This document shows, piece by piece, positions 1-64,000 of a DNA stretch of 64,000 bases. Origin of the DNA: an uncultured Candidatus Saccharibacteria bacterium (GTDB taxonomy: Bacteria; Patescibacteriota; Saccharimonadia; Saccharimonadales; Saccharimonadaceae); NCBI GenBank assembly GCA_963527005.1, contig CAURPQ010000003.1:12486-76485 (forward strand), given 5' to 3'. The notes under the pieces are model-generated. The model ran no database searches. It was not told where the DNA came from and saw only the letters and a program-made list of their open reading frames with translations. Each line of letters opens with the position of its first letter. Within the stretch, counting starts at the first letter, position 1. Made by a program: the position numbers and the translations under genes.

Positions 1-244
1 ACCGTCGTGTACCATCTTCCAAATCCGCTTCTTCACCATCAAGATCCAAAACATAGATCGACAACTCTCCTTTCGTTTGCACCAGAAAATCCCGTATCAG
101 CATCCGATTGCCAATCCCTTCAAGGACTACATTATGCGGCAGCACCGCGGCCTGATCTCTAATCTTTGCAGAATCTTTTTGCTCTAATCCAGCCAGAAAA
201 TCACCAGATAAAAAATCAGAAGCTTTTTGCGGTAACTTCTCCAT
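1..244 (-). CDS. Hypothetical orphan protein, 5' part (runs off window start)
   Basis: Manual translation MEKLPQKASDFLSGDFLAGLEQKD... is open to base 1; preceded by TGCTATACT-8nt-ATG. Confidence 0.7.
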   Translation of the reverse strand, partial: MEKLPQKASDFLSGDFLAGLEQKDSAKIRDQAAVLPHNVVLEGIGNRMLIRDFLVQTKGELSIYVLDLDGEEADLEDGTRR

Positions 245-248
245 ATTT

Positions 249-1460
249 TCATAGTATAGCATAACCGCTTCCTTGCCTTTCTGCTAATCGCCTGCGCCTA
301 CACTGGCGAGCTCTTTCGATATTAGTCAACTTATAACCGTCTTTGCTATACGGACGTACGATATTTGTTCCCGGAGGCATATACATCTCTCCTCTTGGTT
401 CAGATTTCTTTTCTCTACCTTCGGCGTGCCAAAGCATTCTCCGTATCAACTTCTCGAAATCGTAGTCAACAGAAGAATGAAACCCAGTGATATAAGCTCC
501 GTTCTTTGCTGTTTTAGAATCGTGTGCCGAGAAATACGCTCTAACGGGAATCTTCTTACCATCACCCATCAGCTCATCGACCGAAAGTCCATATTTTATT
601 CTTTGCTCATTAGCTACAATCAACTGCATTTCAATTTGATCTTCTATTTCGGGATATTGATCAACTAGCGAATGATAAACATCTCTAAGCTGCGAGCCGC
701 TAATAGTCCAATCATCCAGTAGCACAACTCGCAAATTTTCTTTTGGCATATTCGCAATATCATCTCGATCAACGATAATCCTATCACCGTATTCTTCCCA
801 ATCTTCTTCAGTAAAATTGGCTAGTATATTATCTAATAAATATTCATCGCTCTTTATCTGATTCTTATTAATTTTAATTTCTCCAGCGATAACACAAATT
901 TGTAAATCGGTATTTGCCTCAAGAGCTGCTTTCCAGCTGGCAGCGATACCAGCCGCTGCTTCTTTGTATTCTTTTTCGCCAATAAATGTCAAATTTTCGC
1001 GCATGGATTTAGCTTCATTTGCATATTTACCGTTTAGGGATGATTCTACATAGGCAAAAAACCCATCAAGCTGGCATAGCGTTTCGTATTCCGTTAATTC
1101 TGCCCTATCACCTCTATACAGATCATCTAATGTAAAAGTTTGTGGGATGCAGCATGTTCTGGGAGTATATGTGATAATATTACTCCTGTCTTCAGCCTTG
1201 CCTGCCAGCTGTTCATCTAAACGCGGAGCAACTTTGACCACTCCCTCTGATTCTAACCGCCAGTATACCTCTTCAGGGCTAATTTCATCGCTCGCTCCAG
1301 CAGGATGAATCTCGACTCCTGAAAACTTTACCGGAGTAAGGCTATATTTGTCGACATACGAACCAGTAGCCTCTATATCTAGCTCAGCATCCGAATCACT
1401 TTCAAGATTATCTTCGCTCTCTCCTGGCAGAAGAAATGTTGTCTCAAGACTTCTTCTCAT
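249..1460 (-). CDS. Orphan protein with phosphoribosyltransferase (PRTase)-like domain and acidic N-terminus
   Basis: Motif VVLLDDWTISGSQL resembles the PRPP-binding loop (hhhhDDhhxSGxT/Q); SD-like AAAGGT upstream. Confidence 0.6.
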   Translation of the reverse strand: MRRSLETTFLLPGESEDNLESDSDAELDIEATGSYVDKYSLTPVKFSGVEIHPAGASDEISPEEVYWRLESEGVVKVAPRLDEQLAGKAEDRSNIITYTPRTCCIPQTFTLDDLYRGDRAELTEYETLCQLDGFFAYVESSLNGKYANEAKSMRENLTFIGEKEYKEAAAGIAASWKAALEANTDLQICVIAGEIKINKNQIKSDEYLLDNILANFTEEDWEEYGDRIIVDRDDIANMPKENLRVVLLDDWTISGSQLRDVYHSLVDQYPEIEDQIEMQLIVANEQRIKYGLSVDELMGDGKKIPVRAYFSAHDSKTAKNGAYITGFHSSVDYDFEKLIRRMLWHAEGREKKSEPRGEMYMPPGTNIVRPYSKDGYKLTNIERARQCRRRRLAERQGSGYAIL

Positions 1461-1471
1461 AAAAATTACCT

Positions 1472-1897
1472 TTAGTCCTTGGATTTTCTACTAACTGCAA
1501 GCTCCTTCCAAATCCGCCCCAACGTGTTACAAGTATCAAGGTTCGCGTCTTGCACGGTAATCTCTTGCATGGTAGCCTCCTGCGGGTCATCTTCACCGGG
1601 AACAATTTTGTACACACGGCATTCGCCAATCCCTCCATTTTCACTAGCCTTGTATTCAATACGATACGTATCAAATTCATCTTCAGACAGATTACCATGA
1701 CTATCAAACCGAGCCAGATTAACATCCATAGAAGCGTCGTCGTCGCCCTGCGCAAAATAATACATCGCACTGGCTATAGCCGCGAAGTATCTCCTCGCAA
1801 ACGCTTCGTAATCGTCGGGATTTTCCCCGATTTCCTGCATAATCAGCTTCGCTTCTGAGACCAACCCGTCGCTACCACCACGTCCTTTTTCGTTCAT
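1472..1897 (-). CDS. Small acidic hypothetical protein
   Basis: 141-aa ORF; ATGA overlap with the upstream gene. Confidence 0.75.
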   Translation of the reverse strand: MNEKGRGGSDGLVSEAKLIMQEIGENPDDYEAFARRYFAAIASAMYYFAQGDDDASMDVNLARFDSHGNLSEDEFDTYRIEYKASENGGIGECRVYKIVPGEDDPQEATMQEITVQDANLDTCNTLGRIWKELAVSRKSKD

Positions 1898-3861
1898 TGT
1901 CTATCCGCTCCTTTCTCGTATACACACGTCCATCCATTCCAGGTCTCCGCCATTGTATGCGTTTCATTTATCCCCCCTTTATCCGTAGTCGCCATATTAA
2001 TATAACCTGTTTCATCTGCCAAGGGATACACTCCTCCATCTAATCCACTAACAACCCTAATCCACGGAAACGCCTTAGAAATCGCCGGCGCTGTACCTCT
2101 GCGCCGCTGAAATCCTTCGCCAAGCGTAAGAGGCTTAAATTTATCCTTTTCTCGCACAAGCGGATGACATGAATTTAGTACGATAGTATCTATTGCCAAA
2201 GCCGTAACGAGGTCGCGCAGACCCTTTCTGTTATACCACTCCTGAGAATCCGGCGGTATTTTTTCGCCATACGACATAGTAAACGCATCTTCGCCGCCAT
2301 GGCCAAACAAAATGACTGAATAAAACGTGCTACTATCAGCACCAGCTTCCTCTAGCTTTTTTACTATACCAGATAGCATGTTGGTATTGCTTATTTCAAC
2401 AGCAAACATATCAGTAGATTTTATGCTGCGAAATGCATGTGCAGCATCGTTGTGATCACCATTATCTCCCCTGATAATTATCGTTGCCGGTTCGCCAGAT
2501 TCTGTACGCCCAGTCTCTAATATATGCAGCGTGCCTCGCAAGACTTCTGGACTCCAGTCGGAAAAATGCGTTATCCCCAGCTCTTCGCCCAGCTTGTTGG
2601 CATTGTCTTGTCCAATCCCGCGGATAGTTTGGATATAATCGCAATATCTGTCCGCCTGCAGGTATATATCCTTAGAGGAGCATGAAGTAACTATGTTCGA
2701 AACACCGCAAAATATCATATCACGATCTAACTCTGGCAAACGTCCCTTGAAGTACTTCTGTATCAAATCGCACCGTTCGGAGACGTCAGGCTTCATCTTA
2801 CCATCATCACCGTAGATCTCTGTCTTTTTTATACAGTATTTGATGATCGCCCGATCAAGCCCCTTTTCCTTATCGCCCTGCTCGTTAACCAGCCGGCGCA
2901 GCGGCTCCGGGAAATCATCTCGATTTCTGGCGTCCTGCGGCCAGCGCTCCGGCGGAAAGCCATGATCTGCCAGCCAGGCTGCGTACTTATCGAATCCACG
3001 CCAACCCATTAAATCTGCAGCAGTCTCAATAGCCTCGGCCACCTCGCCAACAATTATGCCTTCAAATTCTTCAGCTATCTCCCCAGGCAATACTGCTTCG
3101 GCATTCATTAATTTAATTACAGCGCCCTCATGTACATAATCGTAGCCAAAATACTCGCCGCTGTCGCGTCTATCTTTGAGAGAACGTATTGAGCTAACCT
3201 GCTCCTGCATAGCACGCCGGGCACTATCTGCAAGTTTCGGCATATGCTCATAATGCTCTCTGAAAAACGCCGCAACATTCTTTTTTGCCAAATCCAGCAA
3301 AAAAGAATGTGTAAAATAATGGAAGTATTCTTTATCATTATTAAGTCTATCGTCATTCGCCAACAACTCTCTTACATTAGGCACTAGCTTCTCTATTTCT
3401 TCATAATCGCCCCGCGCGATACTTCCTGCGAAATCAGGAAAACTCTTAGGAGCAAAATTGCCGTTAAAGCCATCCACGTCAGCCCAAAATTCCCACTCTC
3501 CATCAATCTTATCAATTCTCTGCTGAGTCAATTCGTCAAGCTCTTCTTCAGCGCGAGAATACTCGTTTTCAGAATCGCCGCTTTCGTTATCTGCAGCCTC
3601 ATGATCCTCATCAGTACTACGCCAGCCAGTCCTTTTCATCAGCCGATACACTAGATCAACCACACCTCTCCCTATCCGCCGCAGACTGGACTTCCGTTCA
3701 TCATGGCTAGCCCCTGCCTCTAATAAAGGCATTCCATCAGACGCAGGAAGAAGCGCTGCTTTACCAAGGTCGCCAGCTTTATCCGACCCTGGCGCCAGCA
3801 GTCTATCGGCGCCAGGTACAGACCCATCTTTGTTAGCAGCGTTAATCAACTCTTCTGTCAT
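1894..3861 (-). CDS. Large orphan protein with C-terminal clan CD (caspase/CHAT-like) cysteine peptidase motifs
   Basis: VILFGHG ... IVLNSC His/Cys dyad pattern; acidic N-terminus. Confidence 0.55.
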   Translation of the reverse strand: MTEELINAANKDGSVPGADRLLAPGSDKAGDLGKAALLPASDGMPLLEAGASHDERKSSLRRIGRGVVDLVYRLMKRTGWRSTDEDHEAADNESGDSENEYSRAEEELDELTQQRIDKIDGEWEFWADVDGFNGNFAPKSFPDFAGSIARGDYEEIEKLVPNVRELLANDDRLNNDKEYFHYFTHSFLLDLAKKNVAAFFREHYEHMPKLADSARRAMQEQVSSIRSLKDRRDSGEYFGYDYVHEGAVIKLMNAEAVLPGEIAEEFEGIIVGEVAEAIETAADLMGWRGFDKYAAWLADHGFPPERWPQDARNRDDFPEPLRRLVNEQGDKEKGLDRAIIKYCIKKTEIYGDDGKMKPDVSERCDLIQKYFKGRLPELDRDMIFCGVSNIVTSCSSKDIYLQADRYCDYIQTIRGIGQDNANKLGEELGITHFSDWSPEVLRGTLHILETGRTESGEPATIIIRGDNGDHNDAAHAFRSIKSTDMFAVEISNTNMLSGIVKKLEEAGADSSTFYSVILFGHGGEDAFTMSYGEKIPPDSQEWYNRKGLRDLVTALAIDTIVLNSCHPLVREKDKFKPLTLGEGFQRRRGTAPAISKAFPWIRVVSGLDGGVYPLADETGYINMATTDKGGINETHTMAETWNGWTCVYEKGADRQ

Positions 3862-3887
3862 ATTTGTTTTAAATTATCAACTGTTAT

Positions 3888-3916
3888 AGTGTAGCACAAA
3901 ATATAAATAATGTCAA
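3888..3916 (-). promoter_or_regulatory. Sigma70 promoter TTGACA-N17-TACACT with extended TG
   Basis: Reverse complement reads TTGACAttatttatattttgtgcTACACT. Confidence 0.75.
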
Positions 3917-3976
3917 ATTCCGTATTAGCTCACGATCTCAGTAGCCCCAACCTTGCAGCCAAAAACCGACCGCGCC

Positions 3977-5074
3977 CTATTTCATTATTATCGGAGCTAT
4001 GGTAACCACGACAGCATATATCACAAGAAATACAGCAGACAACACAAAAACAATAGTACTAATCAACGGCATATAGTTTTTCAAGCGCTTGCCCTGATCG
4101 GCAACAATATTAAGCTGCCAATTGCCAATTCGCTCATCATTATAGTAATCCGTCTGATTGTACAACTTGGCACCCATAATACTCATAATGCAAAACGCTT
4201 TCCATACAAATTCCATCTCTTTTACATAATCAAACTTATTATAGGCACTATAAAAATAAATCTGACTATCCACTATTTCAACATCGCACCACGTCGCACC
4301 ATCAATCAACAGCGCCATTAAATCCGGCGTAAAGATATACAAAGCATCCCGTTCGTAATCTTTTGGCGCATACAGCGTGAAGTAATCGTTAAAACCTCCC
4401 TCCAGGCTAAGCCGTTGATTAGGATCAATATCATCTGGCAAATTATTAAAAACTTTACCGAGAACGTTAACATTATCAACTGTCGAGTCAAGAATAATAT
4501 GCGGCAGATTTCGATTCATGTCAATCCGCAAATATCGCCAATAGCGTGTGGCGTGATCCAATGTAACTTCATTCTCATACCAGCCCATTTGAAAATTAAG
4601 CTTGCCGCCGAGCGTACCGGACAAAACATTACGCGAAATCTTATCGCGTGACCACTCTTCGCGAAAAATAACACCAGAATTATCAGGGTTTTCTACGTAT
4701 GGCATGAAATCAAGCTGATTTAACCCAGCAAATTTACTTAAAGCTGCCATCATGTACCGTTCGCCAGTCGCCCTCTCTGAATCAAATAAAACCCTAATAT
4801 GTCGCCTAATAAGAGCAATGAATGATATATAGATGAAAATAACCATCGGCGCTAATATGAGTTTAAGATTTGCAGGCATCGATGATTCTGGTATTACAAA
4901 AAATCCGCCTATAAAAACACTCATTACGATAGTCATATAAACAATACCCAGCGCTTGGCCAAAAACTCCCTTAGCTTTTCTTTCGACGTTGACGCTTTGG
5001 TAATACTGCCGAAACCACTGTACTTCAGACTCGGACATCGGCGTGTATAGGGGTGAAAAATCTAACTGCTTCAT
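3977..5074 (-). CDS. Membrane protein, DUF3137-like
   Basis: Two N-terminal and one C-terminal TM segments; LEGxFNxxFxLYAP...ALYIFTPDLM motif; leaderless TGCTATAAT-6nt-ATG. Confidence 0.7.
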   Translation of the reverse strand: MKQLDFSPLYTPMSESEVQWFRQYYQSVNVERKAKGVFGQALGIVYMTIVMSVFIGGFFVIPESSMPANLKLILAPMVIFIYISFIALIRRHIRVLFDSERATGERYMMAALSKFAGLNQLDFMPYVENPDNSGVIFREEWSRDKISRNVLSGTLGGKLNFQMGWYENEVTLDHATRYWRYLRIDMNRNLPHIILDSTVDNVNVLGKVFNNLPDDIDPNQRLSLEGGFNDYFTLYAPKDYERDALYIFTPDLMALLIDGATWCDVEIVDSQIYFYSAYNKFDYVKEMEFVWKAFCIMSIMGAKLYNQTDYYNDERIGNWQLNIVADQGKRLKNYMPLISTIVFVLSAVFLVIYAVVVTIAPIIMK

Positions 5075-5095
5075 GCGGTCATTATAGCATTTGAG

Positions 5096-6607
5096 CTAGC
5101 CCAAAACATCCTCCCCAAAATGCTTCTGCAACCGCATGCGAATTGAGCCCTCATGGCGACCAAGCTTTTGACTAAGCTGCTGGATGGTTGCGCCTTGCAA
5201 GAACTCCTGCTTGAGAATGTCATCGTCAGCTTTTTCCCATGGCATATAGGCTTTGGGGTGGGTCTGGCGCATTTTGGCAATTTTTTGCTGCCAACTACTG
5301 GATTTGCCGGATTTTTTTGGCGTTGACTGCTTTCGCTTCATTTCCTCCAGCATCGGACGATAGCGCCTAACTGCCTCATTACTTGCTCGCTGCAACACCT
5401 CATCAATCGCCAGCGCATCCGGCGAAATTTCCAACGCCTTACGATTAATTCCATACAAATACAAATTATCCAAATCACGCACCCGACTGAGAGCCACGTA
5501 GCCCATGCCCTCAACAAACGCTTTTCTCAGGTCAATTTTTGCCGCGTCCAAGGTCATGCCTTGGCTTTTATGCACGGTGATGGCCCACGCAAGGCGCAGT
5601 GGCACCTGGGAAATACTGGCGCGCTTGCGCTCACCGTCACGCAATTCCCACACATCCGGCACCATGGTCACCTGCTGTCCACTACGAAACTCTACAATTG
5701 GATAGTCCGTCAGTGGCTCAAAGTCCACCACCGTACCGATGCTGCCATTGGCGTACAATTTCTGCGGCGAATTTTTCACGGCCATCACCAACGCACCTGG
5801 TTTTAACACGAGTTCGCTCGGCGCCAGCACCGACCGCTGCAGACTCTCGACATACACTTTTGAACCAGTCGTCGTCTGCTGGTACGTTCGCTCCTCGCCC
5901 GCCAGCTCCGCCAGCTTCTGGCTGTTGATAGCATCAACATCAACATTGACGGTGTGTAGTTCGGTGATGTCACCATCAGGCGGCTGAACTTCCGTTCGCG
6001 CCAGCAACATCTCGGCGTGATGCCGCCTAATATTATCATTTCTCAGTGCTGTCAAAATCTCCAGCAGCTGCTCGTCATTTTGCCGGTATTGCCGCTCCAA
6101 ATACAGCACCGCCGGCTGTAATTCCTGCCACGCCTCCGAATACACTACGAAACCGCCACCCTGCTCGCCCGGACGATTGATTGGCGGTAATTGGAAAAAA
6201 TCACCGCTCATCACCAGCTGCACGCCGCCAAATGGCTGGTCATTTTCCCGGACACCACGCAGCACCCGATCAACCATGTCCAGCCGGAAATCATGCAGCA
6301 TGGAAATCTCGTCAATCACCAGCACATCAGTCTTGGTAATCACCTCACGCCGCGTTTTTGACAGCCGATCAAAAAAGTTGTTCGCGAGATGATCACTAAC
6401 GCCAATACCGCTCCAACTATGAATGGTATTGCCGCCCAAATGCGTCGCCGCCAAGCCCGTCGTCGCTGTTACCGACACCTTTTTACCCTGGTCACGCGCC
6501 TGTGCAATAAAAGTATTCAGCAGGTGCGTTTTGCCCGTACCGGCCGCGCCCGTCAGCAGCGCCGACCGACCACTCATTAAAATCGCCAGCGCCAATTCTT
6601 GATCCAT
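5096..6607 (-). CDS. Pif1-family SF1B DNA helicase with C-terminal HTH
   Basis: GAAGTGKT, IDEISML, GDFFQLPP, LAWAITVHKSQGMT and YVALSR motifs. Confidence 0.92.
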   Translation of the reverse strand: MDQELALAILMSGRSALLTGAAGTGKTHLLNTFIAQARDQGKKVSVTATTGLAATHLGGNTIHSWSGIGVSDHLANNFFDRLSKTRREVITKTDVLVIDEISMLHDFRLDMVDRVLRGVRENDQPFGGVQLVMSGDFFQLPPINRPGEQGGGFVVYSEAWQELQPAVLYLERQYRQNDEQLLEILTALRNDNIRRHHAEMLLARTEVQPPDGDITELHTVNVDVDAINSQKLAELAGEERTYQQTTTGSKVYVESLQRSVLAPSELVLKPGALVMAVKNSPQKLYANGSIGTVVDFEPLTDYPIVEFRSGQQVTMVPDVWELRDGERKRASISQVPLRLAWAITVHKSQGMTLDAAKIDLRKAFVEGMGYVALSRVRDLDNLYLYGINRKALEISPDALAIDEVLQRASNEAVRRYRPMLEEMKRKQSTPKKSGKSSSWQQKIAKMRQTHPKAYMPWEKADDDILKQEFLQGATIQQLSQKLGRHEGSIRMRLQKHFGEDVLG

Positions 6608-6609
6608 GC

Positions 6610-7587
6610 TTAACCTCGTGGCGGTTCGCCCTCAGGCTCGCCCAGCAGTTTTTTCGATTTAATTTCATAGCGCTTGCCGGTAATTTTACTCTCAATGTAA
6701 TCCTCGTTGATCAGGTTCACGAACATATCCAGGTCATTGCCATCCATAATGATAATCGCGCCGTTGTCATCGCTCATCAGCTCCAATTGCATCTCGTCAG
6801 CATAGTCTAACACCTGCTCCTGTTTGACCTCGCCGATCTCCAATTTCTGCAGTTTATTGATGGTCTTTTTGCGCTCCTTGACCAGCGCATTTAGATCCAA
6901 GCCCTCTGGGAAACTCAATTTATATTCCTTTTCAATCTCCGCCACTTTCTTATCAGCAATCACCTGCTTCTTATACTCATAGCCAAACATCCGCTCAAAC
7001 TTTGAAGGATTAAATGCAAATATATCCTGACCGATGATCAACACCTGGTTATCATCTGGTACCTTAAACCCAACCTCCGCCTTAAACGCGCCAAACTTGC
7101 CGTCAGAAAACTCCCACGCCAGTGCGCTTTTGAGCGTCTGTCCCTGCTGGATCAATTTGGCTGTATAAAAGATTCTTTCTGGATCATGTGGATCGGTAAA
7201 CCGCGCCAGTACGCCCTTCATTCGCTTAAACTCATGCTCGGTTTCCGAAAATTCCACGATGTCATCACGCTCGTGCTCAATCAAATGAATCAGGGTTTCC
7301 GCTCGACCAACCTTGGCGAGGTCTGTCCGCAGCAGCATGTTTTCTTCCGCTTCGCTCAATTCATAATCCCGCACGCTAAGGCCAGTGCCCGCCCCCAAAT
7401 TAACTTGATTGATATAATCAAACAAAAATAGCGGACGGAGCTGCTGCTCGACATCACCCTTCAAGGGCATAAAATATGGCGTGTAATTTTTATTAAATAA
7501 GAACAGTTCAATCTGTAAGTCATTCTTCTTCGCATCAGTTTGATTGGCCCACAAAAAAATATCAGTCGTTTCCCTCACTTCTTCCAT
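6610..7587 (-). CDS. Kiwa KwaB-like (DUF4868-like) protein
   Basis: Family recognised from memory; C-terminal FE.MF...LINEDYIES.ITG..Y pattern; 2-nt gap to the helicase. Confidence 0.6.
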   Translation of the reverse strand: MEEVRETTDIFLWANQTDAKKNDLQIELFLFNKNYTPYFMPLKGDVEQQLRPLFLFDYINQVNLGAGTGLSVRDYELSEAEENMLLRTDLAKVGRAETLIHLIEHERDDIVEFSETEHEFKRMKGVLARFTDPHDPERIFYTAKLIQQGQTLKSALAWEFSDGKFGAFKAEVGFKVPDDNQVLIIGQDIFAFNPSKFERMFGYEYKKQVIADKKVAEIEKEYKLSFPEGLDLNALVKERKKTINKLQKLEIGEVKQEQVLDYADEMQLELMSDDNGAIIIMDGNDLDMFVNLINEDYIESKITGKRYEIKSKKLLGEPEGEPPRG

Positions 7588-7629
7588 TACCCCAGTATAG
7601 CACGCAAGAAGAAACGGCGTCCAGAAAAT

Positions 7630-8148
7630 TTATTCTCGGTCGACTATAACTCTTCTACCTATCTTTTTATTTAATTGCCGCATCTGTGGAACTCCAAACA
7701 CCAAATCACTCGGATCGCTCAGATTGTCAATCTCCTCTCGCGACATGTCTAGCAGCCCCCCCAACGCTAAACTAGCCATATAAGCGGAGGCCGCGGTCTG
7801 TTGCGGCGTCAAATTTGACCTATCACGCATATTTAACAGCATACAAGCTACTTCTAATCGCCTCTCTCTCCTCGCACGAGAAAATCCTGCGGAAGAACCG
7901 CGTATTATCGCTTGAGAATACGCCATCTCGCCAGGTAACGGTATACAGCCAGCTGCTACATCCATTTTATGTAACAATACGCCATGAAACCCACAATCAC
8001 CCAGCCCCATCGTAACGCGTATTCCATCCTCCTTTGGCTCTATTTCAGTAACAACCCCTATAAATCCTAGGTCATCTCCAGGACGATCAAAAAAGAGCTT
8101 TGCGTCAGCTCGCACCACAGTAAGATCTGCTGAATACAACCTATTCAT
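7630..8148 (-). CDS. Orphan hypothetical protein (distant paralog of 12124-12704)
   Basis: 172-aa ORF; own promoter TTGACT-N17-TACAAC-6nt-ATG. Confidence 0.75.
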   Translation of the reverse strand: MNRLYSADLTVVRADAKLFFDRPGDDLGFIGVVTEIEPKEDGIRVTMGLGDCGFHGVLLHKMDVAAGCIPLPGEMAYSQAIIRGSSAGFSRARRERRLEVACMLLNMRDRSNLTPQQTAASAYMASLALGGLLDMSREEIDNLSDPSDLVFGVPQMRQLNKKIGRRVIVDRE

Positions 8149-8171
8149 CTTTCTGTTGTAACATAAATTAG

Positions 8172-8597
8172 TTATTTAGTCAATTTTTCGCCTAGCCGCG
8201 CTCGATTGGCCCACTCATCCGCCAGCTCATTTCCCTCATCACCCTCATGGCCGCGCACCCAGAGGAGCTCCGCCTGCGACTGCACATATAACTCGTATAA
8301 TTCCTGTACGATATCCAGATTCTTAATCTCGCCGCCCTTCTTCGTCCAGCCGCGCTTTTCCCAGCCTGGCGCCCACTTGGTCACCACATTGATCCAAAAT
8401 TCGCTGTCAGTATAAATCACACACGGCGCACCGGCTGCATCCTGAAGCGCCGCAATCAGCGCCTTGCCTTCCATACGAATGTTGGTCGTCTCGCCGTCCT
8501 CTGAGCCTAAAATCCACGGCTCAAGATCACGAATCACCGCGAACCCGCCCGGACCGGGATTTGGCGAAGCAGAACCGTCAGTATAATATATTGTCAT
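8172..8597 (-). CDS. rnhA: Ribonuclease HI
   Basis: YTDGS..NPGPGG, TTNIRME, YTDS, WVRGH...GNELAD. Confidence 0.95.
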   Translation of the reverse strand: MTIYYTDGSASPNPGPGGFAVIRDLEPWILGSEDGETTNIRMEGKALIAALQDAAGAPCVIYTDSEFWINVVTKWAPGWEKRGWTKKGGEIKNLDIVQELYELYVQSQAELLWVRGHEGDEGNELADEWANRARLGEKLTK

Positions 8598-8599
8598 TA

Positions 8600-10309
8600 T
8601 TAGTTAATTATACCACCCAAAGCCCGCCTAGCTAGATCACGGACACGCCTTAGCAGAATTCTACACCTGTCCGTCGCTTGTTCTTTGAAACGCGCCACGC
8701 GCTCGCTACTCTGATTTGTTAAGTGATATTCCTTTATACTATCATCAGGTTTTGTAAAATAATCTTGCTTACGCTGCCAAATATCAATTACCGCGTCAGC
8801 AGCCTCATCGCTTATACTCACCAAATCACCGTATATTTTCCGCAGCTTAAAGAAGAAGTGCGCTGCTTTCTTGCCAGTTCGCGCCACCAAGCGGGCATCC
8901 GGCGTCGAAAACTGCATTTCAAATGGCGCAAATGAGACCCTCCTATCACCTGTCTCATAAAAACCAGTAATCTTTGCATCAGTAAAGTCTCTACCACTGT
9001 CCTTAAAACTAAACATTCCCATATCAATATTCGGAACTCTCTCAAGGACTGCTTTACGAATAGTCTCCTGAAACTCCGGAGATCCTTTAACGACAAAACA
9101 TTCCTTTTCTCGACTGGGTGATGGATACGGACTAATACTCTTACCTTCCAGAGCATTAACTACCGCTTCTACGTACGATTCAGCCAATTGCTTATCATCC
9201 TCGGCAATTACCGTCATGCCATACATATCAATCGGATGAAATTCTCCCTCGTCCTTCAGCGGCTGAGAATGCGGCTCATAGTATCCGATAGCCCTTAGTA
9301 ACTTTCTAAGATACGAGCCTCGTCCTTTGCCGCGGGCTCGCACTTCCAGCTCAGTGCCATTCGACATCCTCACCGTACCCACTTCAAACAACGTACCGTG
9401 CGGCGAACCAGTTTCTACGGCAGACTTTAAATCCGGCTCACCAAGCAACTCAGAGAAAATCCCATTAATATTCTTCCTCGCAAAATCAAACCGCTTGGGG
9501 TCAACCGAATCCTTAGCGCCAAAATGCAGTGATATAACCCTGTCTACTTCGTCCAAAAGCGAATCAATATCATTACTCAAATCGCTACCATCCCTACCAT
9601 CGCCAATATTTCGTCCCGTAATGATGTCAACTTCATCATTCAGCTCAGATTCCAGATTATCAAGGCTAATAATGCTACATATTGGAATCAAAAAGTTTTT
9701 AGCAAATACCGCTTGTTTATAAACCGCCGCATCATGATAAGGAGTAGTCTTTAACTTAGCAAGCGTTACTGCACCGACAATCATTGCTGTTTCCAGCCCG
9801 ACGCCCTGGACGCCTTCGCCTTTCGTGGAAAATGTCTTGATCAAATCATCAATACGCGGCACCGGAATTGGCGGATTGTCTGACCACGGACTCTGAGAAC
9901 TGTCCTTTCCCAAATCATCAGGTATCTTCTGCCCATCCTCCAGCCGCAATGCCCTGCCTTGCAGTGTCGTCTCGTCAATCCCTTCAATATACGATTCAAA
10001 CAAACCTTGTAAGACTTTATAATCCTCCAGAATGCCGACCACCACGTCTCGATGCGCTTCATCAGTTATTGTCTCGTCGTTATCAAGCGCCGACATAATA
10101 TAGTCAATGCGATCGTCCTCTTCAATGTCCGCTGGCATTTCTATGATAAGCTTTGCCGCCAAGCGGCGCGCTGGCGTCATGTGATGACCGCTAAACGTCT
10201 CCGTCAAATTCATCGCAAGTTCTTCAGGATGGAAAAATATCTCACCTCTTCTGGGAGAGTAATCAGTACTTTCGGTCGCCCGTTCCGGTTGTTGCATATC
10301 GATTGCCAT
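8600..10309 (-). CDS. Divergent RelA/SpoT-like nucleotide pyrophosphokinase with acidic N-terminal extension
   Basis: RGKGRGSYLRK, IDMYGMTV and FEMQFST...G..AAHFFFK match Rel synthetase motifs; start set at MAIDMQ, downstream of TTGCAA-N17-TATAAT. Confidence 0.65.
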   Translation of the reverse strand: MAIDMQQPERATESTDYSPRRGEIFFHPEELAMNLTETFSGHHMTPARRLAAKLIIEMPADIEEDDRIDYIMSALDNDETITDEAHRDVVVGILEDYKVLQGLFESYIEGIDETTLQGRALRLEDGQKIPDDLGKDSSQSPWSDNPPIPVPRIDDLIKTFSTKGEGVQGVGLETAMIVGAVTLAKLKTTPYHDAAVYKQAVFAKNFLIPICSIISLDNLESELNDEVDIITGRNIGDGRDGSDLSNDIDSLLDEVDRVISLHFGAKDSVDPKRFDFARKNINGIFSELLGEPDLKSAVETGSPHGTLFEVGTVRMSNGTELEVRARGKGRGSYLRKLLRAIGYYEPHSQPLKDEGEFHPIDMYGMTVIAEDDKQLAESYVEAVVNALEGKSISPYPSPSREKECFVVKGSPEFQETIRKAVLERVPNIDMGMFSFKDSGRDFTDAKITGFYETGDRRVSFAPFEMQFSTPDARLVARTGKKAAHFFFKLRKIYGDLVSISDEAADAVIDIWQRKQDYFTKPDDSIKEYHLTNQSSERVARFKEQATDRCRILLRRVRDLARRALGGIIN

Positions 10310-10384
10310 AACAAACTTGTCTATTATACAACAAAAAATAATGATTTGCAAGCAAATCGCCGTATTTCGAAGTTTTAAAGTATC

Positions 10385-11404
10385 TTAGGCAAAATAAATC
10401 CGCATCAGCTCGCGAGCCACTCTATCGGCGTCGTGCCGGATTAGGCTGCGCTGTGCTGCCAATGGGTCGCTGTCGGAATTTTTATTAACCCAAGCAGTAT
10501 CAGCAATCAAGCGCTTGCCTGAGGCATAATAATGCTTGTTTTTCAACGTCTCCTCATCCCATTCCACCAAATATTCGCCGTCATGTGAATACTTCTCGAT
10601 CAGTTTTTCCGGAGGACGATGATTATTATACAAAACATAATCCATATCAATACCTGAAAACCGCTCAATCTCATCCGCGAAATCCGCCACAGTAAAACCA
10701 TCTGTCTGGCCTGGTTTATTAACTAAATTGCAAACATAGACTTTCTTTGCCCTAGTCTCTGCCAGCGCTCTGGTTACGCCGCGCACCAGCAACGCCGGTG
10801 CCAAACTGCCATACAGCAGCCCCGGCGCAATCACCACCAAATCCGCATCTAAAATCGCCTGGCGCGCCCGCGGGTTAATGCCAGCCGGCGGTTTCAATTC
10901 CAGCCATGGACGCTCGCCGCGCGGAATTTGCAGCGATTCTGCCGCGTGCTGGCCATTGACAGTCGTACCGTCTTTTAGCTTAATCGACATAGTCGTATCA
11001 TCTAAAGTAATCGGAAACACTCGCCCATTTACGCCCAAAACTTCACTCGCCAGCTCCACCGCCTCGGCAAAACTCCCCGTCATCTTTTCCAGCGCTGCCA
11101 TGAACAAATTGCCAAAGGCGTGCCCCTTCATGCTGCCCTCATTAAACCGATAATTAAACAAGTCGCGCACCTTCGGCGAGCTGCTCAGCGCCACCAAACA
11201 TTGCCGGACATCGCCCGCTGGCAGCACGCCCAGCTCATCGCGCAGCTGCCCAGTCGAGCCGCCGTCATCAACCATATTGACCAGCGCCGTAATGCTATGC
11301 GTGTACTTTTTCAAGCCCGACAGCAGCGTAAAACTGCCGGTTCCGCCGCCGATTACTACAATTTTTACCCCAAAATAATCGCTATTTGAAACATTCATTG
11401 TCAT
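10385..11404 (-). CDS. yvcK: YvcK/GlmR (CofD-related) gluconeogenesis factor
   Basis: IVVIGGGTG, DDGGSTG.LR, GDVRQCL; leaderless TGGTATAAT-6nt-ATG. Confidence 0.9.
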   Translation of the reverse strand: MTMNVSNSDYFGVKIVVIGGGTGSFTLLSGLKKYTHSITALVNMVDDGGSTGQLRDELGVLPAGDVRQCLVALSSSPKVRDLFNYRFNEGSMKGHAFGNLFMAALEKMTGSFAEAVELASEVLGVNGRVFPITLDDTTMSIKLKDGTTVNGQHAAESLQIPRGERPWLELKPPAGINPRARQAILDADLVVIAPGLLYGSLAPALLVRGVTRALAETRAKKVYVCNLVNKPGQTDGFTVADFADEIERFSGIDMDYVLYNNHRPPEKLIEKYSHDGEYLVEWDEETLKNKHYYASGKRLIADTAWVNKNSDSDPLAAQRSLIRHDADRVARELMRIYFA

Positions 11405-11430
11405 GCCAGCATTATACCATCCCAACGGAG

Positions 11431-12099
11431 CTAAACCAACGTACCCTTTGGCAGCGGCCACTCCAGATACGGTTGCTGCTGATGTTCAATGGCGTTGATA
11501 ATATGCGTAGCAATTTTAGCGGGATCGTTGAAAAACACGTAATCAGCCGGCAGCTCCCGGCCATTCCAAAACGGCGTCTTCATAGCGCCAGGCAAAAACA
11601 GCGCGACTTTTACTGGCAATTTCTGCTCGTCGGCCTGCATCCCTAAGCTGCGCGCCAAGCCCGCTTGGGCGTGTTTAGTCGCCACGTATACCGCCTCGTC
11701 CGCCCGAGCTTTGACGCTGCTGGTCGAGCCGATAATCGTTAAAACTGACTTCTGATTTTGACGTGCCATCTTTCGCCACGCCCACTGCACCAGCGGCAGC
11801 GCACCGGCAAAGTTCACCTCCGCCATGGAGCGCGCGTCGGGCTGATCCTCAAAATTACCGCGCCAGCCATAGCCTGCCGCCCACACAAATTGTTCAATAG
11901 CATCGCCACCCAGCATCTGCTCAATCCGCGCTGGCGCTGCCTCTACTTGCTCGGGATAATACACATCCAATTGAAAACCCTCGCCGTGTTCCTGGGTGTT
12001 GTGCGTCTTCCCCAGCACCAACACGCGCTTACCATTTTCTCTGAGCTGTCGCGCCATTTCGCGTCCAAGCCCGCTCGTCCCACCAAGAATAATATGCAT
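11431..12099 (-). CDS. Short-chain dehydrogenase/reductase
   Basis: GGTSGLG Rossmann motif; YVATKHA (YxxxK). Confidence 0.9.
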   Translation of the reverse strand: MHIILGGTSGLGREMARQLRENGKRVLVLGKTHNTQEHGEGFQLDVYYPEQVEAAPARIEQMLGGDAIEQFVWAAGYGWRGNFEDQPDARSMAEVNFAGALPLVQWAWRKMARQNQKSVLTIIGSTSSVKARADEAVYVATKHAQAGLARSLGMQADEQKLPVKVALFLPGAMKTPFWNGRELPADYVFFNDPAKIATHIINAIEHQQQPYLEWPLPKGTLV

Positions 12100-12123
12100 A
12101 TAGTTAATTATAGCACGCCAGAC

Positions 12124-12704
12124 TCACGTATCGTAAATTGAACACTTAAAGCCTGAACGAAGTCCGCGAATTTCTTCCGCCGATAATTCCAAAGCCTGCT
12201 CGCTGACTTGCATAAACTCATCCGAGGATATCGCTATAACTGCGGCAACCGCCACAGAGATAACACCGCTAGATATCAGCCTCGTCTCGCCTATCGTTAA
12301 TCTAGATCTTTCCCGCCTTTTTCTAAAACCGGAGAAACACCGATTTCAGTCTCCCTAGTCCATTCTCTATCCCTAGTCCATCCTCTAACTGAAAGAAGCT
12401 CATGAGAAAAATCTTCAGGCGTAGGAATAAGCGTATTTGAATGTATACGAGACACCTTTCGCCCTGTAGCGGCCTCTGCTAACCTCGAATGATAATCGTA
12501 ATCCTTCGTCCCCCCTACAGCAACAGACAAACCTACACATCCGCCTTCCAAATCTAATGAGACAAGACTCACCACGGCCAGCCGCTGCCGGCAATAATCA
12601 TCGTTCGCTTCCCTGTCAGCAATACTATATTCCTCACCTTTAGGAAAAAGAATAACTTTCACTCGCGCGCCGAGATCATCGACAGCAATATCACACTCTC
12701 TCAC
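12124..12704 (-). pseudogene. Frameshifted orphan gene, paralog of 7630-8148
   Basis: ORF 12297-12704 continues in another frame (RKRRERSRLTIGETRLISS...IYDT*) to 12124, matching the paralog's C-terminus. Confidence 0.6.
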
Positions 12705-12738
12705 AATATTTTAATTGTAAAATAATATCATTATCTAG

Positions 12739-13233
12739 TCAAGAGCTGCCCTGGCAATGCTTTTCCAACCGCTCCTGCAGACGCTCGTGAAAATATTTTG
12801 CGTATTTTGCCTGGCTATCGTCAAACAAATCAAGCTCATTCGGATCAATAAACCGCATGTCATCGCCGTCAACGCCAACGGAAAAATCGTAATCCTCCGG
12901 TTGAACCCAGCAAACAACATACACCTGATACGCATCAATTCCCTTCAAATACATCGGATTCGCCACGTCAATCACATCAAAAGTAAAACCGCCGCTATAG
13001 CCAACTTCCTCCTCTAATTCGCGCGCCAACGCTTGCTCAAATGTTTCGCCAAAATCAAGTCCGCCGCCGGGCAAACCCCAATTAAGACCATGTTCTTTAA
13101 CTACCAGCAGCTCGCCGTCATCGTTATAAATCACCGCTTTAATTGACACGCGGAACAAATAGTCCTGCCGCATTACGCCGTCAGGCTGCGTAGTAAAAAT
13201 ATGCCCCTCAGCCAGCTTTTTATCTGTGCTCAT
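12739..13233 (-). CDS. NUDIX hydrolase
   Basis: Nudix box GGGLDFGETFEQALARELEEEVG. Confidence 0.92.
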   Translation of the reverse strand: MSTDKKLAEGHIFTTQPDGVMRQDYLFRVSIKAVIYNDDGELLVVKEHGLNWGLPGGGLDFGETFEQALARELEEEVGYSGGFTFDVIDVANPMYLKGIDAYQVYVVCWVQPEDYDFSVGVDGDDMRFIDPNELDLFDDSQAKYAKYFHERLQERLEKHCQGSS

Positions 13234-13305
13234 TAGCGTATCTTAACACAATAATTTGACAAAAATCAAACGCGTTTCGTCAGGGATTTACCCCGCCGCC
13301 AAAAT

Positions 13306-14043
13306 TTACTGCGCGTATTTTTCAACGAACCGCCGCAATATCTTGACTGGTTCGGTTACCAACTCCGATTCGCGGTACGCCGCATCGATCAGATCTTGAG
13401 CTTCCTCCGGCGCGAAATAGCCGGCATGCTTATAGATATTAATCCGCAGAGCCAAGCCGTCAGCATCAAGCTCAGGATGAAATTGCGCCGCATAAACATT
13501 TTTCCCGGCGCGCAGCAATTGTATACAGGCCGCAGAGCGCGCTAGCACCACGCTGTTCGGCGGCGCCGTATCTGTCCCCTCTTTATGCCCGACGAAGCCG
13601 CGAAAACTAGCCGGCAAGCCAGCCAGCAGCGGATCATCCTGCGCTTCCGGCGTCAAATTTATATCCACCGCGCAAACCGGCTCGCCATGATTGAAGTCCG
13701 TCCGGCCGCCCAGCGCCGTTACCAGCGCCCCCACACCCAAACAAGCGCCTAAAAACGGCTTATCCTCGGCTGCAATCCGGCGAAGCAGCGGCATGATATA
13801 ATCTTCAAACTGCAATTGTTCCGGCGATTTTTCCTCTGGCGGATAAGCAAAATTAGCCGGTCCGCCACCCATAAAAATACCGCTGTAATCATCCAAATTA
13901 ACTGGCGAGAACTCGCCGCGGTCAAGCCGCAAGCGCTGCAACTGCTCCGGCTGCAAACCGCCAAATTTCAAAAAAGCTGCATATTCGTCGTCAGACGCTT
14001 CGTCCTCGGGACGGGATTGTAAAAGAAGAAAAGGTTTTGTCAT
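13306..14043 (-). CDS. Class I glutamine amidotransferase
   Basis: FLGACLG nucleophile elbow; QFHPE. Confidence 0.9.
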   Translation of the reverse strand: MTKPFLLLQSRPEDEASDDEYAAFLKFGGLQPEQLQRLRLDRGEFSPVNLDDYSGIFMGGGPANFAYPPEEKSPEQLQFEDYIMPLLRRIAAEDKPFLGACLGVGALVTALGGRTDFNHGEPVCAVDINLTPEAQDDPLLAGLPASFRGFVGHKEGTDTAPPNSVVLARSAACIQLLRAGKNVYAAQFHPELDADGLALRINIYKHAGYFAPEEAQDLIDAAYRESELVTEPVKILRRFVEKYAQ

Positions 14044-14121
14044 GAATTAAGTGTAACACGCCGGAGACTAATCGGCCAACGTCAGCGAATTACGAATCGC
14101 CGCAATTATCGGATTTTATAT

Positions 14122-14697
14122 CTATATATCACGAACCGGCCGTATCAATTTAAGACTATCTGGTACATACCATTTATTGCCCTGGCTGTCCTGCTCATAT
14201 TTGTAATTAATCGTATGATCGGCCTGAAAATAATCGCCGGTACCGACAATTTTATACTGAATATACATCTTACGGACTGAATCGTTCTCAGGCATCGCGC
14301 CTCGGTACATCCGCAGCTCAAAAATCTCGCCCGGTTTGAGAAATTTATTCAAATCGCCCCGCTGCCCCAGCAGCTCGTATTTGTCTAGCTCAATATCAAA
14401 ACTAGCGAGGTTGTGGATGTACGCCCATATTTCAAGGGATTTATTATCGCTAGACGGCTGCGCTTTAATCCGCTCAACTTCTATTTCAGGAATTATTTTT
14501 TGGCCGCTAGCTAAGTGGTACTGATCAGGCTTCCGCTCACTAGCCACCGGCATTTCATCCGGTTTATTTTCAGCACTGCCATTACTTTCCTGCGGCAAAC
14601 CCGCGCGGCTGCCGTCGCCAATATTTTTAATACTGCTAATACGTGCCAAATACTCGTCGTTTGGTTCGCCAAAAATTAAGTTACGCAGCCAGCCCAT
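14122..14697 (-). CDS. Hypothetical protein
   Basis: ORF starting MGWLRNLIFG, 6 nt after TATACT. Confidence 0.75.
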   Translation of the reverse strand: MGWLRNLIFGEPNDEYLARISSIKNIGDGSRAGLPQESNGSAENKPDEMPVASERKPDQYHLASGQKIIPEIEVERIKAQPSSDNKSLEIWAYIHNLASFDIELDKYELLGQRGDLNKFLKPGEIFELRMYRGAMPENDSVRKMYIQYKIVGTGDYFQADHTINYKYEQDSQGNKWYVPDSLKLIRPVRDI

Positions 14698-14732
14698 GCA
14701 GCCAGTATAACGCATTAGAATAAAACTGCCCA

Positions 14733-14808
14733 TACGCTATATATAGCGCCACCATATATAGCGTAGGCTGGTATGTGGAAAACTCTGGAAAACTTTTTGC
14801 CTACGCTA
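14733..14808. promoter_or_regulatory. NrdR-like palindromes, DnaA-box-like pair and nested inverted repeats
   Basis: ACGCTATATATAGCGC at 14734-14749; CCACCATATATAGCGT at 14749-14764; TGTGGAAAA at 14774-14782 and TCTGGAAAA at 14784-14792. Confidence 0.5.
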
Positions 14809-14831
14809 GACTACTGTTATTTTGCTTATGT

Positions 14832-14869
14832 TTGGCACTCTTGACACGCGAGTGCCAACCAATTACAAT
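14832..14869 (+). promoter_or_regulatory. CIRCE (HrcA operator) overlapping the hsp20 promoter
   Basis: TTGGCACTC-N9-GAGTGCCAA at 14832-14858; the loop holds -35 TTGACA, with -10 TACAAT 17 bp downstream. Confidence 0.9.
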
Positions 14870-14919
14870 AAAATATAGAGCAAAAGCTCGCCAAATCATA
14901 AACGAAAGGAGTAATACAA

Positions 14920-15360
14920 ATGAGTAAACTCGTTCGATTCGACCCGTTTGCCGAAATGGATGCCCTGCAGCGCCATTTCTTTAATGACGACAACTGGATG
15001 CCGCGCCAAGTGCGCTCGGTCGGCTTGCCTACCACTGATGTTTACATGAAAGATAATGCGCTAGTCGTCGAGGTTCACTTGCCGAAATTCGGTGAAGACG
15101 ACGTCAATATTTCTGTCGAAAACGGCAACTTGGTCATCCAAGCCCAACGGCACGAAAAAGAAGAAGACAAAGAAAAGAAGTACGTCGTACGCGAGTCGAG
15201 CAGCAGCTTCTACCGCAGCGTCCAGCTGCCAGAGCGCGCTGACGCCGATGCTATCGAAGCGCACCTGGACGATGGCGTCCTGAAAGTCACCGTGCCAGTC
15301 ACGCCAGCGCCAGAGCCAAAGAAAATTACCGTCAAATCACGCGGCAAGAAAAAAGAGTAG
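14920..15360 (+). CDS. Hsp20/alpha-crystallin small heat shock protein
   Basis: FDPF N-terminus, RE....FYRSVQLP, A.LDDGVLKVTVP, C-terminal ITV; SD AAGGAG. Confidence 0.95.
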   Translation: MSKLVRFDPFAEMDALQRHFFNDDNWMPRQVRSVGLPTTDVYMKDNALVVEVHLPKFGEDDVNISVENGNLVIQAQRHEKEEDKEKKYVVRESSSSFYRSVQLPERADADAIEAHLDDGVLKVTVPVTPAPEPKKITVKSRGKKKE

Positions 15361-15384
15361 GCTTCACCTGCTCCGTTCTGATTT

Positions 15385-15412
15385 AAAAGCCTCGGGAATA
15401 CCGAGGCTTTTT
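15385..15412. terminator. Intrinsic (probably bidirectional) terminator
   Basis: AAAAGCCTCGG-gaata-CCGAGGCTTTTT. Confidence 0.85.
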
Positions 15413-15485
15413 CTACTTGCGGGAATCCACTATGCAAAAATCTCTGGTATGGGGATTCTAAAGAACTACACTCCTGCAATTATCC

Positions 15486-16074
15486 TTAAGAATTTCTAAA
15501 TTTTAAGACATCCGGCGTATCTAATTTTTCAGCCTGGCGAGCCCGCACTTCAGCTGGGTGCGATAAAACTGTTCGTAAAAGCCAAAACTTCTGCTCCAGT
15601 CGCCATTAAAACAGCTCGGGAAGAACAATTCTCTATTCTTTCTCCGGCAGCACTGGCAAATTTTAATATAGCCGGCCGATTGTCTTCGTACAAAACACCA
15701 CCTTGCTCGTCAGCCATATGCTGCAGCTCATGGCGAGCGGTCTTTGCCGCATCCTTATCGCATCTAATTTTAATATAATGCCGTCCGTTTTGGTATTGAT
15801 AATATCCCGAACAACCGCTAGGTAATATTTCGCTGTGCTTTCTTGAGGCAAATACAATCTCGACTCCATCCATTTCTCATTCGTTCAGACCGACAGCAGC
15901 TGCCGTTTCATAAATCGCCTCAATGTCTGCATCGATAACTCCACCAGGCTCTAGAGTCTTCCCAACTGACGTTTCAAACGACACAAGCGGACCGCAACCT
16001 GGCAAATCGCTGCCACAAATACACGGCTGAGGCTCGCGCTCAATACCTTGCCAAACATCACAATTTTTTCGCAC
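15486..16074 (-). pseudogene. Degraded HExxH zinc metallopeptidase-like orphan gene
   Basis: GTG after TTGACG-N17-TATAAT; in-frame TGA at 15877; ARHELQH motif; out-of-frame tail PAEVRAR. Confidence 0.6.
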
Positions 16075-16136
16075 TGATGAATTATATAATGCAGTATAAT
16101 TTACGTCAAGAGATTTTGCTAGCTTTTTTAATATAA

Positions 16137-16328
16137 TCACGAGGCGTTAAATCTTCGGCCGACTCTAGCCATCACAGTATCTGGACGGCGCAGCATTTCA
16201 AAAGTTTTTACGCTGCCATCGGGCATCTTTTGCGGCCATTGATGTACTTCGTAAATCTCACCTCTAAAAACAAGTTTCGCTTCCGGAGGAATCAGACGAG
16301 CACCTCTCGGCAAAACACGTTCGGTCAT
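16137..16328 (-). pseudogene. N-terminal fragment of an ADP-ribose pyrophosphatase-type NUDIX gene
   Basis: VFRGEIYEV.QW.Q..PDGS..TFE.LRRPDTV, then ends before any Nudix box. Confidence 0.6.
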
Positions 16329-16330
16329 CG

Positions 16331-16891
16331 CTATACTCTCAACTTTTTCATCAAAATATCATAACCATCAGTCACCTCATCTTGACGGCTGACGCCTAAT
16401 TCCGCCATAATGCGCCACAGATCGTCGGTTATCGCGGCAGGATCGGCATTCTCGTCAGCTAATCGCTCCAGCTCCATAAAGTCGCCCAAGCCTTCCACCG
16501 AGTCGATACATACTTCCACATCATTCAGTTTGCCAGTCCGGCGAGTCTTTGATACATCCGAAAACGGCACGAAACCTAGCTCCTTAACTATAGCAATCAT
16601 GATATCTGGATCGCCAACTTCCGTTTCGCGTTCAATACTATCCAACTGCCCAGTGACTGATCGTTTTAGGGTGAATAACGTCCGCTTGGTTTCATTTTCG
16701 CCTTGTCCACGCGTCTCGGTACGCACCCGCAGCCAAGGCACTGTGTTGCCGTCGCCGCCAGCTTCTCCTGGCAGACCAAACACTTGATCGCGCTGATGCA
16801 CTGGCTCGCCGAGAGCAACACCCTTACCCGCCAGCACAGCCAATAGCCCTTCTTTATCTTGCAGCCTAACTTTTATCTCAATTTCTCTCAT
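16331..16891 (-). CDS. CYTH domain protein (class IV adenylate cyclase/triphosphate tunnel metalloenzyme)
   Basis: EIEIK (ExExK), LRVR, TLK, K.RR and GLGDFMELE motifs. Confidence 0.9.
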   Translation of the reverse strand: MREIEIKVRLQDKEGLLAVLAGKGVALGEPVHQRDQVFGLPGEAGGDGNTVPWLRVRTETRGQGENETKRTLFTLKRSVTGQLDSIERETEVGDPDIMIAIVKELGFVPFSDVSKTRRTGKLNDVEVCIDSVEGLGDFMELERLADENADPAAITDDLWRIMAELGVSRQDEVTDGYDILMKKLRV

Positions 16892-16909
16892 ATATAAATG
16901 ATATCACGT

Positions 16910-17302
16910 TTAGGACACGCGCATCTGCGAATGACGCTTCAGCCAATCAGCAATCGCATCAATATCAAGCCGATCAGTCGCGACGCGGACGGCGAAATTT
17001 TCTAGTTCAACAGCCGCCGCGGTCATTCTCCAGCCATTTCTCGCCAAAAAGATGCCAGTAATCGTCACCGCTGTGCGCTTATTGCCGTCGGTAAAGATAT
17101 GGTCTGCTATACAATTACGCAAATAAACCGCCGCCTTTTCATGAACTGGCATATATTGCTCCTCGCCAAAAACAACTGTTTGCGGCGCCGCCGCCAGCGA
17201 CTTTAGCCCCAGTTCATCGCGTACGCCATGCGAGCCACCAAAATCCTCAATTATCCAAAAATGCATCTCTAGAATTTCGTCAATCTCCAGATAGCGAATC
17301 AT
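16910..17302 (-). CDS. Fic/Doc family toxin
   Basis: HIFTDGNKRTA Doc motif. Confidence 0.92.
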   Translation of the reverse strand: MIRYLEIDEILEMHFWIIEDFGGSHGVRDELGLKSLAAAPQTVVFGEEQYMPVHEKAAVYLRNCIADHIFTDGNKRTAVTITGIFLARNGWRMTAAAVELENFAVRVATDRLDIDAIADWLKRHSQMRVS

Positions 17303-17526
17303 CGGTCTGCCAAGTTTTTCAGCGTTTCGCCGTACTGCTTTTTGAAATCATCATAATCCTGACGAAGCGACGGCTTATTTGCTTGCTCAATTGGCTTTAC
17401 CTGCTCAACAGTTAATCGCACCTCGTCGCCATCGCGAATCCCCAGCGCCCGCAAATCCCGCGCCGGCAGCGTCACGCCGCGGCTTGAACCAATCTTGATA
17501 ACTTTTTGAATTGTAGTGATTGTCAT
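17299..17526 (-). CDS. AbrB/MazE-family antitoxin
   Basis: KIGSSRGVTLP...LGIRDGDEV; ATGA overlap with the toxin. Confidence 0.9.
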   Translation of the reverse strand: MTITTIQKVIKIGSSRGVTLPARDLRALGIRDGDEVRLTVEQVKPIEQANKPSLRQDYDDFKKQYGETLKNLADR

Positions 17527-17532
17527 ACAAAC

Positions 17533-17561
17533 ATTATAACAAAATTATAATTTTATTGCAA
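17533..17561 (-). promoter_or_regulatory. TA promoter with palindromic operator
   Basis: TTGCAA-N17-TATAAT; perfect palindrome AAAATTATAATTTT at 17541-17554. Confidence 0.7.
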
Positions 17562-17584
17562 TATTAGCGAAACCAAACCAATAT

Positions 17585-18070
17585 TTACCACACGATTTCG
17601 CTATGCAGCTGCTGCCATTTCACATGCGCCGCATGCGCTCGAGCTGGTGCGTCAACCTCGCTCTTCTGAAGCAATAATTCCTCAGGATCAATAAACATTA
17701 TTTCATCACCCTCTTCACCTGGTATAAAATCAAAATTCTCCGGCCAGACGCGGCAATAAAAACAGATTTGATTAGCATCAAGCCGCTCAATATACATCTC
17801 GCCCGACGCGTCAAACAGTTGATAGCGCAAATCACCTTTATAGCCAACTTCTTCGTATAATTCACGTTTCAGCGATGATTCAAAATCCTCATCGTAATCC
17901 ATGCCTCCGCCCGGCAAATCCCAATACGTCCGATTGATTTCCTTAACGACCAAAATCTGCCTAGTATCGTTATAAATCAACGCTTTGAGCGAGATGCGAT
18001 ACAAACAATCCAGATGATCCGTGCCATCTAAATTCTGCGTGATGATATGTCCTTTGGTAGTGTTTGACAT
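17585..18070 (-). CDS. NUDIX hydrolase (paralog of 12739-13233)
   Basis: GGGMDYDEDFESSLKRELYEEVG; shared R.S.KA.IYND motif. Confidence 0.9.
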   Translation of the reverse strand: MSNTTKGHIITQNLDGTDHLDCLYRISLKALIYNDTRQILVVKEINRTYWDLPGGGMDYDEDFESSLKRELYEEVGYKGDLRYQLFDASGEMYIERLDANQICFYCRVWPENFDFIPGEEGDEIMFIDPEELLLQKSEVDAPARAHAAHVKWQQLHSEIVW

Positions 18071-18189
18071 GAAAGTCATTATACTACATCTGAACGCCAA
18101 ATGGCTGATACCATTTCGCCTACCGTATATTTTGTCTTTCCAATATCCATGATTAACTACTCATTGGGTGTTAACACATTGGGGATTAT

Positions 18190-18807
18190 CTAATTGTGAT
18201 ACTCTTTTATTTCATGTTCATATTCAGTTAAAAGATTCTTTGAATAAATCTTTTTATTTCTTGAATTTCTAACTTCTTTCCAAAGAATAGCAGCTACTTT
18301 TAATTTGTTCGAATAGTTGCAACTATTTTTATCTGCACAGAAATCCTTTAAAAATTGATTCCATTGACAAACCGAATTATCATACTTGGCATAATCTGAT
18401 TTCCCATAATAAACTTTTAGCATATCTTGAATGGTAAAACTCAAATCATTTTCTCTCTTTACTTTTCTCCAAGCGGTAGCCATATCAGCAGTAAATTTAA
18501 ATGGTGAGATACCCGTTAAAGCAGAAAAATATTCTCTGAATTTTGCGTTAAAAGAAAAACCACATTCAAGTAATGGCGTATCTAAAGTAATATTTTCAAC
18601 TTGCTTTGTTTCATTTTTTATTGATGATTTTTTAATCAGGTTACCCTTAAAGTACTGCTCAATAATGTGATTGAGTTCTTGTTTTGTACCTCTATATTCT
18701 AATCCTAATGATTTGCATATCTGTGAAATTTCTTCACGATACCAATAATATTTATTAAACTCGTCAAACGATGTAATTTTATCAAACTCAGGTCTATTTT
18801 TTGTCAA
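18190..18807 (-). CDS. SAP-domain/DUF6434-like protein, AT-rich, probably horizontally acquired
   Basis: YWYREE...ICKSLGL...GTKQEL; markedly AT-rich; TTG start with SD AAGGAG. Confidence 0.75.
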   Translation of the reverse strand: MTKNRPEFDKITSFDEFNKYYWYREEISQICKSLGLEYRGTKQELNHIIEQYFKGNLIKKSSIKNETKQVENITLDTPLLECGFSFNAKFREYFSALTGISPFKFTADMATAWRKVKRENDLSFTIQDMLKVYYGKSDYAKYDNSVCQWNQFLKDFCADKNSCNYSNKLKVAAILWKEVRNSRNKKIYSKNLLTEYEHEIKEYHN

Positions 18808-18851
18808 TCTTTTATCTCCTTAAACCCAATTTGCTTTTTCATATCTAGTAT

Positions 18852-20195
18852 CTATAGCTCCTCAACATTCACCCGCCGCTGCTCCGTCGTATCCCGCTCG
18901 CGCACGGTGACAGTGCCGTCCTCCAGCGTCTGGAAGTCGATGACCACGCAGTGCGGCGTGCCGATTTCGTCTTGGCGGCGGTAGCGCTTGCCGATGTTGC
19001 CGTTGTCGTCCCACATCACTCGGCCGGGGTTGGCTTTGGCGAGCTGGGCGTAGACTTCGCGGGCTTTCTCTACCAATTCTGGCTTGTTTTTGAGTAGTGG
19101 CGAGACGGCAAATTTGACCGGCGCCAAATGCTCTGGCAACGCCAAATACACCCGCTTTTCACCGTTTTGCTCGTCCTCGCGGTACGCACCCGACAACACC
19201 GCCATCAGCGCCCGCTCGACACCAAACGACGGCTCGATGACGTGCGGAACAAATTTTGTGTTCGTCCCCTTGACGGTGTATTCCATACTCTTGCCACTGA
19301 CCCGCTGGATATTCATTAGGTCAAAATCAGTCCGGTAGGCGATACCCATCAACTCTTCGCGACCAATTGGATAATCGTATTCGATGTCAATCGTCTTTTT
19401 GCTATAGTGCGCCCGATCCTCCGCCGGCACGTCCAGCTCGTGGATATGCTCTGGCTTCAAGCCCAATTCTGCCAAAAACGCATGCGTCGCCGCCAGCAAT
19501 TCATCAAACGCCTCCTGCCAATGCTCGGGATCGACGAAATACTCAATCTCCATCTGCTCAAACTCGCGGCTGCGGAAGACGAAATCGCGCGGCGCAATTT
19601 CATTACGAAACGCCTTGCCCTGCTGAGCGATACCAAACGGCAGGTTTGGGTAGAAACTATCAACGACGTTTTTGAAATTAGTGAAGATACCTTGGGCGGT
19701 TTCGGGGCGGAGGTAAGAAATACTATCATCACTCTCAGTCGCGCCAACGTGCGTCTTGAACATCATGTTGAAGGTGCGCGATTTGCTGAGTGGATTGCCA
19801 TCCGGGCTGGTGATGCCTTTTTCCGCAATCGCCGCGTCCATCTCCGCCATCGTCATGCCGTCCGCATCAATGCCATTGTCCTTGAGAATATGATCAGTAC
19901 GATAGCGACGATGATTGACCGTATCTTCGCACAGCGGATCGACAAACGTATCCACATGCCCGCTCGCCTGCCACACCTTCTGATTCATCAAAATCGCCGC
20001 GTCGACGCCGTACATATCATCGCGCTCATCAACAAACATTCGCCACCACAGCTGCATGATGTTGCGCTTCAGCTGCACGCCCAGCGGACCATAATCCCAA
20101 GTTCCAGAAAGGCCGCCATAGACATCCGACCCTTGATAAATAAAGCCGCGGCGCTTACACAGGCTAATAATTGCTTCCATTTTTGCTTGACTCAT
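18852..20195 (-). CDS. glyQS: Glycine--tRNA ligase (alpha2 type)
   Basis: KRRGF, YLRPETAQGIF, FRNEI.PR.F.FR.REFEQMEIE, IGKRYRRQDEIGTP. Confidence 0.97.
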   Translation of the reverse strand: MSQAKMEAIISLCKRRGFIYQGSDVYGGLSGTWDYGPLGVQLKRNIMQLWWRMFVDERDDMYGVDAAILMNQKVWQASGHVDTFVDPLCEDTVNHRRYRTDHILKDNGIDADGMTMAEMDAAIAEKGITSPDGNPLSKSRTFNMMFKTHVGATESDDSISYLRPETAQGIFTNFKNVVDSFYPNLPFGIAQQGKAFRNEIAPRDFVFRSREFEQMEIEYFVDPEHWQEAFDELLAATHAFLAELGLKPEHIHELDVPAEDRAHYSKKTIDIEYDYPIGREELMGIAYRTDFDLMNIQRVSGKSMEYTVKGTNTKFVPHVIEPSFGVERALMAVLSGAYREDEQNGEKRVYLALPEHLAPVKFAVSPLLKNKPELVEKAREVYAQLAKANPGRVMWDDNGNIGKRYRRQDEIGTPHCVVIDFQTLEDGTVTVRERDTTEQRRVNVEEL

Positions 20196-20271
20196 CGCAC
20201 AACCTTTCTCCATGTTGGCAACATGGCGATTCATAATTATTACTTAGAGTATACCATTTTTATGGGTAATT

Positions 20272-20949
20272 TTATACCGCCGCGTGCTGCCGCGCTGTCA
20301 GCCAGCAATCATTGATCACCTCAGTTATCCCACCAATTTGCGCCACATTCGCTAGCGGTTTTGCCTGGATGAGCCGAAGCAGCTTAACGGCGTCTGCCGA
20401 CAAATCACCCTGCTCCGCCAGCCGCAGTCCCTTTTCCGCGCTATCGTACATATATTTTTTATCGGGCGACAACGCCTGAGCCGCCACATCGGTACGCAGA
20501 TTCAGCTCATCGCCTAGCAGACTAGCATATTGCACATAAAACCACGTTTCAATCAGCTTTTGGTTAACTACCGGATTATTTAATTGCTCTAATACCTGGC
20601 TTAGCACAAAATACCATTCCGGCTCGTCGATATTTTCGCTCGCCGTTGACACCAGCTTCATCGCCGCATAAGCGAATTGCATCCGCTCATAATCCTCCAA
20701 TATATGCCGATAAAACGCCGCCAGCCGCGCCGAGGTCAACAATCCCAAATCGCCGCGTCCGGAACGAATCACCACGTCGCAAATCGCCAATAATTCAATA
20801 CCGCCCGCTAATTTCGACCGCTCGCGCCGCACACCCTTAGCGATAACGCTGCGCCGGCCTTTCGGCGTCAGTAGTTGCAGCACCCGATCCGCCTCGGCGT
20901 AATTCGTCCGCCTCAGTACAATCGCTTTTAACCGCTCACTTTGCCCCAT
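20272..20949 (-). CDS. recO: DNA repair protein RecO
   Basis: AIVLRR..Y.EADR...LLT..G....AKGVRR..SKL. Confidence 0.92.
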   Translation of the reverse strand: MGQSERLKAIVLRRTNYAEADRVLQLLTPKGRRSVIAKGVRRERSKLAGGIELLAICDVVIRSGRGDLGLLTSARLAAFYRHILEDYERMQFAYAAMKLVSTASENIDEPEWYFVLSQVLEQLNNPVVNQKLIETWFYVQYASLLGDELNLRTDVAAQALSPDKKYMYDSAEKGLRLAEQGDLSADAVKLLRLIQAKPLANVAQIGGITEVINDCWLTARQHAAV

Positions 20950-21304
20950 CCAAAACCTCGCTAAAAATTGCCCGCACTTCATCCGGACGCATTGACGCCT
21001 TATCCAGCAGCGCTCTCACGCCAAACGGCCGCAAATCCGCCAAATTAACACCCGCATTGCTGCAAACCATGATCGGTAATCTCGCCAAATCCGCATGCGA
21101 CCTCAGTTCATTCAGTAGCGCCACCGCCGTTTCGCCCGCCAGCAGCATATCTAAAACAATCGCGTCCGGCTGCCAATTGTCAATCATTTCCATCGCCTGG
21201 CCGCCAGAAACTACCGCCCGCGCTTCCGCGCCAACCGCCGCTGCATATCTGCATAAAATATCCGCCCAATTTTTATCATCCTCAACGATCAGCAACTTTT
21301 TCAT
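20936..21304 (-). CDS. Stand-alone response regulator receiver protein
   Basis: LLIVEDD, PDAIVLDM; no output domain. Confidence 0.88.
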   Translation of the reverse strand: MKKLLIVEDDKNWADILCRYAAAVGAEARAVVSGGQAMEMIDNWQPDAIVLDMLLAGETAVALLNELRSHADLARLPIMVCSNAGVNLADLRPFGVRALLDKASMRPDEVRAIFSEVLDGAK

Positions 21305-22017
21305 AGCAAGCTCAGCTGCCGACTAATCGGCATTTCCACATAAAATGTCAGTCCGTCCCGATGCCTGATTAGCCCAATTTGGCCATTCATCGCCCGGGCA
21401 AATTGGCTAGCCACATAAATCCCCAAGCCGCTGCTTTCCGGCCGCGTCCGCACCGTTTTTCGCGCATCCATCTCATCAAGCAGCCGCCGATACTCTTTCA
21501 AGCCCATCATCGGCCCAAAATCACGCACACCTAACCTCACTGCGTCACCAGCAGCCTTAACTGACACTTTTATCTCTGAGCCGTCCTCAGTATATTTCAA
21601 AGCATTATTTAAGAAATTTGCTAAAATCCGCCCCAATAACGTCCGATTTGCCAATATCAACCGGTTATTCCGCCCACCCCGAGGCCAGCTAATTTTTCGC
21701 CCGTACAGCGCTGCGTTAAGTCTCGTTTCCGCAGCTATTTGCTGGCATAGCGCCAAGGGATTAACTGGTTCCAGTGGAAATAATGACGGCGTCAAATTTG
21801 CCGAATTCGCCAGATCAACTGTCAATTGCAACGCTTGCTCGGATGTCTGAATAATCCGCTGCTGGATCTGTTTTTTATCAGCTGCGCTTGTCAAATCATC
21901 GTCCAGCAGTAACGCCATCTGCCGAATTAAAGCCAGCGGCGTTTTTAACTCGTGCGCCGCCACCAAGACACTCGGCAGCCCTCCAAAATCAGCATCGCTC
22001 CACTCTTTACCCGCCAT
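21301..22017 (-). CDS. Cytoplasmic histidine kinase without a sensor domain
   Basis: AHELKTPL H-box; NFLNNALKY N-box; DFGP and SGLGIY. Confidence 0.9.
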   Translation of the reverse strand: MAGKEWSDADFGGLPSVLVAAHELKTPLALIRQMALLLDDDLTSAADKKQIQQRIIQTSEQALQLTVDLANSANLTPSLFPLEPVNPLALCQQIAAETRLNAALYGRKISWPRGGRNNRLILANRTLLGRILANFLNNALKYTEDGSEIKVSVKAAGDAVRLGVRDFGPMMGLKEYRRLLDEMDARKTVRTRPESSGLGIYVASQFARAMNGQIGLIRHRDGLTFYVEMPISRQLSLL

Positions 22018-22053
22018 ACATTTCTAGTATAGCAAACTCAAACCAGATTTGCC

Positions 22054-22713
22054 CTAATCAGCGATCTTAATAGTACCTAAGATAGTCTCGAAATCAGGCT
22101 TAAATGTATCAGCGTCGGTCGAGCAGCGAATAGTTTTGTCGCGCACCTTCATGAAGACCGCCGAACCGCGCAAATCCTTCTCGAACGCTCCGTCAATTCT
22201 GGTAGCAGCAATACCATTAAACTCGGTGCTGCTGGCAGTCAACTCGCCCTTCTTAATCTTATTCTGGTACGGTTTTAAGACCGTATCCATATTCTGATTA
22301 ATTATCTCTAATCTAAACGCAAACCGGCTATCTTTGTTTGACAAAGAAGGTACAGACACCGGATGCAAATACGCCTTATAGTCGCCTCGGTCGCCGCCGT
22401 CTTTATCGACATAAACGCTCCAAGTTTTTGGATACATAAACGACACGCGGCCGTATTCATTCGGGCTGACAAACTCAATTCGCGGATTCTTCGCTTCCTC
22501 GGAGAATTTCTTCTGATCAATTTCCGCCTGCTCGCCCTTACCCCTGGCTACCTCGACAGCAATTTTACTGTCAACATTATTTTTTTCCTGCGTATAGGAC
22601 ATAAACATCCAAATTGCCAGCGACCCGGCGATCAAAAACAGTACCAAACAACCAATCGTACCAATCATCCAGCCGTTAACCGACCCCTGTTCTTTTCTAT
22701 TTCTCATATTCAT
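22054..22713 (-). CDS. Single-pass membrane protein with extracellular domain (possibly PsbP-like)
   Basis: N-terminal TM; F.YPKTW motif. Confidence 0.7.
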   Translation of the reverse strand: MNMRNRKEQGSVNGWMIGTIGCLVLFLIAGSLAIWMFMSYTQEKNNVDSKIAVEVARGKGEQAEIDQKKFSEEAKNPRIEFVSPNEYGRVSFMYPKTWSVYVDKDGGDRGDYKAYLHPVSVPSLSNKDSRFAFRLEIINQNMDTVLKPYQNKIKKGELTASSTEFNGIAATRIDGAFEKDLRGSAVFMKVRDKTIRCSTDADTFKPDFETILGTIKIAD

Positions 22714-22757
22714 ATCCTAAAGTATAGCTTATGCTTCAGGCGATGTAAAGCCCCTAT

Positions 22758-22976
22758 TTACGCGCTAAAATCCTCGCTGAGCACTGTAATGTCGTGCTGC
22801 ATATCGTCCAGCGCCGCCGTGATGTCCTTCGCCAGCTGCCGCGCCTCAGTAAACCGCTGCTTGGCCTCATCCAGATTAAAGTCATCGCCCTGAAACCACG
22901 CAATTCTCTCGTTCAGCTCCGCCATCATCTGCTCAATCGTTTTTTCGTTTGTCTTATCGTTTTTCACTACTCTCAA
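22758..22976 (-). CDS. xseB: Exodeoxyribonuclease VII small subunit
   Basis: Short coiled-coil ORF downstream of xseA; start uncertain. Confidence 0.8.
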   Translation of the reverse strand: MRVVKNDKTNEKTIEQMMAELNERIAWFQGDDFNLDEAKQRFTEARQLAKDITAALDDMQHDITVLSEDFSA

Positions 22977-24045
22977 TCCTCGCTTTCATAATCATATCTT
23001 TTGTTGTAATCGTTACAATACTCCCAATCTGACGATCGCCGCTGATCATCGCATAACCGCGCCGCAGCGCCATCTCCGGATCGTATTCAGCGATAATCCG
23101 TTGTTGCGACAATATCACATTTTTAGCAATCTCGACGCGGTGCGACCACTGTTCGAGTGCCGCTTGTTGCAACATTGTTACGTGAAGGCGCCGCTCCGTA
23201 ATCTGCTGCTGAATCACCTCTGATATGCTACCCAACCGCAACGCTAGCTGCCGCCCCACGTCGTGTTTATCCGGAAATAATAGCTGCGCAGCATTACTCG
23301 GCGTGACCGCCCGTCGATCAGCTGCCAGATCGCACAAGCTTTCGTCAACCTCGTGCCCGATACCAGTCAGCACTGGCACGCGGCTACCAGCCACCGCTCG
23401 CACCAGGCATTCGTCATTAAAACTCGCGAGGTCCTCCGCGCTACCGCCGCCGCGAATCAGCACGATCACCTCTGGCGGCTCCGCCAGCTGGTTACAGTGG
23501 GCAATCGCCCGCACCGCCTGATCGGCTGCGCCGTCGCCCTGAACCTTAACATTAGCCACGATAAACTGCACCCCGCCCCAGCGCTCACCAGCAATTTTCA
23601 TAAAATCTGCGTAGCCCGCCGCCTGAGTGCTGGAAATAACCGCCACGCGAGCAGGATATGGCGGCAAGGGGCGCTTCCGTTCCGCATCAAACAGCCCTTC
23701 GGCCGACAGCCGCTGCCACAAAATGTCAAAACTCCGCTTTAGGCTCCCCTTGCCCAGCGGATGAATTTCCTGAACTTGTAAATTAAACCTGCCATCGCTT
23801 CTCAGACTCGGCATCGCTCGAACTACCACTTTCATCCCGTCCTCGATCGGCGTCCGCAAATTGCTAAAACCCACGAAACAATTGACCGATCCGTCCTCAT
23901 CCTTCAGAGTAAAAAACGCGTATTTTGGCGGATACGGCTTAAAGCTAGCGACTTCACCCTCGACTTCAACCGCGCCATTAAAAGCCACCTCAAACGTCTG
24001 GTTAACCACCGCCAGGAAGTTGCTGACACTAAACCTGGGAGTCAT
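22954..24045 (-). CDS. xseA: Exodeoxyribonuclease VII large subunit
   Basis: VEGEV, LIRGGGS.EDL..FN, TGIGHEVD..L.D..AD.RA.TPS. Confidence 0.95.
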   Translation of the reverse strand: MTPRFSVSNFLAVVNQTFEVAFNGAVEVEGEVASFKPYPPKYAFFTLKDEDGSVNCFVGFSNLRTPIEDGMKVVVRAMPSLRSDGRFNLQVQEIHPLGKGSLKRSFDILWQRLSAEGLFDAERKRPLPPYPARVAVISSTQAAGYADFMKIAGERWGGVQFIVANVKVQGDGAADQAVRAIAHCNQLAEPPEVIVLIRGGGSAEDLASFNDECLVRAVAGSRVPVLTGIGHEVDESLCDLAADRRAVTPSNAAQLLFPDKHDVGRQLALRLGSISEVIQQQITERRLHVTMLQQAALEQWSHRVEIAKNVILSQQRIIAEYDPEMALRRGYAMISGDRQIGSIVTITTKDMIMKARIESSEKR

Positions 24046-25096
24046 TCGGCTTGCCGTACTTAATCAATGCGTGCTGGTAAAAAATATAGCCAAAGACAAT
24101 TGTGCCAGTCAGTAAAATCGCCCTCGTTAAAATAATTCCGGCAATCGCTAATTCCGGCGAAGTATTTGCCATACTTAAAAACAGAATCATGATCGTTTCG
24201 TAAACGCCAGCGCCGCCCGGCGTAAATGCCACAATACCCGCCAGCCCGGCAACACCGTAACCGATCATCAAAGTCGCCGGATTGACAAAAACTCCCAGCG
24301 CCAGAAACACGACAACAAACATCAATACGTCAAAAATATTGTAGACAAAGCCCCAGATCATCGGCTTGACAAGCAGCTTGGGATGATTAGCTATATCCTG
24401 AAAATCGCCTTGCATATCGACGAAAAAGTCCTCGATAACCTTAGCGCTTAGCGCTCGTTTCCGCTTGCCCAAGGTCGCTACCTTCACCGCGCCGTTAATA
24501 AGCCGCGCTACCCGTGCCGCTGTTAACTGCATGCGCCGCCTTGACGAAAACATAAATACTAAACCAAACACTAATGCCAGGACGCAAATTATTAACAAAA
24601 AACTAGCCGCCACAATGTAACGGTTAACCCGGCCGTCAATCGCCAGCACAATCACCGCTATAACTAGCAAAATCAACAGCGACAAAAAAGTCGTCACATA
24701 GCGAATCACCTGCGCAAACGTCGAGCGCGCCGAACTGACGCCAAGTTTATGCATCCGCCAAGACGTATAAGAAATACCGCTGACGCCGCCTGACGGAAAA
24801 ATATGATTAACCAAGTTCAGTTCCAGTGCAATCCGCGTCTGCTCAAGCCGCGAAATATGCCCAATTAGCTTTTTATCGCGAAGATAGACAAAAATCATCT
24901 CGCCGCCCGCGAAATAAACAATAATTTGAAACGGAATAAGCAGCAATAACAGCAACGTATCAGCCTTCAAAAACAAACCCCACGCCTTAACCAGCTCAGC
25001 GCGCGACAAAAATATAATAATTGCCAAAACCAACAGCGTCAAAATACTCATCAGCATCCGCGGCGATTTTAACGACCTAAAAACTCTCGGTAACAT
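24029..25096 (-). CDS. Lysylphosphatidylglycerol synthase TM-domain/flippase-like protein
   Basis: Multiple TMs; TPGGAGVYE motif; start after TGGTATAAT. Confidence 0.85.
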   Translation of the reverse strand: MLPRVFRSLKSPRMLMSILTLLVLAIIIFLSRAELVKAWGLFLKADTLLLLLLIPFQIIVYFAGGEMIFVYLRDKKLIGHISRLEQTRIALELNLVNHIFPSGGVSGISYTSWRMHKLGVSSARSTFAQVIRYVTTFLSLLILLVIAVIVLAIDGRVNRYIVAASFLLIICVLALVFGLVFMFSSRRRMQLTAARVARLINGAVKVATLGKRKRALSAKVIEDFFVDMQGDFQDIANHPKLLVKPMIWGFVYNIFDVLMFVVVFLALGVFVNPATLMIGYGVAGLAGIVAFTPGGAGVYETIMILFLSMANTSPELAIAGIILTRAILLTGTIVFGYIFYQHALIKYGKPNDSQV

Positions 25097-25142
25097 CCAT
25101 ATCATTATACCATGCCCAGATACAGATGATATAATAATCGGT

Positions 25143-26480
25143 ATGTATATCGCCCTGCTTGGCCGCCAGCCAGAGATCTCGCTCGCCGAACTTGCGGCGG
25201 TCTTTGGCGCGGACTGCGTCAACCGTATCAGCCAGCAATTTGCCAAAGTTCAAACATCTCAATTCGATATTACTACCTTGGGCGGCACCATCAAATGCGC
25301 CGAAATGATCACCGAGCTTCCAGCCAGCCGTACCGACAAGGCCTCGCTCCTCGCTGCCTCGCGCTTCATCACCCAGCATTATCAAGCCAAGTGGGCACAC
25401 TCGCCGCATAAAATCACCCTCGGTCTCAGCGCCTATAACCTGGCTGTTGGCGCCCGCGATGTCCAAAAAACCGGCCTCATCCTCAAATCATCCCTCAAAA
25501 AATCTGGCACCAGCCTCCGCTTCATCCCCAACGATCAGCCCGCCCTCTCCACTGCCACCGCACACAATAACAAGCTCGGTGGTCCGCCGCATAAAGTCGA
25601 GTTGCTACTCGTCAAAACGACCGACCGCCGCCTGATCATCGCCGAGAGCCGCGGCGTCCAAAACATCACCGCCTATACCCGCCGCGACCGCCATCGTCCC
25701 AAGCGCGACGCCTTCGTTGGCATGCTGCCGCCTAAACTGGCGCAGATTATGCTAAATTTGGCGCTGGGTGCTGGATTGCTGACCCGTCAAAGACCACACG
25801 ACAATTCTGTGACAAGCTCGGATTCCAGCCTCTCCGATAAGTCGATGGTTCTGCGGACGGCGTTGCCGGATGCATTCGACTTGGAGGAGACGGCTGGAAG
25901 CCGAGCTGCCGTGACAATCCTCGACCCGTTCTGCGGCACCGGCACTGTCCTGCAAGAAGCGCTGCTCGCTGGTTACGACGTCGTCGGCACCGACCTCAGC
26001 CAGAAAATGGTTGATTACACCACCGAGAACCTATCGTGGCTGCAATCAACGTTCACCGCGCCCAGCCGTCCTGTCGGCCGCGTTATCGACATTCATCAAG
26101 CCGACGCCACCACACACCACTGGCCAAACAGCAAACACCTCACTGCCGTCGTCTGCGAGACCTACCTTGGCCAGCCCTTTTCCGCGCCGCCCGCGCCTCA
26201 AAAACTAGCAGAAGTTGCCGGCAACTGTAATCACATTATCACCGGCTTCCTCACTAATATCCGTCCGCAGCTGGCGCCAAACACGCCGCTATGTATCGCC
26301 GTGCCAGCGTGGTACGACGCGTCCAGCCGGGCCACTCATTTACCGCTAATAAAAAACCTCCAAAGGCTCGGCTATTACCAGCTCAACCGCACACCGCTCA
26401 TCTATCGCCGCCCCGACCAAACCGTCGCCCGCGAACTGCTAGTCCTAAAACCAATTGACAAAACCGCGCCTCAAGCTTGA
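25143..26480 (+). CDS. Trm11/TrmG10-like SAM-dependent RNA methyltransferase
   Basis: GMLPPKLAQIMLNL, ILDPFCGTGTVLQEA, ETYLG. Confidence 0.85.
   Translation: MYIALLGRQPEISLAELAAVFGADCVNRISQQFAKVQTSQFDITTLGGTIKCAEMITELPASRTDKASLLAASRFITQHYQAKWAHSPHKITLGLSAYNLAVGARDVQKTGLILKSSLKKSGTSLRFIPNDQPALSTATAHNNKLGGPPHKVELLLVKTTDRRLIIAESRGVQNITAYTRRDRHRPKRDAFVGMLPPKLAQIMLNLALGAGLLTRQRPHDNSVTSSDSSLSDKSMVLRTALPDAFDLEETAGSRAAVTILDPFCGTGTVLQEALLAGYDVVGTDLSQKMVDYTTENLSWLQSTFTAPSRPVGRVIDIHQADATTHHWPNSKHLTAVVCETYLGQPFSAPPAPQKLAEVAGNCNHIITGFLTNIRPQLAPNTPLCIAVPAWYDASSRATHLPLIKNLQRLGYYQLNRTPLIYRRPDQTVARELLVLKPIDKTAPQA
25809..25917. repeat. In-frame palindromic element with 7-bp direct repeats inside the methyltransferase gene
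   Basis: Imperfect inverted arms at 25815-25847 and 25873-25907; GTGACAA at 25809 and 25911 (102 bp apart). Confidence 0.75.
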
Positions 26481-26543
26481 CAACTTAAGCCAAATTCGCT
26501 ACACTGGTACAGATTGTTTATAAAAACTATTTAAGGAGTTGCT

Positions 26544-26816
26544 ATGTCAAAAGTTAAGGCTGGCGGTTCAGCCAGAAACACAAGGGACAGTGTTGGTCAG
26601 AGACTCGGCGTCAAGTGTTTTGGCGGTCAGAAAGTCAACGCTGGCCAGGTGTTAGTACGCCAAACAGGCGCAACTAAAATCGCTGGTAACGGCACGTATG
26701 TCAGTAAAAATTACACTATCCACGCTGCGAAGGCCGGTACAGTTAGCTTTAAGAAAGTCAAGAAAACCCGGTTCACTGGCAAAACTCAGCGGCGAACTCA
26801 GGTTTGCGTAGACTAG
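26544..26816 (+). CDS. rpmA: 50S ribosomal protein L27
   Basis: KAGGS.RN.RDS.GQRLGVK.FGGQ; promoter TTGACA-N17-TACACT; SD AAGGAG. Confidence 0.97.
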
Positions 26817-26836
26817 AAAACCATAAGGAATGATGG

Positions 26837-26870
26837 ACGACCGGACGCGCAGTTCGGTCGTTTGTTATTT
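26837..26870 (+). terminator. Intrinsic terminator after rpmA
   Basis: ACGACCGGAC-gcgca-GTTCGGTCGT followed by a T-rich tail. Confidence 0.65.
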
Positions 26871-26892
26871 CACTCACTGAATTTTAATCTCT

Positions 26893-27789
26893 TTAGTCTA
26901 GCGAAGAATTATCACCCTCTTTAGTTTGTTCGCGCCTGTCTTGATCCTGGCGTTTTTTTAGCTCTGCCACAAATCTAACCATTTCATCAACACGCTCTAA
27001 TAATCTTGATAAATAGCCCCTATCAACATTCGCCCCAGATCGTACATTTGCAATTTTCAGCTGGACTTCGTTAACCGAATTGCCAAGTAAAGCTATTTCT
27101 TTCTGCGAAGTAGCACTCTCAAGCACCTGAGCTGCATTGCCAACTTGATTAAGATTATCGCCAGCGAACGACAAACCTGCCTGAAAACCATCAAGCAACA
27201 CGCTTCCCGCTGTATCTATACTTTGCATAGCTTTTTCCAAACCCTCTCTCGCCGACTGCGCTGCCTGAAAGCAATTATCTATCAATTCCCTAAGTTTTTC
27301 GCTATTCATTTCCGGCTGCTGTTCATCGCCCTGCGTGTTTGCTTCTGGCTGATCATTAGATTCGCCTGTTTTTACCGCTTTTTCAGGCGGCTGAGAACTT
27401 GCATCTGGCGATTCTTTGCCTCCACCCCTTAACGCTGCTAATAAATTAGCGCGAGCTTCGTCTGGATCTTCTGGACTAGTAGTAGTCTCCTTTTTATCAG
27501 GTTGAAAGCCAGCCAGCCTCGCTCGTAACGCCTCCGCAGGCGACAATGTCCTTGGAGGGCCGGAACTGTCTTGTGATACAGCCTCCGATCTATCGTTTTC
27601 CGGAGCCGCCACGCCAGATGTCTCCAAAGCCAAATTTCCCATACGACCCGAAACTACATCCCCATCTTCCCGCAAAGATTCCAGATCAACCACCGTCAAG
27701 TCATCAACCTGAGATTCGCTTTCTGTTTCTGGTGTTTTTTGTTCTTGATAATCTCCAGCTATATAATGACCTGGAAACGCTTCTGTCAT
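26893..27789 (-). CDS. Orphan protein, acidic low-complexity N-half and coiled-coil C-half
   Basis: ORF from MTEAFP, 7 nt after TTGACT-N17-TATAAT. Confidence 0.75.
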   Translation of the reverse strand: MTEAFPGHYIAGDYQEQKTPETESESQVDDLTVVDLESLREDGDVVSGRMGNLALETSGVAAPENDRSEAVSQDSSGPPRTLSPAEALRARLAGFQPDKKETTTSPEDPDEARANLLAALRGGGKESPDASSQPPEKAVKTGESNDQPEANTQGDEQQPEMNSEKLRELIDNCFQAAQSAREGLEKAMQSIDTAGSVLLDGFQAGLSFAGDNLNQVGNAAQVLESATSQKEIALLGNSVNEVQLKIANVRSGANVDRGYLSRLLERVDEMVRFVAELKKRQDQDRREQTKEGDNSSLD

Positions 27790-27797
27790 AATGATAA

Positions 27798-27828
27798 TTA
27801 TAGCAAAACATAACCGAAAAGTCAACTA
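27798..27828 (-). repeat. 31-bp promoter repeat, copy 1
   Basis: TTATAGCAAAACATAACCGAAAAGTCAACTA; 29/31 identical to 29157-29187. Confidence 0.9.
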
Positions 27829-27860
27829 TAAAATAATAAAGATAAGATATAGCAAATACC

Positions 27861-29148
27861 CTACTCAGAAGAATCTTGTCTGCAACAACTAGCCAAAACA
27901 ACATGAGCAGCTTCTCTGTGTTGACCGCATATCGGAGTACCGTCCTTACGCGTGTCAGACTCCATATCATCCTCCGAATCGGGATCAAATGACCCGTCTA
28001 TCATTGATAAAGCTAATACCGCCGCATACTCAGAACTTGTCATTTTATCTGGATAGCCAGGATGGTTCGGATGTTTCAGATTACCAGGATCATTGTCTCT
28101 AACTCGCTCTGGCAAGTCGTCTGATGATGATTTCCGTATAGATTTAAGTTTTCTCCCGAAAAACTCCAGCAACCGGCAGCGCAGTAGATGATTCTTCCGA
28201 ATCTCATTTATCGTCTTCTTAAATCCGTCAAAACCAGTCTCAACGTCGTAAGGAGCATACTCATCAATGATACTCTTTATATTAGTACCTGCCAGACCTT
28301 TAAGCCAGTTAATGGAACTATAAAAACCCTTTATTGAAACTTTATCCCTACCCTTTATACCTTCGGATAATTGTCGCCGTGCATATGTCTGGCGTGCTTG
28401 CTCGCGCTGTTCGTCTGTCGCTGTAGGGCTTAGTATAACGTCCCATAACTCTCGCAAGTTTTTACTTTCCCTTTTTTGAGCTTGCATCGGAGGCTCGTTA
28501 AATCTATTACCATCAATATCCGTTCCAAGCGGCTGCGCCAGAAACTGCATTCTTTCAGAAAAGTCGTCTAGCTCATTTCGCTCTGGCGTCAAGCTTCGTT
28601 CTTGGCTGCTTGGCGGTACATAATGCCGCAAACTACCCCATCCGCCAGAATCGCCCTGATATTCTGGACTCTCATAAGAAACCACTGTGCCGTATTTTGA
28701 AGTGTCCTTTATCGTTAGAGTTCCATTCTCGTCAGTAGAGATTATGTAAATGCTGGCGAGACACAGACGTATTGCTATACAAATTAGGAAACCTATCATG
28801 ACCCCTGCCTATAACAATCTGATCATCTGACCTGATGCCCTTGATACCTGTAACATCCGCCGGATCGCTTAAATCGTGATGCTCGTCTGATGCAACAATA
28901 TAAGCACATGTTGGATCAATTATACAACCATCATAAGTACGCTGGCCATTTGCCTCAGGCAACTCGCTAACCTTATATATGGATAGCGTAGCTGGTTTCG
29001 CTCCTGTCCCCTCAGGATGTTTATCTCTAGCTCCTCCTAATGATAACGCAATTTTTGCTGGCGCCTCTTCAACAGGAAAAGACACCTCTTGACCGCGCGA
29101 AAGTGATTCTTCAATAATTACTTTCTCTTCTGGTCTATTCTGCTCCAT
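27861..29148 (-). pseudogene. FHA-domain orphan protein split by one frameshift
   Basis: IVIGR...VSRQH (28732-29148 frame) joins ...LTIKDTSKYGT (27861-28799 frame) to complete an FHA motif. Confidence 0.7.
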
Positions 29149-29156
29149 AGATCTAG

Positions 29157-29187
29157 TTATAGCAAAACATAAGCAAAAAGTCAACTA
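29157..29187 (-). repeat. 31-bp promoter repeat, copy 2
   Basis: TTATAGCAAAACATAAGCAAAAAGTCAACTA. Confidence 0.9.
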
Positions 29188-29228
29188 CGGCACAACAAAC
29201 ATATACCCCAGTCAAACGCCAAAATACG

Positions 29229-29618
29229 CTAAGCTAGACCGAGATGATACTTAATGCGAGACACCACATCGCTAATAACCACCTGCGATTTCACCAGATA
29301 GTCGTCAACACCCAAGCTCTCAGCGCGCTCCTTGTCTTTTGGCTGGCTCAGCGCTGTTAACATGATAATCCGCACATTGGCAGTCTCTGGAGTGTTGCGC
29401 AAAATATCCAGCACGTCAAAGCCGCTAATCTTCGGCATCATGGCGTCGAGCAAAATCAAATCCGGACGATATTCCACTGTCGCTGATAAAGCATCCTCGC
29501 CATTATGGACTTCCCTGACGTCAAACCCCTCAAGTTCAAGCCTCGAACGGTAAACCGCCGACAACGCCATTTCATCCTCTACTAATAAGATCTTTTTTTT
29601 CTGACCGCTCCCATTCAT
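29229..29618 (-). CDS. Stand-alone response regulator receiver protein
   Basis: ILLVEDE, PDLILLDAMMP..SGF, MLTA, YLVK. Confidence 0.92.
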   Translation of the reverse strand: MNGSGQKKKILLVEDEMALSAVYRSRLELEGFDVREVHNGEDALSATVEYRPDLILLDAMMPKISGFDVLDILRNTPETANVRIIMLTALSQPKDKERAESLGVDDYLVKSQVVISDVVSRIKYHLGLA

Positions 29619-29660
29619 AATACTTTTAATTTTAACGGTTATCGATAAAAAACACAAGCA

Positions 29661-30833
29661 TTATAAAGATTCGGCTTTTTCCAGCTGCGAATCTTTATCA
29701 TTCTTCACATCGTCCGCTGTCAATTCCACTTCCACATCAGGCTTAATGCCTTCCTTATCGATATTCTTGCCCTTTGGCGTATACCAGCGCGCTTCAGTGA
29801 CTTTTAGCTGCGAGCCGCTAGACAAATCAAGTACCACTTGTACGCTGCCTTTGCCATAGCTTTTCTTGCCAACTAATTTTGCCTTGCCATAATCGCGCAG
29901 CGCTCCTGCCGTAATCTCGCTGGCACTGGCGCTATTCTCATTAATCAGCACTACCGTCTGCATATTCTCTAAAATCGGCGAACCAGTCGAATTTAAGGTC
30001 TTGACCGTCTCCGAACCGCGCCGTTCCGTCAAAACAACTTGGTCATTCAGCCATAGCCCCAGCAAGCCCTGCGCCGAATCAACTGTCCCGCCCGGATTAT
30101 TACGTAAATCCACAATTACTTTCGTCACACCCCTGTCGATAAACTCCCGGGCAGCTTTTCTGGCAGCACTGACCGTGTCATCATTAAACCTGCTAACCGT
30201 CAAAATACCAGTTTTACCGTTAATTCTCGACTCCACCGCTGGCGCGGTAATATTTTGCCGCACCACGGAGACCTCGCGGATTTGCTGCCCGTTCTGCAGC
30301 GTCAACTTAACCGACGTGCCAATCTCGCCGCGAATCTTATCGACAACTTTATCGACGCCCCAATCGGCAGCTTCCTCGCCGTTTACTTTCATAATTACTT
30401 CGCCAGCCTTTATGCCTGCTTTTTGCGCCGGGCTGTCGTTTAATGGCTTGATGATTGTCGGTTTATTATTCCTTAAGCCAATCTCTGCGCCTATGCCGCC
30501 GCCGATATTACCGCTTAGCGACTTCTTAAACTCCTCGGATTCCTCTGGATCCATATACGACGTATGCTTGTCGCCGACAGCAGCCACCAAACCCCGACTG
30601 GCGCCGTAAATTAACTTTTGCGTATCCAGTTTGCCATCATAATTCGCCGCTAATTGCTGGTATGTCTCTTGAACGCTAGACAAATCAATCGTTTTATTAG
30701 ACGCGCGCACCCCAAACATTGGCGCTGCCGCCGCAAAAATCGTCTCATAGCGAGTCCCCGCCGCGAAGCTAACAATCGCCACGATAATCACTGCCAAAAA
30801 CTGAACCGACTGGCTTTTTTTTCTCTCCGTCAT
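29661..30833 (-). CDS. S41 family C-terminal processing protease (CtpA-like, PDZ)
   Basis: GIGAEI PDZ; DLRNNPGG; SASASE; YGKGSVQ. Confidence 0.95.
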   Translation of the reverse strand: MTERKKSQSVQFLAVIIVAIVSFAAGTRYETIFAAAAPMFGVRASNKTIDLSSVQETYQQLAANYDGKLDTQKLIYGASRGLVAAVGDKHTSYMDPEESEEFKKSLSGNIGGGIGAEIGLRNNKPTIIKPLNDSPAQKAGIKAGEVIMKVNGEEAADWGVDKVVDKIRGEIGTSVKLTLQNGQQIREVSVVRQNITAPAVESRINGKTGILTVSRFNDDTVSAARKAAREFIDRGVTKVIVDLRNNPGGTVDSAQGLLGLWLNDQVVLTERRGSETVKTLNSTGSPILENMQTVVLINENSASASEITAGALRDYGKAKLVGKKSYGKGSVQVVLDLSSGSQLKVTEARWYTPKGKNIDKEGIKPDVEVELTADDVKNDKDSQLEKAESL

Positions 30834-30850
30834 ATCATTACATTATACAA

Positions 30851-30879
30851 CAAAACGCCCGATTAGCGCGAGCGTTTTT
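30851..30879 (-). terminator. Probable intrinsic terminator
   Basis: AAAACGC...GCGTTTT hairpin after the CHAP gene. Confidence 0.5.
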
Positions 30880-30898
30880 ATATTAATAGAGGTTATTA

Positions 30899-32035
30899 CT
30901 AGAAATAAATGTATGTCAGACCAGAGGCTGAGCGCGTATAATTCCTATATAAACCATCCCAAGCAAAGTTATAATCGCTCACCGTGATAGTACCGTCGCC
31001 GTTAACCGATTCAACATACATGACGTGACCGTAATAACCGATGTTCATCACTGCCGCGGCGCCTGCTTTTGGCGTCGAGCCGCTGGAAATACCATGGCGC
31101 GCTGCCGTTGATGGCCACTGGTTAGCGTTACCCGCGCCGCCAAAATGCGGCACGTACCGACCGGTGCTATGAATTTTCCAAGCCACATAGCTCACACACT
31201 CGCGCGTATATAACCCCCACGGATCAACATAAGCATCCAGCGGTGCATTTGCCCAAACACCTGGATAACCACCGCCGCCTGGAATACCGCCTGGGATTGA
31301 TACGCCATTACCAAGAGCGCGCCGGTTGGCAGCTGCCTGCTCCTCGCGAAGCTTAGCGACCTCGCTGTTACGCTTTTGCGCTAGTGCCGAATAAGCGTTT
31401 TGGTCGTTCTTAGTATCGGCAACCAGCTTAGCTTTCTCTGACTGTTTGGACGACAGAACATTGCGCTGCGCTTCCTGGTCTCTAAGCGTATTTTCGACCA
31501 GCTTTTTATTCTCTTCCAACTTCTTTTGGAGTGCCTTAATTTCCTTGATCTTACCATTCAGCGATGTCCTCAGCGAGCTGCGCTGCTCTTGCTTATCAAT
31601 GTAATCTCCTATGCTATTTGAGCTGGCCAGCATCTCCAACGGCGAAATCTGATCATCAACATGCATATCCGCCAAAACCTGACCCATCGCCTTGCGTCTT
31701 TGTTTTATCAATAACTCATTTCTCTTTATCTGCGCATTCAGATTATCTATTTTCTTTTGGCTATCAACTATCTGCCCCTGAATAGCGGTAATCTGGCCAT
31801 TTATTTTATCTAGCTCAGACTGCAAATTATCCGCCATTTCGCCCAAACGAGACGCCTCGGAATTATATTTGCTGGCCTCTTGTTCTTTTGCTTTGATTTC
31901 TGCCTCGTAATCACGAGCAAAAACATGCGAACCCAAGGCAAAAACACCTGAGCCTGCGATCAACACAGCCATAGCCACCAGGGCTGCCCTGCTGGCTAAT
32001 GAATCTGAAATTGGTGTGGTGGACCGTAATTTCAT
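30899..32035 (-). CDS. PcsB/CwlO-like coiled-coil plus CHAP peptidoglycan hydrolase
   Basis: Signal peptide, long coiled coil, ECVSY..GNA..W..GHV.YVE; adjacent to ftsEX. Confidence 0.9.
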   Translation of the reverse strand: MKLRSTTPISDSLASRAALVAMAVLIAGSGVFALGSHVFARDYEAEIKAKEQEASKYNSEASRLGEMADNLQSELDKINGQITAIQGQIVDSQKKIDNLNAQIKRNELLIKQRRKAMGQVLADMHVDDQISPLEMLASSNSIGDYIDKQEQRSSLRTSLNGKIKEIKALQKKLEENKKLVENTLRDQEAQRNVLSSKQSEKAKLVADTKNDQNAYSALAQKRNSEVAKLREEQAAANRRALGNGVSIPGGIPGGGGYPGVWANAPLDAYVDPWGLYTRECVSYVAWKIHSTGRYVPHFGGAGNANQWPSTAARHGISSGSTPKAGAAAVMNIGYYGHVMYVESVNGDGTITVSDYNFAWDGLYRNYTRSASGLTYIYF

Positions 32036-32127
32036 ACCTATATGTTAGCACAAGCGCGATAACGTTGTCAACAGGATTTGAGCCATTTAAGAAAACCCTA
32101 TAACAAGCACTCTTTTTTAGACCAAAA

Positions 32128-33123
32128 CTACAACTTCAAATACTTGCGCGTGGCAATCCATGAGGAGACTACGCCGATGAATGCGCCGATGACAATCATC
32201 GCCAAAAGTACCAAGCCGACGTACATGGTTAGGCTGCTAAGCAAGCCCTCCGCTGGAATACCGTATCTGGTCATCGGCTCGCGAACAAAAAACAGCAAGC
32301 TGTAGCCGGCGATCGTCGCGATAATTGCCGCGATAAATCCGTACATTACTGCTTCTACGATAAACGGTCCGCGGATAAAACTCCTTTCAGCGCCGATTAG
32401 CTTCATCATTTGAATCTCGTCTTTCCTATTAAAGATTGCCATGCGAATCGTATTAAAAACAACCAGCGAAGAAATCACCACGAACACCACAGTAGCAATT
32501 GAGCCGCCAATACTTGCCAAATGCACCCAGTCGCCAACGGTTTTCAGCGCCTGCTGGCGGTCGCCGCTAAACGACGGTTCTTGGCGCGGATCTTTGTATT
32601 TTTTATACAATTTGTCAGTTTTAATAAAATTCTCCAGAGATTTCTGATTATTCAGATCTTCTACCGAGACTCGCAGCGTCGCCGACATCTCGTTGCTGGA
32701 CTCTTTAATAGCCTCCAATGCCTCCGGGTCGTCTTCATACTGCTTGGCTTGCTGATCGCGCGCCTCCTCGGCAGAAACGTATTTTACGCCAACCACATTA
32801 TCCAATTTGGCAATCCGCGACTTAATAGCGTTAATTTCTTTTTCCGGCGTATCGCCCTTTAGGTAAATCGACATATCGGCTTGTTTAGAGATATTGGATG
32901 CCGTGTCTAATAAAATTTGGCGGGCGGACATCGTCATAAAAACGATCAAAAGCGTAATACTCATCACCGCAGTAGCAGCAACCGTCAGCCAAGCATTACG
33001 GCTAAAACTATTGATGCCGTAGCGGCACATTCTAACAAATGTCAACCAGCCGCGCCGGCGCTGTTTGATACGAACTGCTTCCCTTGAAGATACGGGTTTT
33101 TTCCTTGTCTTTGCCTTTGTCAT
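32128..33123 (-). CDS. ftsX: Cell division permease FtsX
   Basis: NTIRMAIFNRKDEIQMMKLIGA...FIRGPF. Confidence 0.93.
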   Translation of the reverse strand: MTKAKTRKKPVSSREAVRIKQRRRGWLTFVRMCRYGINSFSRNAWLTVAATAVMSITLLIVFMTMSARQILLDTASNISKQADMSIYLKGDTPEKEINAIKSRIAKLDNVVGVKYVSAEEARDQQAKQYEDDPEALEAIKESSNEMSATLRVSVEDLNNQKSLENFIKTDKLYKKYKDPRQEPSFSGDRQQALKTVGDWVHLASIGGSIATVVFVVISSLVVFNTIRMAIFNRKDEIQMMKLIGAERSFIRGPFIVEAVMYGFIAAIIATIAGYSLLFFVREPMTRYGIPAEGLLSSLTMYVGLVLLAMIVIGAFIGVVSSWIATRKYLKL

Positions 33124-33803
33124 TGCTTATAGCTTCCTTTTGCTTGGTCAGAAGTAATCTTACCGTGATCAATGGTAATAACGCGCCGCTTCAACCGGTT
33201 AACAATCTCCACGTTGTGCGTCGTTAAAATCACTGTAGTGCCGTATTTATTAATTTTTTCCAGCAAACGCACAATATCCCAGCTGTGTTTCGGATCCAGG
33301 TTGCCAGTCGGCTCGTCAGCGATCAGAATTTTCGGCTGGCGCACTACCGCCCTAGCAATCGCCACCCGCTGCTGCTCGCCGCCAGACAACTGATGCGGAA
33401 ATTGTTTTTCCTTGCCTTTCAAGCCCACCAGCTCAATCACTTTCGGCACGGTCGATTTGATCTCGCGGTTGGTCATTCCGGCAATTTCCAGCGCAAACGC
33501 AATATTCTCAAACACTGTCCGATTCGGTAGCAGCTTAAAATCCTGAAACACCACGCCAATTTTACGGCGCAGCAACGGAATGTGCTTATCTTTCAAATTG
33601 TCATAATCAATGCCGCCAACGACGATTTTCCCGGAGCTTGGCTTTTCCTCGCGCGTCAGGAGTTTTAGTAGCGTCGATTTACCAGCGCCAGAAGTACCAA
33701 CGATAATCACAAACTCGCCAGCGCTAACGTGAATACTCGCCCGATTTAAGGCTGGCTTATTATTCTTCCCGTAATTCTTCGTCACCCTATCTAACAGAAT
33801 CAT
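33120..33803 (-). CDS. ftsE: Cell division ATP-binding protein FtsE
   Basis: [38 protein letters not shown]. Confidence 0.95.
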   Translation of the reverse strand: MILLDRVTKNYGKNNKPALNRASIHVSAGEFVIIVGTSGAGKSTLLKLLTREEKPSSGKIVVGGIDYDNLKDKHIPLLRRKIGVVFQDFKLLPNRTVFENIAFALEIAGMTNREIKSTVPKVIELVGLKGKEKQFPHQLSGGEQQRVAIARAVVRQPKILIADEPTGNLDPKHSWDIVRLLEKINKYGTTVILTTHNVEIVNRLKRRVITIDHGKITSDQAKGSYKQ

Positions 33804-33851
33804 CAAGCAATATTATAGCATAAACTGTATTCTGGCCGCAAACTGCTGATA

Positions 33852-34928
33852 TCACTGGGTTTTTCGCAAGTACGCCTCAATAAACTCATCAATATCGCCA
33901 TCCAGCACCCCTTGGGTATTGCGGTTCTCGTGCTTGGTGCGGGTATCCTTGACCAGTGTGTATGGGTGCAGGACATAATTCCTGATCTGACTGCCCCAGT
34001 TGGCCGACTCGCCGGCCCTGAGGTCAGACAGCGTTTCGGCGTGCTGCTCCAGCTTCATCGCCAGTAACTTGGAGCGCAAAATCTTCAGTGCCGTTTCTTT
34101 ATTCTGAATCTGCGAGCGCTCGTTCTGAATCGCCACGGTAATGCCCGTCGGCACGTGCGTCACCCGCACCGCCGAATCAGTCGTATTGACGCCCTGGCCA
34201 CCCTTGCCGCCCGAGCGATAGACATCAATCCTCAGATCATTCGGGTCAATCGCAATCTCATCCGGCGTATCAATCTTTGGCAGCACCTCCACCAACGCGA
34301 AGCTGGTCTGGCGCAAATTATCGGCATTAAATGGACTCAATCGCACCAGCCGATGCACGCCATTTTCTGAGCGCAATTTTCCATAGGCAAACGGCCCAGA
34401 AATTTCCAGCACCGCCGTCTTTATCCCGGCATCATCATTGGTCGAACGCTCCAGCGTGTCAACTTTCATCCCCGACCGCTCCGCCCAACGCAGATACATC
34501 CGCTCCAGCATGGCTGCGAAATCCTGAGCATCCAGCCCACCTACACCAGCCGAAATCCGCACCACTGCCTCGCGGTTGTCGTACGGGCCACTGAATAGTA
34601 GATCGGTCTTGCGCTGGGTAAACTCCTGCTCTAGCGCCGCCACCTGCGCCTCAAACTCCGGCAGCAAATCATCGTCGCCCAGCTCCATCAACTCAGCGAT
34701 ATCCGCTAACTGCACCCCCAGCGTCTGCCACGGCTCGACTGTCTGACGCAAGCTAGCCGCCTTTTTGGCCAGAGCCTGCGCCTCGTCCGGATTATGCCAA
34801 ATCTCCGGCTGATTAAGCCGCTCATCCAGCGCCGCCAAGTTTTGCTCCAAATCAGCAAATTTCAATGCCGCTTTAGCTTGCGCAATCTCTTTCTGTAATT
34901 CCCCAATTTTCTTTTTTAGCGGTTGCAT
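33852..34928 (-). CDS. prfB: Peptide chain release factor 2
   Basis: SPF tripeptide and GGQ motif; single continuous ORF. Confidence 0.96.
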   Translation of the reverse strand: MQPLKKKIGELQKEIAQAKAALKFADLEQNLAALDERLNQPEIWHNPDEAQALAKKAASLRQTVEPWQTLGVQLADIAELMELGDDDLLPEFEAQVAALEQEFTQRKTDLLFSGPYDNREAVVRISAGVGGLDAQDFAAMLERMYLRWAERSGMKVDTLERSTNDDAGIKTAVLEISGPFAYGKLRSENGVHRLVRLSPFNADNLRQTSFALVEVLPKIDTPDEIAIDPNDLRIDVYRSGGKGGQGVNTTDSAVRVTHVPTGITVAIQNERSQIQNKETALKILRSKLLAMKLEQHAETLSDLRAGESANWGSQIRNYVLHPYTLVKDTRTKHENRNTQGVLDGDIDEFIEAYLRKTQ

Positions 34929-34955
34929 ATATGCTTATTGTATCACGGCGGAGGG

Positions 34956-36243
34956 TTACCGAATAATACTATAGCCCATGCTGGATCTTGCCCGATCTTG
35001 CTGCGACCACGCATCTACGATAATCGGCCGCACCTGCTCATACCACGATCTAATAGACTCTGCCTTCTCTGAGCTAAGACTTTCTACCGCATTTTCAACC
35101 ATACGATCTGTAGTATATTGACTAAGCTGCTCATCTCTTCTATCGCCAGAATTAGCCCCTGCCCTAAATCCATTGATCCCCGGTGCTGATCTAATTTTAC
35201 CTTCTTGAACCCTACGAGCAATACCGGACCGATTTAGAGAAAGCCTGCTCTCATAGTCATCATACCCTTCAAAGTACTCTATCCTATCAAATTCACCGTT
35301 TTCATCAAAATAAGCAGTTGGTGTCCGGCGGGCAACATCGACTGTATGATAATCCTTCAAAATCTGCTCTGCCTCGGCTTCAGTCACATCTCCTGTATGC
35401 AAAGCAAACTCAATTACGGCTGTAAATACTTTTGGCGAGGGGAAAGACTTAATCAGAGTATCTCCATCAACGGCACGAAAATTTAATTTTTCATTCGATC
35501 CCGACATATAATAACACCTACCATCAAAAAACACCTTTAGCTCTTCTTCCCCGCCACACTCCGCAGACATAGATCTAACAACTTTATCTTCAGCGTAGGG
35601 ATTTTGTTTTTCACTAGGAATCTCAACGACAGGAAGGCTCATTCTGTATCCGAGACTATGTATAGCTTTTGCCAGGTCAGCATCAATGGGATTTTTTCGA
35701 GAATTTACTTTATAGAAAAATCCAACAGCTTTTAGCCCGCTTTGACCAAGGGCTACAATTTCGTTATACATACCAGGCGAACTACGCTCAAGTATCTCAT
35801 CTGGCGACAAAATCCCCATAGACTGCCCTTTGGCTATAAGATGGTCTCTGTGGCTATTCGGTGCGCCAGCATCAGTCGGTGAAGTAAGTACAACACTTGA
35901 CTCAGGGGCAACCACGATAATGCCAGCACCCCCCCCATGTGGCAGTATGGTCCTGATCTATCAGCGACATGCTTAAAGAAACCCTCTCATCAACTCTCTC
36001 TGGTTCTTTAAATACATTAATCGATTGATCACCTGCCTCATCAGCAACAATCCCTTTGTCCTGCGTTACCAACTGGATAAAAAGCGCACCAATACGAGCA
36101 TGGGGATTAAAAGCATGTACCAAATAACGAAAGTCCTCAGGATTATGCCTGCAAGGATCGGTTGTCTGACCCCAATAAGCAAGCTCAGCTTTGCTAGCGT
36201 TAGTGACCTCTTGGTTAGCTGCTTCCAGTAATTCAAATGACAT
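34956..36243 (-). pseudogene. Orphan gene split at a G8 tract; ADP-ribosyltransferase-like motifs
   Basis: Removing one G at 35929-35936 fuses 35902-36243 with 34956-35915 (TATWGGAGIIVVAPE); YLVH...SMS...NEIV. Confidence 0.6.
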
Positions 36244-36276
36244 ATTTTTATATCGTACACTATATATGTGTATATG

Positions 36277-37629
36277 TCAATACTTCTCCACCGCTGCCAC
36301 GAACTGCTCGCCGCGATCATTATAACTCTTAAACATATCGAAGCTAGCGGCGGCCGGACTGAGAATCACCACATCGCCAGGCTGCGCTAGACCCGCTGCC
36401 GCTTCGACGACTGTCGGCATCGGCGCCATTTCCAGCCGGACAGCCCGGCAAGATACCTCATTTTTATGTAAAATTTCGATAATTTCACTGGCATTAGCAC
36501 CGTTGACGATCACTGCCCGCATTTGCTGTCTGGCGATTTCCTGCGCTAATTCCGTATAGTCCGCACCCTTGTCAGAGCCGCCCAAAATCAAAATTTTTGG
36601 CTCCGTGAAAGATTTTAACGCGGCAATAGCGCTACCGGGCGTGGTCGAAATGCTATCATCGTAATATTTCACGCCGCTTTTCTCGGCGACGAATTTCAAA
36701 CGGTGCGGCAATCCTGTGAAGCTCTCCAGTCCAGCAGCAAATTGCTCATTAGTCACCGTAATCGGCAGTTCCGTCACCGCGCTCATCGCCGCGCAAGCAT
36801 TCTCTAGGTTGTGTGCGCCAGGCAAACGCAAATGGCTAATACTGCAAATCTGCCGATTTTGCACGCAAAAGTAGCCGTCCTGGACATAAACTTGGTCATC
36901 GTCGGGAATAGCGTAGCGCTGCGCGAAGTCCAGCGTATCGCCATGATTGTCGCCCGTATCTGGCAGCCTATCAAGCGGCACGGCAGCCACTTCCCGCGAA
37001 TATTTATTCGTTGGGTGATATAAACAGACATCAGCCAACTGCTGATGGCGGCGAATATTTTTCTTAGCATTGAGGTAGTCGACGAAGTCCGCGTGAACGT
37101 TCAAATGATCCGGCTCGATCATTAGCACTACCGCAATATGCGGCGACTTTTCTAGATCCCACAATTGAAAGCTAGACAATTCGTAAACGACAATGTCGGT
37201 TTTTTTAATCTTCGGCAAGACGTCCAGCGACGGCACGCCAATATTGCCGACCAGATGTACCGTTTGCCCGGCTTGCTGCAAAATCGAGGCAATCAAACTG
37301 CACGTCGTCCCCTTACCCTTCGTCCCTGTTACGCCAATAATCGGTGCTGGACACTTGTCGAAAAACTCGTTAGTCGCCGACCAAATTTTACCGTTGGTTT
37401 TTATATTACGCGGCGGCAAACTGGCCGTTCTCACCACCAAATCAGCATCGCCCAGCTGTTCGCTGAAGACGTTTTTGCCAGGAATCAGCTTCACGCCGTC
37501 CGGAATCGCCGGCAGTTTATCCGCCGGACGCTCGTCAGCCACCACAAACTCCGCGCCGGGAAATTTCTGCTGGAAATATACCAGATTTGATATACCTTCT
37601 ATGCCGTAACCAGCGATAATAATTTTCAT
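36277..37629 (-). CDS. murD: UDP-MurNAc-L-Ala--D-glutamate ligase
   Basis: GVTGTKGKGTT, GNIG, ELSSFQL, SPAAASFDMF..Y..RG..F. Confidence 0.96.
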   Translation of the reverse strand: MKIIIAGYGIEGISNLVYFQQKFPGAEFVVADERPADKLPAIPDGVKLIPGKNVFSEQLGDADLVVRTASLPPRNIKTNGKIWSATNEFFDKCPAPIIGVTGTKGKGTTCSLIASILQQAGQTVHLVGNIGVPSLDVLPKIKKTDIVVYELSSFQLWDLEKSPHIAVVLMIEPDHLNVHADFVDYLNAKKNIRRHQQLADVCLYHPTNKYSREVAAVPLDRLPDTGDNHGDTLDFAQRYAIPDDDQVYVQDGYFCVQNRQICSISHLRLPGAHNLENACAAMSAVTELPITVTNEQFAAGLESFTGLPHRLKFVAEKSGVKYYDDSISTTPGSAIAALKSFTEPKILILGGSDKGADYTELAQEIARQQMRAVIVNGANASEIIEILHKNEVSCRAVRLEMAPMPTVVEAAAGLAQPGDVVILSPAAASFDMFKSYNDRGEQFVAAVEKY

Positions 37630-37712
37630 ATGATTAGTATATCACAAAGCGACGAGGCTTGATTGCGAGCCTAAATTTGACCTATTCTACATACAATGTT
37701 ATAATTTCAAGC

Positions 37713-38372
37713 ATGAGTGAATATTTTACACCCCAACCAAGAGAAGACTTAACCAGCGAACAAGGTCCGATGACCTCAGAACCAGAATATAAACAAGAAC
37801 AATCGCCTACCAGGCTTATTAATTACCTGTGCGGGACATCTGACGGTAATATTGTGGCTGTTGTTAGAAATCCTAATATCAAAGAACCAAGCAGCTACAG
37901 AGAAGAACACGATGTTTACATCGGAACAGTAACCAACGGATTATACAAGGCTGAAATCACTAAATTCAGACGCTTTAGCGATGGAGGTACAACCAACATA
38001 GCCGTTCAGCGCACCTCGCCAGATGGCACAAAAGAAGATATAAGACTTCATTTTCCACACCCAGACGATCCTTTCAAAAGAGGGATACCGTACAAACCAG
38101 TTGAAGGTAAACAGCCAAGATTTAACGGCAAAAACATGACCGTACTTAACGAAAGAGAATGGACTGCAGTAGCCGACAAAGAAACTGGCACATTACAATT
38201 ACATGAAAATCCAGCTGCCAAAAATACAGAACCAGAACAGCCTAATCCAGCACAGCCAGCTTCTCCTGAAGCCGCAGTAGCAGATCTCTGTCGCCAGAGC
38301 TCACGCCAGCGAGGACGCGGACTTCTGAGTCGAGGAATTCTCTGGCTACTTGAATTATCTTCTCGGCGGTAA
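37713..38372 (+). CDS. Orphan protein with acidic/Pro-rich N-terminus and basic C-terminus
   Basis: TTGACC-N17-TATAAT-7nt-ATG; 3' end overlaps the convergent M16 gene. Confidence 0.72.
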   Translation: MSEYFTPQPREDLTSEQGPMTSEPEYKQEQSPTRLINYLCGTSDGNIVAVVRNPNIKEPSSYREEHDVYIGTVTNGLYKAEITKFRRFSDGGTTNIAVQRTSPDGTKEDIRLHFPHPDDPFKRGIPYKPVEGKQPRFNGKNMTVLNEREWTAVADKETGTLQLHENPAAKNTEPEQPNPAQPASPEAAVADLCRQSSRQRGRGLLSRGILWLLELSSRR

Positions 38373-39519
38373 TTGCCAAGATTGCCGCTGGCACGCCAGC
38401 ATAATCTTTGACAAAGTCGTCAGAAAAATATCGCCGGGTATAAAAGTTACTAATTTGCGCCACCGTTTGCGCGCCCATCTGGTAGCGCCCCAGGGCGTAC
38501 GACTTGGCAGCCTCGATATCTTCGGCAGCGATATCGCCATTTAATACCTTCTTCAGCTCGCGCACGATGATGTCAAATAGCACCTCCGCAGTCTCCAAAT
38601 TTACTTGGCCGCCAAAATCCCACGACGAATCATAAAATCCGACCGAAGTATCGCTAAACATTCCATAAACCAAGCCTTTTTTACGGGCCATACCCAGAAT
38701 CCGCGAACTCAGCGTTCCGGTCAAAATATGGTTCAGGCAGCCCATAGCATCCGACTCTTCGTTAGTTAGCTCGCGCGGCAGGCTTATTGACCAGCCAAAG
38801 TTCAAATTCGACGCTTCTTTACGGCGAATTAACAGAGGCCGCGCGCCGTGCAGCTCATCGCGAGGAATCGCAAATCGTTCGCCGGATTCCAATTGCCATT
38901 GCTCTAAAAAATCCTTAATAGCAGTCTTGCGGCCAGCCATTTTTCCAGCAATCACAAACCGCATATTGTTTAGCGTATGCGTCCGCCGATGATGCTCCTT
39001 GATATCTTTTATCGTTACGTTGTCCATTTTTTTCAGGCGCTGGCTATCTGTCAAAATATCCTCGCCCAAAGCTTGCTGCACCCGCAGCCATAATACGCGG
39101 CTGTGATTATTCAAATAGCCGGTTAATTCCGAGCGAACATTACCCTTCTCTGCTTCAAACGAGTCGCTAGTAAACCGCGGCGTAACAATCGCCAGCCGCT
39201 GCAATTCCAAAATCCGATCCCACTCAAAATCCGCGCAAACCGCCTCGTACACCATGGAATAATCGGAGGTATAGGCATTGTGGTAAGCGCCGTTCTTTAT
39301 AAATTCCTGCTCGTAGGCATGCTCCGAACGAAATTTCTCGTTTGCGCCAAACGCCATATGCTCCATCAAATGTGCTGTTTCATAAATCTCCTTATCCCGC
39401 ACGTAGCGGTCGCCTGCCCGAAACTGTACCTGAAAACTCATTACCGTGGCGTCTGGGACGTCGATTAACAGACCGCGCGCACCATTCTTCAGTTTAACTT
39501 CCTCAACTGTATGCTTCAT
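38242..39519 (-). CDS. M16 family zinc peptidase
   Basis: AHLMEHMAF (HxxEH); NAYTS. Confidence 0.92.
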   Translation of the reverse strand: MKHTVEEVKLKNGARGLLIDVPDATVMSFQVQFRAGDRYVRDKEIYETAHLMEHMAFGANEKFRSEHAYEQEFIKNGAYHNAYTSDYSMVYEAVCADFEWDRILELQRLAIVTPRFTSDSFEAEKGNVRSELTGYLNNHSRVLWLRVQQALGEDILTDSQRLKKMDNVTIKDIKEHHRRTHTLNNMRFVIAGKMAGRKTAIKDFLEQWQLESGERFAIPRDELHGARPLLIRRKEASNLNFGWSISLPRELTNEESDAMGCLNHILTGTLSSRILGMARKKGLVYGMFSDTSVGFYDSSWDFGGQVNLETAEVLFDIIVRELKKVLNGDIAAEDIEAAKSYALGRYQMGAQTVAQISNFYTRRYFSDDFVKDYAGVPAAILAITAEKIIQVAREFLDSEVRVLAGVSSGDRDLLLRLQEKLAVLD

Positions 39520-39551
39520 CTATTCTGCTCCTTAATTGTCTATTGCCTGAA

Positions 39552-42182
39552 TTATCTGCGATGTTTTTTACGATTTTGGCGCTGAGCTTTCTTTTTCTTG
39601 CGCGCTTGATTCTTAGCACGGTTTGACTCGGCGCTTGATTTGCCTTTTTTCACTGAAAAGTCGTCGTCGCGATTTTCCTCGCCCGCACCAAGCTCATTAA
39701 CACCGCGTTCCACCGCGTTCTCTGCCAAGCGCGTTAATTCCGTGTCGTATTCATCATCCTGCGACTGGCGAACCACCGCATCGGCCTCATGAATATTGAA
39801 GATGACCGTCAAAACTTCGTCGCGCAAATTAGCCTGCAAACTTTCAAACAACTTTTGCGACTCCGAACGATATTCCACCAACGGATCGCGCTGGCCGACA
39901 CTGCGCCAGTGAATACCCTCGCGCAGGTGCTGCATATTCTCCAAATGCTGCATCCATAAGGTATCCAGCACCGCCATATAAACCTCGCGCTCCACGCCGC
40001 GCAAATTATCCGCGCCAATTTCAGACTCTTTCGCTGCATATGTCTCCTCAGCCAGCTTCAGCGCCTTTTCATAGCGCAGCCTATCTTTCTTCTCTTTGCC
40101 AATTTTCGAAATTTTTGCCTCGTCAACTGGGAAAGTAGCTATAAAATCTTCGACAAACTTCGGATTATTCTTAGTTGGCAGCGCTGCCAATTCGTGAACT
40201 TTCGCTCGCAGCAAGCGTTCAATCTCCGGCTTAATGTTATCGCCCTCCAAGATCTTGCGGCGCATGACATACACCACGCGGCGGTGGCGATTAATCACGT
40301 TGTCATACTGAACAACACTTTTGCGCGTATCAAAGTTGTAACCCTCGACACGCTTCTGAGCTGCCTCCAAAGTTTTCGATACGGCGCGGTTTTGAATCGG
40401 CGTATCTTCGTCCACGCCCAGCCGATCCATCAGCGCCGCAATGCGCTCGCCTTGGAAAATTCGCATCAAATCATCTTCGGTAGATACATAAAACTGCGTC
40501 TCACCCGGGTCGCCCTGACGACCGCCGCGGCCGCGCAGCTGATTGTCAATGCGGCGTGACTCGTGCCGCTCTGAACCGATCACCACCAAACCGCCCAATT
40601 CCTTGACGCCCTTGCCGAGCTTAATGTCGGTACCACGTCCAGCAATGTTTGTCGCCAGTGTGATGGCGCCCTTTTCACCAGCCTTCTCAATGATAGCCGC
40701 CTCGCGCTCATTATTCTTGGCGTTCAAAATCTCAAACTTGATGCCCTCTTTTTCCAGATATTTGGCAATCTGCTCGTTCTTGGCAATCGAGCCAGAACCA
40801 ACCAGCACTGGCCGGCCTTGCTTGTGATAATCCTTGATGGCTTCAGCAACTGCCTTCAACTTGCCCTTTTCAGTCTTGAAAATCAGGTCTTCTTTATCGT
40901 CGCGAATCACTGGCTTGTTCGGCGGAATTTGGATGACATCCAGTGAATAAATTTGTTGAAACTCCTCAGCTTCGGTGAACGCCGTACCAGTCATACCACT
41001 CAATTTATTGTACAAACGGAAATAATTCTGGAACGAAATAGTCGCCAGCGTCATGCTTTCTTCCAGCACTGGCACGCCCTCTTTGGCCTCAATAGCCTGG
41101 TGTAAACCTTCGTTGTAACGGCGTCCTTGCATCAAACGACCGGTGTGTTCATCGACGATGATCACCTCGCCGTCATTGGTCACCACGTAATCTTTGTCAC
41201 GCTTGAACAATGTTTGTGCTCGTAGGGCTTGGTCCATGTGATACACACTGCGCACGTGGTCTGGCGTGTACAAATTTTTTATACCCAACAGTTTTTGGAC
41301 TTTCTCCACACCCTCGTCAGTCAAGGCCACACTGCGGCGCTTTTCGTCCAAAACATAGTCCTCTGGTACTAATTTACTGGCAACTTTGGCAAAAGTGTAG
41401 TAATTGTCTGGGTTCTCCGCTGCTGGTGCCGAGATGATCAGCGGCGTACGCGCCTCATCGATCAAAATTGAGTCCACCTCGTCAACGATGGCGAAGTTCA
41501 GCTCGCGCTGCCTGAGCAAATCAACGTCGTTAACCATGTTGTCGCGCAGATAGTCAAAGCCAAATTCATTGTTAGTGCCGTACGTAATGTCGGCAGCATA
41601 GGCTTCTTTACGAGTGACCGGACGGAGCTTGCGCATACGCGGATCGTCGTGATGCTCATTATCATAGTCTTTATCATAGACAAATGACGCCTCGTTGATA
41701 ATCACGCCAGTCGTCAAGCCCAAAAAGTCATACACCTGGCCCATCCAGCCAGCGTCACGCTGCGCCAGATAGTCGTTGACAGTCACCACGTGAACACCCT
41801 TGCCTTCCAGTGCGTTGAGATAGGTCGGCAGCGTCGCCACCAGGGTCTTACCTTCACCGGTCTTCATCTCGGCAACATTGCCCTCATGAAGAACCATGCC
41901 GCCGATTAGCTGAACATCATACGGACGCTCGCCGATGACGCGCTTGGCTGACTCGCGCACCACCGCAAAGGCATCCGGCAAAATTGTGTCCAGCGTTACA
42001 TTTTTCTTTGCCAAGCGCTTTTTCAGCAACTCGGTCTGCGCTTGCAGCTCCTTATCTGACAGTTTTTCATATTTTTCAGACAGACCATTAATTACGTCAA
42101 CTTGCTTCTGCAGCCGCTTCAAAATCTTCTTCTGCGGATCGCCAAAAATCTTACTCAGCGCCTTTTGTTGTGTCATTGCCAT
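39552..42182 (-). CDS. secA: Preprotein translocase SecA
   Basis: MKTGEGKT, IVDEVDSILIDEARTPLIIS, QLRGRGGRQGDPG. Confidence 0.98.
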   Translation of the reverse strand: MAMTQQKALSKIFGDPQKKILKRLQKQVDVINGLSEKYEKLSDKELQAQTELLKKRLAKKNVTLDTILPDAFAVVRESAKRVIGERPYDVQLIGGMVLHEGNVAEMKTGEGKTLVATLPTYLNALEGKGVHVVTVNDYLAQRDAGWMGQVYDFLGLTTGVIINEASFVYDKDYDNEHHDDPRMRKLRPVTRKEAYAADITYGTNNEFGFDYLRDNMVNDVDLLRQRELNFAIVDEVDSILIDEARTPLIISAPAAENPDNYYTFAKVASKLVPEDYVLDEKRRSVALTDEGVEKVQKLLGIKNLYTPDHVRSVYHMDQALRAQTLFKRDKDYVVTNDGEVIIVDEHTGRLMQGRRYNEGLHQAIEAKEGVPVLEESMTLATISFQNYFRLYNKLSGMTGTAFTEAEEFQQIYSLDVIQIPPNKPVIRDDKEDLIFKTEKGKLKAVAEAIKDYHKQGRPVLVGSGSIAKNEQIAKYLEKEGIKFEILNAKNNEREAAIIEKAGEKGAITLATNIAGRGTDIKLGKGVKELGGLVVIGSERHESRRIDNQLRGRGGRQGDPGETQFYVSTEDDLMRIFQGERIAALMDRLGVDEDTPIQNRAVSKTLEAAQKRVEGYNFDTRKSVVQYDNVINRHRRVVYVMRRKILEGDNIKPEIERLLRAKVHELAALPTKNNPKFVEDFIATFPVDEAKISKIGKEKKDRLRYEKALKLAEETYAAKESEIGADNLRGVEREVYMAVLDTLWMQHLENMQHLREGIHWRSVGQRDPLVEYRSESQKLFESLQANLRDEVLTVIFNIHEADAVVRQSQDDEYDTELTRLAENAVERGVNELGAGEENRDDDFSVKKGKSSAESNRAKNQARKKKKAQRQNRKKHRR

Positions 42183-42306
42183 AAACTCAAAACTCCCTCA
42201 CTTTCAGGCATTTTCAAAAACTATGTATTATTATAGCGTTTTTTGAATAATTTGAAAAGAAAAAGCGCCCAGAAAGTGAGCGCTTCATACCGACTTCAGC
42301 CAACAA

Positions 42307-42678
42307 TTATTTCCGGCTCAATCCTCGCTTCAACTTAGCCAAAACCCCGCGGCTGCTGCCGACGTGCGTTAAAACGTCATCCTTATACTTTCTCACCTGT
42401 CCGTTTAATTTCGCCTCAACGATATCCACTGCCGCCAGCACGTTCATTGTCGAATCTTTGGCAGTAATTTTCTTATCTGGCACGTTAATAATCACCTCAA
42501 CCTCATACTTGTTGCCGCCAGGATTATCAATCTGCTTAATCTTCACGTCAGCGGTCGCGCTCTTGCGGGCATGCCGCGGCAAATATTTGCCCAGCGCGCC
42601 GATTTTTCGCTCGACATATTTTTTCGTCGTGTCTGTCAATTCGTATTTGACGCCGGTAATGGTAATATTTTTAATCAT
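42307..42678 (-). CDS. hpf: Ribosome hibernation promoting factor (short HPF/RaiA)
   Basis: ITG....LT.....YVE.KI..L.KY; AAVD....KL..Q.RKYK. Confidence 0.88.
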   Translation of the reverse strand: MIKNITITGVKYELTDTTKKYVERKIGALGKYLPRHARKSATADVKIKQIDNPGGNKYEVEVIINVPDKKITAKDSTMNVLAAVDIVEAKLNGQVRKYKDDVLTHVGSSRGVLAKLKRGLSRK

Positions 42679-42692
42679 GGTTCCTCCTTTTA

Positions 42693-43121
42693 CTACGCAA
42701 GTGTAACATTCTCATGTTTTGCTATCTTTAGCAATTCTTCATGCATTATAGTTATTTTATCCTCAGTGCTTAGCTTTTCAAAATTCTTACTCACCAAGGC
42801 ACGGTTTGGTTTCTTGTAAATTACGGCGTATATTTCCTTAATGTCATTTGTCAGCGCTTCAACCTGCCACTCAAGCGTATCAAGACGGTCTTTTACGCCG
42901 TGCATATCTTGCTTCAAAGCGCTAACATCTTGCTTCAAAATACACACGTCCGATTCGAGAGACTCCAATCTCTTTTCAACCGAACCAAGCCTATCCTCGA
43001 TCCTATCAAACCGCTTGTCATGCTCGTCAAATCGCGGCAAAACAACGGTTTCCAAGACCTCGACCACGCCATCGGCGATCGCACCCTTGATCCATTGCTT
43101 GTCGTCATTAGTCAACGCCAT
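42693..43121 (-). CDS. Coiled-coil heptad-repeat hypothetical protein
   Basis: RFDEHDK-RFDRIED-RLGSVEK-RLESLES repeats; SD AGGAGG. Confidence 0.75.
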   Translation of the reverse strand: MALTNDDKQWIKGAIADGVVEVLETVVLPRFDEHDKRFDRIEDRLGSVEKRLESLESDVCILKQDVSALKQDMHGVKDRLDTLEWQVEALTNDIKEIYAVIYKKPNRALVSKNFEKLSTEDKITIMHEELLKIAKHENVTLA

Positions 43122-43139
43122 ATACCCTCCTAAGCCCTA

Positions 43140-44381
43140 TTATATCATCTCGCGGCCATTCATGTACGGACGAAGTACTTCCGGCACCGTCAAACTGCCG
43201 TCCTCGTTCTGGAAGTTTTCCAAAATCACCACCAATGACCGCGCCAATGAGACTGCCGTACCGTTCAAGGTGTGGACCGACTCAATGCTACCATCCGCTC
43301 GCCGCACCCGAATATTCAAGCCGCGCGCTTGATAATCCGTACAGTTTGAGCAACTCGTCAGCTCGCGGTAAGTCTGATCGACCGGTGACCAATATTCAAT
43401 ATCATACTTTTTGGCAGCTGGCGCGCCCAAGTCGCCCGCCGCGATATTCACCACGTGGTACGAAATACCAATTTGCTGCCACAATGCTTCCTCGACGCTG
43501 AGGATTTTTTCATGAATTTCCTTGGACTGCTCCGGCAGACAGAACGCGTACATTTCCAATTTGTTAAATTGGTGTACTCGGAATAGTCCACGGGTGTGTT
43601 TGCCGTACGTACCCGCTTCCTTGCGGTAGCATGGACTATATCCTGCGTAGAGCAGTGGCAAATCTTTCTCGTCCAAAATTTCATCAGCATGGTAGCCAGT
43701 CAGCGGCATTTCCGCCGTCCCAATCAGCGTCAAATCCTCGCCCTCAACCACATACTCATTACTACCTTCACCTTTTGGCGCAAAGCCGGCGCCTTCCGCT
43801 GTGCGCATATTCACCATATGCGGCACGGTCATGAACGTAAAGCCCTGCTTCGTCACATAATCCAGCGCAAACTGCGTCACAGCATTTTCTAGCAGCGCCA
43901 AGTCGCCCTTAAGATAGTAAAACTTTGCGCCAGCTACTTTTGCACCACGCTCAAAATCAACCCAGCCGCGACTGACAGCATAGTCCAAATGATCCTTGGC
44001 ACCCGTTTTATGCTCACCGTACGCCTTTATCTCAACCGAGTCTTCCTCACCACCAAGCGGCACATCATCAAAGGTGATGTTTGGCACGTTTTTCAGAATT
44101 GCGGCTACTTTTCCCTCGGTTGATTTTAAGTAGTTTTCACGTTCTGCCAACTCAATTTTTAGCTGTTTTCCCTGGTCAATCAGCTCCTGATCTGGGCGGC
44201 CGCCTTTCATCTTCGCTGAAATTGCATTCCGCTGTTCGCGCAATGTCTCAACTTGTTTTTGCAGATCGCGGCGCTCGTCATCCAATTGCAACATTGTTGC
44301 AATATCGACCGCATACCCCTTGTCATTTGCCGACTTTTGCACCAAATCAGCATTTTCTCGAATAAATTTGATATCTAGCAT
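43140..44381 (-). CDS. serS: Serine--tRNA ligase
   Basis: MLDIKFIREN, GTAE, RKEAG..G..TRGLFRVHQF.K.E, SCSNCTDYQAR. Confidence 0.98.
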   Translation of the reverse strand: MLDIKFIRENADLVQKSANDKGYAVDIATMLQLDDERRDLQKQVETLREQRNAISAKMKGGRPDQELIDQGKQLKIELAERENYLKSTEGKVAAILKNVPNITFDDVPLGGEEDSVEIKAYGEHKTGAKDHLDYAVSRGWVDFERGAKVAGAKFYYLKGDLALLENAVTQFALDYVTKQGFTFMTVPHMVNMRTAEGAGFAPKGEGSNEYVVEGEDLTLIGTAEMPLTGYHADEILDEKDLPLLYAGYSPCYRKEAGTYGKHTRGLFRVHQFNKLEMYAFCLPEQSKEIHEKILSVEEALWQQIGISYHVVNIAAGDLGAPAAKKYDIEYWSPVDQTYRELTSCSNCTDYQARGLNIRVRRADGSIESVHTLNGTAVSLARSLVVILENFQNEDGSLTVPEVLRPYMNGREMI

Positions 44382-44406
44382 GTCTTAATTATATAACAAC
44401 TTCTGC

Positions 44407-45246
44407 TTAAACGTGAGAGATTATACCTGCACCCAGCAGCCCTATTATCACCAGCCCCAGCACAAATCGATAAATTATAAACGAACGAAAATTATTGCTT
44501 TGGATAAACTTAAGCAGCCAGGACACTGCCGCATATCCCACGCCGAAAGAAACTACCGTGGCAATAATAGTTGATGTCCAACCGACGCCGCCAGAAATGT
44601 GCTTATATTTGGTGACGACCTCCAATAGTCCTGCCGCCATCAAAGCCGGAATTCCTAAGAAAAAGCTTAGCTTAGTGACCGACACGCGATCAAATCCGCG
44701 GAACAAACCAACAGAAATTGTCGCGCCAGAACGGCTGACTCCAGGAATCAGCGACAGACATTGTCCCATGCCAATCGCCAGCGTATCCTTCCGGTTCGTC
44801 TCGACTTCATTGCGCTTATTTTTTGCCGCCCGATTATCCGCCAGCCACATCACCACGCTCCAACCGATCAGCCCGATTGCCACAAACCACAAACTCCGAA
44901 GCACCGTCTCAACTTCATGTTTAAATAGCAAACCGACAACAGCGATGGGAATTGAACCGATAATAATCGCCCAGCCGTATTTATAATCAAACTTCCGGCG
45001 CGCTCGCTTCCACCACAGCCCGCACCACCAAGCTTGCAGAATTCGCAAAATATCGCTCCAGAAATAAATTACCGCCGCCAGAATTGCTCCAATTTGGATC
45101 ACCGCCGTAAACGCCACCACGCTCGGATCGTCAATTTTCATGCCCAGCAGCTTCTCGGCAATTGTCAAATGACCCGTCGAAGAAATCGGCAAGAACTCCG
45201 TAATACCTTCAACAATACCAAGGACAATCGCCTGCCACCAAGCCAC
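44407..45246 (-). CDS. uppP: Undecaprenyl-diphosphatase BacA
   Basis: GIVEGITEFLPISSTGH; PGVSRSGATI. Confidence 0.96.
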   Translation of the reverse strand: MAWWQAIVLGIVEGITEFLPISSTGHLTIAEKLLGMKIDDPSVVAFTAVIQIGAILAAVIYFWSDILRILQAWWCGLWWKRARRKFDYKYGWAIIIGSIPIAVVGLLFKHEVETVLRSLWFVAIGLIGWSVVMWLADNRAAKNKRNEVETNRKDTLAIGMGQCLSLIPGVSRSGATISVGLFRGFDRVSVTKLSFFLGIPALMAAGLLEVVTKYKHISGGVGWTSTIIATVVSFGVGYAAVSWLLKFIQSNNFRSFIIYRFVLGLVIIGLLGAGIISHV

Positions 45247-45293
45247 GCTTAAAAATTACCTTTCATCTTTCAAGTGTAGCATTAGCAGAACAA

Positions 45294-46625
45294 TCATTCA
45301 AATATTGTTTTGGTAGATTCAGCATCAATGTGCATATTTTCCGGTATACCCTCTTCGTAATATGAACGCGCCGGTCCGTTCACGTTAACGTTAATACTAG
45401 CTGGCGCATATATCTTAAAGTTGGCTAACGTGCTAAACACCCGGCAGCCGCCAAAGAACATCGTTCGCGGACATTCTTCATCGACGGACAATATTAGCCG
45501 GTCGCCGTCGCGGCGAGCTTTGATAGTCGGTTTTTTGACGCTTGGCAAGTTCAGATAACTAGCTTCGACTCGCAGCTTGTCGGAATCCGTGCGAACCACG
45601 CTGCCCATTGCGCCTTCAATTACAATTGATTTAACGCCGTTTGTATCCGGCATTCTAACGTCCATTTTCCTAGTCAAGTGTTGCGTTTCATAAGAAAATT
45701 CCGAGCCAGTCTGCATGCCAAAAACCCCAGCACCCGCCATACTCATAGAAATAACAATCGTTGCTGTAATCATCGCGATCATCGACACGCGGTTCATCGT
45801 CCACGTAAATACACTGCGCGCCAGCACCATTCCCAGCACTACCGCCGCGATGCCGCCAATCGCCAGCGAGAACCATAGTCCCCACGCCCACATTTGCGCA
45901 CTCAAACCATCAAGCAAATTAACTAACGAAATGCCAAACACCCCGCCAACAATCAGCCCAAACAACACAGTCAGAGTCATCAAGAAAATTAGCGCGCCGG
46001 CAGAGTAGCGGAAAATCTTAGCAACAACCATTGCCCCGCCGCCATCAGCTATTGCCGAAGTTTTATCAGCTGCCGTTCTTTTTAATGACGCCAAGGTCAC
46101 CGGCTCGCCGCGCATCCGTAACTTGTCCGACGCCGTTCGTGCTGGCGGCATTGACAGCCACATCACAACATAAATCAGTACCGCTGTACCAAACGTCATA
46201 AACGGCGAAATAATGGCAATTAACCGCACCCACAGCGGATTGATGTTAAAATACGCCGCCACGCCCGCACATACGCCACCGATAATCGCGTTATCTGGAT
46301 CGCGCATCAATTGTTTCGCTGGCTTATCATCAATATCTTTATCTTCTATATCATCAATCGCCTCGCTGGCATCATCCGAAAAATCGCGCGGCTCGCCCAT
46401 TTGTTTCTGCACCGCCAAAACGTCATCGTGGCTAATGACACCGTCCTTCGACACGCCGCGCTCCGCCAAAAGCTCCACCATTCGCGCCTCAATTTCCCGC
46501 ATAGCTTCTGGCTCGGCGTGCATGTTTTTCTGGATTAAATTCAGGTATTTTTCCAATGATTTTTTAGCATCAACCTCCACGCTAAATGGCGTTTTTGCCA
46601 AATGGATTCTGGTTATTTCTTTCAT
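45294..46625 (-). CDS. PspC-domain membrane protein
   Basis: LMRDPDNAIIGGVCAGVAAYF; EIEARMVELL N-domain. Confidence 0.88.
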   Translation of the reverse strand: MKEITRIHLAKTPFSVEVDAKKSLEKYLNLIQKNMHAEPEAMREIEARMVELLAERGVSKDGVISHDDVLAVQKQMGEPRDFSDDASEAIDDIEDKDIDDKPAKQLMRDPDNAIIGGVCAGVAAYFNINPLWVRLIAIISPFMTFGTAVLIYVVMWLSMPPARTASDKLRMRGEPVTLASLKRTAADKTSAIADGGGAMVVAKIFRYSAGALIFLMTLTVLFGLIVGGVFGISLVNLLDGLSAQMWAWGLWFSLAIGGIAAVVLGMVLARSVFTWTMNRVSMIAMITATIVISMSMAGAGVFGMQTGSEFSYETQHLTRKMDVRMPDTNGVKSIVIEGAMGSVVRTDSDKLRVEASYLNLPSVKKPTIKARRDGDRLILSVDEECPRTMFFGGCRVFSTLANFKIYAPASINVNVNGPARSYYEEGIPENMHIDAESTKTIFE

Positions 46626-46969
46626 CGCTTTGCTCCTTTCTCAAGATTTTTTAGCGAAGTATTCAACATTTTGATACGATCTTTTAGTTCATCCACCAGC
46701 TGCACGCCAGTGTCGGTAAGCGAATAATATTTGCGCGGCGGCCCCTGCTCGCTCTCCTGCCATTCATGCTTGAGATAGCCATATTTCTGCAAGCGGCTGA
46801 GCAGCGGATAAATCGTACCCTCCACTACCATCAGGTCTGACTCGCTCATTTGCTTGACAATATCGCCAGTATATTGCGGCTGCTTAGCGCACACCAGCAA
46901 CACGCAATACACCAGGAAACCTTTGCGCAGCTGAATCGCCAAGCTTTCCGCGTAAGCACTAGCGTCCAT
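46622..46969 (-). CDS. PadR family transcriptional regulator
   Basis: QLRKG.L, EGTIYPLLSRL, GPPRKYYSLT. Confidence 0.95.
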   Translation of the reverse strand: MDASAYAESLAIQLRKGFLVYCVLLVCAKQPQYTGDIVKQMSESDLMVVEGTIYPLLSRLQKYGYLKHEWQESEQGPPRKYYSLTDTGVQLVDELKDRIKMLNTSLKNLEKGAKR

Positions 46970-47657
46970 GTTTTATCCCTCCTGGTACAGTTGATTTCTT
47001 GACGCGACCGTCTTTAATGATAATTTGATGATCGCATTTTTTCGCCAAATCAGCGTCGTGTGTCACCACAATCAACGTCACACCCTTTTGCTTATTATAA
47101 TCAAACAACAATTCTTCCACTTTCGCACCCGTTTCGCTATCCAAGTTGCCCGTCGGTTCATCGGCAAAAATGATTTGCGGATCACCGACAATTGCCCGGG
47201 CAATCGCCAAACGCTGCTTTTGCCCGCCCGACAAGTCTTTGGCACGATTCTTGCGCTTATCGTACAGATCTACTGCCCTGAGCGCCGCGTTGATTTTATG
47301 CGCTCGCTTTTTCCGTGGCAGCCGCGCAATTTCCAGCGGCAAACTAACATTATCAATCACGCTCTCATTGCCCTGAACAAAAAAGCTCTGGAAGATAAAG
47401 CCAATTTTCTTGGCGCGGAATTCATCGACACGCTTTGACTTTAGCTGCAAGATGTCTTGCCCGTCGATGATCACCTGACCATGCTGTGGGCTGTCCAGCC
47501 CAGAGATCGCGTGCATCAGCGTCGATTTTCCAGAACCAGATTTGCCGAGGATCGCCACGCTCGCGCCCGTCGGAATATTCAAGCTGACATTTTTCAGCGC
47601 CGTAAATTGGTTTTTCTTTTTGCCATAAATTTTCGTCACATTCTTTAGTTCAATCAT
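46959..47657 (-). CDS. ABC transporter ATP-binding protein (LolD/MacB type)
   Basis: [26 protein letters not shown]. Confidence 0.95.
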
Positions 47658-47667
47658 GATATTTCTC

Positions 47668-48966
47668 CTATTCCGTCCTTAATGCCTCAATTGGGTCTAA
47701 TTTTGTTGCTTTGCGGCTTGGTAACCAGCCAGAAATTATTGCCATCACCACCAGTCCGACCACCAATAATCCAATTTGTAATGGATCTATAACCAGCAAA
47801 TTCGTTCCTGCACTCAACTTCAGAACCTTGGCAATAACTGGGTTCAGCAGCGTCACTAAGCTCGCCAGCCCGACGCCAATCAAGCCGCCTAACAAACCAA
47901 CCCACGCTGCCTCATAGCGGAATAATTTACCGATATCGCGGCCGCGCATCCCCAGCGCCTTCATTAAACCAATTTGGCTGGTACGCTCCAACACTGAAAT
48001 ATACATAGTGTTAATAATCCCGAACACACTGGCCAGCAGCGCCAAGCCGCCGAATCCTGCCAGCGCCATCTGTGCTGTATTAACCATAGTTAGCAACGTT
48101 TTTCGAATATCCTGAATTGAGTAAGCGCTGTAATCTTTACTAATTTCGTCTTTTACAACATCAATATTTTTCTCGTCATCAACTGTCACAATCGCCGTTG
48201 AATATTCATTTGGCTGGCTTTTGTCATGGCTAAATTCGTAAATAGCTTTAGCATCAGCCGTCGAAATCCTCAGTGTTGGCTGATAATACAAAATCGTATC
48301 CGACTCCTTATCAACCGCCGCGATTTTTAGTACCATCTCTTTGGCAACCTCGCTGCCTTGTGCTGCACTGCGCACACCCAAGGTAATCGTCTGTCCAATC
48401 GCCGACTGCGCATCTTTGAAGCCCAACTGCTGCACATAAGCATTCGGAATAATAATCTCGCCTGGCTTTGGCATAAAATTATCCAGCTTACCCGCCGCCA
48501 ATTCCGCCCGAGTTTTATCAGCCTTTACTGCTATTTCCAAGGCAAATTTCTTACCATTGCCCGAACTCTGAGCGTACGCCACGCCGTCGGTTGAATACGC
48601 CGGAGTAACCGTTTGTATATGCGAAATTTTTCGCAGTTTAGCAAGGTCGGCGTCGCTCATTGAATATTTGCTGCGCCACGCCGCCTCCTCTTTTTTCGCT
48701 TGGTCTTCTTCTGACTCTTTTGGTGCGCCGTATTCCGGCAATTCATCCTTCTTGCTAGATTCAGCCTTTTTATTGACCATAATCACTTTTTTGTCGCCAG
48801 CCGCATCAACCATACTATTGGTGTATAACCGACCACCCTCGCCAGCCATCAGCGCCAAGCCAATTGTAAACGCTCCGACGGAAATCGCCAATGCCGTCAA
48901 AATCGTCCGACCTTTCGACTGGCGAAGATTCCGCCCCGCCCGTTTAATGATATCAACTCTTCTCAT
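47668..48966 (-). CDS. ABC transporter permease (MacB/FtsX-like)
   Basis: GIINTMYISVLERT..IG.MKALG; LDPIEALRTE. Confidence 0.93.
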   Translation of the reverse strand: MRRVDIIKRAGRNLRQSKGRTILTALAISVGAFTIGLALMAGEGGRLYTNSMVDAAGDKKVIMVNKKAESSKKDELPEYGAPKESEEDQAKKEEAAWRSKYSMSDADLAKLRKISHIQTVTPAYSTDGVAYAQSSGNGKKFALEIAVKADKTRAELAAGKLDNFMPKPGEIIIPNAYVQQLGFKDAQSAIGQTITLGVRSAAQGSEVAKEMVLKIAAVDKESDTILYYQPTLRISTADAKAIYEFSHDKSQPNEYSTAIVTVDDEKNIDVVKDEISKDYSAYSIQDIRKTLLTMVNTAQMALAGFGGLALLASVFGIINTMYISVLERTSQIGLMKALGMRGRDIGKLFRYEAAWVGLLGGLIGVGLASLVTLLNPVIAKVLKLSAGTNLLVIDPLQIGLLVVGLVVMAIISGWLPSRKATKLDPIEALRTE

Positions 48967-48991
48967 GCTATGCTCCTTGTATTTTCATTAT

Positions 48992-49016
48992 ACATAGTAC
49001 TATGTTATACAAGGTA
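48992..49016. promoter_or_regulatory. Candidate PadR operator
   Basis: Palindromes ACATAGTACTATGT (48992-49005) and TACTATGTTATACAAGGTA (48998-49016) upstream of the PadR-containing operon. Confidence 0.6.
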
Positions 49017-49064
49017 TTATAAAAAGTCAAGTACTTTTGGCTAATTCACTACCTAAATAACTGT

Positions 49065-49655
49065 CTACCCCTTAGATTTCTTCGATTTTTTAGTTTTCTT
49101 CTTTTTAGATTTATTCTTCGGCTTTACCAGCTTGGCGGCACTATAATCTATATAATCTTCGTCTATTACATCTGCCATATACATCGCTGCATCATAAAAC
49201 ATTGGATCGCCCCATACGGCAATATCTCCATTTTCATCATAGTCAACAACCGCCGCAATTATCACTTGATGTTGTCTACTATCAAGCTCTTCCCACGCCT
49301 CTTCTTGGTCCGTAAAATCAATTTCTTTCGCTCTATCGACAATGTCAAATCGCCCATTATACCATCGGCAATCTGCCACGATTCCCTGCTGCAACTCTCC
49401 TTTGTCATTTCGCACCCACACGCTCGTAAATATGACCGTTTCGTCATCTGACGGATCAGCCACCTCAAGCGGCTTTACCGGCTGCCGCGCATCAACAGCC
49501 AATCTATCCTGTGCCTTATCAATATACATCACCTCTTGCGGCTCAACAAACGACTCAATATCGAGTTCGCATGGCGTTTCAACTGGCAACGTCTCAATCG
49601 TTATTTGCCGCAACCGCTCAGGCACACCGCCAGTTTCATAATTCTTATTAGACAC
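49065..49655 (-). CDS. Acidic hypothetical protein with Lys-rich tail
   Basis: 196-aa ORF; GTG start with SD GAGGGAG. Confidence 0.7.
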   Translation of the reverse strand: MSNKNYETGGVPERLRQITIETLPVETPCELDIESFVEPQEVMYIDKAQDRLAVDARQPVKPLEVADPSDDETVIFTSVWVRNDKGELQQGIVADCRWYNGRFDIVDRAKEIDFTDQEEAWEELDSRQHQVIIAAVVDYDENGDIAVWGDPMFYDAAMYMADVIDEDYIDYSAAKLVKPKNKSKKKKTKKSKKSKG

Positions 49656-49728
49656 AGTTCATCTCCCTCTGTCCACCGCTGCATTATTAATATCTAATCA
49701 TTTTTCAGTATATCACGGACCTATCAGT

Positions 49729-50682
49729 TTATTCCTCATCATATTCATCCTCAATCTCCTGGTCTAAAATCTCTTCAATCACGTCCTCCAGCGTTATAAT
49801 CCCCAGCTCCCTCTCGTCATCCATCACCACAAACAAATGATTGCGAGTTTGGATAAATCGGCTTAGCACCGTGTCCAGCCGCGACCGCGCGTCAATGTCA
49901 TGAATCTTATCGCGGTACAGTTGACTGACTGGCAGCGGCAGCTCGCGCCCCGCCACATCTTTGACGTATAAAATCCCCGCCAGCCGCCCATCAGCCCGCA
50001 CTGGGATCCGCGAATGTCCAGCGTGTTTGATCTGGGCCAGCAGCGTCGCGTCCAGCTCATCATCCAACTCCACGGTAAATACCTCACTCATCGGCGTCAC
50101 CAAATCACCAGCTGTCTTTTTACTAAATTGCAGGGCTCCCGAAGCAATCCGGCTTTCATCATAGTCAACTGGGCTGTCCGACCGCTCAGCATGCTCGTGA
50201 ATAATCTGCTCCAACTCCTGATGTGAATACAGCTGCGGCGTTTCCTTGCCTAGCCAGCGGTTCAGCAGCTTCGACATCGGCCGAGCCAGCGGCCAAAATA
50301 ACACATAAATCACATCCAGCAGCCAAAAGAAATGCCGCACAAAACGATAGCCGCGCTGAGTAAAAATCGCTTGCGGCAAAATCTCACCAAACATAGTGAT
50401 CAGCAGCGTGGCGATCAACCCGCCAATCACGCCGTTCGTCATATTACCCAGCAAAATCGACATCGCCGTATTAACGCCAACGTTACCCAGCAAAATACAA
50501 AAGATCAGATAATATCCATCTTTGCGGTAGCGGTAGACTCGTGCAGCGATTGCGTCGCCCTGCCGGGCCTTGCGCCGCAAATCATCCGGCCGTGCCATCA
50601 TCAACCCAATATTAAGACCTGAAAACGACCCCGACAGCACCAGCAGCACCGCCGCCATCGCCAATAATAAAATATCAGACAC
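49729..50682 (-). CDS. CNNM/DUF21-CBS domain protein
   Basis: FSGLNIGLM, LLGNVGVN, FGEILPQA, HSRIPV, GIITLEDVIEEI. Confidence 0.92.
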   Translation of the reverse strand: MSDILLLAMAAVLLVLSGSFSGLNIGLMMARPDDLRRKARQGDAIAARVYRYRKDGYYLIFCILLGNVGVNTAMSILLGNMTNGVIGGLIATLLITMFGEILPQAIFTQRGYRFVRHFFWLLDVIYVLFWPLARPMSKLLNRWLGKETPQLYSHQELEQIIHEHAERSDSPVDYDESRIASGALQFSKKTAGDLVTPMSEVFTVELDDELDATLLAQIKHAGHSRIPVRADGRLAGILYVKDVAGRELPLPVSQLYRDKIHDIDARSRLDTVLSRFIQTRNHLFVVMDDERELGIITLEDVIEEILDQEIEDEYDEE

Positions 50683-50684
50683 GG

Positions 50685-52438
50685 TTACCAGCCGCCGCCT
50701 CCGCCGCCGCCTCCGCCTCCGCCAACGAAGCCGCCGCCAGTTGAGCCGCCAGAGGTCGAAGAGTAATCACTGGCACTACTAGCCACGCTTGACAAGCTGT
50801 TCATTCCAGCCGCAAATGCCGCCGCATTAAACGCACCCTGGCCGCTGTACCAATCCGGCTGCTCGCCAGCCTGCTCATAGTACTTACCCAGCTGCGCACT
50901 CCACTCTTTTTCCTGCCCAAACAACACCGCGTACGGTAATACCCGCTCATACAACTTCACCAGCTGTTTCTCATCAGCCGTATCAATCTTCACTTTTTCC
51001 GCGCCCTCAGGACTCTGAAGCATTTGTAAACGCTCGACCTCAGCCGCACCAATATACATCTTTAACCCTGACAAATACCGTCTGAGCGCCAAACCCTCAT
51101 CAGTCAGCGACCAACCAAACGATAATGAAAATAACATTGCTGCCACTGCCAGTAAAAGCGGCGACAGCAGCAATACACCAATAATACCAATCTCCAGCGC
51201 CCATCTTTGTACGGCTCGTTTATTAGCTGGCTTTTGCTCGCACAAACCATATTTGCCGCATACCAAATTCTTCAAATTCCTATCATCATCGCGTGTCCGT
51301 GCCGCATATGACACACTATTCTGCAGTTTTTCAGATTTAGCCGCTGGCCTGGATTTGGCATCGACGAGCCAAACATATCCCTAACAACCTCAGACTCTTC
51401 AGGCCTCAGCTCTTTCAAATCTTTAACAATTTCAATTTCGTACTGCGCCGACCGCAAAAATGACGCTTTCTTCACTTCATATAACTTGATATAGTGCCGC
51501 ACCGCCAAGTCCAGCATCTGAGCTACCTTTGCCGAACCCTTAACCATCAAGGCGTCATATTTCTTCAGGATATACGCTGAAGCCAGCACGCTCGCTTGAT
51601 TCGGCGGTAGATATTCTGGCGGAATTGGCTTTAGTTCATTTTTCCTACCAAACAACCGCCGATATCGCCAACTGCACCAGATCATCAAAATAACCGCCAA
51701 AATACTTGCTGGTATCTGTACCATTGCCCAAATTTTTATCAGTCTTTCAATCAACGACTCCTGATATCCAGCAAACGTACCGCTATTAAAACCGACCGCC
51801 ATCGTCACACCTTCCCGGCGATTCAGCCGGCTCACATTCGTAACAGTCTCACCCTTATCACCACTGACATTGCACCGTTTAGTTGAGCCGTACCTGCCGA
51901 CATAACAGAATAGTTCGCCGCGCTGCGCTGCCTGAAGCGACCGGTCAATTTTCATTGAGACTCGCACATTTTCCATTGGTACGCGCCATTCATTACCGAT
52001 GACGTCCCAGTAAAACTCATCGCGACCCGTATCTTTATAATGCTTGGTCACGTCGCGCTGGGTAAACTTGATGATATAGGTTTTTTCACCTCTGACGTAG
52101 GTGTCCTTATCACCAATCCGCAGCTCATTACCATTCCAAGAATGCTTCAGCGACGTGCCCTGCTCATCAGTCACCGACTTTATAGAAAAACTCGTTGGAT
52201 GCCCATCATAATTTTTCACAAATATCGGCGCGATACCGTGATTTTGATTCGGCGGAAAATTAGCAGTAATTCGCCACGTCGCCGCCAAAGTTGAACGATT
52301 CTCGCCGTCGCGGCCCAATGAATATTCCGCATCAAACTTGGTAATCGTAAAATTATCCGTCTGCGCCGCAAACGCCGACTGGCCAGATCCAATCAACAGA
52401 GATCCAGCGATTAGTATCCCCAATATAAGTCGCTTCAT
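50685..52438 (-). pseudogene. DUF2207-family membrane protein split at an A5 run
   Basis: One extra A at 51327-51331 joins both ORFs (LKKLQNSVSYAAR); YERVLPYAVLFG; Gly-rich GGGGGW end. Confidence 0.75.
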
Positions 52439-52536
52439 ACGCCTATTATACCAGGAAAAATCTTAAAAGAAGCAACAATTTACCTTACCCCAACCTGTTA
52501 AATCGTAAAAACATCATATTATGGTATAATAAAAAA

Positions 52537-53932
52537 ATGCGTTATAAAACGACTACCAGAATCCCGTTCGAGTTGCCTTCCTCTAGTAAACAAGACCTCT
52601 CAGATGCACCCAAGGACAGTACTGAGGCTGCTGTTGCTTTCTATACCGACAAGCGTGCTAGCAATACGCTACCCTCAGATATATACCCTTACCGACTTTG
52701 ACGAATTAAAACGTTACATACAGGTACGAAGCGACTATATGCAGAAACAAATTCGCTCCAACCAAGAAAAAATTGAGCCAATTAGCAAACAACCTGCCAA
52801 CACTGGCATGACGATTTGTGTACCGGTAGCAATTCGGCACGAAACACCAGAAACGATTGAGCGGCTAATGAAGCAATTAACGGCAGCAAGTGCTGGCGTT
52901 GAAAATGGTATCCACGTCGTTGTTTGGGCGAACGCCAAAGCCACGCCCTCCCAAAAACAATTTACGCAAAAACAGTGTAAACCGCTATACGACCGCTTGC
53001 GTCAACAATTCACGAGCTTCAACTCAGATGCGATGACAATTAGCACGGCATTTGAAGTTATCTGCACCGACGGCTTTATTATGAATGTCGTTCGTAATAA
53101 TTTCATGGAGGCTGTCATCGCGCGACTCATGGATGGCGAGATCGACATTGACCACCCTATATTATGGCTTGATGCCGACACAACTCGCATCCGTCCCAAC
53201 ACGCTACGAACGGTTCAACAAGATATCAAAAAGCATCCTTTCGGATTTTGCCATCCCGACATTGATTATTCGCTGGAATGGCTTGAAGGGATTCGTCCGC
53301 AAGATTGGGACGCATACAGTAAGCTTTTGTTTGTGGACGAAATGGCACGACGCGCTTTCAGAAGAGTGGCTTGCCAGCGGTTTAGCTCTGAAAATTCAAT
53401 CGAAGATCGAATTTATGCGGAAGAAAGCGGACTGGCATTTCCTCTTTCTACATATCTGGCATCGGGCGGTCTTTATCCAGAAGACTTAATGGGTGAAAGT
53501 TCTCATTTACGACGACGCTATATGAGATATGGAGCAAAATTTCTTAGAGAACTATATAGACCAGAGATAACTAACCCGCATCTGGATGATATACGGTGGC
53601 TAGATACCCCAGGTATCGGTATCGAAACTTCAGCTCGCCGCGTTCATCACGCCCTACATAAACAGCCTATCGGAAGTACTACTTTTAGTCGTGCACAAGA
53701 CGCCAATTATACCTTATCAACAGAGCAAGAAGAATTTTTACATGATCAAGCGCCTAACACCGACAGAATAGAAACCCTAGCTCGCATTATTCTCACAAGA
53801 AAACGAGGCGTCGCAGATAAAGAATTGCAGCAGGACGCTAGAAAACGCGTCGAAAGGATGCTTAGAAACCGCGCTCTCGGTTTTAACCTGCCAGAAGAAT
53901 TCTTTAAGAATATCTCAACTTATGAAGACTAA
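52537..53932 (+). pseudogene. GT-A fold glycosyltransferase-like orphan; leaderless start at 52537 is out of frame with the main ORF 52604-53932
   Basis: TGGTATAAT-6nt-ATG at 52537 stops at 52701; main frame has ICVPVA, ILWLDADT (DxD) and ETSARR; the gene may instead be intact from an internal start. Confidence 0.55.
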
Positions 53933-53956
53933 TAGCAGGGCTGGAGGTTCTTATTA

Positions 53957-55459
53957 CTACAACTTCACCTCTGGATAAATTGCCCGCGTCGTCTCATCAA
54001 TCTCGTGACGCAACTGCGGAAATGGTACGCCCTCGCGGGCAGTTACGCCCTCAAAAATCCAAAACACCCGCTCAGAGTAACCCCAGCCACAAGCTGGCGG
54101 CATACCGTATTCCAGCATCTCGACATAATCAATGTCTAGCATCATCGCCTCATCATCACCTGCGTCACGCATCTTTTGCTGCTCAACAAAGCGGTTCAGC
54201 TGATCAATCGGATCATTCAACTCCGAAAAGCCATTGCCCAGCTCTGAGCCAGCAATCACCGGTTGGAAACGCTCCACCGTCTGAGGATTCTCGGGGTTAG
54301 TCTTAGACAGCGGACTGATAAACTTCGGCGTATTGACCAACCACACCGGCCCAGCCACATCTTTACGAATATTCTTCCACAATTTATCAATACCGCGCGG
54401 GATGGAATCGGTCTTCTCCACTTCCAAACCATACTCTTTCAGCTTGGCAGCCACCTCCTCAATCGTTGTATCGTACACGTCAATCCCATAGTGCTTGCGA
54501 ATAACTTCAGCATAATCCCAAACTTCCCACTCACCGCTCATATCAACATTAAATTTACCCAGCTGAAATTGCAGCGTACTAAACGTTTCCTGCAGAACAT
54601 ATTTATACATATCCTCCATGAAGTGCATACCAGCTCGCCAGTCCCAATACGCGGCATACCACTCCATAGCGATGTGCTCTGGCAAATGCTCATCGGAATA
54701 ATTCTCATTGCGAAAACGCGGCCCGAGGTCATAAACCTTCTCAAACCCAGCGCCAACCAATCGCTTCAGCGGCAGCTCGTGAGAAATGCGTAGGTAAAAC
54801 TGCTGATTATCCAACGCATCCATATGTGTCACAAATGGGTTAGCATCGGCACCACCAGTCGTGTGTTCCAGAACTGGTACATTCACCTCAGTAAAGCCGT
54901 GCTGGTTAAGATAGTCACGCGTCGCCTGCCAAAACTTGCTACGGCGAACAAACCGCTGACGCACTTCTGGATTGACATTCATATCGACATAGCGGCGACG
55001 GAAACGCTCTTCTTTGTTCTCCAATTTCTCTGGCATCGGCCGCAGTGACTTAGTTAATAACCGCAGCTCACGTACGCCAACCGACTTTTCGCCAGTCTGC
55101 GTTGTCGTCATCACTCCGCGCGCCTCGATAAAATCGCCCGTGTCCAGAAGCTTCAGCTGTTTCATGCCCAACACGCCGCGGCTAACGTCCAATTCCGCCA
55201 CATCGTCGCGCTGCAAATATAGCTGCACCTCACCAGACTGATCGCGCAGCTTAATGAAGGCTAGTTTGCCAAAACTACGAATCGACACTATACGCCCTGC
55301 GACCACCACTTCTTGACCCGCCAGTTTATCATAGCGCACCAAAACCTCGCCGCAGCCATGCGTCCGCTCCGACCGCGCCGGATACGGATCAACGCCTAGT
55401 TCACGCAGGGTTTCTAATTTTCGCAAACGTTCATTTCGGTAATCTTGTAATGTCGCCAT
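53957..55459 (-). CDS. lysS: Lysine--tRNA ligase (class II)
   Basis: GGADANPF.TH, YLRISHELPLKRL, FRNE, ELGNGFSELNDP, EYGMPP. Confidence 0.97.
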   Translation of the reverse strand: MATLQDYRNERLRKLETLRELGVDPYPARSERTHGCGEVLVRYDKLAGQEVVVAGRIVSIRSFGKLAFIKLRDQSGEVQLYLQRDDVAELDVSRGVLGMKQLKLLDTGDFIEARGVMTTTQTGEKSVGVRELRLLTKSLRPMPEKLENKEERFRRRYVDMNVNPEVRQRFVRRSKFWQATRDYLNQHGFTEVNVPVLEHTTGGADANPFVTHMDALDNQQFYLRISHELPLKRLVGAGFEKVYDLGPRFRNENYSDEHLPEHIAMEWYAAYWDWRAGMHFMEDMYKYVLQETFSTLQFQLGKFNVDMSGEWEVWDYAEVIRKHYGIDVYDTTIEEVAAKLKEYGLEVEKTDSIPRGIDKLWKNIRKDVAGPVWLVNTPKFISPLSKTNPENPQTVERFQPVIAGSELGNGFSELNDPIDQLNRFVEQQKMRDAGDDEAMMLDIDYVEMLEYGMPPACGWGYSERVFWIFEGVTAREGVPFPQLRHEIDETTRAIYPEVKL

Positions 55460-55520
55460 AACAGAGATAATTATATCACACTCACTTGAGCCATGAACCG
55501 ATGAAAACTAAAAGCCGTCT

Positions 55521-55976
55521 TTATGATATCGACTTAACAATATAAACCATCTCTGCCTTCGGCGTCTTAATCTTCACCTCGTCGCCAACTTTCTTACCCA
55601 TCAACTCCTTGCCAATTGGCGATTCGTTAGAAATCTTACCCGCCAAAGGATCAGCTTCCACCGGCCCAACCACCGTGTAAGTAACCGTCTTAGCAGCGGA
55701 CTGCAGCTCTACTGCGCTTCCTAAAACCACCGCCGAGCCATCACTCGACTGAATTATCTCGGCATTCTGCAAAATCTCTTCAATTTCAGCAATCCTAGTC
55801 TCGACCAGGCCCTGCTCTTTACGGGCAGCATCATATTCTGCATTCTCCCTCAAGTCGCCAAAATCACGCGCAACTGCAATTTTCTCGGCAATCTCGCCGC
55901 GCCGGCTTTTTAGATCTGTCAATTCTACCTCTAAATCACCCTTGCCTTTTTCTGTAATCTGGTACGTCTTTTTCAT
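55521..55976 (-). CDS. greA: Transcription elongation factor GreA
   Basis: GDLRENAEYDAA; ISNESPIGK.L.GKKVGD. Confidence 0.96.
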   Translation of the reverse strand: MKKTYQITEKGKGDLEVELTDLKSRRGEIAEKIAVARDFGDLRENAEYDAARKEQGLVETRIAEIEEILQNAEIIQSSDGSAVVLGSAVELQSAAKTVTYTVVGPVEADPLAGKISNESPIGKELMGKKVGDEVKIKTPKAEMVYIVKSIS

Positions 55977-55990
55977 TAGATTCCCCTTAA

Positions 55991-56038
55991 CTTTCATATA
56001 TAGCGTACATAGTCAATGAAAAACACTATATATAGCGT
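55991..56038. promoter_or_regulatory. Tandem NrdR-like boxes in the greA leader
   Basis: CTTTCATATATAGCGT at 55991-56006 and ACACTATATATAGCGT at 56023-56038, 32 bp apart; promoter TTGACA-N17-TATACT upstream at about 56064-56092. Confidence 0.55.
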
Positions 56039-56096
56039 TCATTTACCTTTTCAATCCCTACGAGTATACCAATCACCGCCTAGGCTGTCAATGCTC

Positions 56097-57347
56097 TTAC
56101 TTCTCCAAACAAAACTTGACCAGCTGCTGGTAATCCAATTTCTTCGTCTCGCCAGTCGCCCGCTCGGTTAGCTCAAACAGTCCGTCGCCATCAATTGCCC
56201 GATCGCTAATCGTAATCCGCCACGGCAGCCCCATCAGCTCGGCGTCAGCAAATTTCACGCCAGGCCGCTCGTCCCGGTCATCCAGCAGCACTTCCACACC
56301 TTTGCCAGCCAGCTCAGCGTACAGTTTATCCGTCAATTCCCGGCCCTTTTCGCCGATTGACACCACATGGACCTTAAATGGCGCAATATTTTCTGACCAG
56401 ACTAGTCCTTTATCATCAGCAAAGTGTTCTGCAAGCAGCCCCATTACCCGGCTAGGACCAATGCCGTAACTACCCATAAACACTTTCTGAACATGCCCTT
56501 GTTCATCGGTATACACCAAATCAAGCGCTTCAGAAAACTTAGTGCCAAGCGTAAAAATATTGCCGACCTCTACCGCTTTTTTCTCCACCAGCTCATCCGC
56601 CGCTATCCCCAAGTCAGCCAGTACCTCGTCGGTGTACACTTCCTGATTGATGGCAATTTTTTTACCTTCATGCACATAAATCGTGTCCTCGCCGACGTCC
56701 GACAATGTCTGAAATTCGTGGCTATATTTAGAGAAGCTACCGCCGGAAGCAAATGTCTTATAAGTAATATCGCCAATTCCAAGCCGTTCGTAAATCCGCC
56801 CGTAAGCCTGAGAGATAATCTCATAAAATTCATCATGCTCTGCCCGGTTCCGCGAAAACGAGTACAGATCTTTCATTAAAAACTCGCGCCCGCGCATCAA
56901 ACCCGATTTTGATCGCAGTTCATTGCGGAACTTGATTTGAAATTGATACGGATAGCATGGCAAATCCTTATAGCTGGCGATAAATCCGCGCATCATCTTC
57001 GTAATCGGCTCTTCATGCGTCGGCGCCAAGCCCAACTCCGAACCGTTGGCAAGCCGAGTCTTGAACCATACATCCATCACCTCGTCGTCCCAGCGCCCAG
57101 ACGCTTGCCACGTCTCGCGCGATTGCAGCGCCGTCAAACTGACCTCGTTGCCGCCGATAGCATTCATTTCCTCGCGGATAATCTGCACAATATTGTCCAG
57201 CACACGCTTGCCCAGCGGCAAATATGCGTATACGCCCGCCATCTCTTTATAAATAAACCCTGCCTGGATAAGCAACTGCGCGTTTTTAGAGACTTCTTCC
57301 GCTGGCGCAGTTTTGTTTGTCTTGGTAAAAAGTTGGCTCATCCGCAT
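56097..57347 (-). CDS. proS: Proline--tRNA ligase (short form, no editing insertion)
   Basis: MRMSQLF, APTHEE, KFRNELR...GLMRGREF.MKD.YSF, MGSYGIG.SR. Confidence 0.96.
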   Translation of the reverse strand: MRMSQLFTKTNKTAPAEEVSKNAQLLIQAGFIYKEMAGVYAYLPLGKRVLDNIVQIIREEMNAIGGNEVSLTALQSRETWQASGRWDDEVMDVWFKTRLANGSELGLAPTHEEPITKMMRGFIASYKDLPCYPYQFQIKFRNELRSKSGLMRGREFLMKDLYSFSRNRAEHDEFYEIISQAYGRIYERLGIGDITYKTFASGGSFSKYSHEFQTLSDVGEDTIYVHEGKKIAINQEVYTDEVLADLGIAADELVEKKAVEVGNIFTLGTKFSEALDLVYTDEQGHVQKVFMGSYGIGPSRVMGLLAEHFADDKGLVWSENIAPFKVHVVSIGEKGRELTDKLYAELAGKGVEVLLDDRDERPGVKFADAELMGLPWRITISDRAIDGDGLFELTERATGETKKLDYQQLVKFCLEK

Positions 57348-57359
57348 AATTTTCCTCCT

Positions 57360-58205
57360 TTACATAAGCGGTAATAGCGCATTTATTTGCCGTATTACAT
57401 CAGGATTAATAAACAACAAATAGAACGCTATGCCATTTTTTATTATATGCACCATCATCGGCACCCAAACCGCGCCGGTATACTCCCGTGCCGCGCATAT
57501 CACCAGACCGAGAGAAAACGTATCAACCGCTACCGACCACTGTAGCGGTTTATCAGTTCCGGCCCACAAGTGCGCCAGTCCAAACGCCAAGCTAGTCACC
57601 AAAACCGACAACCAAACAGAAAACGATTTGCGTAATTTGCCATACAGATAACCGCGGAACAACAATTCCTCGGCAATCGGCGCTAGAACCACCATCGTTA
57701 TAAACGCTAGTAAAAACTGCCACTGCGTTCCCAGCATTGCTTGACTGAATGGTAAAGTTTGCGTTTGCGTCATATCCAGCGAAAACAAAGCAACTGCTAT
57801 CGCCACCAGGACACTGGTAACTAGAAAATAAGCCACATATGCCAACGGCGAAATCAGTATTTCCAAGAATGTTGGCCAATCATCAACCCCTAGCAGCCTC
57901 AGCGTAGTTTTATGTTTCATGACATATAGCGGCACCAATATTACGACCAGCAGCGTCAGAATATAAATAATAAACGACGCCGCCGCATTAAAAATAACCA
58001 CGTTTAGCGAACTCAGCGGAACGCCAATAGAGTTCAAAAGTCCCGCCAGTAGACCAACCGCATACTGTACCGCGATAAACGCCGCGTACACCCACGCCGG
58101 CAATGCCAGCAGCAGCCACCATTTATACCTGCCCGCCAGCGCTTTATTAACCCTCGCTACAAATTTTTTCCTGTTTTTAACTAGCCTAGAATAATTTCCC
58201 GACAT
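57360..58205 (-). CDS. CPBP/CAAX intramembrane metalloprotease
   Basis: PIAEELLFRG; FGLAH; H..KN. Confidence 0.9.
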   Translation of the reverse strand: MSGNYSRLVKNRKKFVARVNKALAGRYKWWLLLALPAWVYAAFIAVQYAVGLLAGLLNSIGVPLSSLNVVIFNAAASFIIYILTLLVVILVPLYVMKHKTTLRLLGVDDWPTFLEILISPLAYVAYFLVTSVLVAIAVALFSLDMTQTQTLPFSQAMLGTQWQFLLAFITMVVLAPIAEELLFRGYLYGKLRKSFSVWLSVLVTSLAFGLAHLWAGTDKPLQWSVAVDTFSLGLVICAAREYTGAVWVPMMVHIIKNGIAFYLLFINPDVIRQINALLPLM

Positions 58206-59352
58206 CGCTCACCGTCACTAAAATTGTTAATACTAATAAAACCAGCATACCCGCTGCTTGGATATTTTCTTCGCGTTCCTTGGTTAACTTCTTGCGCGTC
58301 AGTCGGAAAATTGCCATCGTAAACCAGCGCCCGCCATCCAGCGCTGGAATTGGCAAAACATTCATCACTGCCAGCGTCAAAGAGATAATCGCCGCCAAAA
58401 GTAGTATCTGCGTCAACCCAGAATTTACAACCGACGGAAATAGCACGCCCAAAATACCGACCGGCCCAGCTACGTTTTCGCCAACCGCTACCAGATCTGC
58501 CCTTGCCGCCTGCCGCGATTCATCTGAGCCAAAAAATTGTCCAATAAACCCGCCGACAGATTTCACCAGCAAATCGCCAACACCTCTCAATGTTTCATAT
58601 GACAATTGCGCCGTCGTCGCTACGCCCAAAACTGGCGCCGACCACGTACTATGAAACTTTTCTGTTTGCCGCGACGCTACGCCCAGATAACCGCCAGATT
58701 TAGCCTTTTTAACGTCGTTAAGCTGGATATCCACCATCTTTTCTGTATTATCCCGGCGATATATCACCGCGACCTTTTTACCGGCATTAGCTTTCGTGGC
58801 TGCTGATAAAACGCCGGGCGTCGTAATGTCGCTCTGAGCAATTTTTATAATTTGATCATCTGTTTTCAATCCCGCCTTTTCTGCTGGCGATCCTGGCGTT
58901 ACCCGCGCCACTGTCACCGGTGAGCGCTCAACCGCTGTATCAAACGGCAATTGGACTTGATTTGGTAAAATTTTTGGTAAACCCGCCAGCGCCAAAATCG
59001 TAAACAACACAGCTGCCGTCAGCCAGTTCATCAGCACGCCAGCCAATAAAATCTTAGTTTTTACCCAAAATGTCGCGCCGCCATATGTTCCCTTGCCTTC
59101 AGCAGAATCATATTCACCCTTTAACTTAACAAATCCGCCCAGTGGCAGCCAGTTCAGGCTAAAAATAACGTTTTTACCGAGAAAACTCTTTTTTGGCTGC
59201 CATTTCTTCGCTCGCGGCGGAAAGCCAACACCAAACTCTTCGACAACAACGCCATTTCGCTTAGCGACCATGGCATGACCCAGCTCGTGTAAAACAACCA
59301 GCAGAACCAGTACGAACAATCCTATAATAATCCCCAAAATCAACATCATCAT
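58186..59352 (-). CDS. rseP: Site-2 protease RseP (M50, PDZ)
   Basis: LHELGH; PLGGFVKL; NVLPIPALDGG. Confidence 0.93.
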   Translation of the reverse strand: MMMLILGIIIGLFVLVLLVVLHELGHAMVAKRNGVVVEEFGVGFPPRAKKWQPKKSFLGKNVIFSLNWLPLGGFVKLKGEYDSAEGKGTYGGATFWVKTKILLAGVLMNWLTAAVLFTILALAGLPKILPNQVQLPFDTAVERSPVTVARVTPGSPAEKAGLKTDDQIIKIAQSDITTPGVLSAATKANAGKKVAVIYRRDNTEKMVDIQLNDVKKAKSGGYLGVASRQTEKFHSTWSAPVLGVATTAQLSYETLRGVGDLLVKSVGGFIGQFFGSDESRQAARADLVAVGENVAGPVGILGVLFPSVVNSGLTQILLLAAIISLTLAVMNVLPIPALDGGRWFTMAIFRLTRKKLTKEREENIQAAGMLVLLVLTILVTVSDVGKLF

Positions 59353-60044
59353 CCTCCAAACCGCCGATTCCGGCGCGCATACTCATCCAAAATTACTGCC
59401 ACATCATCAGTTGTCATATCCGGCCAATGTTTATCAATAAACATCAATTCGCTGTAGGCTGCCCGCCATAGCATAAAATTACTCAGACGCTGCTCGCCGC
59501 TAGTCCGCACGATCAAATCGCACGGCGGCACTTCCGGCGCATATAAATTCTGAGCAATCAATTCCGGCGTTACGTCTTCCGCCGAGATACCCGACCGAAT
59601 AACTTTTTTAACCGCATCAGCAATTTCCAAATGTCCGCCATAGTTCAGGCAAAGCAGCAGCTCGCCGCCCGTCAAATTCCTCGTCTTTTCCTCGGCATTG
59701 TCTATAACCTTAATCAGCGCGTCCGACAAACCATCGCGCGACCCAATCACTCGCAGCTTAATATTATTATCCAAAAAAATCGACACATCAGCTTCCAGCA
59801 TTTTAACAAATAACTTCATCAAATGCCCGACTTCTTCTTCGGAACGTTTCCAATTTTCCGTACTAAATACGTAGGCGCTGGCATACTTCACGCCGCTATG
59901 GAGAGTCTCTAATAAGACGTCCTTCAAGCAATTATACCCCGCTAGATGCCCTTCATAAGCCGGCAGCCCATGCTGCTTCGCCCAGCGGCGATTACCGTCA
60001 ACGATAAAGCCAACGTGCCTCGGCAATTCTGTTTTTTCACTCAT
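59349..60044 (-). CDS. uppS: Undecaprenyl diphosphate synthase
   Basis: HVGFIVDGNRRWA; FSTENWKRS; RTSGEQRLSNFMLW. Confidence 0.97.
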   Translation of the reverse strand: MSEKTELPRHVGFIVDGNRRWAKQHGLPAYEGHLAGYNCLKDVLLETLHSGVKYASAYVFSTENWKRSEEEVGHLMKLFVKMLEADVSIFLDNNIKLRVIGSRDGLSDALIKVIDNAEEKTRNLTGGELLLCLNYGGHLEIADAVKKVIRSGISAEDVTPELIAQNLYAPEVPPCDLIVRTSGEQRLSNFMLWRAAYSELMFIDKHWPDMTTDDVAVILDEYARRNRRFGG

Positions 60045-60453
60045 GTTTCGCCCTCCACTCATCAATCAATCTCACATCCTGTATATCTTTTTCGCGCCCG
60101 CGCCAGTTTTTCCAGCGGCGCAGAAAATCTAGATTGACAAACTTCACACCGTCATATTCCACCGCGTAGTCCAGCAGCTCGTCGTATTCAACAATTCGCC
60201 CATCAATTTCCCAGCCATCCCAGACCTCCACCGATCCATCATGTTTCACCAAATACTGACGTTGATTTTTATCAAGCTTTTCGGCCCAGCCACCGCTACG
60301 AGCAATTTTTTCTAATACCGCTCGACCAGCCGCCACGTCAATATCAGCAGACTGGCGGATTCCTAATTGATCCAAGATACCGCTGCCAATGATAATAATC
60401 CGATCCAGCGGCAGCCCTAATTCTTTCACGCGCTCGGCAAATGTCTGACTCAT
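60037..60453 (-). CDS. Minimal nucleotidyltransferase-like hypothetical protein
   Basis: IIGSG.L....IR...DIDV; GREKD..D. Confidence 0.6.
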   Translation of the reverse strand: MSQTFAERVKELGLPLDRIIIIGSGILDQLGIRQSADIDVAAGRAVLEKIARSGGWAEKLDKNQRQYLVKHDGSVEVWDGWEIDGRIVEYDELLDYAVEYDGVKFVNLDFLRRWKNWRGREKDIQDVRLIDEWRAKHE

Positions 60454-61010
60454 CAAACCGTCAACACGTCCTTTTCTTTTGCCTTAAACGCTTCGTCAAT
60501 TTGTGCCTGCACCTTACTCATCAGCGCGTCAATCTCCTTCTCAACCCGCTTGAGATCGTCCTCGCCAAGCTCCTTGGAGTCTTTCATGCGCTTGGCATCT
60601 TTCAATGCGTCCTGGCGAATCGTCCGCATAGCGATTCGCGCCTCTTCGACCTTTTCGCTAACTTGCTTGACTAATTGCTTGCGGCGCTCCTCAGTCAGCG
60701 CTGGCACTGGCACGCGCACCACCCGTCCATCATCGGACGGATTAAAACCCAAACTCTGATTATCGCGAATCGCTGCCGAAATCGCCGTAATATTACTTGG
60801 ATCAAACGGCGTCACCAGCAGCATCTGCGCCTCTGGTGCCGTCACATTCGCCACCTGGTTCAGCGGCATCCGCGCCCCGTACGCCTCTACCATCACGCCA
60901 TCCAGCATTCCGGCATGCGCCCGGCCTGTCCGCACCTTTTTTAGCTCGTCCTGAAAATGACTAAACGCCTGCGCCATTTTATCCTCATATGGTTGTGTGT
61001 CAAACATCAT
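60453..61010 (-). CDS. frr: Ribosome recycling factor
   Basis: VRTGRA, PLNQVANV, P.LTEERRK.LVK. Confidence 0.97.
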   Translation of the reverse strand: MMFDTQPYEDKMAQAFSHFQDELKKVRTGRAHAGMLDGVMVEAYGARMPLNQVANVTAPEAQMLLVTPFDPSNITAISAAIRDNQSLGFNPSDDGRVVRVPVPALTEERRKQLVKQVSEKVEEARIAMRTIRQDALKDAKRMKDSKELGEDDLKRVEKEIDALMSKVQAQIDEAFKAKEKDVLTV

Positions 61011-61151
61011 TACCTCCAAATTACCTGCCTTATATTATAGCAAATTTTATCAGCAATTGTCCGCCCTATGTAATATAAAGTCTATGTCAGTTAAAATCCC
61101 GCAGAAAAATCCAACCAGCTTCAGTTCTGGCGCCATGATATAATAACCTCC

Positions 61152-62204
61152 GTGATAACCAAATTAAAGCTTTATAATTTTCGCTCATACAGCTTACATG
61201 AAGTCGATTTTAATAGTTCTGGCACGGTTATCGTTGGACCAAACGGCACAGGTAAAACCAACCTGCTGGAGGCAATTTACGCAGCGCTACGCGGCAGTAG
61301 CTTCCGCGGCAGTTTGGGCGACTGCATGAAATTCGACATGGAACAAACAATTGTTCATTTGGAGGGCAGCTTTGGGTCGCGCCGCCTTAAATTAGCTAGG
61401 TCGAACGATAAAATCAGTAAAGAATTTATCCTAAACGATAACAAATCAAAGGTCTTATCTCGTAAAAACCGCTTGCCTGTTGTTCTGTTTGAACCCAGCG
61501 AGCTGCGGCTAATCTCATCATCGCCATCGCGCCGCCGCGACTTTTTAGACGGACTGTTATCTCGCCTTGACCCGAAATACGATACCGCTCTCAGAGCTTT
61601 CAGCCGGGCGCTGCTGCAGCGCAACGAATTATTAAAGCATCCTCAGGAAAATTCGCAATCTTGGCGTAATAACTTGTTCGCCTGGGACATAAAATTTGTT
61701 CAATACGCCGCCTTAGTTTGCCGGCAGCGTACAAATTTTTTACTCAAACATGAATCAGCCATCAAAAACCTGTACGAATCGCTAGCTGGACAGCCGACGG
61801 CTTTATCAATTGAATATTCAGCCAGCGCTCCTCTGCAGACCTACGAACAATCCCTGCTTGACCGCCTATCCAAATCGCGCGAATATGAAACCAAAACCGG
61901 TTTTACCTCTGCCGGACCGCAACGCGAGGATTTTACTATATTCCTTCATAATCAGCCCGCCGTAAAAGTTGCTTCCAGAGGCGAGATGCGCACCATCATG
62001 CTAGCTTTCAAATTACTAGAATTGGATTTGCAAACTAGCATAAACAGCGCCAAACCGCTCATTTTACTGGACGACGTATTCTCAGAGCTTGACGCCACCC
62101 GCGAAAAGCTCCTCCAAGAGACCATCCAGCACCATCAATTTATCGTCACCACCACCGACTCCCGCCGCCAGAGGGATGATTGCCTGATAATCTCAACGCG
62201 CTAA
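61152..62204 (+). CDS. recF: DNA replication/repair protein RecF
   Basis: NFRSY, GPNGTGKTNLLEAI, GP.RED, ASRGE.R, LLDDVFSELD. Confidence 0.94.
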   Translation: MITKLKLYNFRSYSLHEVDFNSSGTVIVGPNGTGKTNLLEAIYAALRGSSFRGSLGDCMKFDMEQTIVHLEGSFGSRRLKLARSNDKISKEFILNDNKSKVLSRKNRLPVVLFEPSELRLISSSPSRRRDFLDGLLSRLDPKYDTALRAFSRALLQRNELLKHPQENSQSWRNNLFAWDIKFVQYAALVCRQRTNFLLKHESAIKNLYESLAGQPTALSIEYSASAPLQTYEQSLLDRLSKSREYETKTGFTSAGPQREDFTIFLHNQPAVKVASRGEMRTIMLAFKLLELDLQTSINSAKPLILLDDVFSELDATREKLLQETIQHHQFIVTTTDSRRQRDDCLIISTR

Positions 62205-62229
62205 AATCCCGCCATTTTGGCGGGATTTA
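62203..62229. terminator. Bidirectional terminator between convergent recF and tsf
   Basis: AAATCCCGCCA-ttt-TGGCGGGATTT. Confidence 0.85.
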
Positions 62230-62254
62230 TCATGCTAAACCAAGCGTGATGATT

Positions 62255-62851
62255 TTACTCGCTCACGCCCAGCTCGATTCGCCTAAACTGGCGCACTACG
62301 ATGTTCTCGCCGAGTTTAGCAATCGCTTCCTTAACATGCTGCTCAACTGTCTTAGAATCGTCCAAGATGTATGCCTGGTTCATCAACACCTGTTCTACAA
62401 AATGCTTTTTCAATTGACCTTCAACGATTTTTTCACGCATTTCTTCAGGCTTGCTTGCTAGCGCCTCGCTGGCCATCAACTCAGCCTTCACCCGCTCCAT
62501 TTCTTCAGCTGGAATATCTGCCTCGGAAACATACTTCGGGCTCATGGCTGCAATTTGCATAGCGATTTCGTGCGCCAACGTCTTGAAATCATCCAGCCGC
62601 GCCACGAAGTCGGTTTCACAGTTCACTTCAACCACCACGCCAATTCGGCCCGAGTGTACATAACCCTCGATCAAGCCCTCGCGCGCCTCGCGGTCACCCT
62701 TTTTCTCAGCCTTGGTCAAGCCTTTTTTACGCATCGCCTCCAGCGCCTTGTCAAAATCGCCATCAGTCTCGACCAGTGCTTTCTTTGCATCAGTCAAGCC
62801 TACACCAGTTAGTTCGCGCAGTTTTTTAATGTCATCAACAGAAACGTTCAT
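62255..62851 (-). CDS. tsf: Elongation factor Ts (short form)
   Basis: LRELTG.G..DAKKAL; EVNCETDFVA. Confidence 0.97.
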   Translation of the reverse strand: MNVSVDDIKKLRELTGVGLTDAKKALVETDGDFDKALEAMRKKGLTKAEKKGDREAREGLIEGYVHSGRIGVVVEVNCETDFVARLDDFKTLAHEIAMQIAAMSPKYVSEADIPAEEMERVKAELMASEALASKPEEMREKIVEGQLKKHFVEQVLMNQAYILDDSKTVEQHVKEAIAKLGENIVVRQFRRIELGVSE

Positions 62852-62852
62852 C

Positions 62853-63581
62853 TTATTTATCTCCCTTTTTTACTGACTTGTCTTCCTTTTTTGCTGCGCC
62901 AGCTCCCTCGGCTACTGCTTTAGTAAAGTAGCTTAATAGCAATTGGATACTCTTAATTGCATCGTCATTGCCCGGGATAACATAATTGATACCGGTTGGA
63001 TTGACATTAGTATCAACCACGGCAAACACCGGCACGCCCAGAGCCTCTGCCTCGCGCACTGCGTTCGCATCAGTCAACGCGTCAACCACGACCACGGCGC
63101 CTGGCTTGCCCATCAAATTCTTGATGCCACCGTATTTGAAATTCAGGTTATCAATTTCCTCCTGAAAACGCTGCACTTCCAGCTTGTTGTAGCGCTTTTC
63201 CAGATCGCCCGACGCCATGCGCTTCTCAAGGTTCTTCAGTTTCTTGATCTGCTGAGCAATCGTCGCGCCGTTGGTCAGCATACCGCCAATCCAGCGCTCA
63301 ACCACGTACGGCTGGTTGATGCTCTCGGCCGCTTGACGTACCACGTCCTTGGCTTGTTTTTTCGTACCGACGAACAATACCTTTTTACCGCTAGCGGCGA
63401 TTTTTGTCAGCTTCGGCAGTGCCTTCTCCAGCGCCTCAGCCGTCTTTGCCAAGTCAATGATGTGACTATCCTGGCGTTTTGAATGGATATATGGCGCCAT
63501 TTTCGGGTGCCAGCGGCTTGTTTTGTGCCCAAAATGAACACCAGCTTCAAACAAAGCTTTCATGTCTACTGTTACAGACAT
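62853..63581 (-). CDS. rpsB: 30S ribosomal protein S2
   Basis: EAGVHFGH.T.RWHPKM; RWIGGMLTN; IPGNDDA. Confidence 0.98.
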   Translation of the reverse strand: MSVTVDMKALFEAGVHFGHKTSRWHPKMAPYIHSKRQDSHIIDLAKTAEALEKALPKLTKIAASGKKVLFVGTKKQAKDVVRQAAESINQPYVVERWIGGMLTNGATIAQQIKKLKNLEKRMASGDLEKRYNKLEVQRFQEEIDNLNFKYGGIKNLMGKPGAVVVVDALTDANAVREAEALGVPVFAVVDTNVNPTGINYVIPGNDDAIKSIQLLLSYFTKAVAEGAGAAKKEDKSVKKGDK

Positions 63582-63596
63582 TAGATTACTCCTTTT

Positions 63597-63636
63597 CCTC
63601 GCCCGCCGCTTTTGGAGCTGCAACAGGCTGTGTCGT
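63597..63636 (-). ncRNA. Candidate rpsB (S2) autoregulatory leader hairpin
   Basis: GACAC-A-GCCTGTTGC...GCGGCGGGC-GAGG stem flanked by ACAC/GAGG in the 5' UTR. Confidence 0.5.
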
Positions 63637-63744
63637 TAATAATTAGTTACCCAATTATTGTAGCATACTGGGGAATAGAATCCAAAACTTGCCCCAACTC
63701 ACCACATCGCGTACAAATACAGCTGTTAGCTACATAGCCACAGA

Positions 63745-64000
63745 TTACTCTTCACGAGACGCTATGAACTTCTCTAGCTCTTGACTAAGATTTAATGCCC
63801 TTTCCCCAAAAGGATGAAGTTCTACGACAACTATATCATCACCGCTTGTCTGGGCAATTTCAAAATAGTTAATTTTGTCGCCAGTCACAAAAACTCCCTT
63901 TATACAATTCACACCCCACTCCAAATCCCTTGCAGTCGAACTTGGCGCTGATTCACCAGGTAGATTTGCCGACAGCTTAAATAGCATGACAGATCCAGTT
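63745..64000 (-). CDS. AT-richer orphan protein, 3' part (probably starts beyond the window)
   Basis: Open frame ending ...ELEKFIASREE*. Confidence 0.55.
   Translation of the reverse strand, partial: TGSVMLFKLSANLPGESAPSSTARDLEWGVNCIKGVFVTGDKINYFEIAQTSGDDIVVVELHPFGERALNLSQELEKFIASREE

What the first reader, a model, noticed from the sequence alone, without database searches (positions are those of the whole stretch)
1..53932. Dispersed arsenal of effector-like orphan genes inserted one by one between core genes
Seen: about 13 AT-richer orphan genes (1-244, 249-1460, 1472-1897, 1894-3861, 7630-8148, 8600-10309, 12124-12704, 15486-16074, 26893-27789, 27861-29148, 34956-36243, 37713-38372, 52537-53932). 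They lack signal peptides, many have acidic/Pro-rich low-complexity N-termini and Arg-rich C-termini, and most have their own promoter. Several carry degenerate catalytic motifs: Rel synthetase, clan CD protease, PRTase, FHA, ART-like, GT-A and HExxH. Established: Saccharibacteria are obligate epibionts of Actinobacteria, and these enzyme classes are typical of secreted effectors. Inference: this is a variable, genome-scattered repertoire of proteins delivered into or onto the bacterial host, i.e. an undescribed host-manipulation system rather than random junk.
Basis: partly seen in the sequence, partly recalled or inferred. Interest (0 to 1): 0.85.

Follow-up and report, generated by a model that had tools for sequence, protein, structure and literature searches.

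The report
Scattered candidate effectors of Saccharibacteria epibiont

Summary
The 13 genes are real and form a class: no Pfam or NCBIfam family, low GC3 (0.38 vs 0.56), acidic N-termini, no signal peptide, dN/dS 0.32 vs 0.07. They fill nine fixed slots, not 13. Five are broken in this genome but intact in relatives. Presence across 112 congeners runs from 2 to 78, with allele swapping and domain shuffling. Enzyme calls: clan CD protease (fold, invariant His/Cys), FHA, and a second Rel-like protein beside the housekeeping Rel are supported; PRTase and ART are weakly supported; GT-A and HExxH rest on motifs. New here: the small gene behind the protease is modelled over its active site (0.72 vs 0.00 controls, two of three runs); FHA carriers have no Ser/Thr kinase over Pfam's cut-off; 9 of 13 have a -35 promoter box that 0 of 36 other genes have. 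An intact T4SS lies elsewhere in the genome. Delivery into the host is not shown: no shared secretion signal was found, and self-acting defence or toxin-antitoxin roles fit too. Best reading: a dispersed, polymorphic effector pool for a subset (45%). The scan earlier noted flexible gene slots in another Saccharibacteria genome.

The parts
1..244 (-). O1: 5' part of a 213-aa soluble helical orphan (runs on beyond the window); last gene of the quartet O4-O3-O2-O1 between pif1 and the mraZ/dcw operon
   Evidence: dN/dS 0.30 to G010; no fold evidence
249..1460 (-). O2: type I PRTase-like protein, 403 aa, PRPP-loop D249-D250-W251 invariant
   Evidence: alignment of 7; G003 homologue hits PRTase-CE PF24390 at E 1e-5, 26.1 bits, cut-off 27; 56 of 112 congeners, three different slots among 24 loci plus G003
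1472..1897 (-). O3: 141-aa acidic partner of O4, predicted inhibitor (immunity protein or chaperone)
   Evidence: directly behind O4 in 17 of 19 genomes that carry O4; complex score 0.72, best control 0.00, interface includes O4 residues 521-523 and 565
1894..3861 (-). O4: 655 aa; disordered N-terminal 105 aa, helical middle, C-terminal clan CD cysteine protease domain (about 456-650) with His521 and Cys565
7630..8148 (-). O5: 172-aa orphan between rnhA and kwaB-like gene; -35 box overlaps the last codons of rnhA
   Evidence: present in G010 (99%) and G020 (31%), absent from the slot in G003, G004, G006; no fold evidence
8600..10309 (-). O6: divergent HD plus RelA/SpoT-like protein, a second copy beside the housekeeping Rel
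   Evidence: ESM Atlas neighbours carry RelA_SpoT and HD_4; synthetase-like R-x-K, D-x-x-G, E-x-Q motifs conserved in 6 homologues; 78 of 112 congeners in allele classes of about 97, 79, 64, 59 and 24% identity; 0 of 120 in other genera with this query; canonical Rel elsewhere in 5 of 5 relatives
12124..12704 (-). O7: orphan of about 195 aa, broken here; -35 box contains the stop codon of the upstream NUDIX gene
   Evidence: 4 of 112 congeners, open in G226 and G228; G010 keeps only the 3' remnant with the next gene's promoter
15486..16074 (-). O8: HELQH (HExxH) protein, pseudogene here; the intact G010 copy (217 aa) has a C-terminal membrane segment
   Evidence: no family hit for the intact copy
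26893..27789 (-). O9: long acidic, low-complexity N-terminal half plus coiled-coil C-terminal half; shares a near-identical promoter with O10
   Evidence: dN/dS 0.48
27861..29148 (-). O10: FHA domain plus a C-terminal domain ending in G-x-H-R; frameshifted here; member of a domain-shuffling locus between rr2 and rpmA
   Evidence: FHA over cut-off in intact copies; 34 of 112 congeners match; 23 of 24 fetched loci lie at this slot with different N-terminal domains
34956..36243 (-). O11: ART-like N-terminal domain (His, S-x-S, N-E) plus C-terminal domain; frameshifted here; the slot holds hpt and murI in most relatives
   Evidence: S92, S94, N161, E162 at least 90% conserved in 122 sequences; model of an intact homologue pLDDT 91.9; highest-probability Foldseek hits 8htf and 8htd (effector-ubiquitin complexes, prob 0.77 and 0.72, E 0.06 and 0.09); 14 of 112 congeners; 667 clusters at 50% identity
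37713..38372 (+). O12: Pro/Glu-rich orphan between murD and the M16 peptidase; its last 43 codons overlap the peptidase gene on the other strand
   Evidence: full length in 2 of 112; 8 more match only the overlap; dN/dS 0.62
49065..49655 (-).
   Evidence: 42% to G003, only a 3' remnant in G010
52537..53932 (+). O13: GT-A-like protein (D-A-D after a hydrophobic strand), 465 aa when intact, frameshifted here
   Evidence: D213-A214-D215 invariant in 14 sequences; no Pfam or PDB sequence hit; 8 of 112 congeners, all at the DUF2207-lysS slot; allele moved sideways between species

Best explanation
This oral-type Saccharibacteria lineage keeps a dispersed, polymorphic pool of soluble proteins in fixed gaps between housekeeping genes. 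Each unit is a promoter with a -35 box plus one gene (or a short run), wedged between the upstream gene's stop codon and the downstream gene's promoter. Units are gained, swapped and lost by homologous recombination in the flanks and by deletion (shown by comparison; natural competence as the route is inferred from PMC10633639). A subset, at least O4, O6, O10 and O11 and probably O2 and O13, are enzymes or binding modules that need cytoplasmic substrates (protein, ATP/GTP, NAD, PRPP, nucleotide sugar, phospho-threonine). They have no signal peptide, so the most likely route out is one-step transfer through the conserved T4SS, with the unfolded acidic N-terminal arm as the handle (inferred). 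In the Actinobacterial host they would re-tune stringent response, nucleotide pools and phospho-signalling, O10's FHA possibly acting as a decoy for the host's phospho-threonine alarm pathway (inferred). O3 keeps the O4 protease blocked inside the producer (modelled). Rapid turnover and frequent breakage reflect changing hosts and host defences.
For: Patchy presence in 112 congeners: 2, 4, 8, 14, 19, 34, 56, 78. dN/dS median 0.32 (0.11-0.62, 11 segments) vs 0.067 (48 genes), p 4e-6: real but fast proteins. Sideways allele transfer: G195 is 78-84% identical in the upstream flank but 95-98% across O13, while G010 is 89-95% in that flank and at most 74% in O13. Domain shuffling at the rpmA slot. 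O4's nearest folds are secreted-effector and toxin proteases. O3 modelled on the O4 active site: 0.72 vs best control 0.00; the mark was reached by 116 of 157 solved complexes and 2 of 215 mismatched pairs; runs 0.72, 0.01, 0.75, contact agreement at least 0%, partner pLDDT at least 66. O6 is extra to the housekeeping Rel. O10 is the only FHA in 5 of 5 near-complete carriers, which have no Pkinase over cut-off, while hosts signal through a phospho-threonine FHA protein on infection (PMC13622651). The O11 domain recurs as a solo insert across Patescibacteria and inside 1,100-2,500-aa proteins, one from a cluster named Omnitrophota. Intact T4SS cluster at G000:C2:77203-96847 beside dnaN/dnaA.
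Against: No translocation, expression or toxicity data. No shared secretion domain: no paralogy among the 13, no motif survives 7,523 tests, a hand-picked G-x-x-A motif is only about 2-fold enriched outside the window (14 vs 6.3 shuffled) and not at all in the O11 family (13 vs 21.4). No linkage to the T4SS locus. The -35 signature weakens outside the window (6 of 56 vs 9 of 220, p 0.09). An inhibitor beside a protease is also what toxin-antitoxin and defence modules look like; PRTase-CE accompanies type III retrons (PMC13712802); SAVED-CHAT is the second-best fold. O1, O5, O7, O9 and O12 have no enzyme evidence. Five of 13 are broken here. The ART match is weak (E 0.06). A 483-aa atypical kinase in 3 of 5 FHA carriers could supply a home ligand. 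The fold neighbour Tce1 did not slow E. coli growth (PMC13323088).
Confidence: 0.45

Rival explanations
1. The enzymes act inside the epibiont: toxin-antitoxin, abortive-infection or stress modules (protease plus inhibitor, toxic alarmone synthetase, NAD-consuming ART, PRTase-CE) that turn over like other defence genes.
Against: O6, O11 and O13 stand alone with no small partner gene in the loci examined; no sensor domain was found; the genes are not clustered with the restriction, RT and DUF genes of this genome's defence-rich region on C4; no O10 or O11 relatives in viral contigs; long disordered acidic arms are not explained.
Confidence: 0.25
2. An ordinary flexible-gene compartment: recombination hotspots between core genes of a naturally competent bacterium that collect unrelated accessory genes with no common job; the shared features only reflect low expression, relaxed selection and foreign origin.
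For: The same slots also hold plain genes (hpt, murI, a glycoside hydrolase, membrane-anchored proteins). 64 of 150 low-GC3 genes scanned outside the window have ordinary Pfam families such as NUDIX and restriction enzymes. Single-gene gain and loss in a syntenic backbone is already noted for oral G1 genomes (PMC7427843). Earlier scan note e1-2038993 read similar slots this way.
Against: Does not explain the concentration of effector-type folds, an FHA with no canonical kinase, a second Rel with several allele classes, or the shared promoter form and N-terminal composition; O11 is lower in GC3 than its neighbours in 10 of 13 correctly picked distant loci of very different base composition (two mis-picked rows dropped), which argues against a single AT-rich donor.
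Confidence: 0.25
3. Decaying remnants or assembly artefacts with no present function.
For: Five of 13 are broken in G000, one at an 8-base run; a DUF2207 gene is also frameshifted; the assembly is a 67% complete bin.
Against: dN/dS below 1 for all 11 measurable segments; catalytic residues invariant; intact copies in relatives for all five; confident folds.
Confidence: 0.05

Closest known systems
Dispersed T4SS effector repertoires (Legionella/Coxiella Dot/Icm; Xanthomonas antibacterial X-T4SS) - recalled, not tested
   Same: Many unrelated, lineage-specific, lower-GC, non-essential genes scattered away from a conserved T4SS; modular domains; some with a cognate inhibitor gene.
   Different: No translocation shown; no E-block, XVIPCD or other shared signal found; monoderm FATA-type T4SS; target would be a Gram-positive host of an epibiont.
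Six 'putative effectors' TM7x_00090-00100 region of the Saccharibacteria T4SS locus (PMC7427843, 10.1101/2022.03.25.485537, PMC12592800)
   Same: Same idea: T4SS cargo that alters the host.
   Different: Those are small, signal-peptide-bearing, conserved and inside the T4SS cluster (pilin-like in PMC10633639 and 10.1101/2025.01.22.634366); the genes here are soluble, variable, enzyme-like and dispersed.
Clan CD cysteine proteases: T6SS effector Tce1 (9qpe), MARTX/TcdA CPD, SAVED-CHAT, clostripain
   Same: Fold of O4 residues 456-650 and a His-Gly / Ser-Cys dyad.
   Different: 10-16% identity; O4 has a unique helical middle region and a predicted dedicated inhibitor; Tce1 has no obvious immunity gene (PMC13323088).
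RelA/SpoT homologues, including toxic small alarmone synthetases and the T6SS effector Tas1 (recalled)
   Same: HD plus synthetase layout and synthetase motifs; extra copy beside the housekeeping Rel.
   Different: Below Pfam detection, no TGS domain, no adjacent antitoxin, HD motif lost in this allele class; activity untested.
ADP-ribosyltransferase effectors (8htf/8htd, recalled as CteC of Chromobacterium violaceum)
   Same: Weak structural match; S-x-S and acidic catalytic-loop positions conserved.
   Different: E 0.06 only; N-E in place of the usual E-x-E; no Pfam family in 122 members.
Recombination hotspots ('genomic islets') flanked by core genes in naturally transformable bacteria (recalled; scan note e1-2038993)
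   Same: Fixed slots, no integrase or repeats seen, allele replacement between species.
   Different: Describes how the genes move, not what they do.

Membership tests
T4SS effector repertoire | A T4SS is encoded in the genome | tested here: met
   VirB4-type ATPase over cut-off at G000:C2:88360-90210 in a cluster with pilin-like, PrgI-like and peptidoglycan hydrolase genes beside dnaN/dnaA
T4SS effector repertoire | T4SS-dependent translocation into a target cell | not testable with these tools
   needs a reporter assay
T4SS effector repertoire | Shared secretion signal | tested here: inconclusive
   acidic/Pro N-termini enriched; no discrete motif or domain
T4SS effector repertoire | No Sec signal peptide or membrane anchor | tested here: met
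   12 of 13 by hydropathy; O8 has a C-terminal membrane segment when intact; no dedicated signal-peptide predictor was available
T4SS effector repertoire | Variable, fast-evolving, dispersed genes | tested here: met
Clan CD cysteine protease (O4) | Caspase-hemoglobinase fold with His-Gly and Cys after successive strands | tested here: met
Clan CD cysteine protease (O4) | Proteolytic activity | not testable with these tools
   needs assay
Effector-immunity or toxin-antitoxin pair (O4-O3) | Adjacent partner binds and blocks the active site | tested here: inconclusive
   co-occurrence 17 of 19 genomes; model 0.72 vs 0.00 with dyad in the interface, one of three runs failed; binding not measured
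RelA/SpoT homologue (O6) | Synthetase domain motifs and fold | tested here: inconclusive
   Atlas features 0.96 to a cluster with 15% RelA_SpoT; motifs by eye; G006 copy E 0.003, under cut-off; own copy not detected by PF04607; not folded
Housekeeping Rel (O6) | Sole, conserved HD-SYNTH-TGS gene at the gapA-ppa locus | tested here: not met
   that gene exists separately in 5 of 5 relatives and in S. epibionticum
FHA domain (O10) | PF00498 over cut-off with G-R and S-x-x-H | tested here: met
   intact homologues 22.5-29.9 bits, cut-off 20.7; split by a frameshift in G000
Type I PRTase / PRTase-CE (O2) | PRPP-binding loop and family profile | tested here: inconclusive
   DDW invariant; homologue 26.1 bits vs cut-off 27; no PDB sequence hit
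ADP-ribosyltransferase fold (O11) | Split beta-sheet fold with His/Arg, S-x-S and catalytic acid | tested here: inconclusive
   motifs conserved; Foldseek E 0.06, prob 0.77; the wider structural comparison could not be run
GT-A glycosyltransferase (O13) | D-x-D after a hydrophobic strand in a Rossmann-like fold | tested here: inconclusive
   D-A-D invariant in 14; no profile hit; not folded
HExxH metallopeptidase (O8) | HExxH in a zincin fold | tested here: inconclusive
   motif present in G000 and G010; no family hit

The most novel reading that the evidence does not exclude
Saccharibacteria inject a large, strain-variable arsenal (perhaps several dozen proteins per genome) into their bacterial hosts through the essential T4SS: a Legionella-like effector repertoire aimed at bacteria, marked by a -35 promoter class and disordered acidic leader arms, including an alarmone synthetase, an ART, a protease with its own inhibitor, and an FHA decoy against the host's epibiont-sensing pathway; its content sets host range.
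Probability: 0.3. Interest if true: 0.9.

Novelty: new variant of a known kind. Interest (0 to 1): 0.64.

Why it matters
What the essential Patescibacteria T4SS carries is described as completely unknown (PMC11665869), and the only candidates found in print are the small signal-peptide genes inside the T4SS cluster. A concrete list of dispersed, enzyme-like, strain-variable candidates, with predicted catalytic residues and one predicted inhibitor, makes the question directly testable in a group that now has genetics. If true it would explain strain-specific host range and host killing in a very large bacterial radiation, and it supplies several uncharacterised enzyme families (O11: 667 clusters at 50% identity, no Pfam).

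Tried and rejected
Pfam, NCBIfam and PDB sequence searches gave nothing for the window copies or their profiles. Phage origin: no O10 or O11 relative in viral contigs. Shared secretion motif: unbiased search negative; G-x-x-A motif weak and family-dependent; N-terminal P-E 9 of 56 vs 3 of 172 but chosen by eye. Arg-rich tail as a signal: not general. O6 as the vertical housekeeping Rel: rejected. Target-site duplications or mobile-element ends at slot junctions: none seen in the alignments (no dedicated repeat search was run). The apparent SAP-gene gap in G010 falls at a contig break and was discarded. Sequencing runs: no RNA holder listed and no run held half of the words, so expression and the reality of the frameshifts were not tested. 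The wide structural search for O11 never ran, so its ART call stays open. O1, O3, O5, O8 and O9 were not searched genus-wide. Literature searches that found no report of dispersed Saccharibacteria effectors: (open-licence library only; subscription papers and bioRxiv supplements are not covered).

Full report
Setting. The window is G000:C3:12486-76485 of a 604-kb, 67% complete bin. It is a Saccharibacteria housekeeping region; close O11 homologues at the same slot lie in records titled Candidatus Nanosynbacter sp. or uncultured Saccharibacteria, so the genus is probably Nanosynbacter (inference).

Observation. All 13 exist. None has a Pfam family over cut-off among 72 window proteins scanned or a credible NCBIfam hit. 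Against 49 Pfam-positive window genes they are lower in GC (0.451 vs 0.497) and GC3 (0.38 vs 0.56, p 1e-7), and their first 40 residues are richer in D/E/P than those of 55 other window proteins (0.26 vs 0.14, p 3e-6). Twelve lack a hydrophobic segment; intact O8 has a C-terminal one. They occupy nine slots: O4-O3-O2-O1, O10-O9 and seven singles. Five are broken in G000 (O7, O8, O10, O11, O13) and intact in relatives. Arg-rich tails are weak (Arg p 0.027 without O12, whose tail is an antisense overlap; Lys+Arg p 0.26; no excess in 56 similar genes elsewhere).

Promoters. Many genes of this genome have a -10 box just before the start codon (17 of 36 other window genes). A TTG-type -35 box 17 nt before the -10 box occurs at 9 of 13 orphans and 0 of 36 others, but I set that rule after looking at the window. 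Outside the window a similar rule gave 6 of 56 Pfam-less soluble low-GC3 genes vs 9 of 220 high-GC3 genes (p 0.09), or 6 of 16 vs 9 of 72 among genes with any promoter (p 0.026). For O5, O7 and O11 the -35 box overlaps the end of the upstream core gene.

Comparative genomics. Among 112 genomes of the genus: O12 full length in 2, O7 in 4, O13 in 8, O11 in 14, O4 in 19, O10-related in 34, O2 in 56, O6 in 78; O6 was not found with this query in 120 genomes of other genera of the order. Core gene order is kept in five relatives while slot content changes. Against G010 (about 93% nucleotide identity) dN/dS is 0.32 for 11 orphan segments and 0.067 for 48 other genes (p 4e-6; O13 saturated, O7, O11 and O10's C-terminal part not measurable). 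O13 moved sideways: G195 is 78-84% identical upstream but 95-98% across O13, G010 89-95% upstream but at most 74% in O13. G010 keeps only 3' remnants of O7 and of the 49065-49655 gene, so loss by deletion also occurs. O2 is found at three slots. At the rr2-rpmA slot, 23 of 24 fetched loci carry a shared C-terminal domain joined to FHA or to other N-terminal domains and linkers of variable length. Breakage is common: O11 in 4 of 14 genomes, O13 in 3 of 8.

Size of the class. Of 617 ORFs called, 166 outside the window had GC3 under 0.46 and at most one membrane segment (3 more spanned locus borders); I scanned 150, dropping 16 recognisable ones; 86 had no Pfam and 56 of those are soluble. That set includes prophage, defence-island and some spurious ORFs, so it is an upper bound.

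Delivery route. G000 has a T4SS cluster beside dnaN/dnaA. In print, this T4SS is essential for epibiotic growth (PMC10633639, passages), lacks a relaxase in most genomes (10.1101/2025.01.22.634366, passages), and its role is called completely unknown (PMC11665869, passages). The effectors proposed so far are the small signal-peptide genes inside the cluster (PMC7427843, 10.1101/2022.03.25.485537, PMC12592800; passages). Hosts sense epibionts through threonine phosphorylation of an FHA protein and fight back with Esx (PMC13622651, abstract and passages). S. epibionticum has a non-core, non-essential ART-family gene (supplement rows). I found no shared secretion signal.

Mechanism and odds. Shown: fixed slots, gain, swap, loss, domain shuffling, purifying selection, folds and motifs as listed. 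Modelled: O3 blocking O4. Inferred: transfer through the T4SS and action on host alarmone, NAD, nucleotide and phospho-signalling. I put a host-directed effector pool for a subset at 0.45, self-acting defence or toxin-antitoxin modules at 0.25, an unrelated flexible-gene mix at 0.25 and decay at 0.05. These can coexist among the 13. Against the best reading: no expression or transfer data, Tce1 itself did not harm E. coli (PMC13323088, passages), PRTase-CE goes with retrons (PMC13712802, passages), and single-gene gain and loss in these genomes is already described.

Novelty. Seven searches showed no paper describing a dispersed, enzyme-like effector set in Saccharibacteria; the library lacks most subscription papers. 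The scan's earlier notes describe flexible slots in another Saccharibacteria genome (e1-2038993), orphan turnover in an ATP synthase operon (e1-2039550) and a core coupling ATPase (e1-1071580); these are leads, not support. It works like a dispersed T4SS effector repertoire; membership cannot be claimed without translocation. Interest 0.64.

Noticed in passing
window 34956-36243 slot; G010:C7:4501-5687: Most relatives carry hpt and often murI between murD and prfB; G000 has O11 there and no match to either gene in its 67% complete assembly.
   Followed up: partly
whole window, e.g. upstream of 12099, 30833, 37629: Many housekeeping genes have an extended -10 box 6-10 nt before the start codon and no -35 box or Shine-Dalgarno, suggesting near-leaderless transcripts as the default.
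   Followed up: partly
G010:C4:28316-29182 (L007:2316-3182): Low-GC3 288-aa orphan with His, S-T-S and E-L-R motifs, another ART-like candidate at a prfA-adjacent slot; no Pfam.
   Followed up: partly
L003:13281-15162, L003:19540-20000, L007:6908-7705: A second class of slot genes in G010: low GC3, N-terminal membrane anchor, acidic extracellular domain; possibly variable surface proteins.
   Followed up: no
window 18190-18807: SAP_new25 gene with GC 0.28 and GC3 0.22, clearly foreign, yet 89-99% identical in four relatives.
   Followed up: no
window 50685-52438: DUF2207 gene split by a 1-nt indel near 51326; also split in G010 and G195 loci.
   Followed up: partly
window 45294-46625: PspC-domain membrane protein only 51-59% identical to all five relatives while neighbours exceed 90% in G010; another hypervariable gene.
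   Followed up: no
window 63745-64000 and G000:C3:77459-78190: Two related low-GC3 orphans near rpsB; homologues follow the O4 paralogues in G178 and G228 in the position O3 takes elsewhere.
   Followed up: partly
window 16910-17560: Fic/Doc toxin with a small upstream AbrB-like partner, a likely toxin-antitoxin pair; the partner label is recalled.
   Followed up: no
window about 25825-25910: A short stretch inside the methyltransferase gene recurs at several other places in relatives' genomes, suggesting a small dispersed repeat.
   Followed up: no
G006:C1:219906-221960: 684-aa collagen-like repeat protein with an N-terminal membrane anchor inserted near serS.
   Followed up: no
G000:C6:17000-25700: A run of about nine Pfam-less soluble low-GC3 genes, three with -35 promoters: the densest cluster of this class outside the window.
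   Followed up: partly
G000:C4:37373-38690: HTH gene plus reverse transcriptase (RVT_1) in an AT-rich defence-like region, possibly a retron or related system.
   Followed up: no
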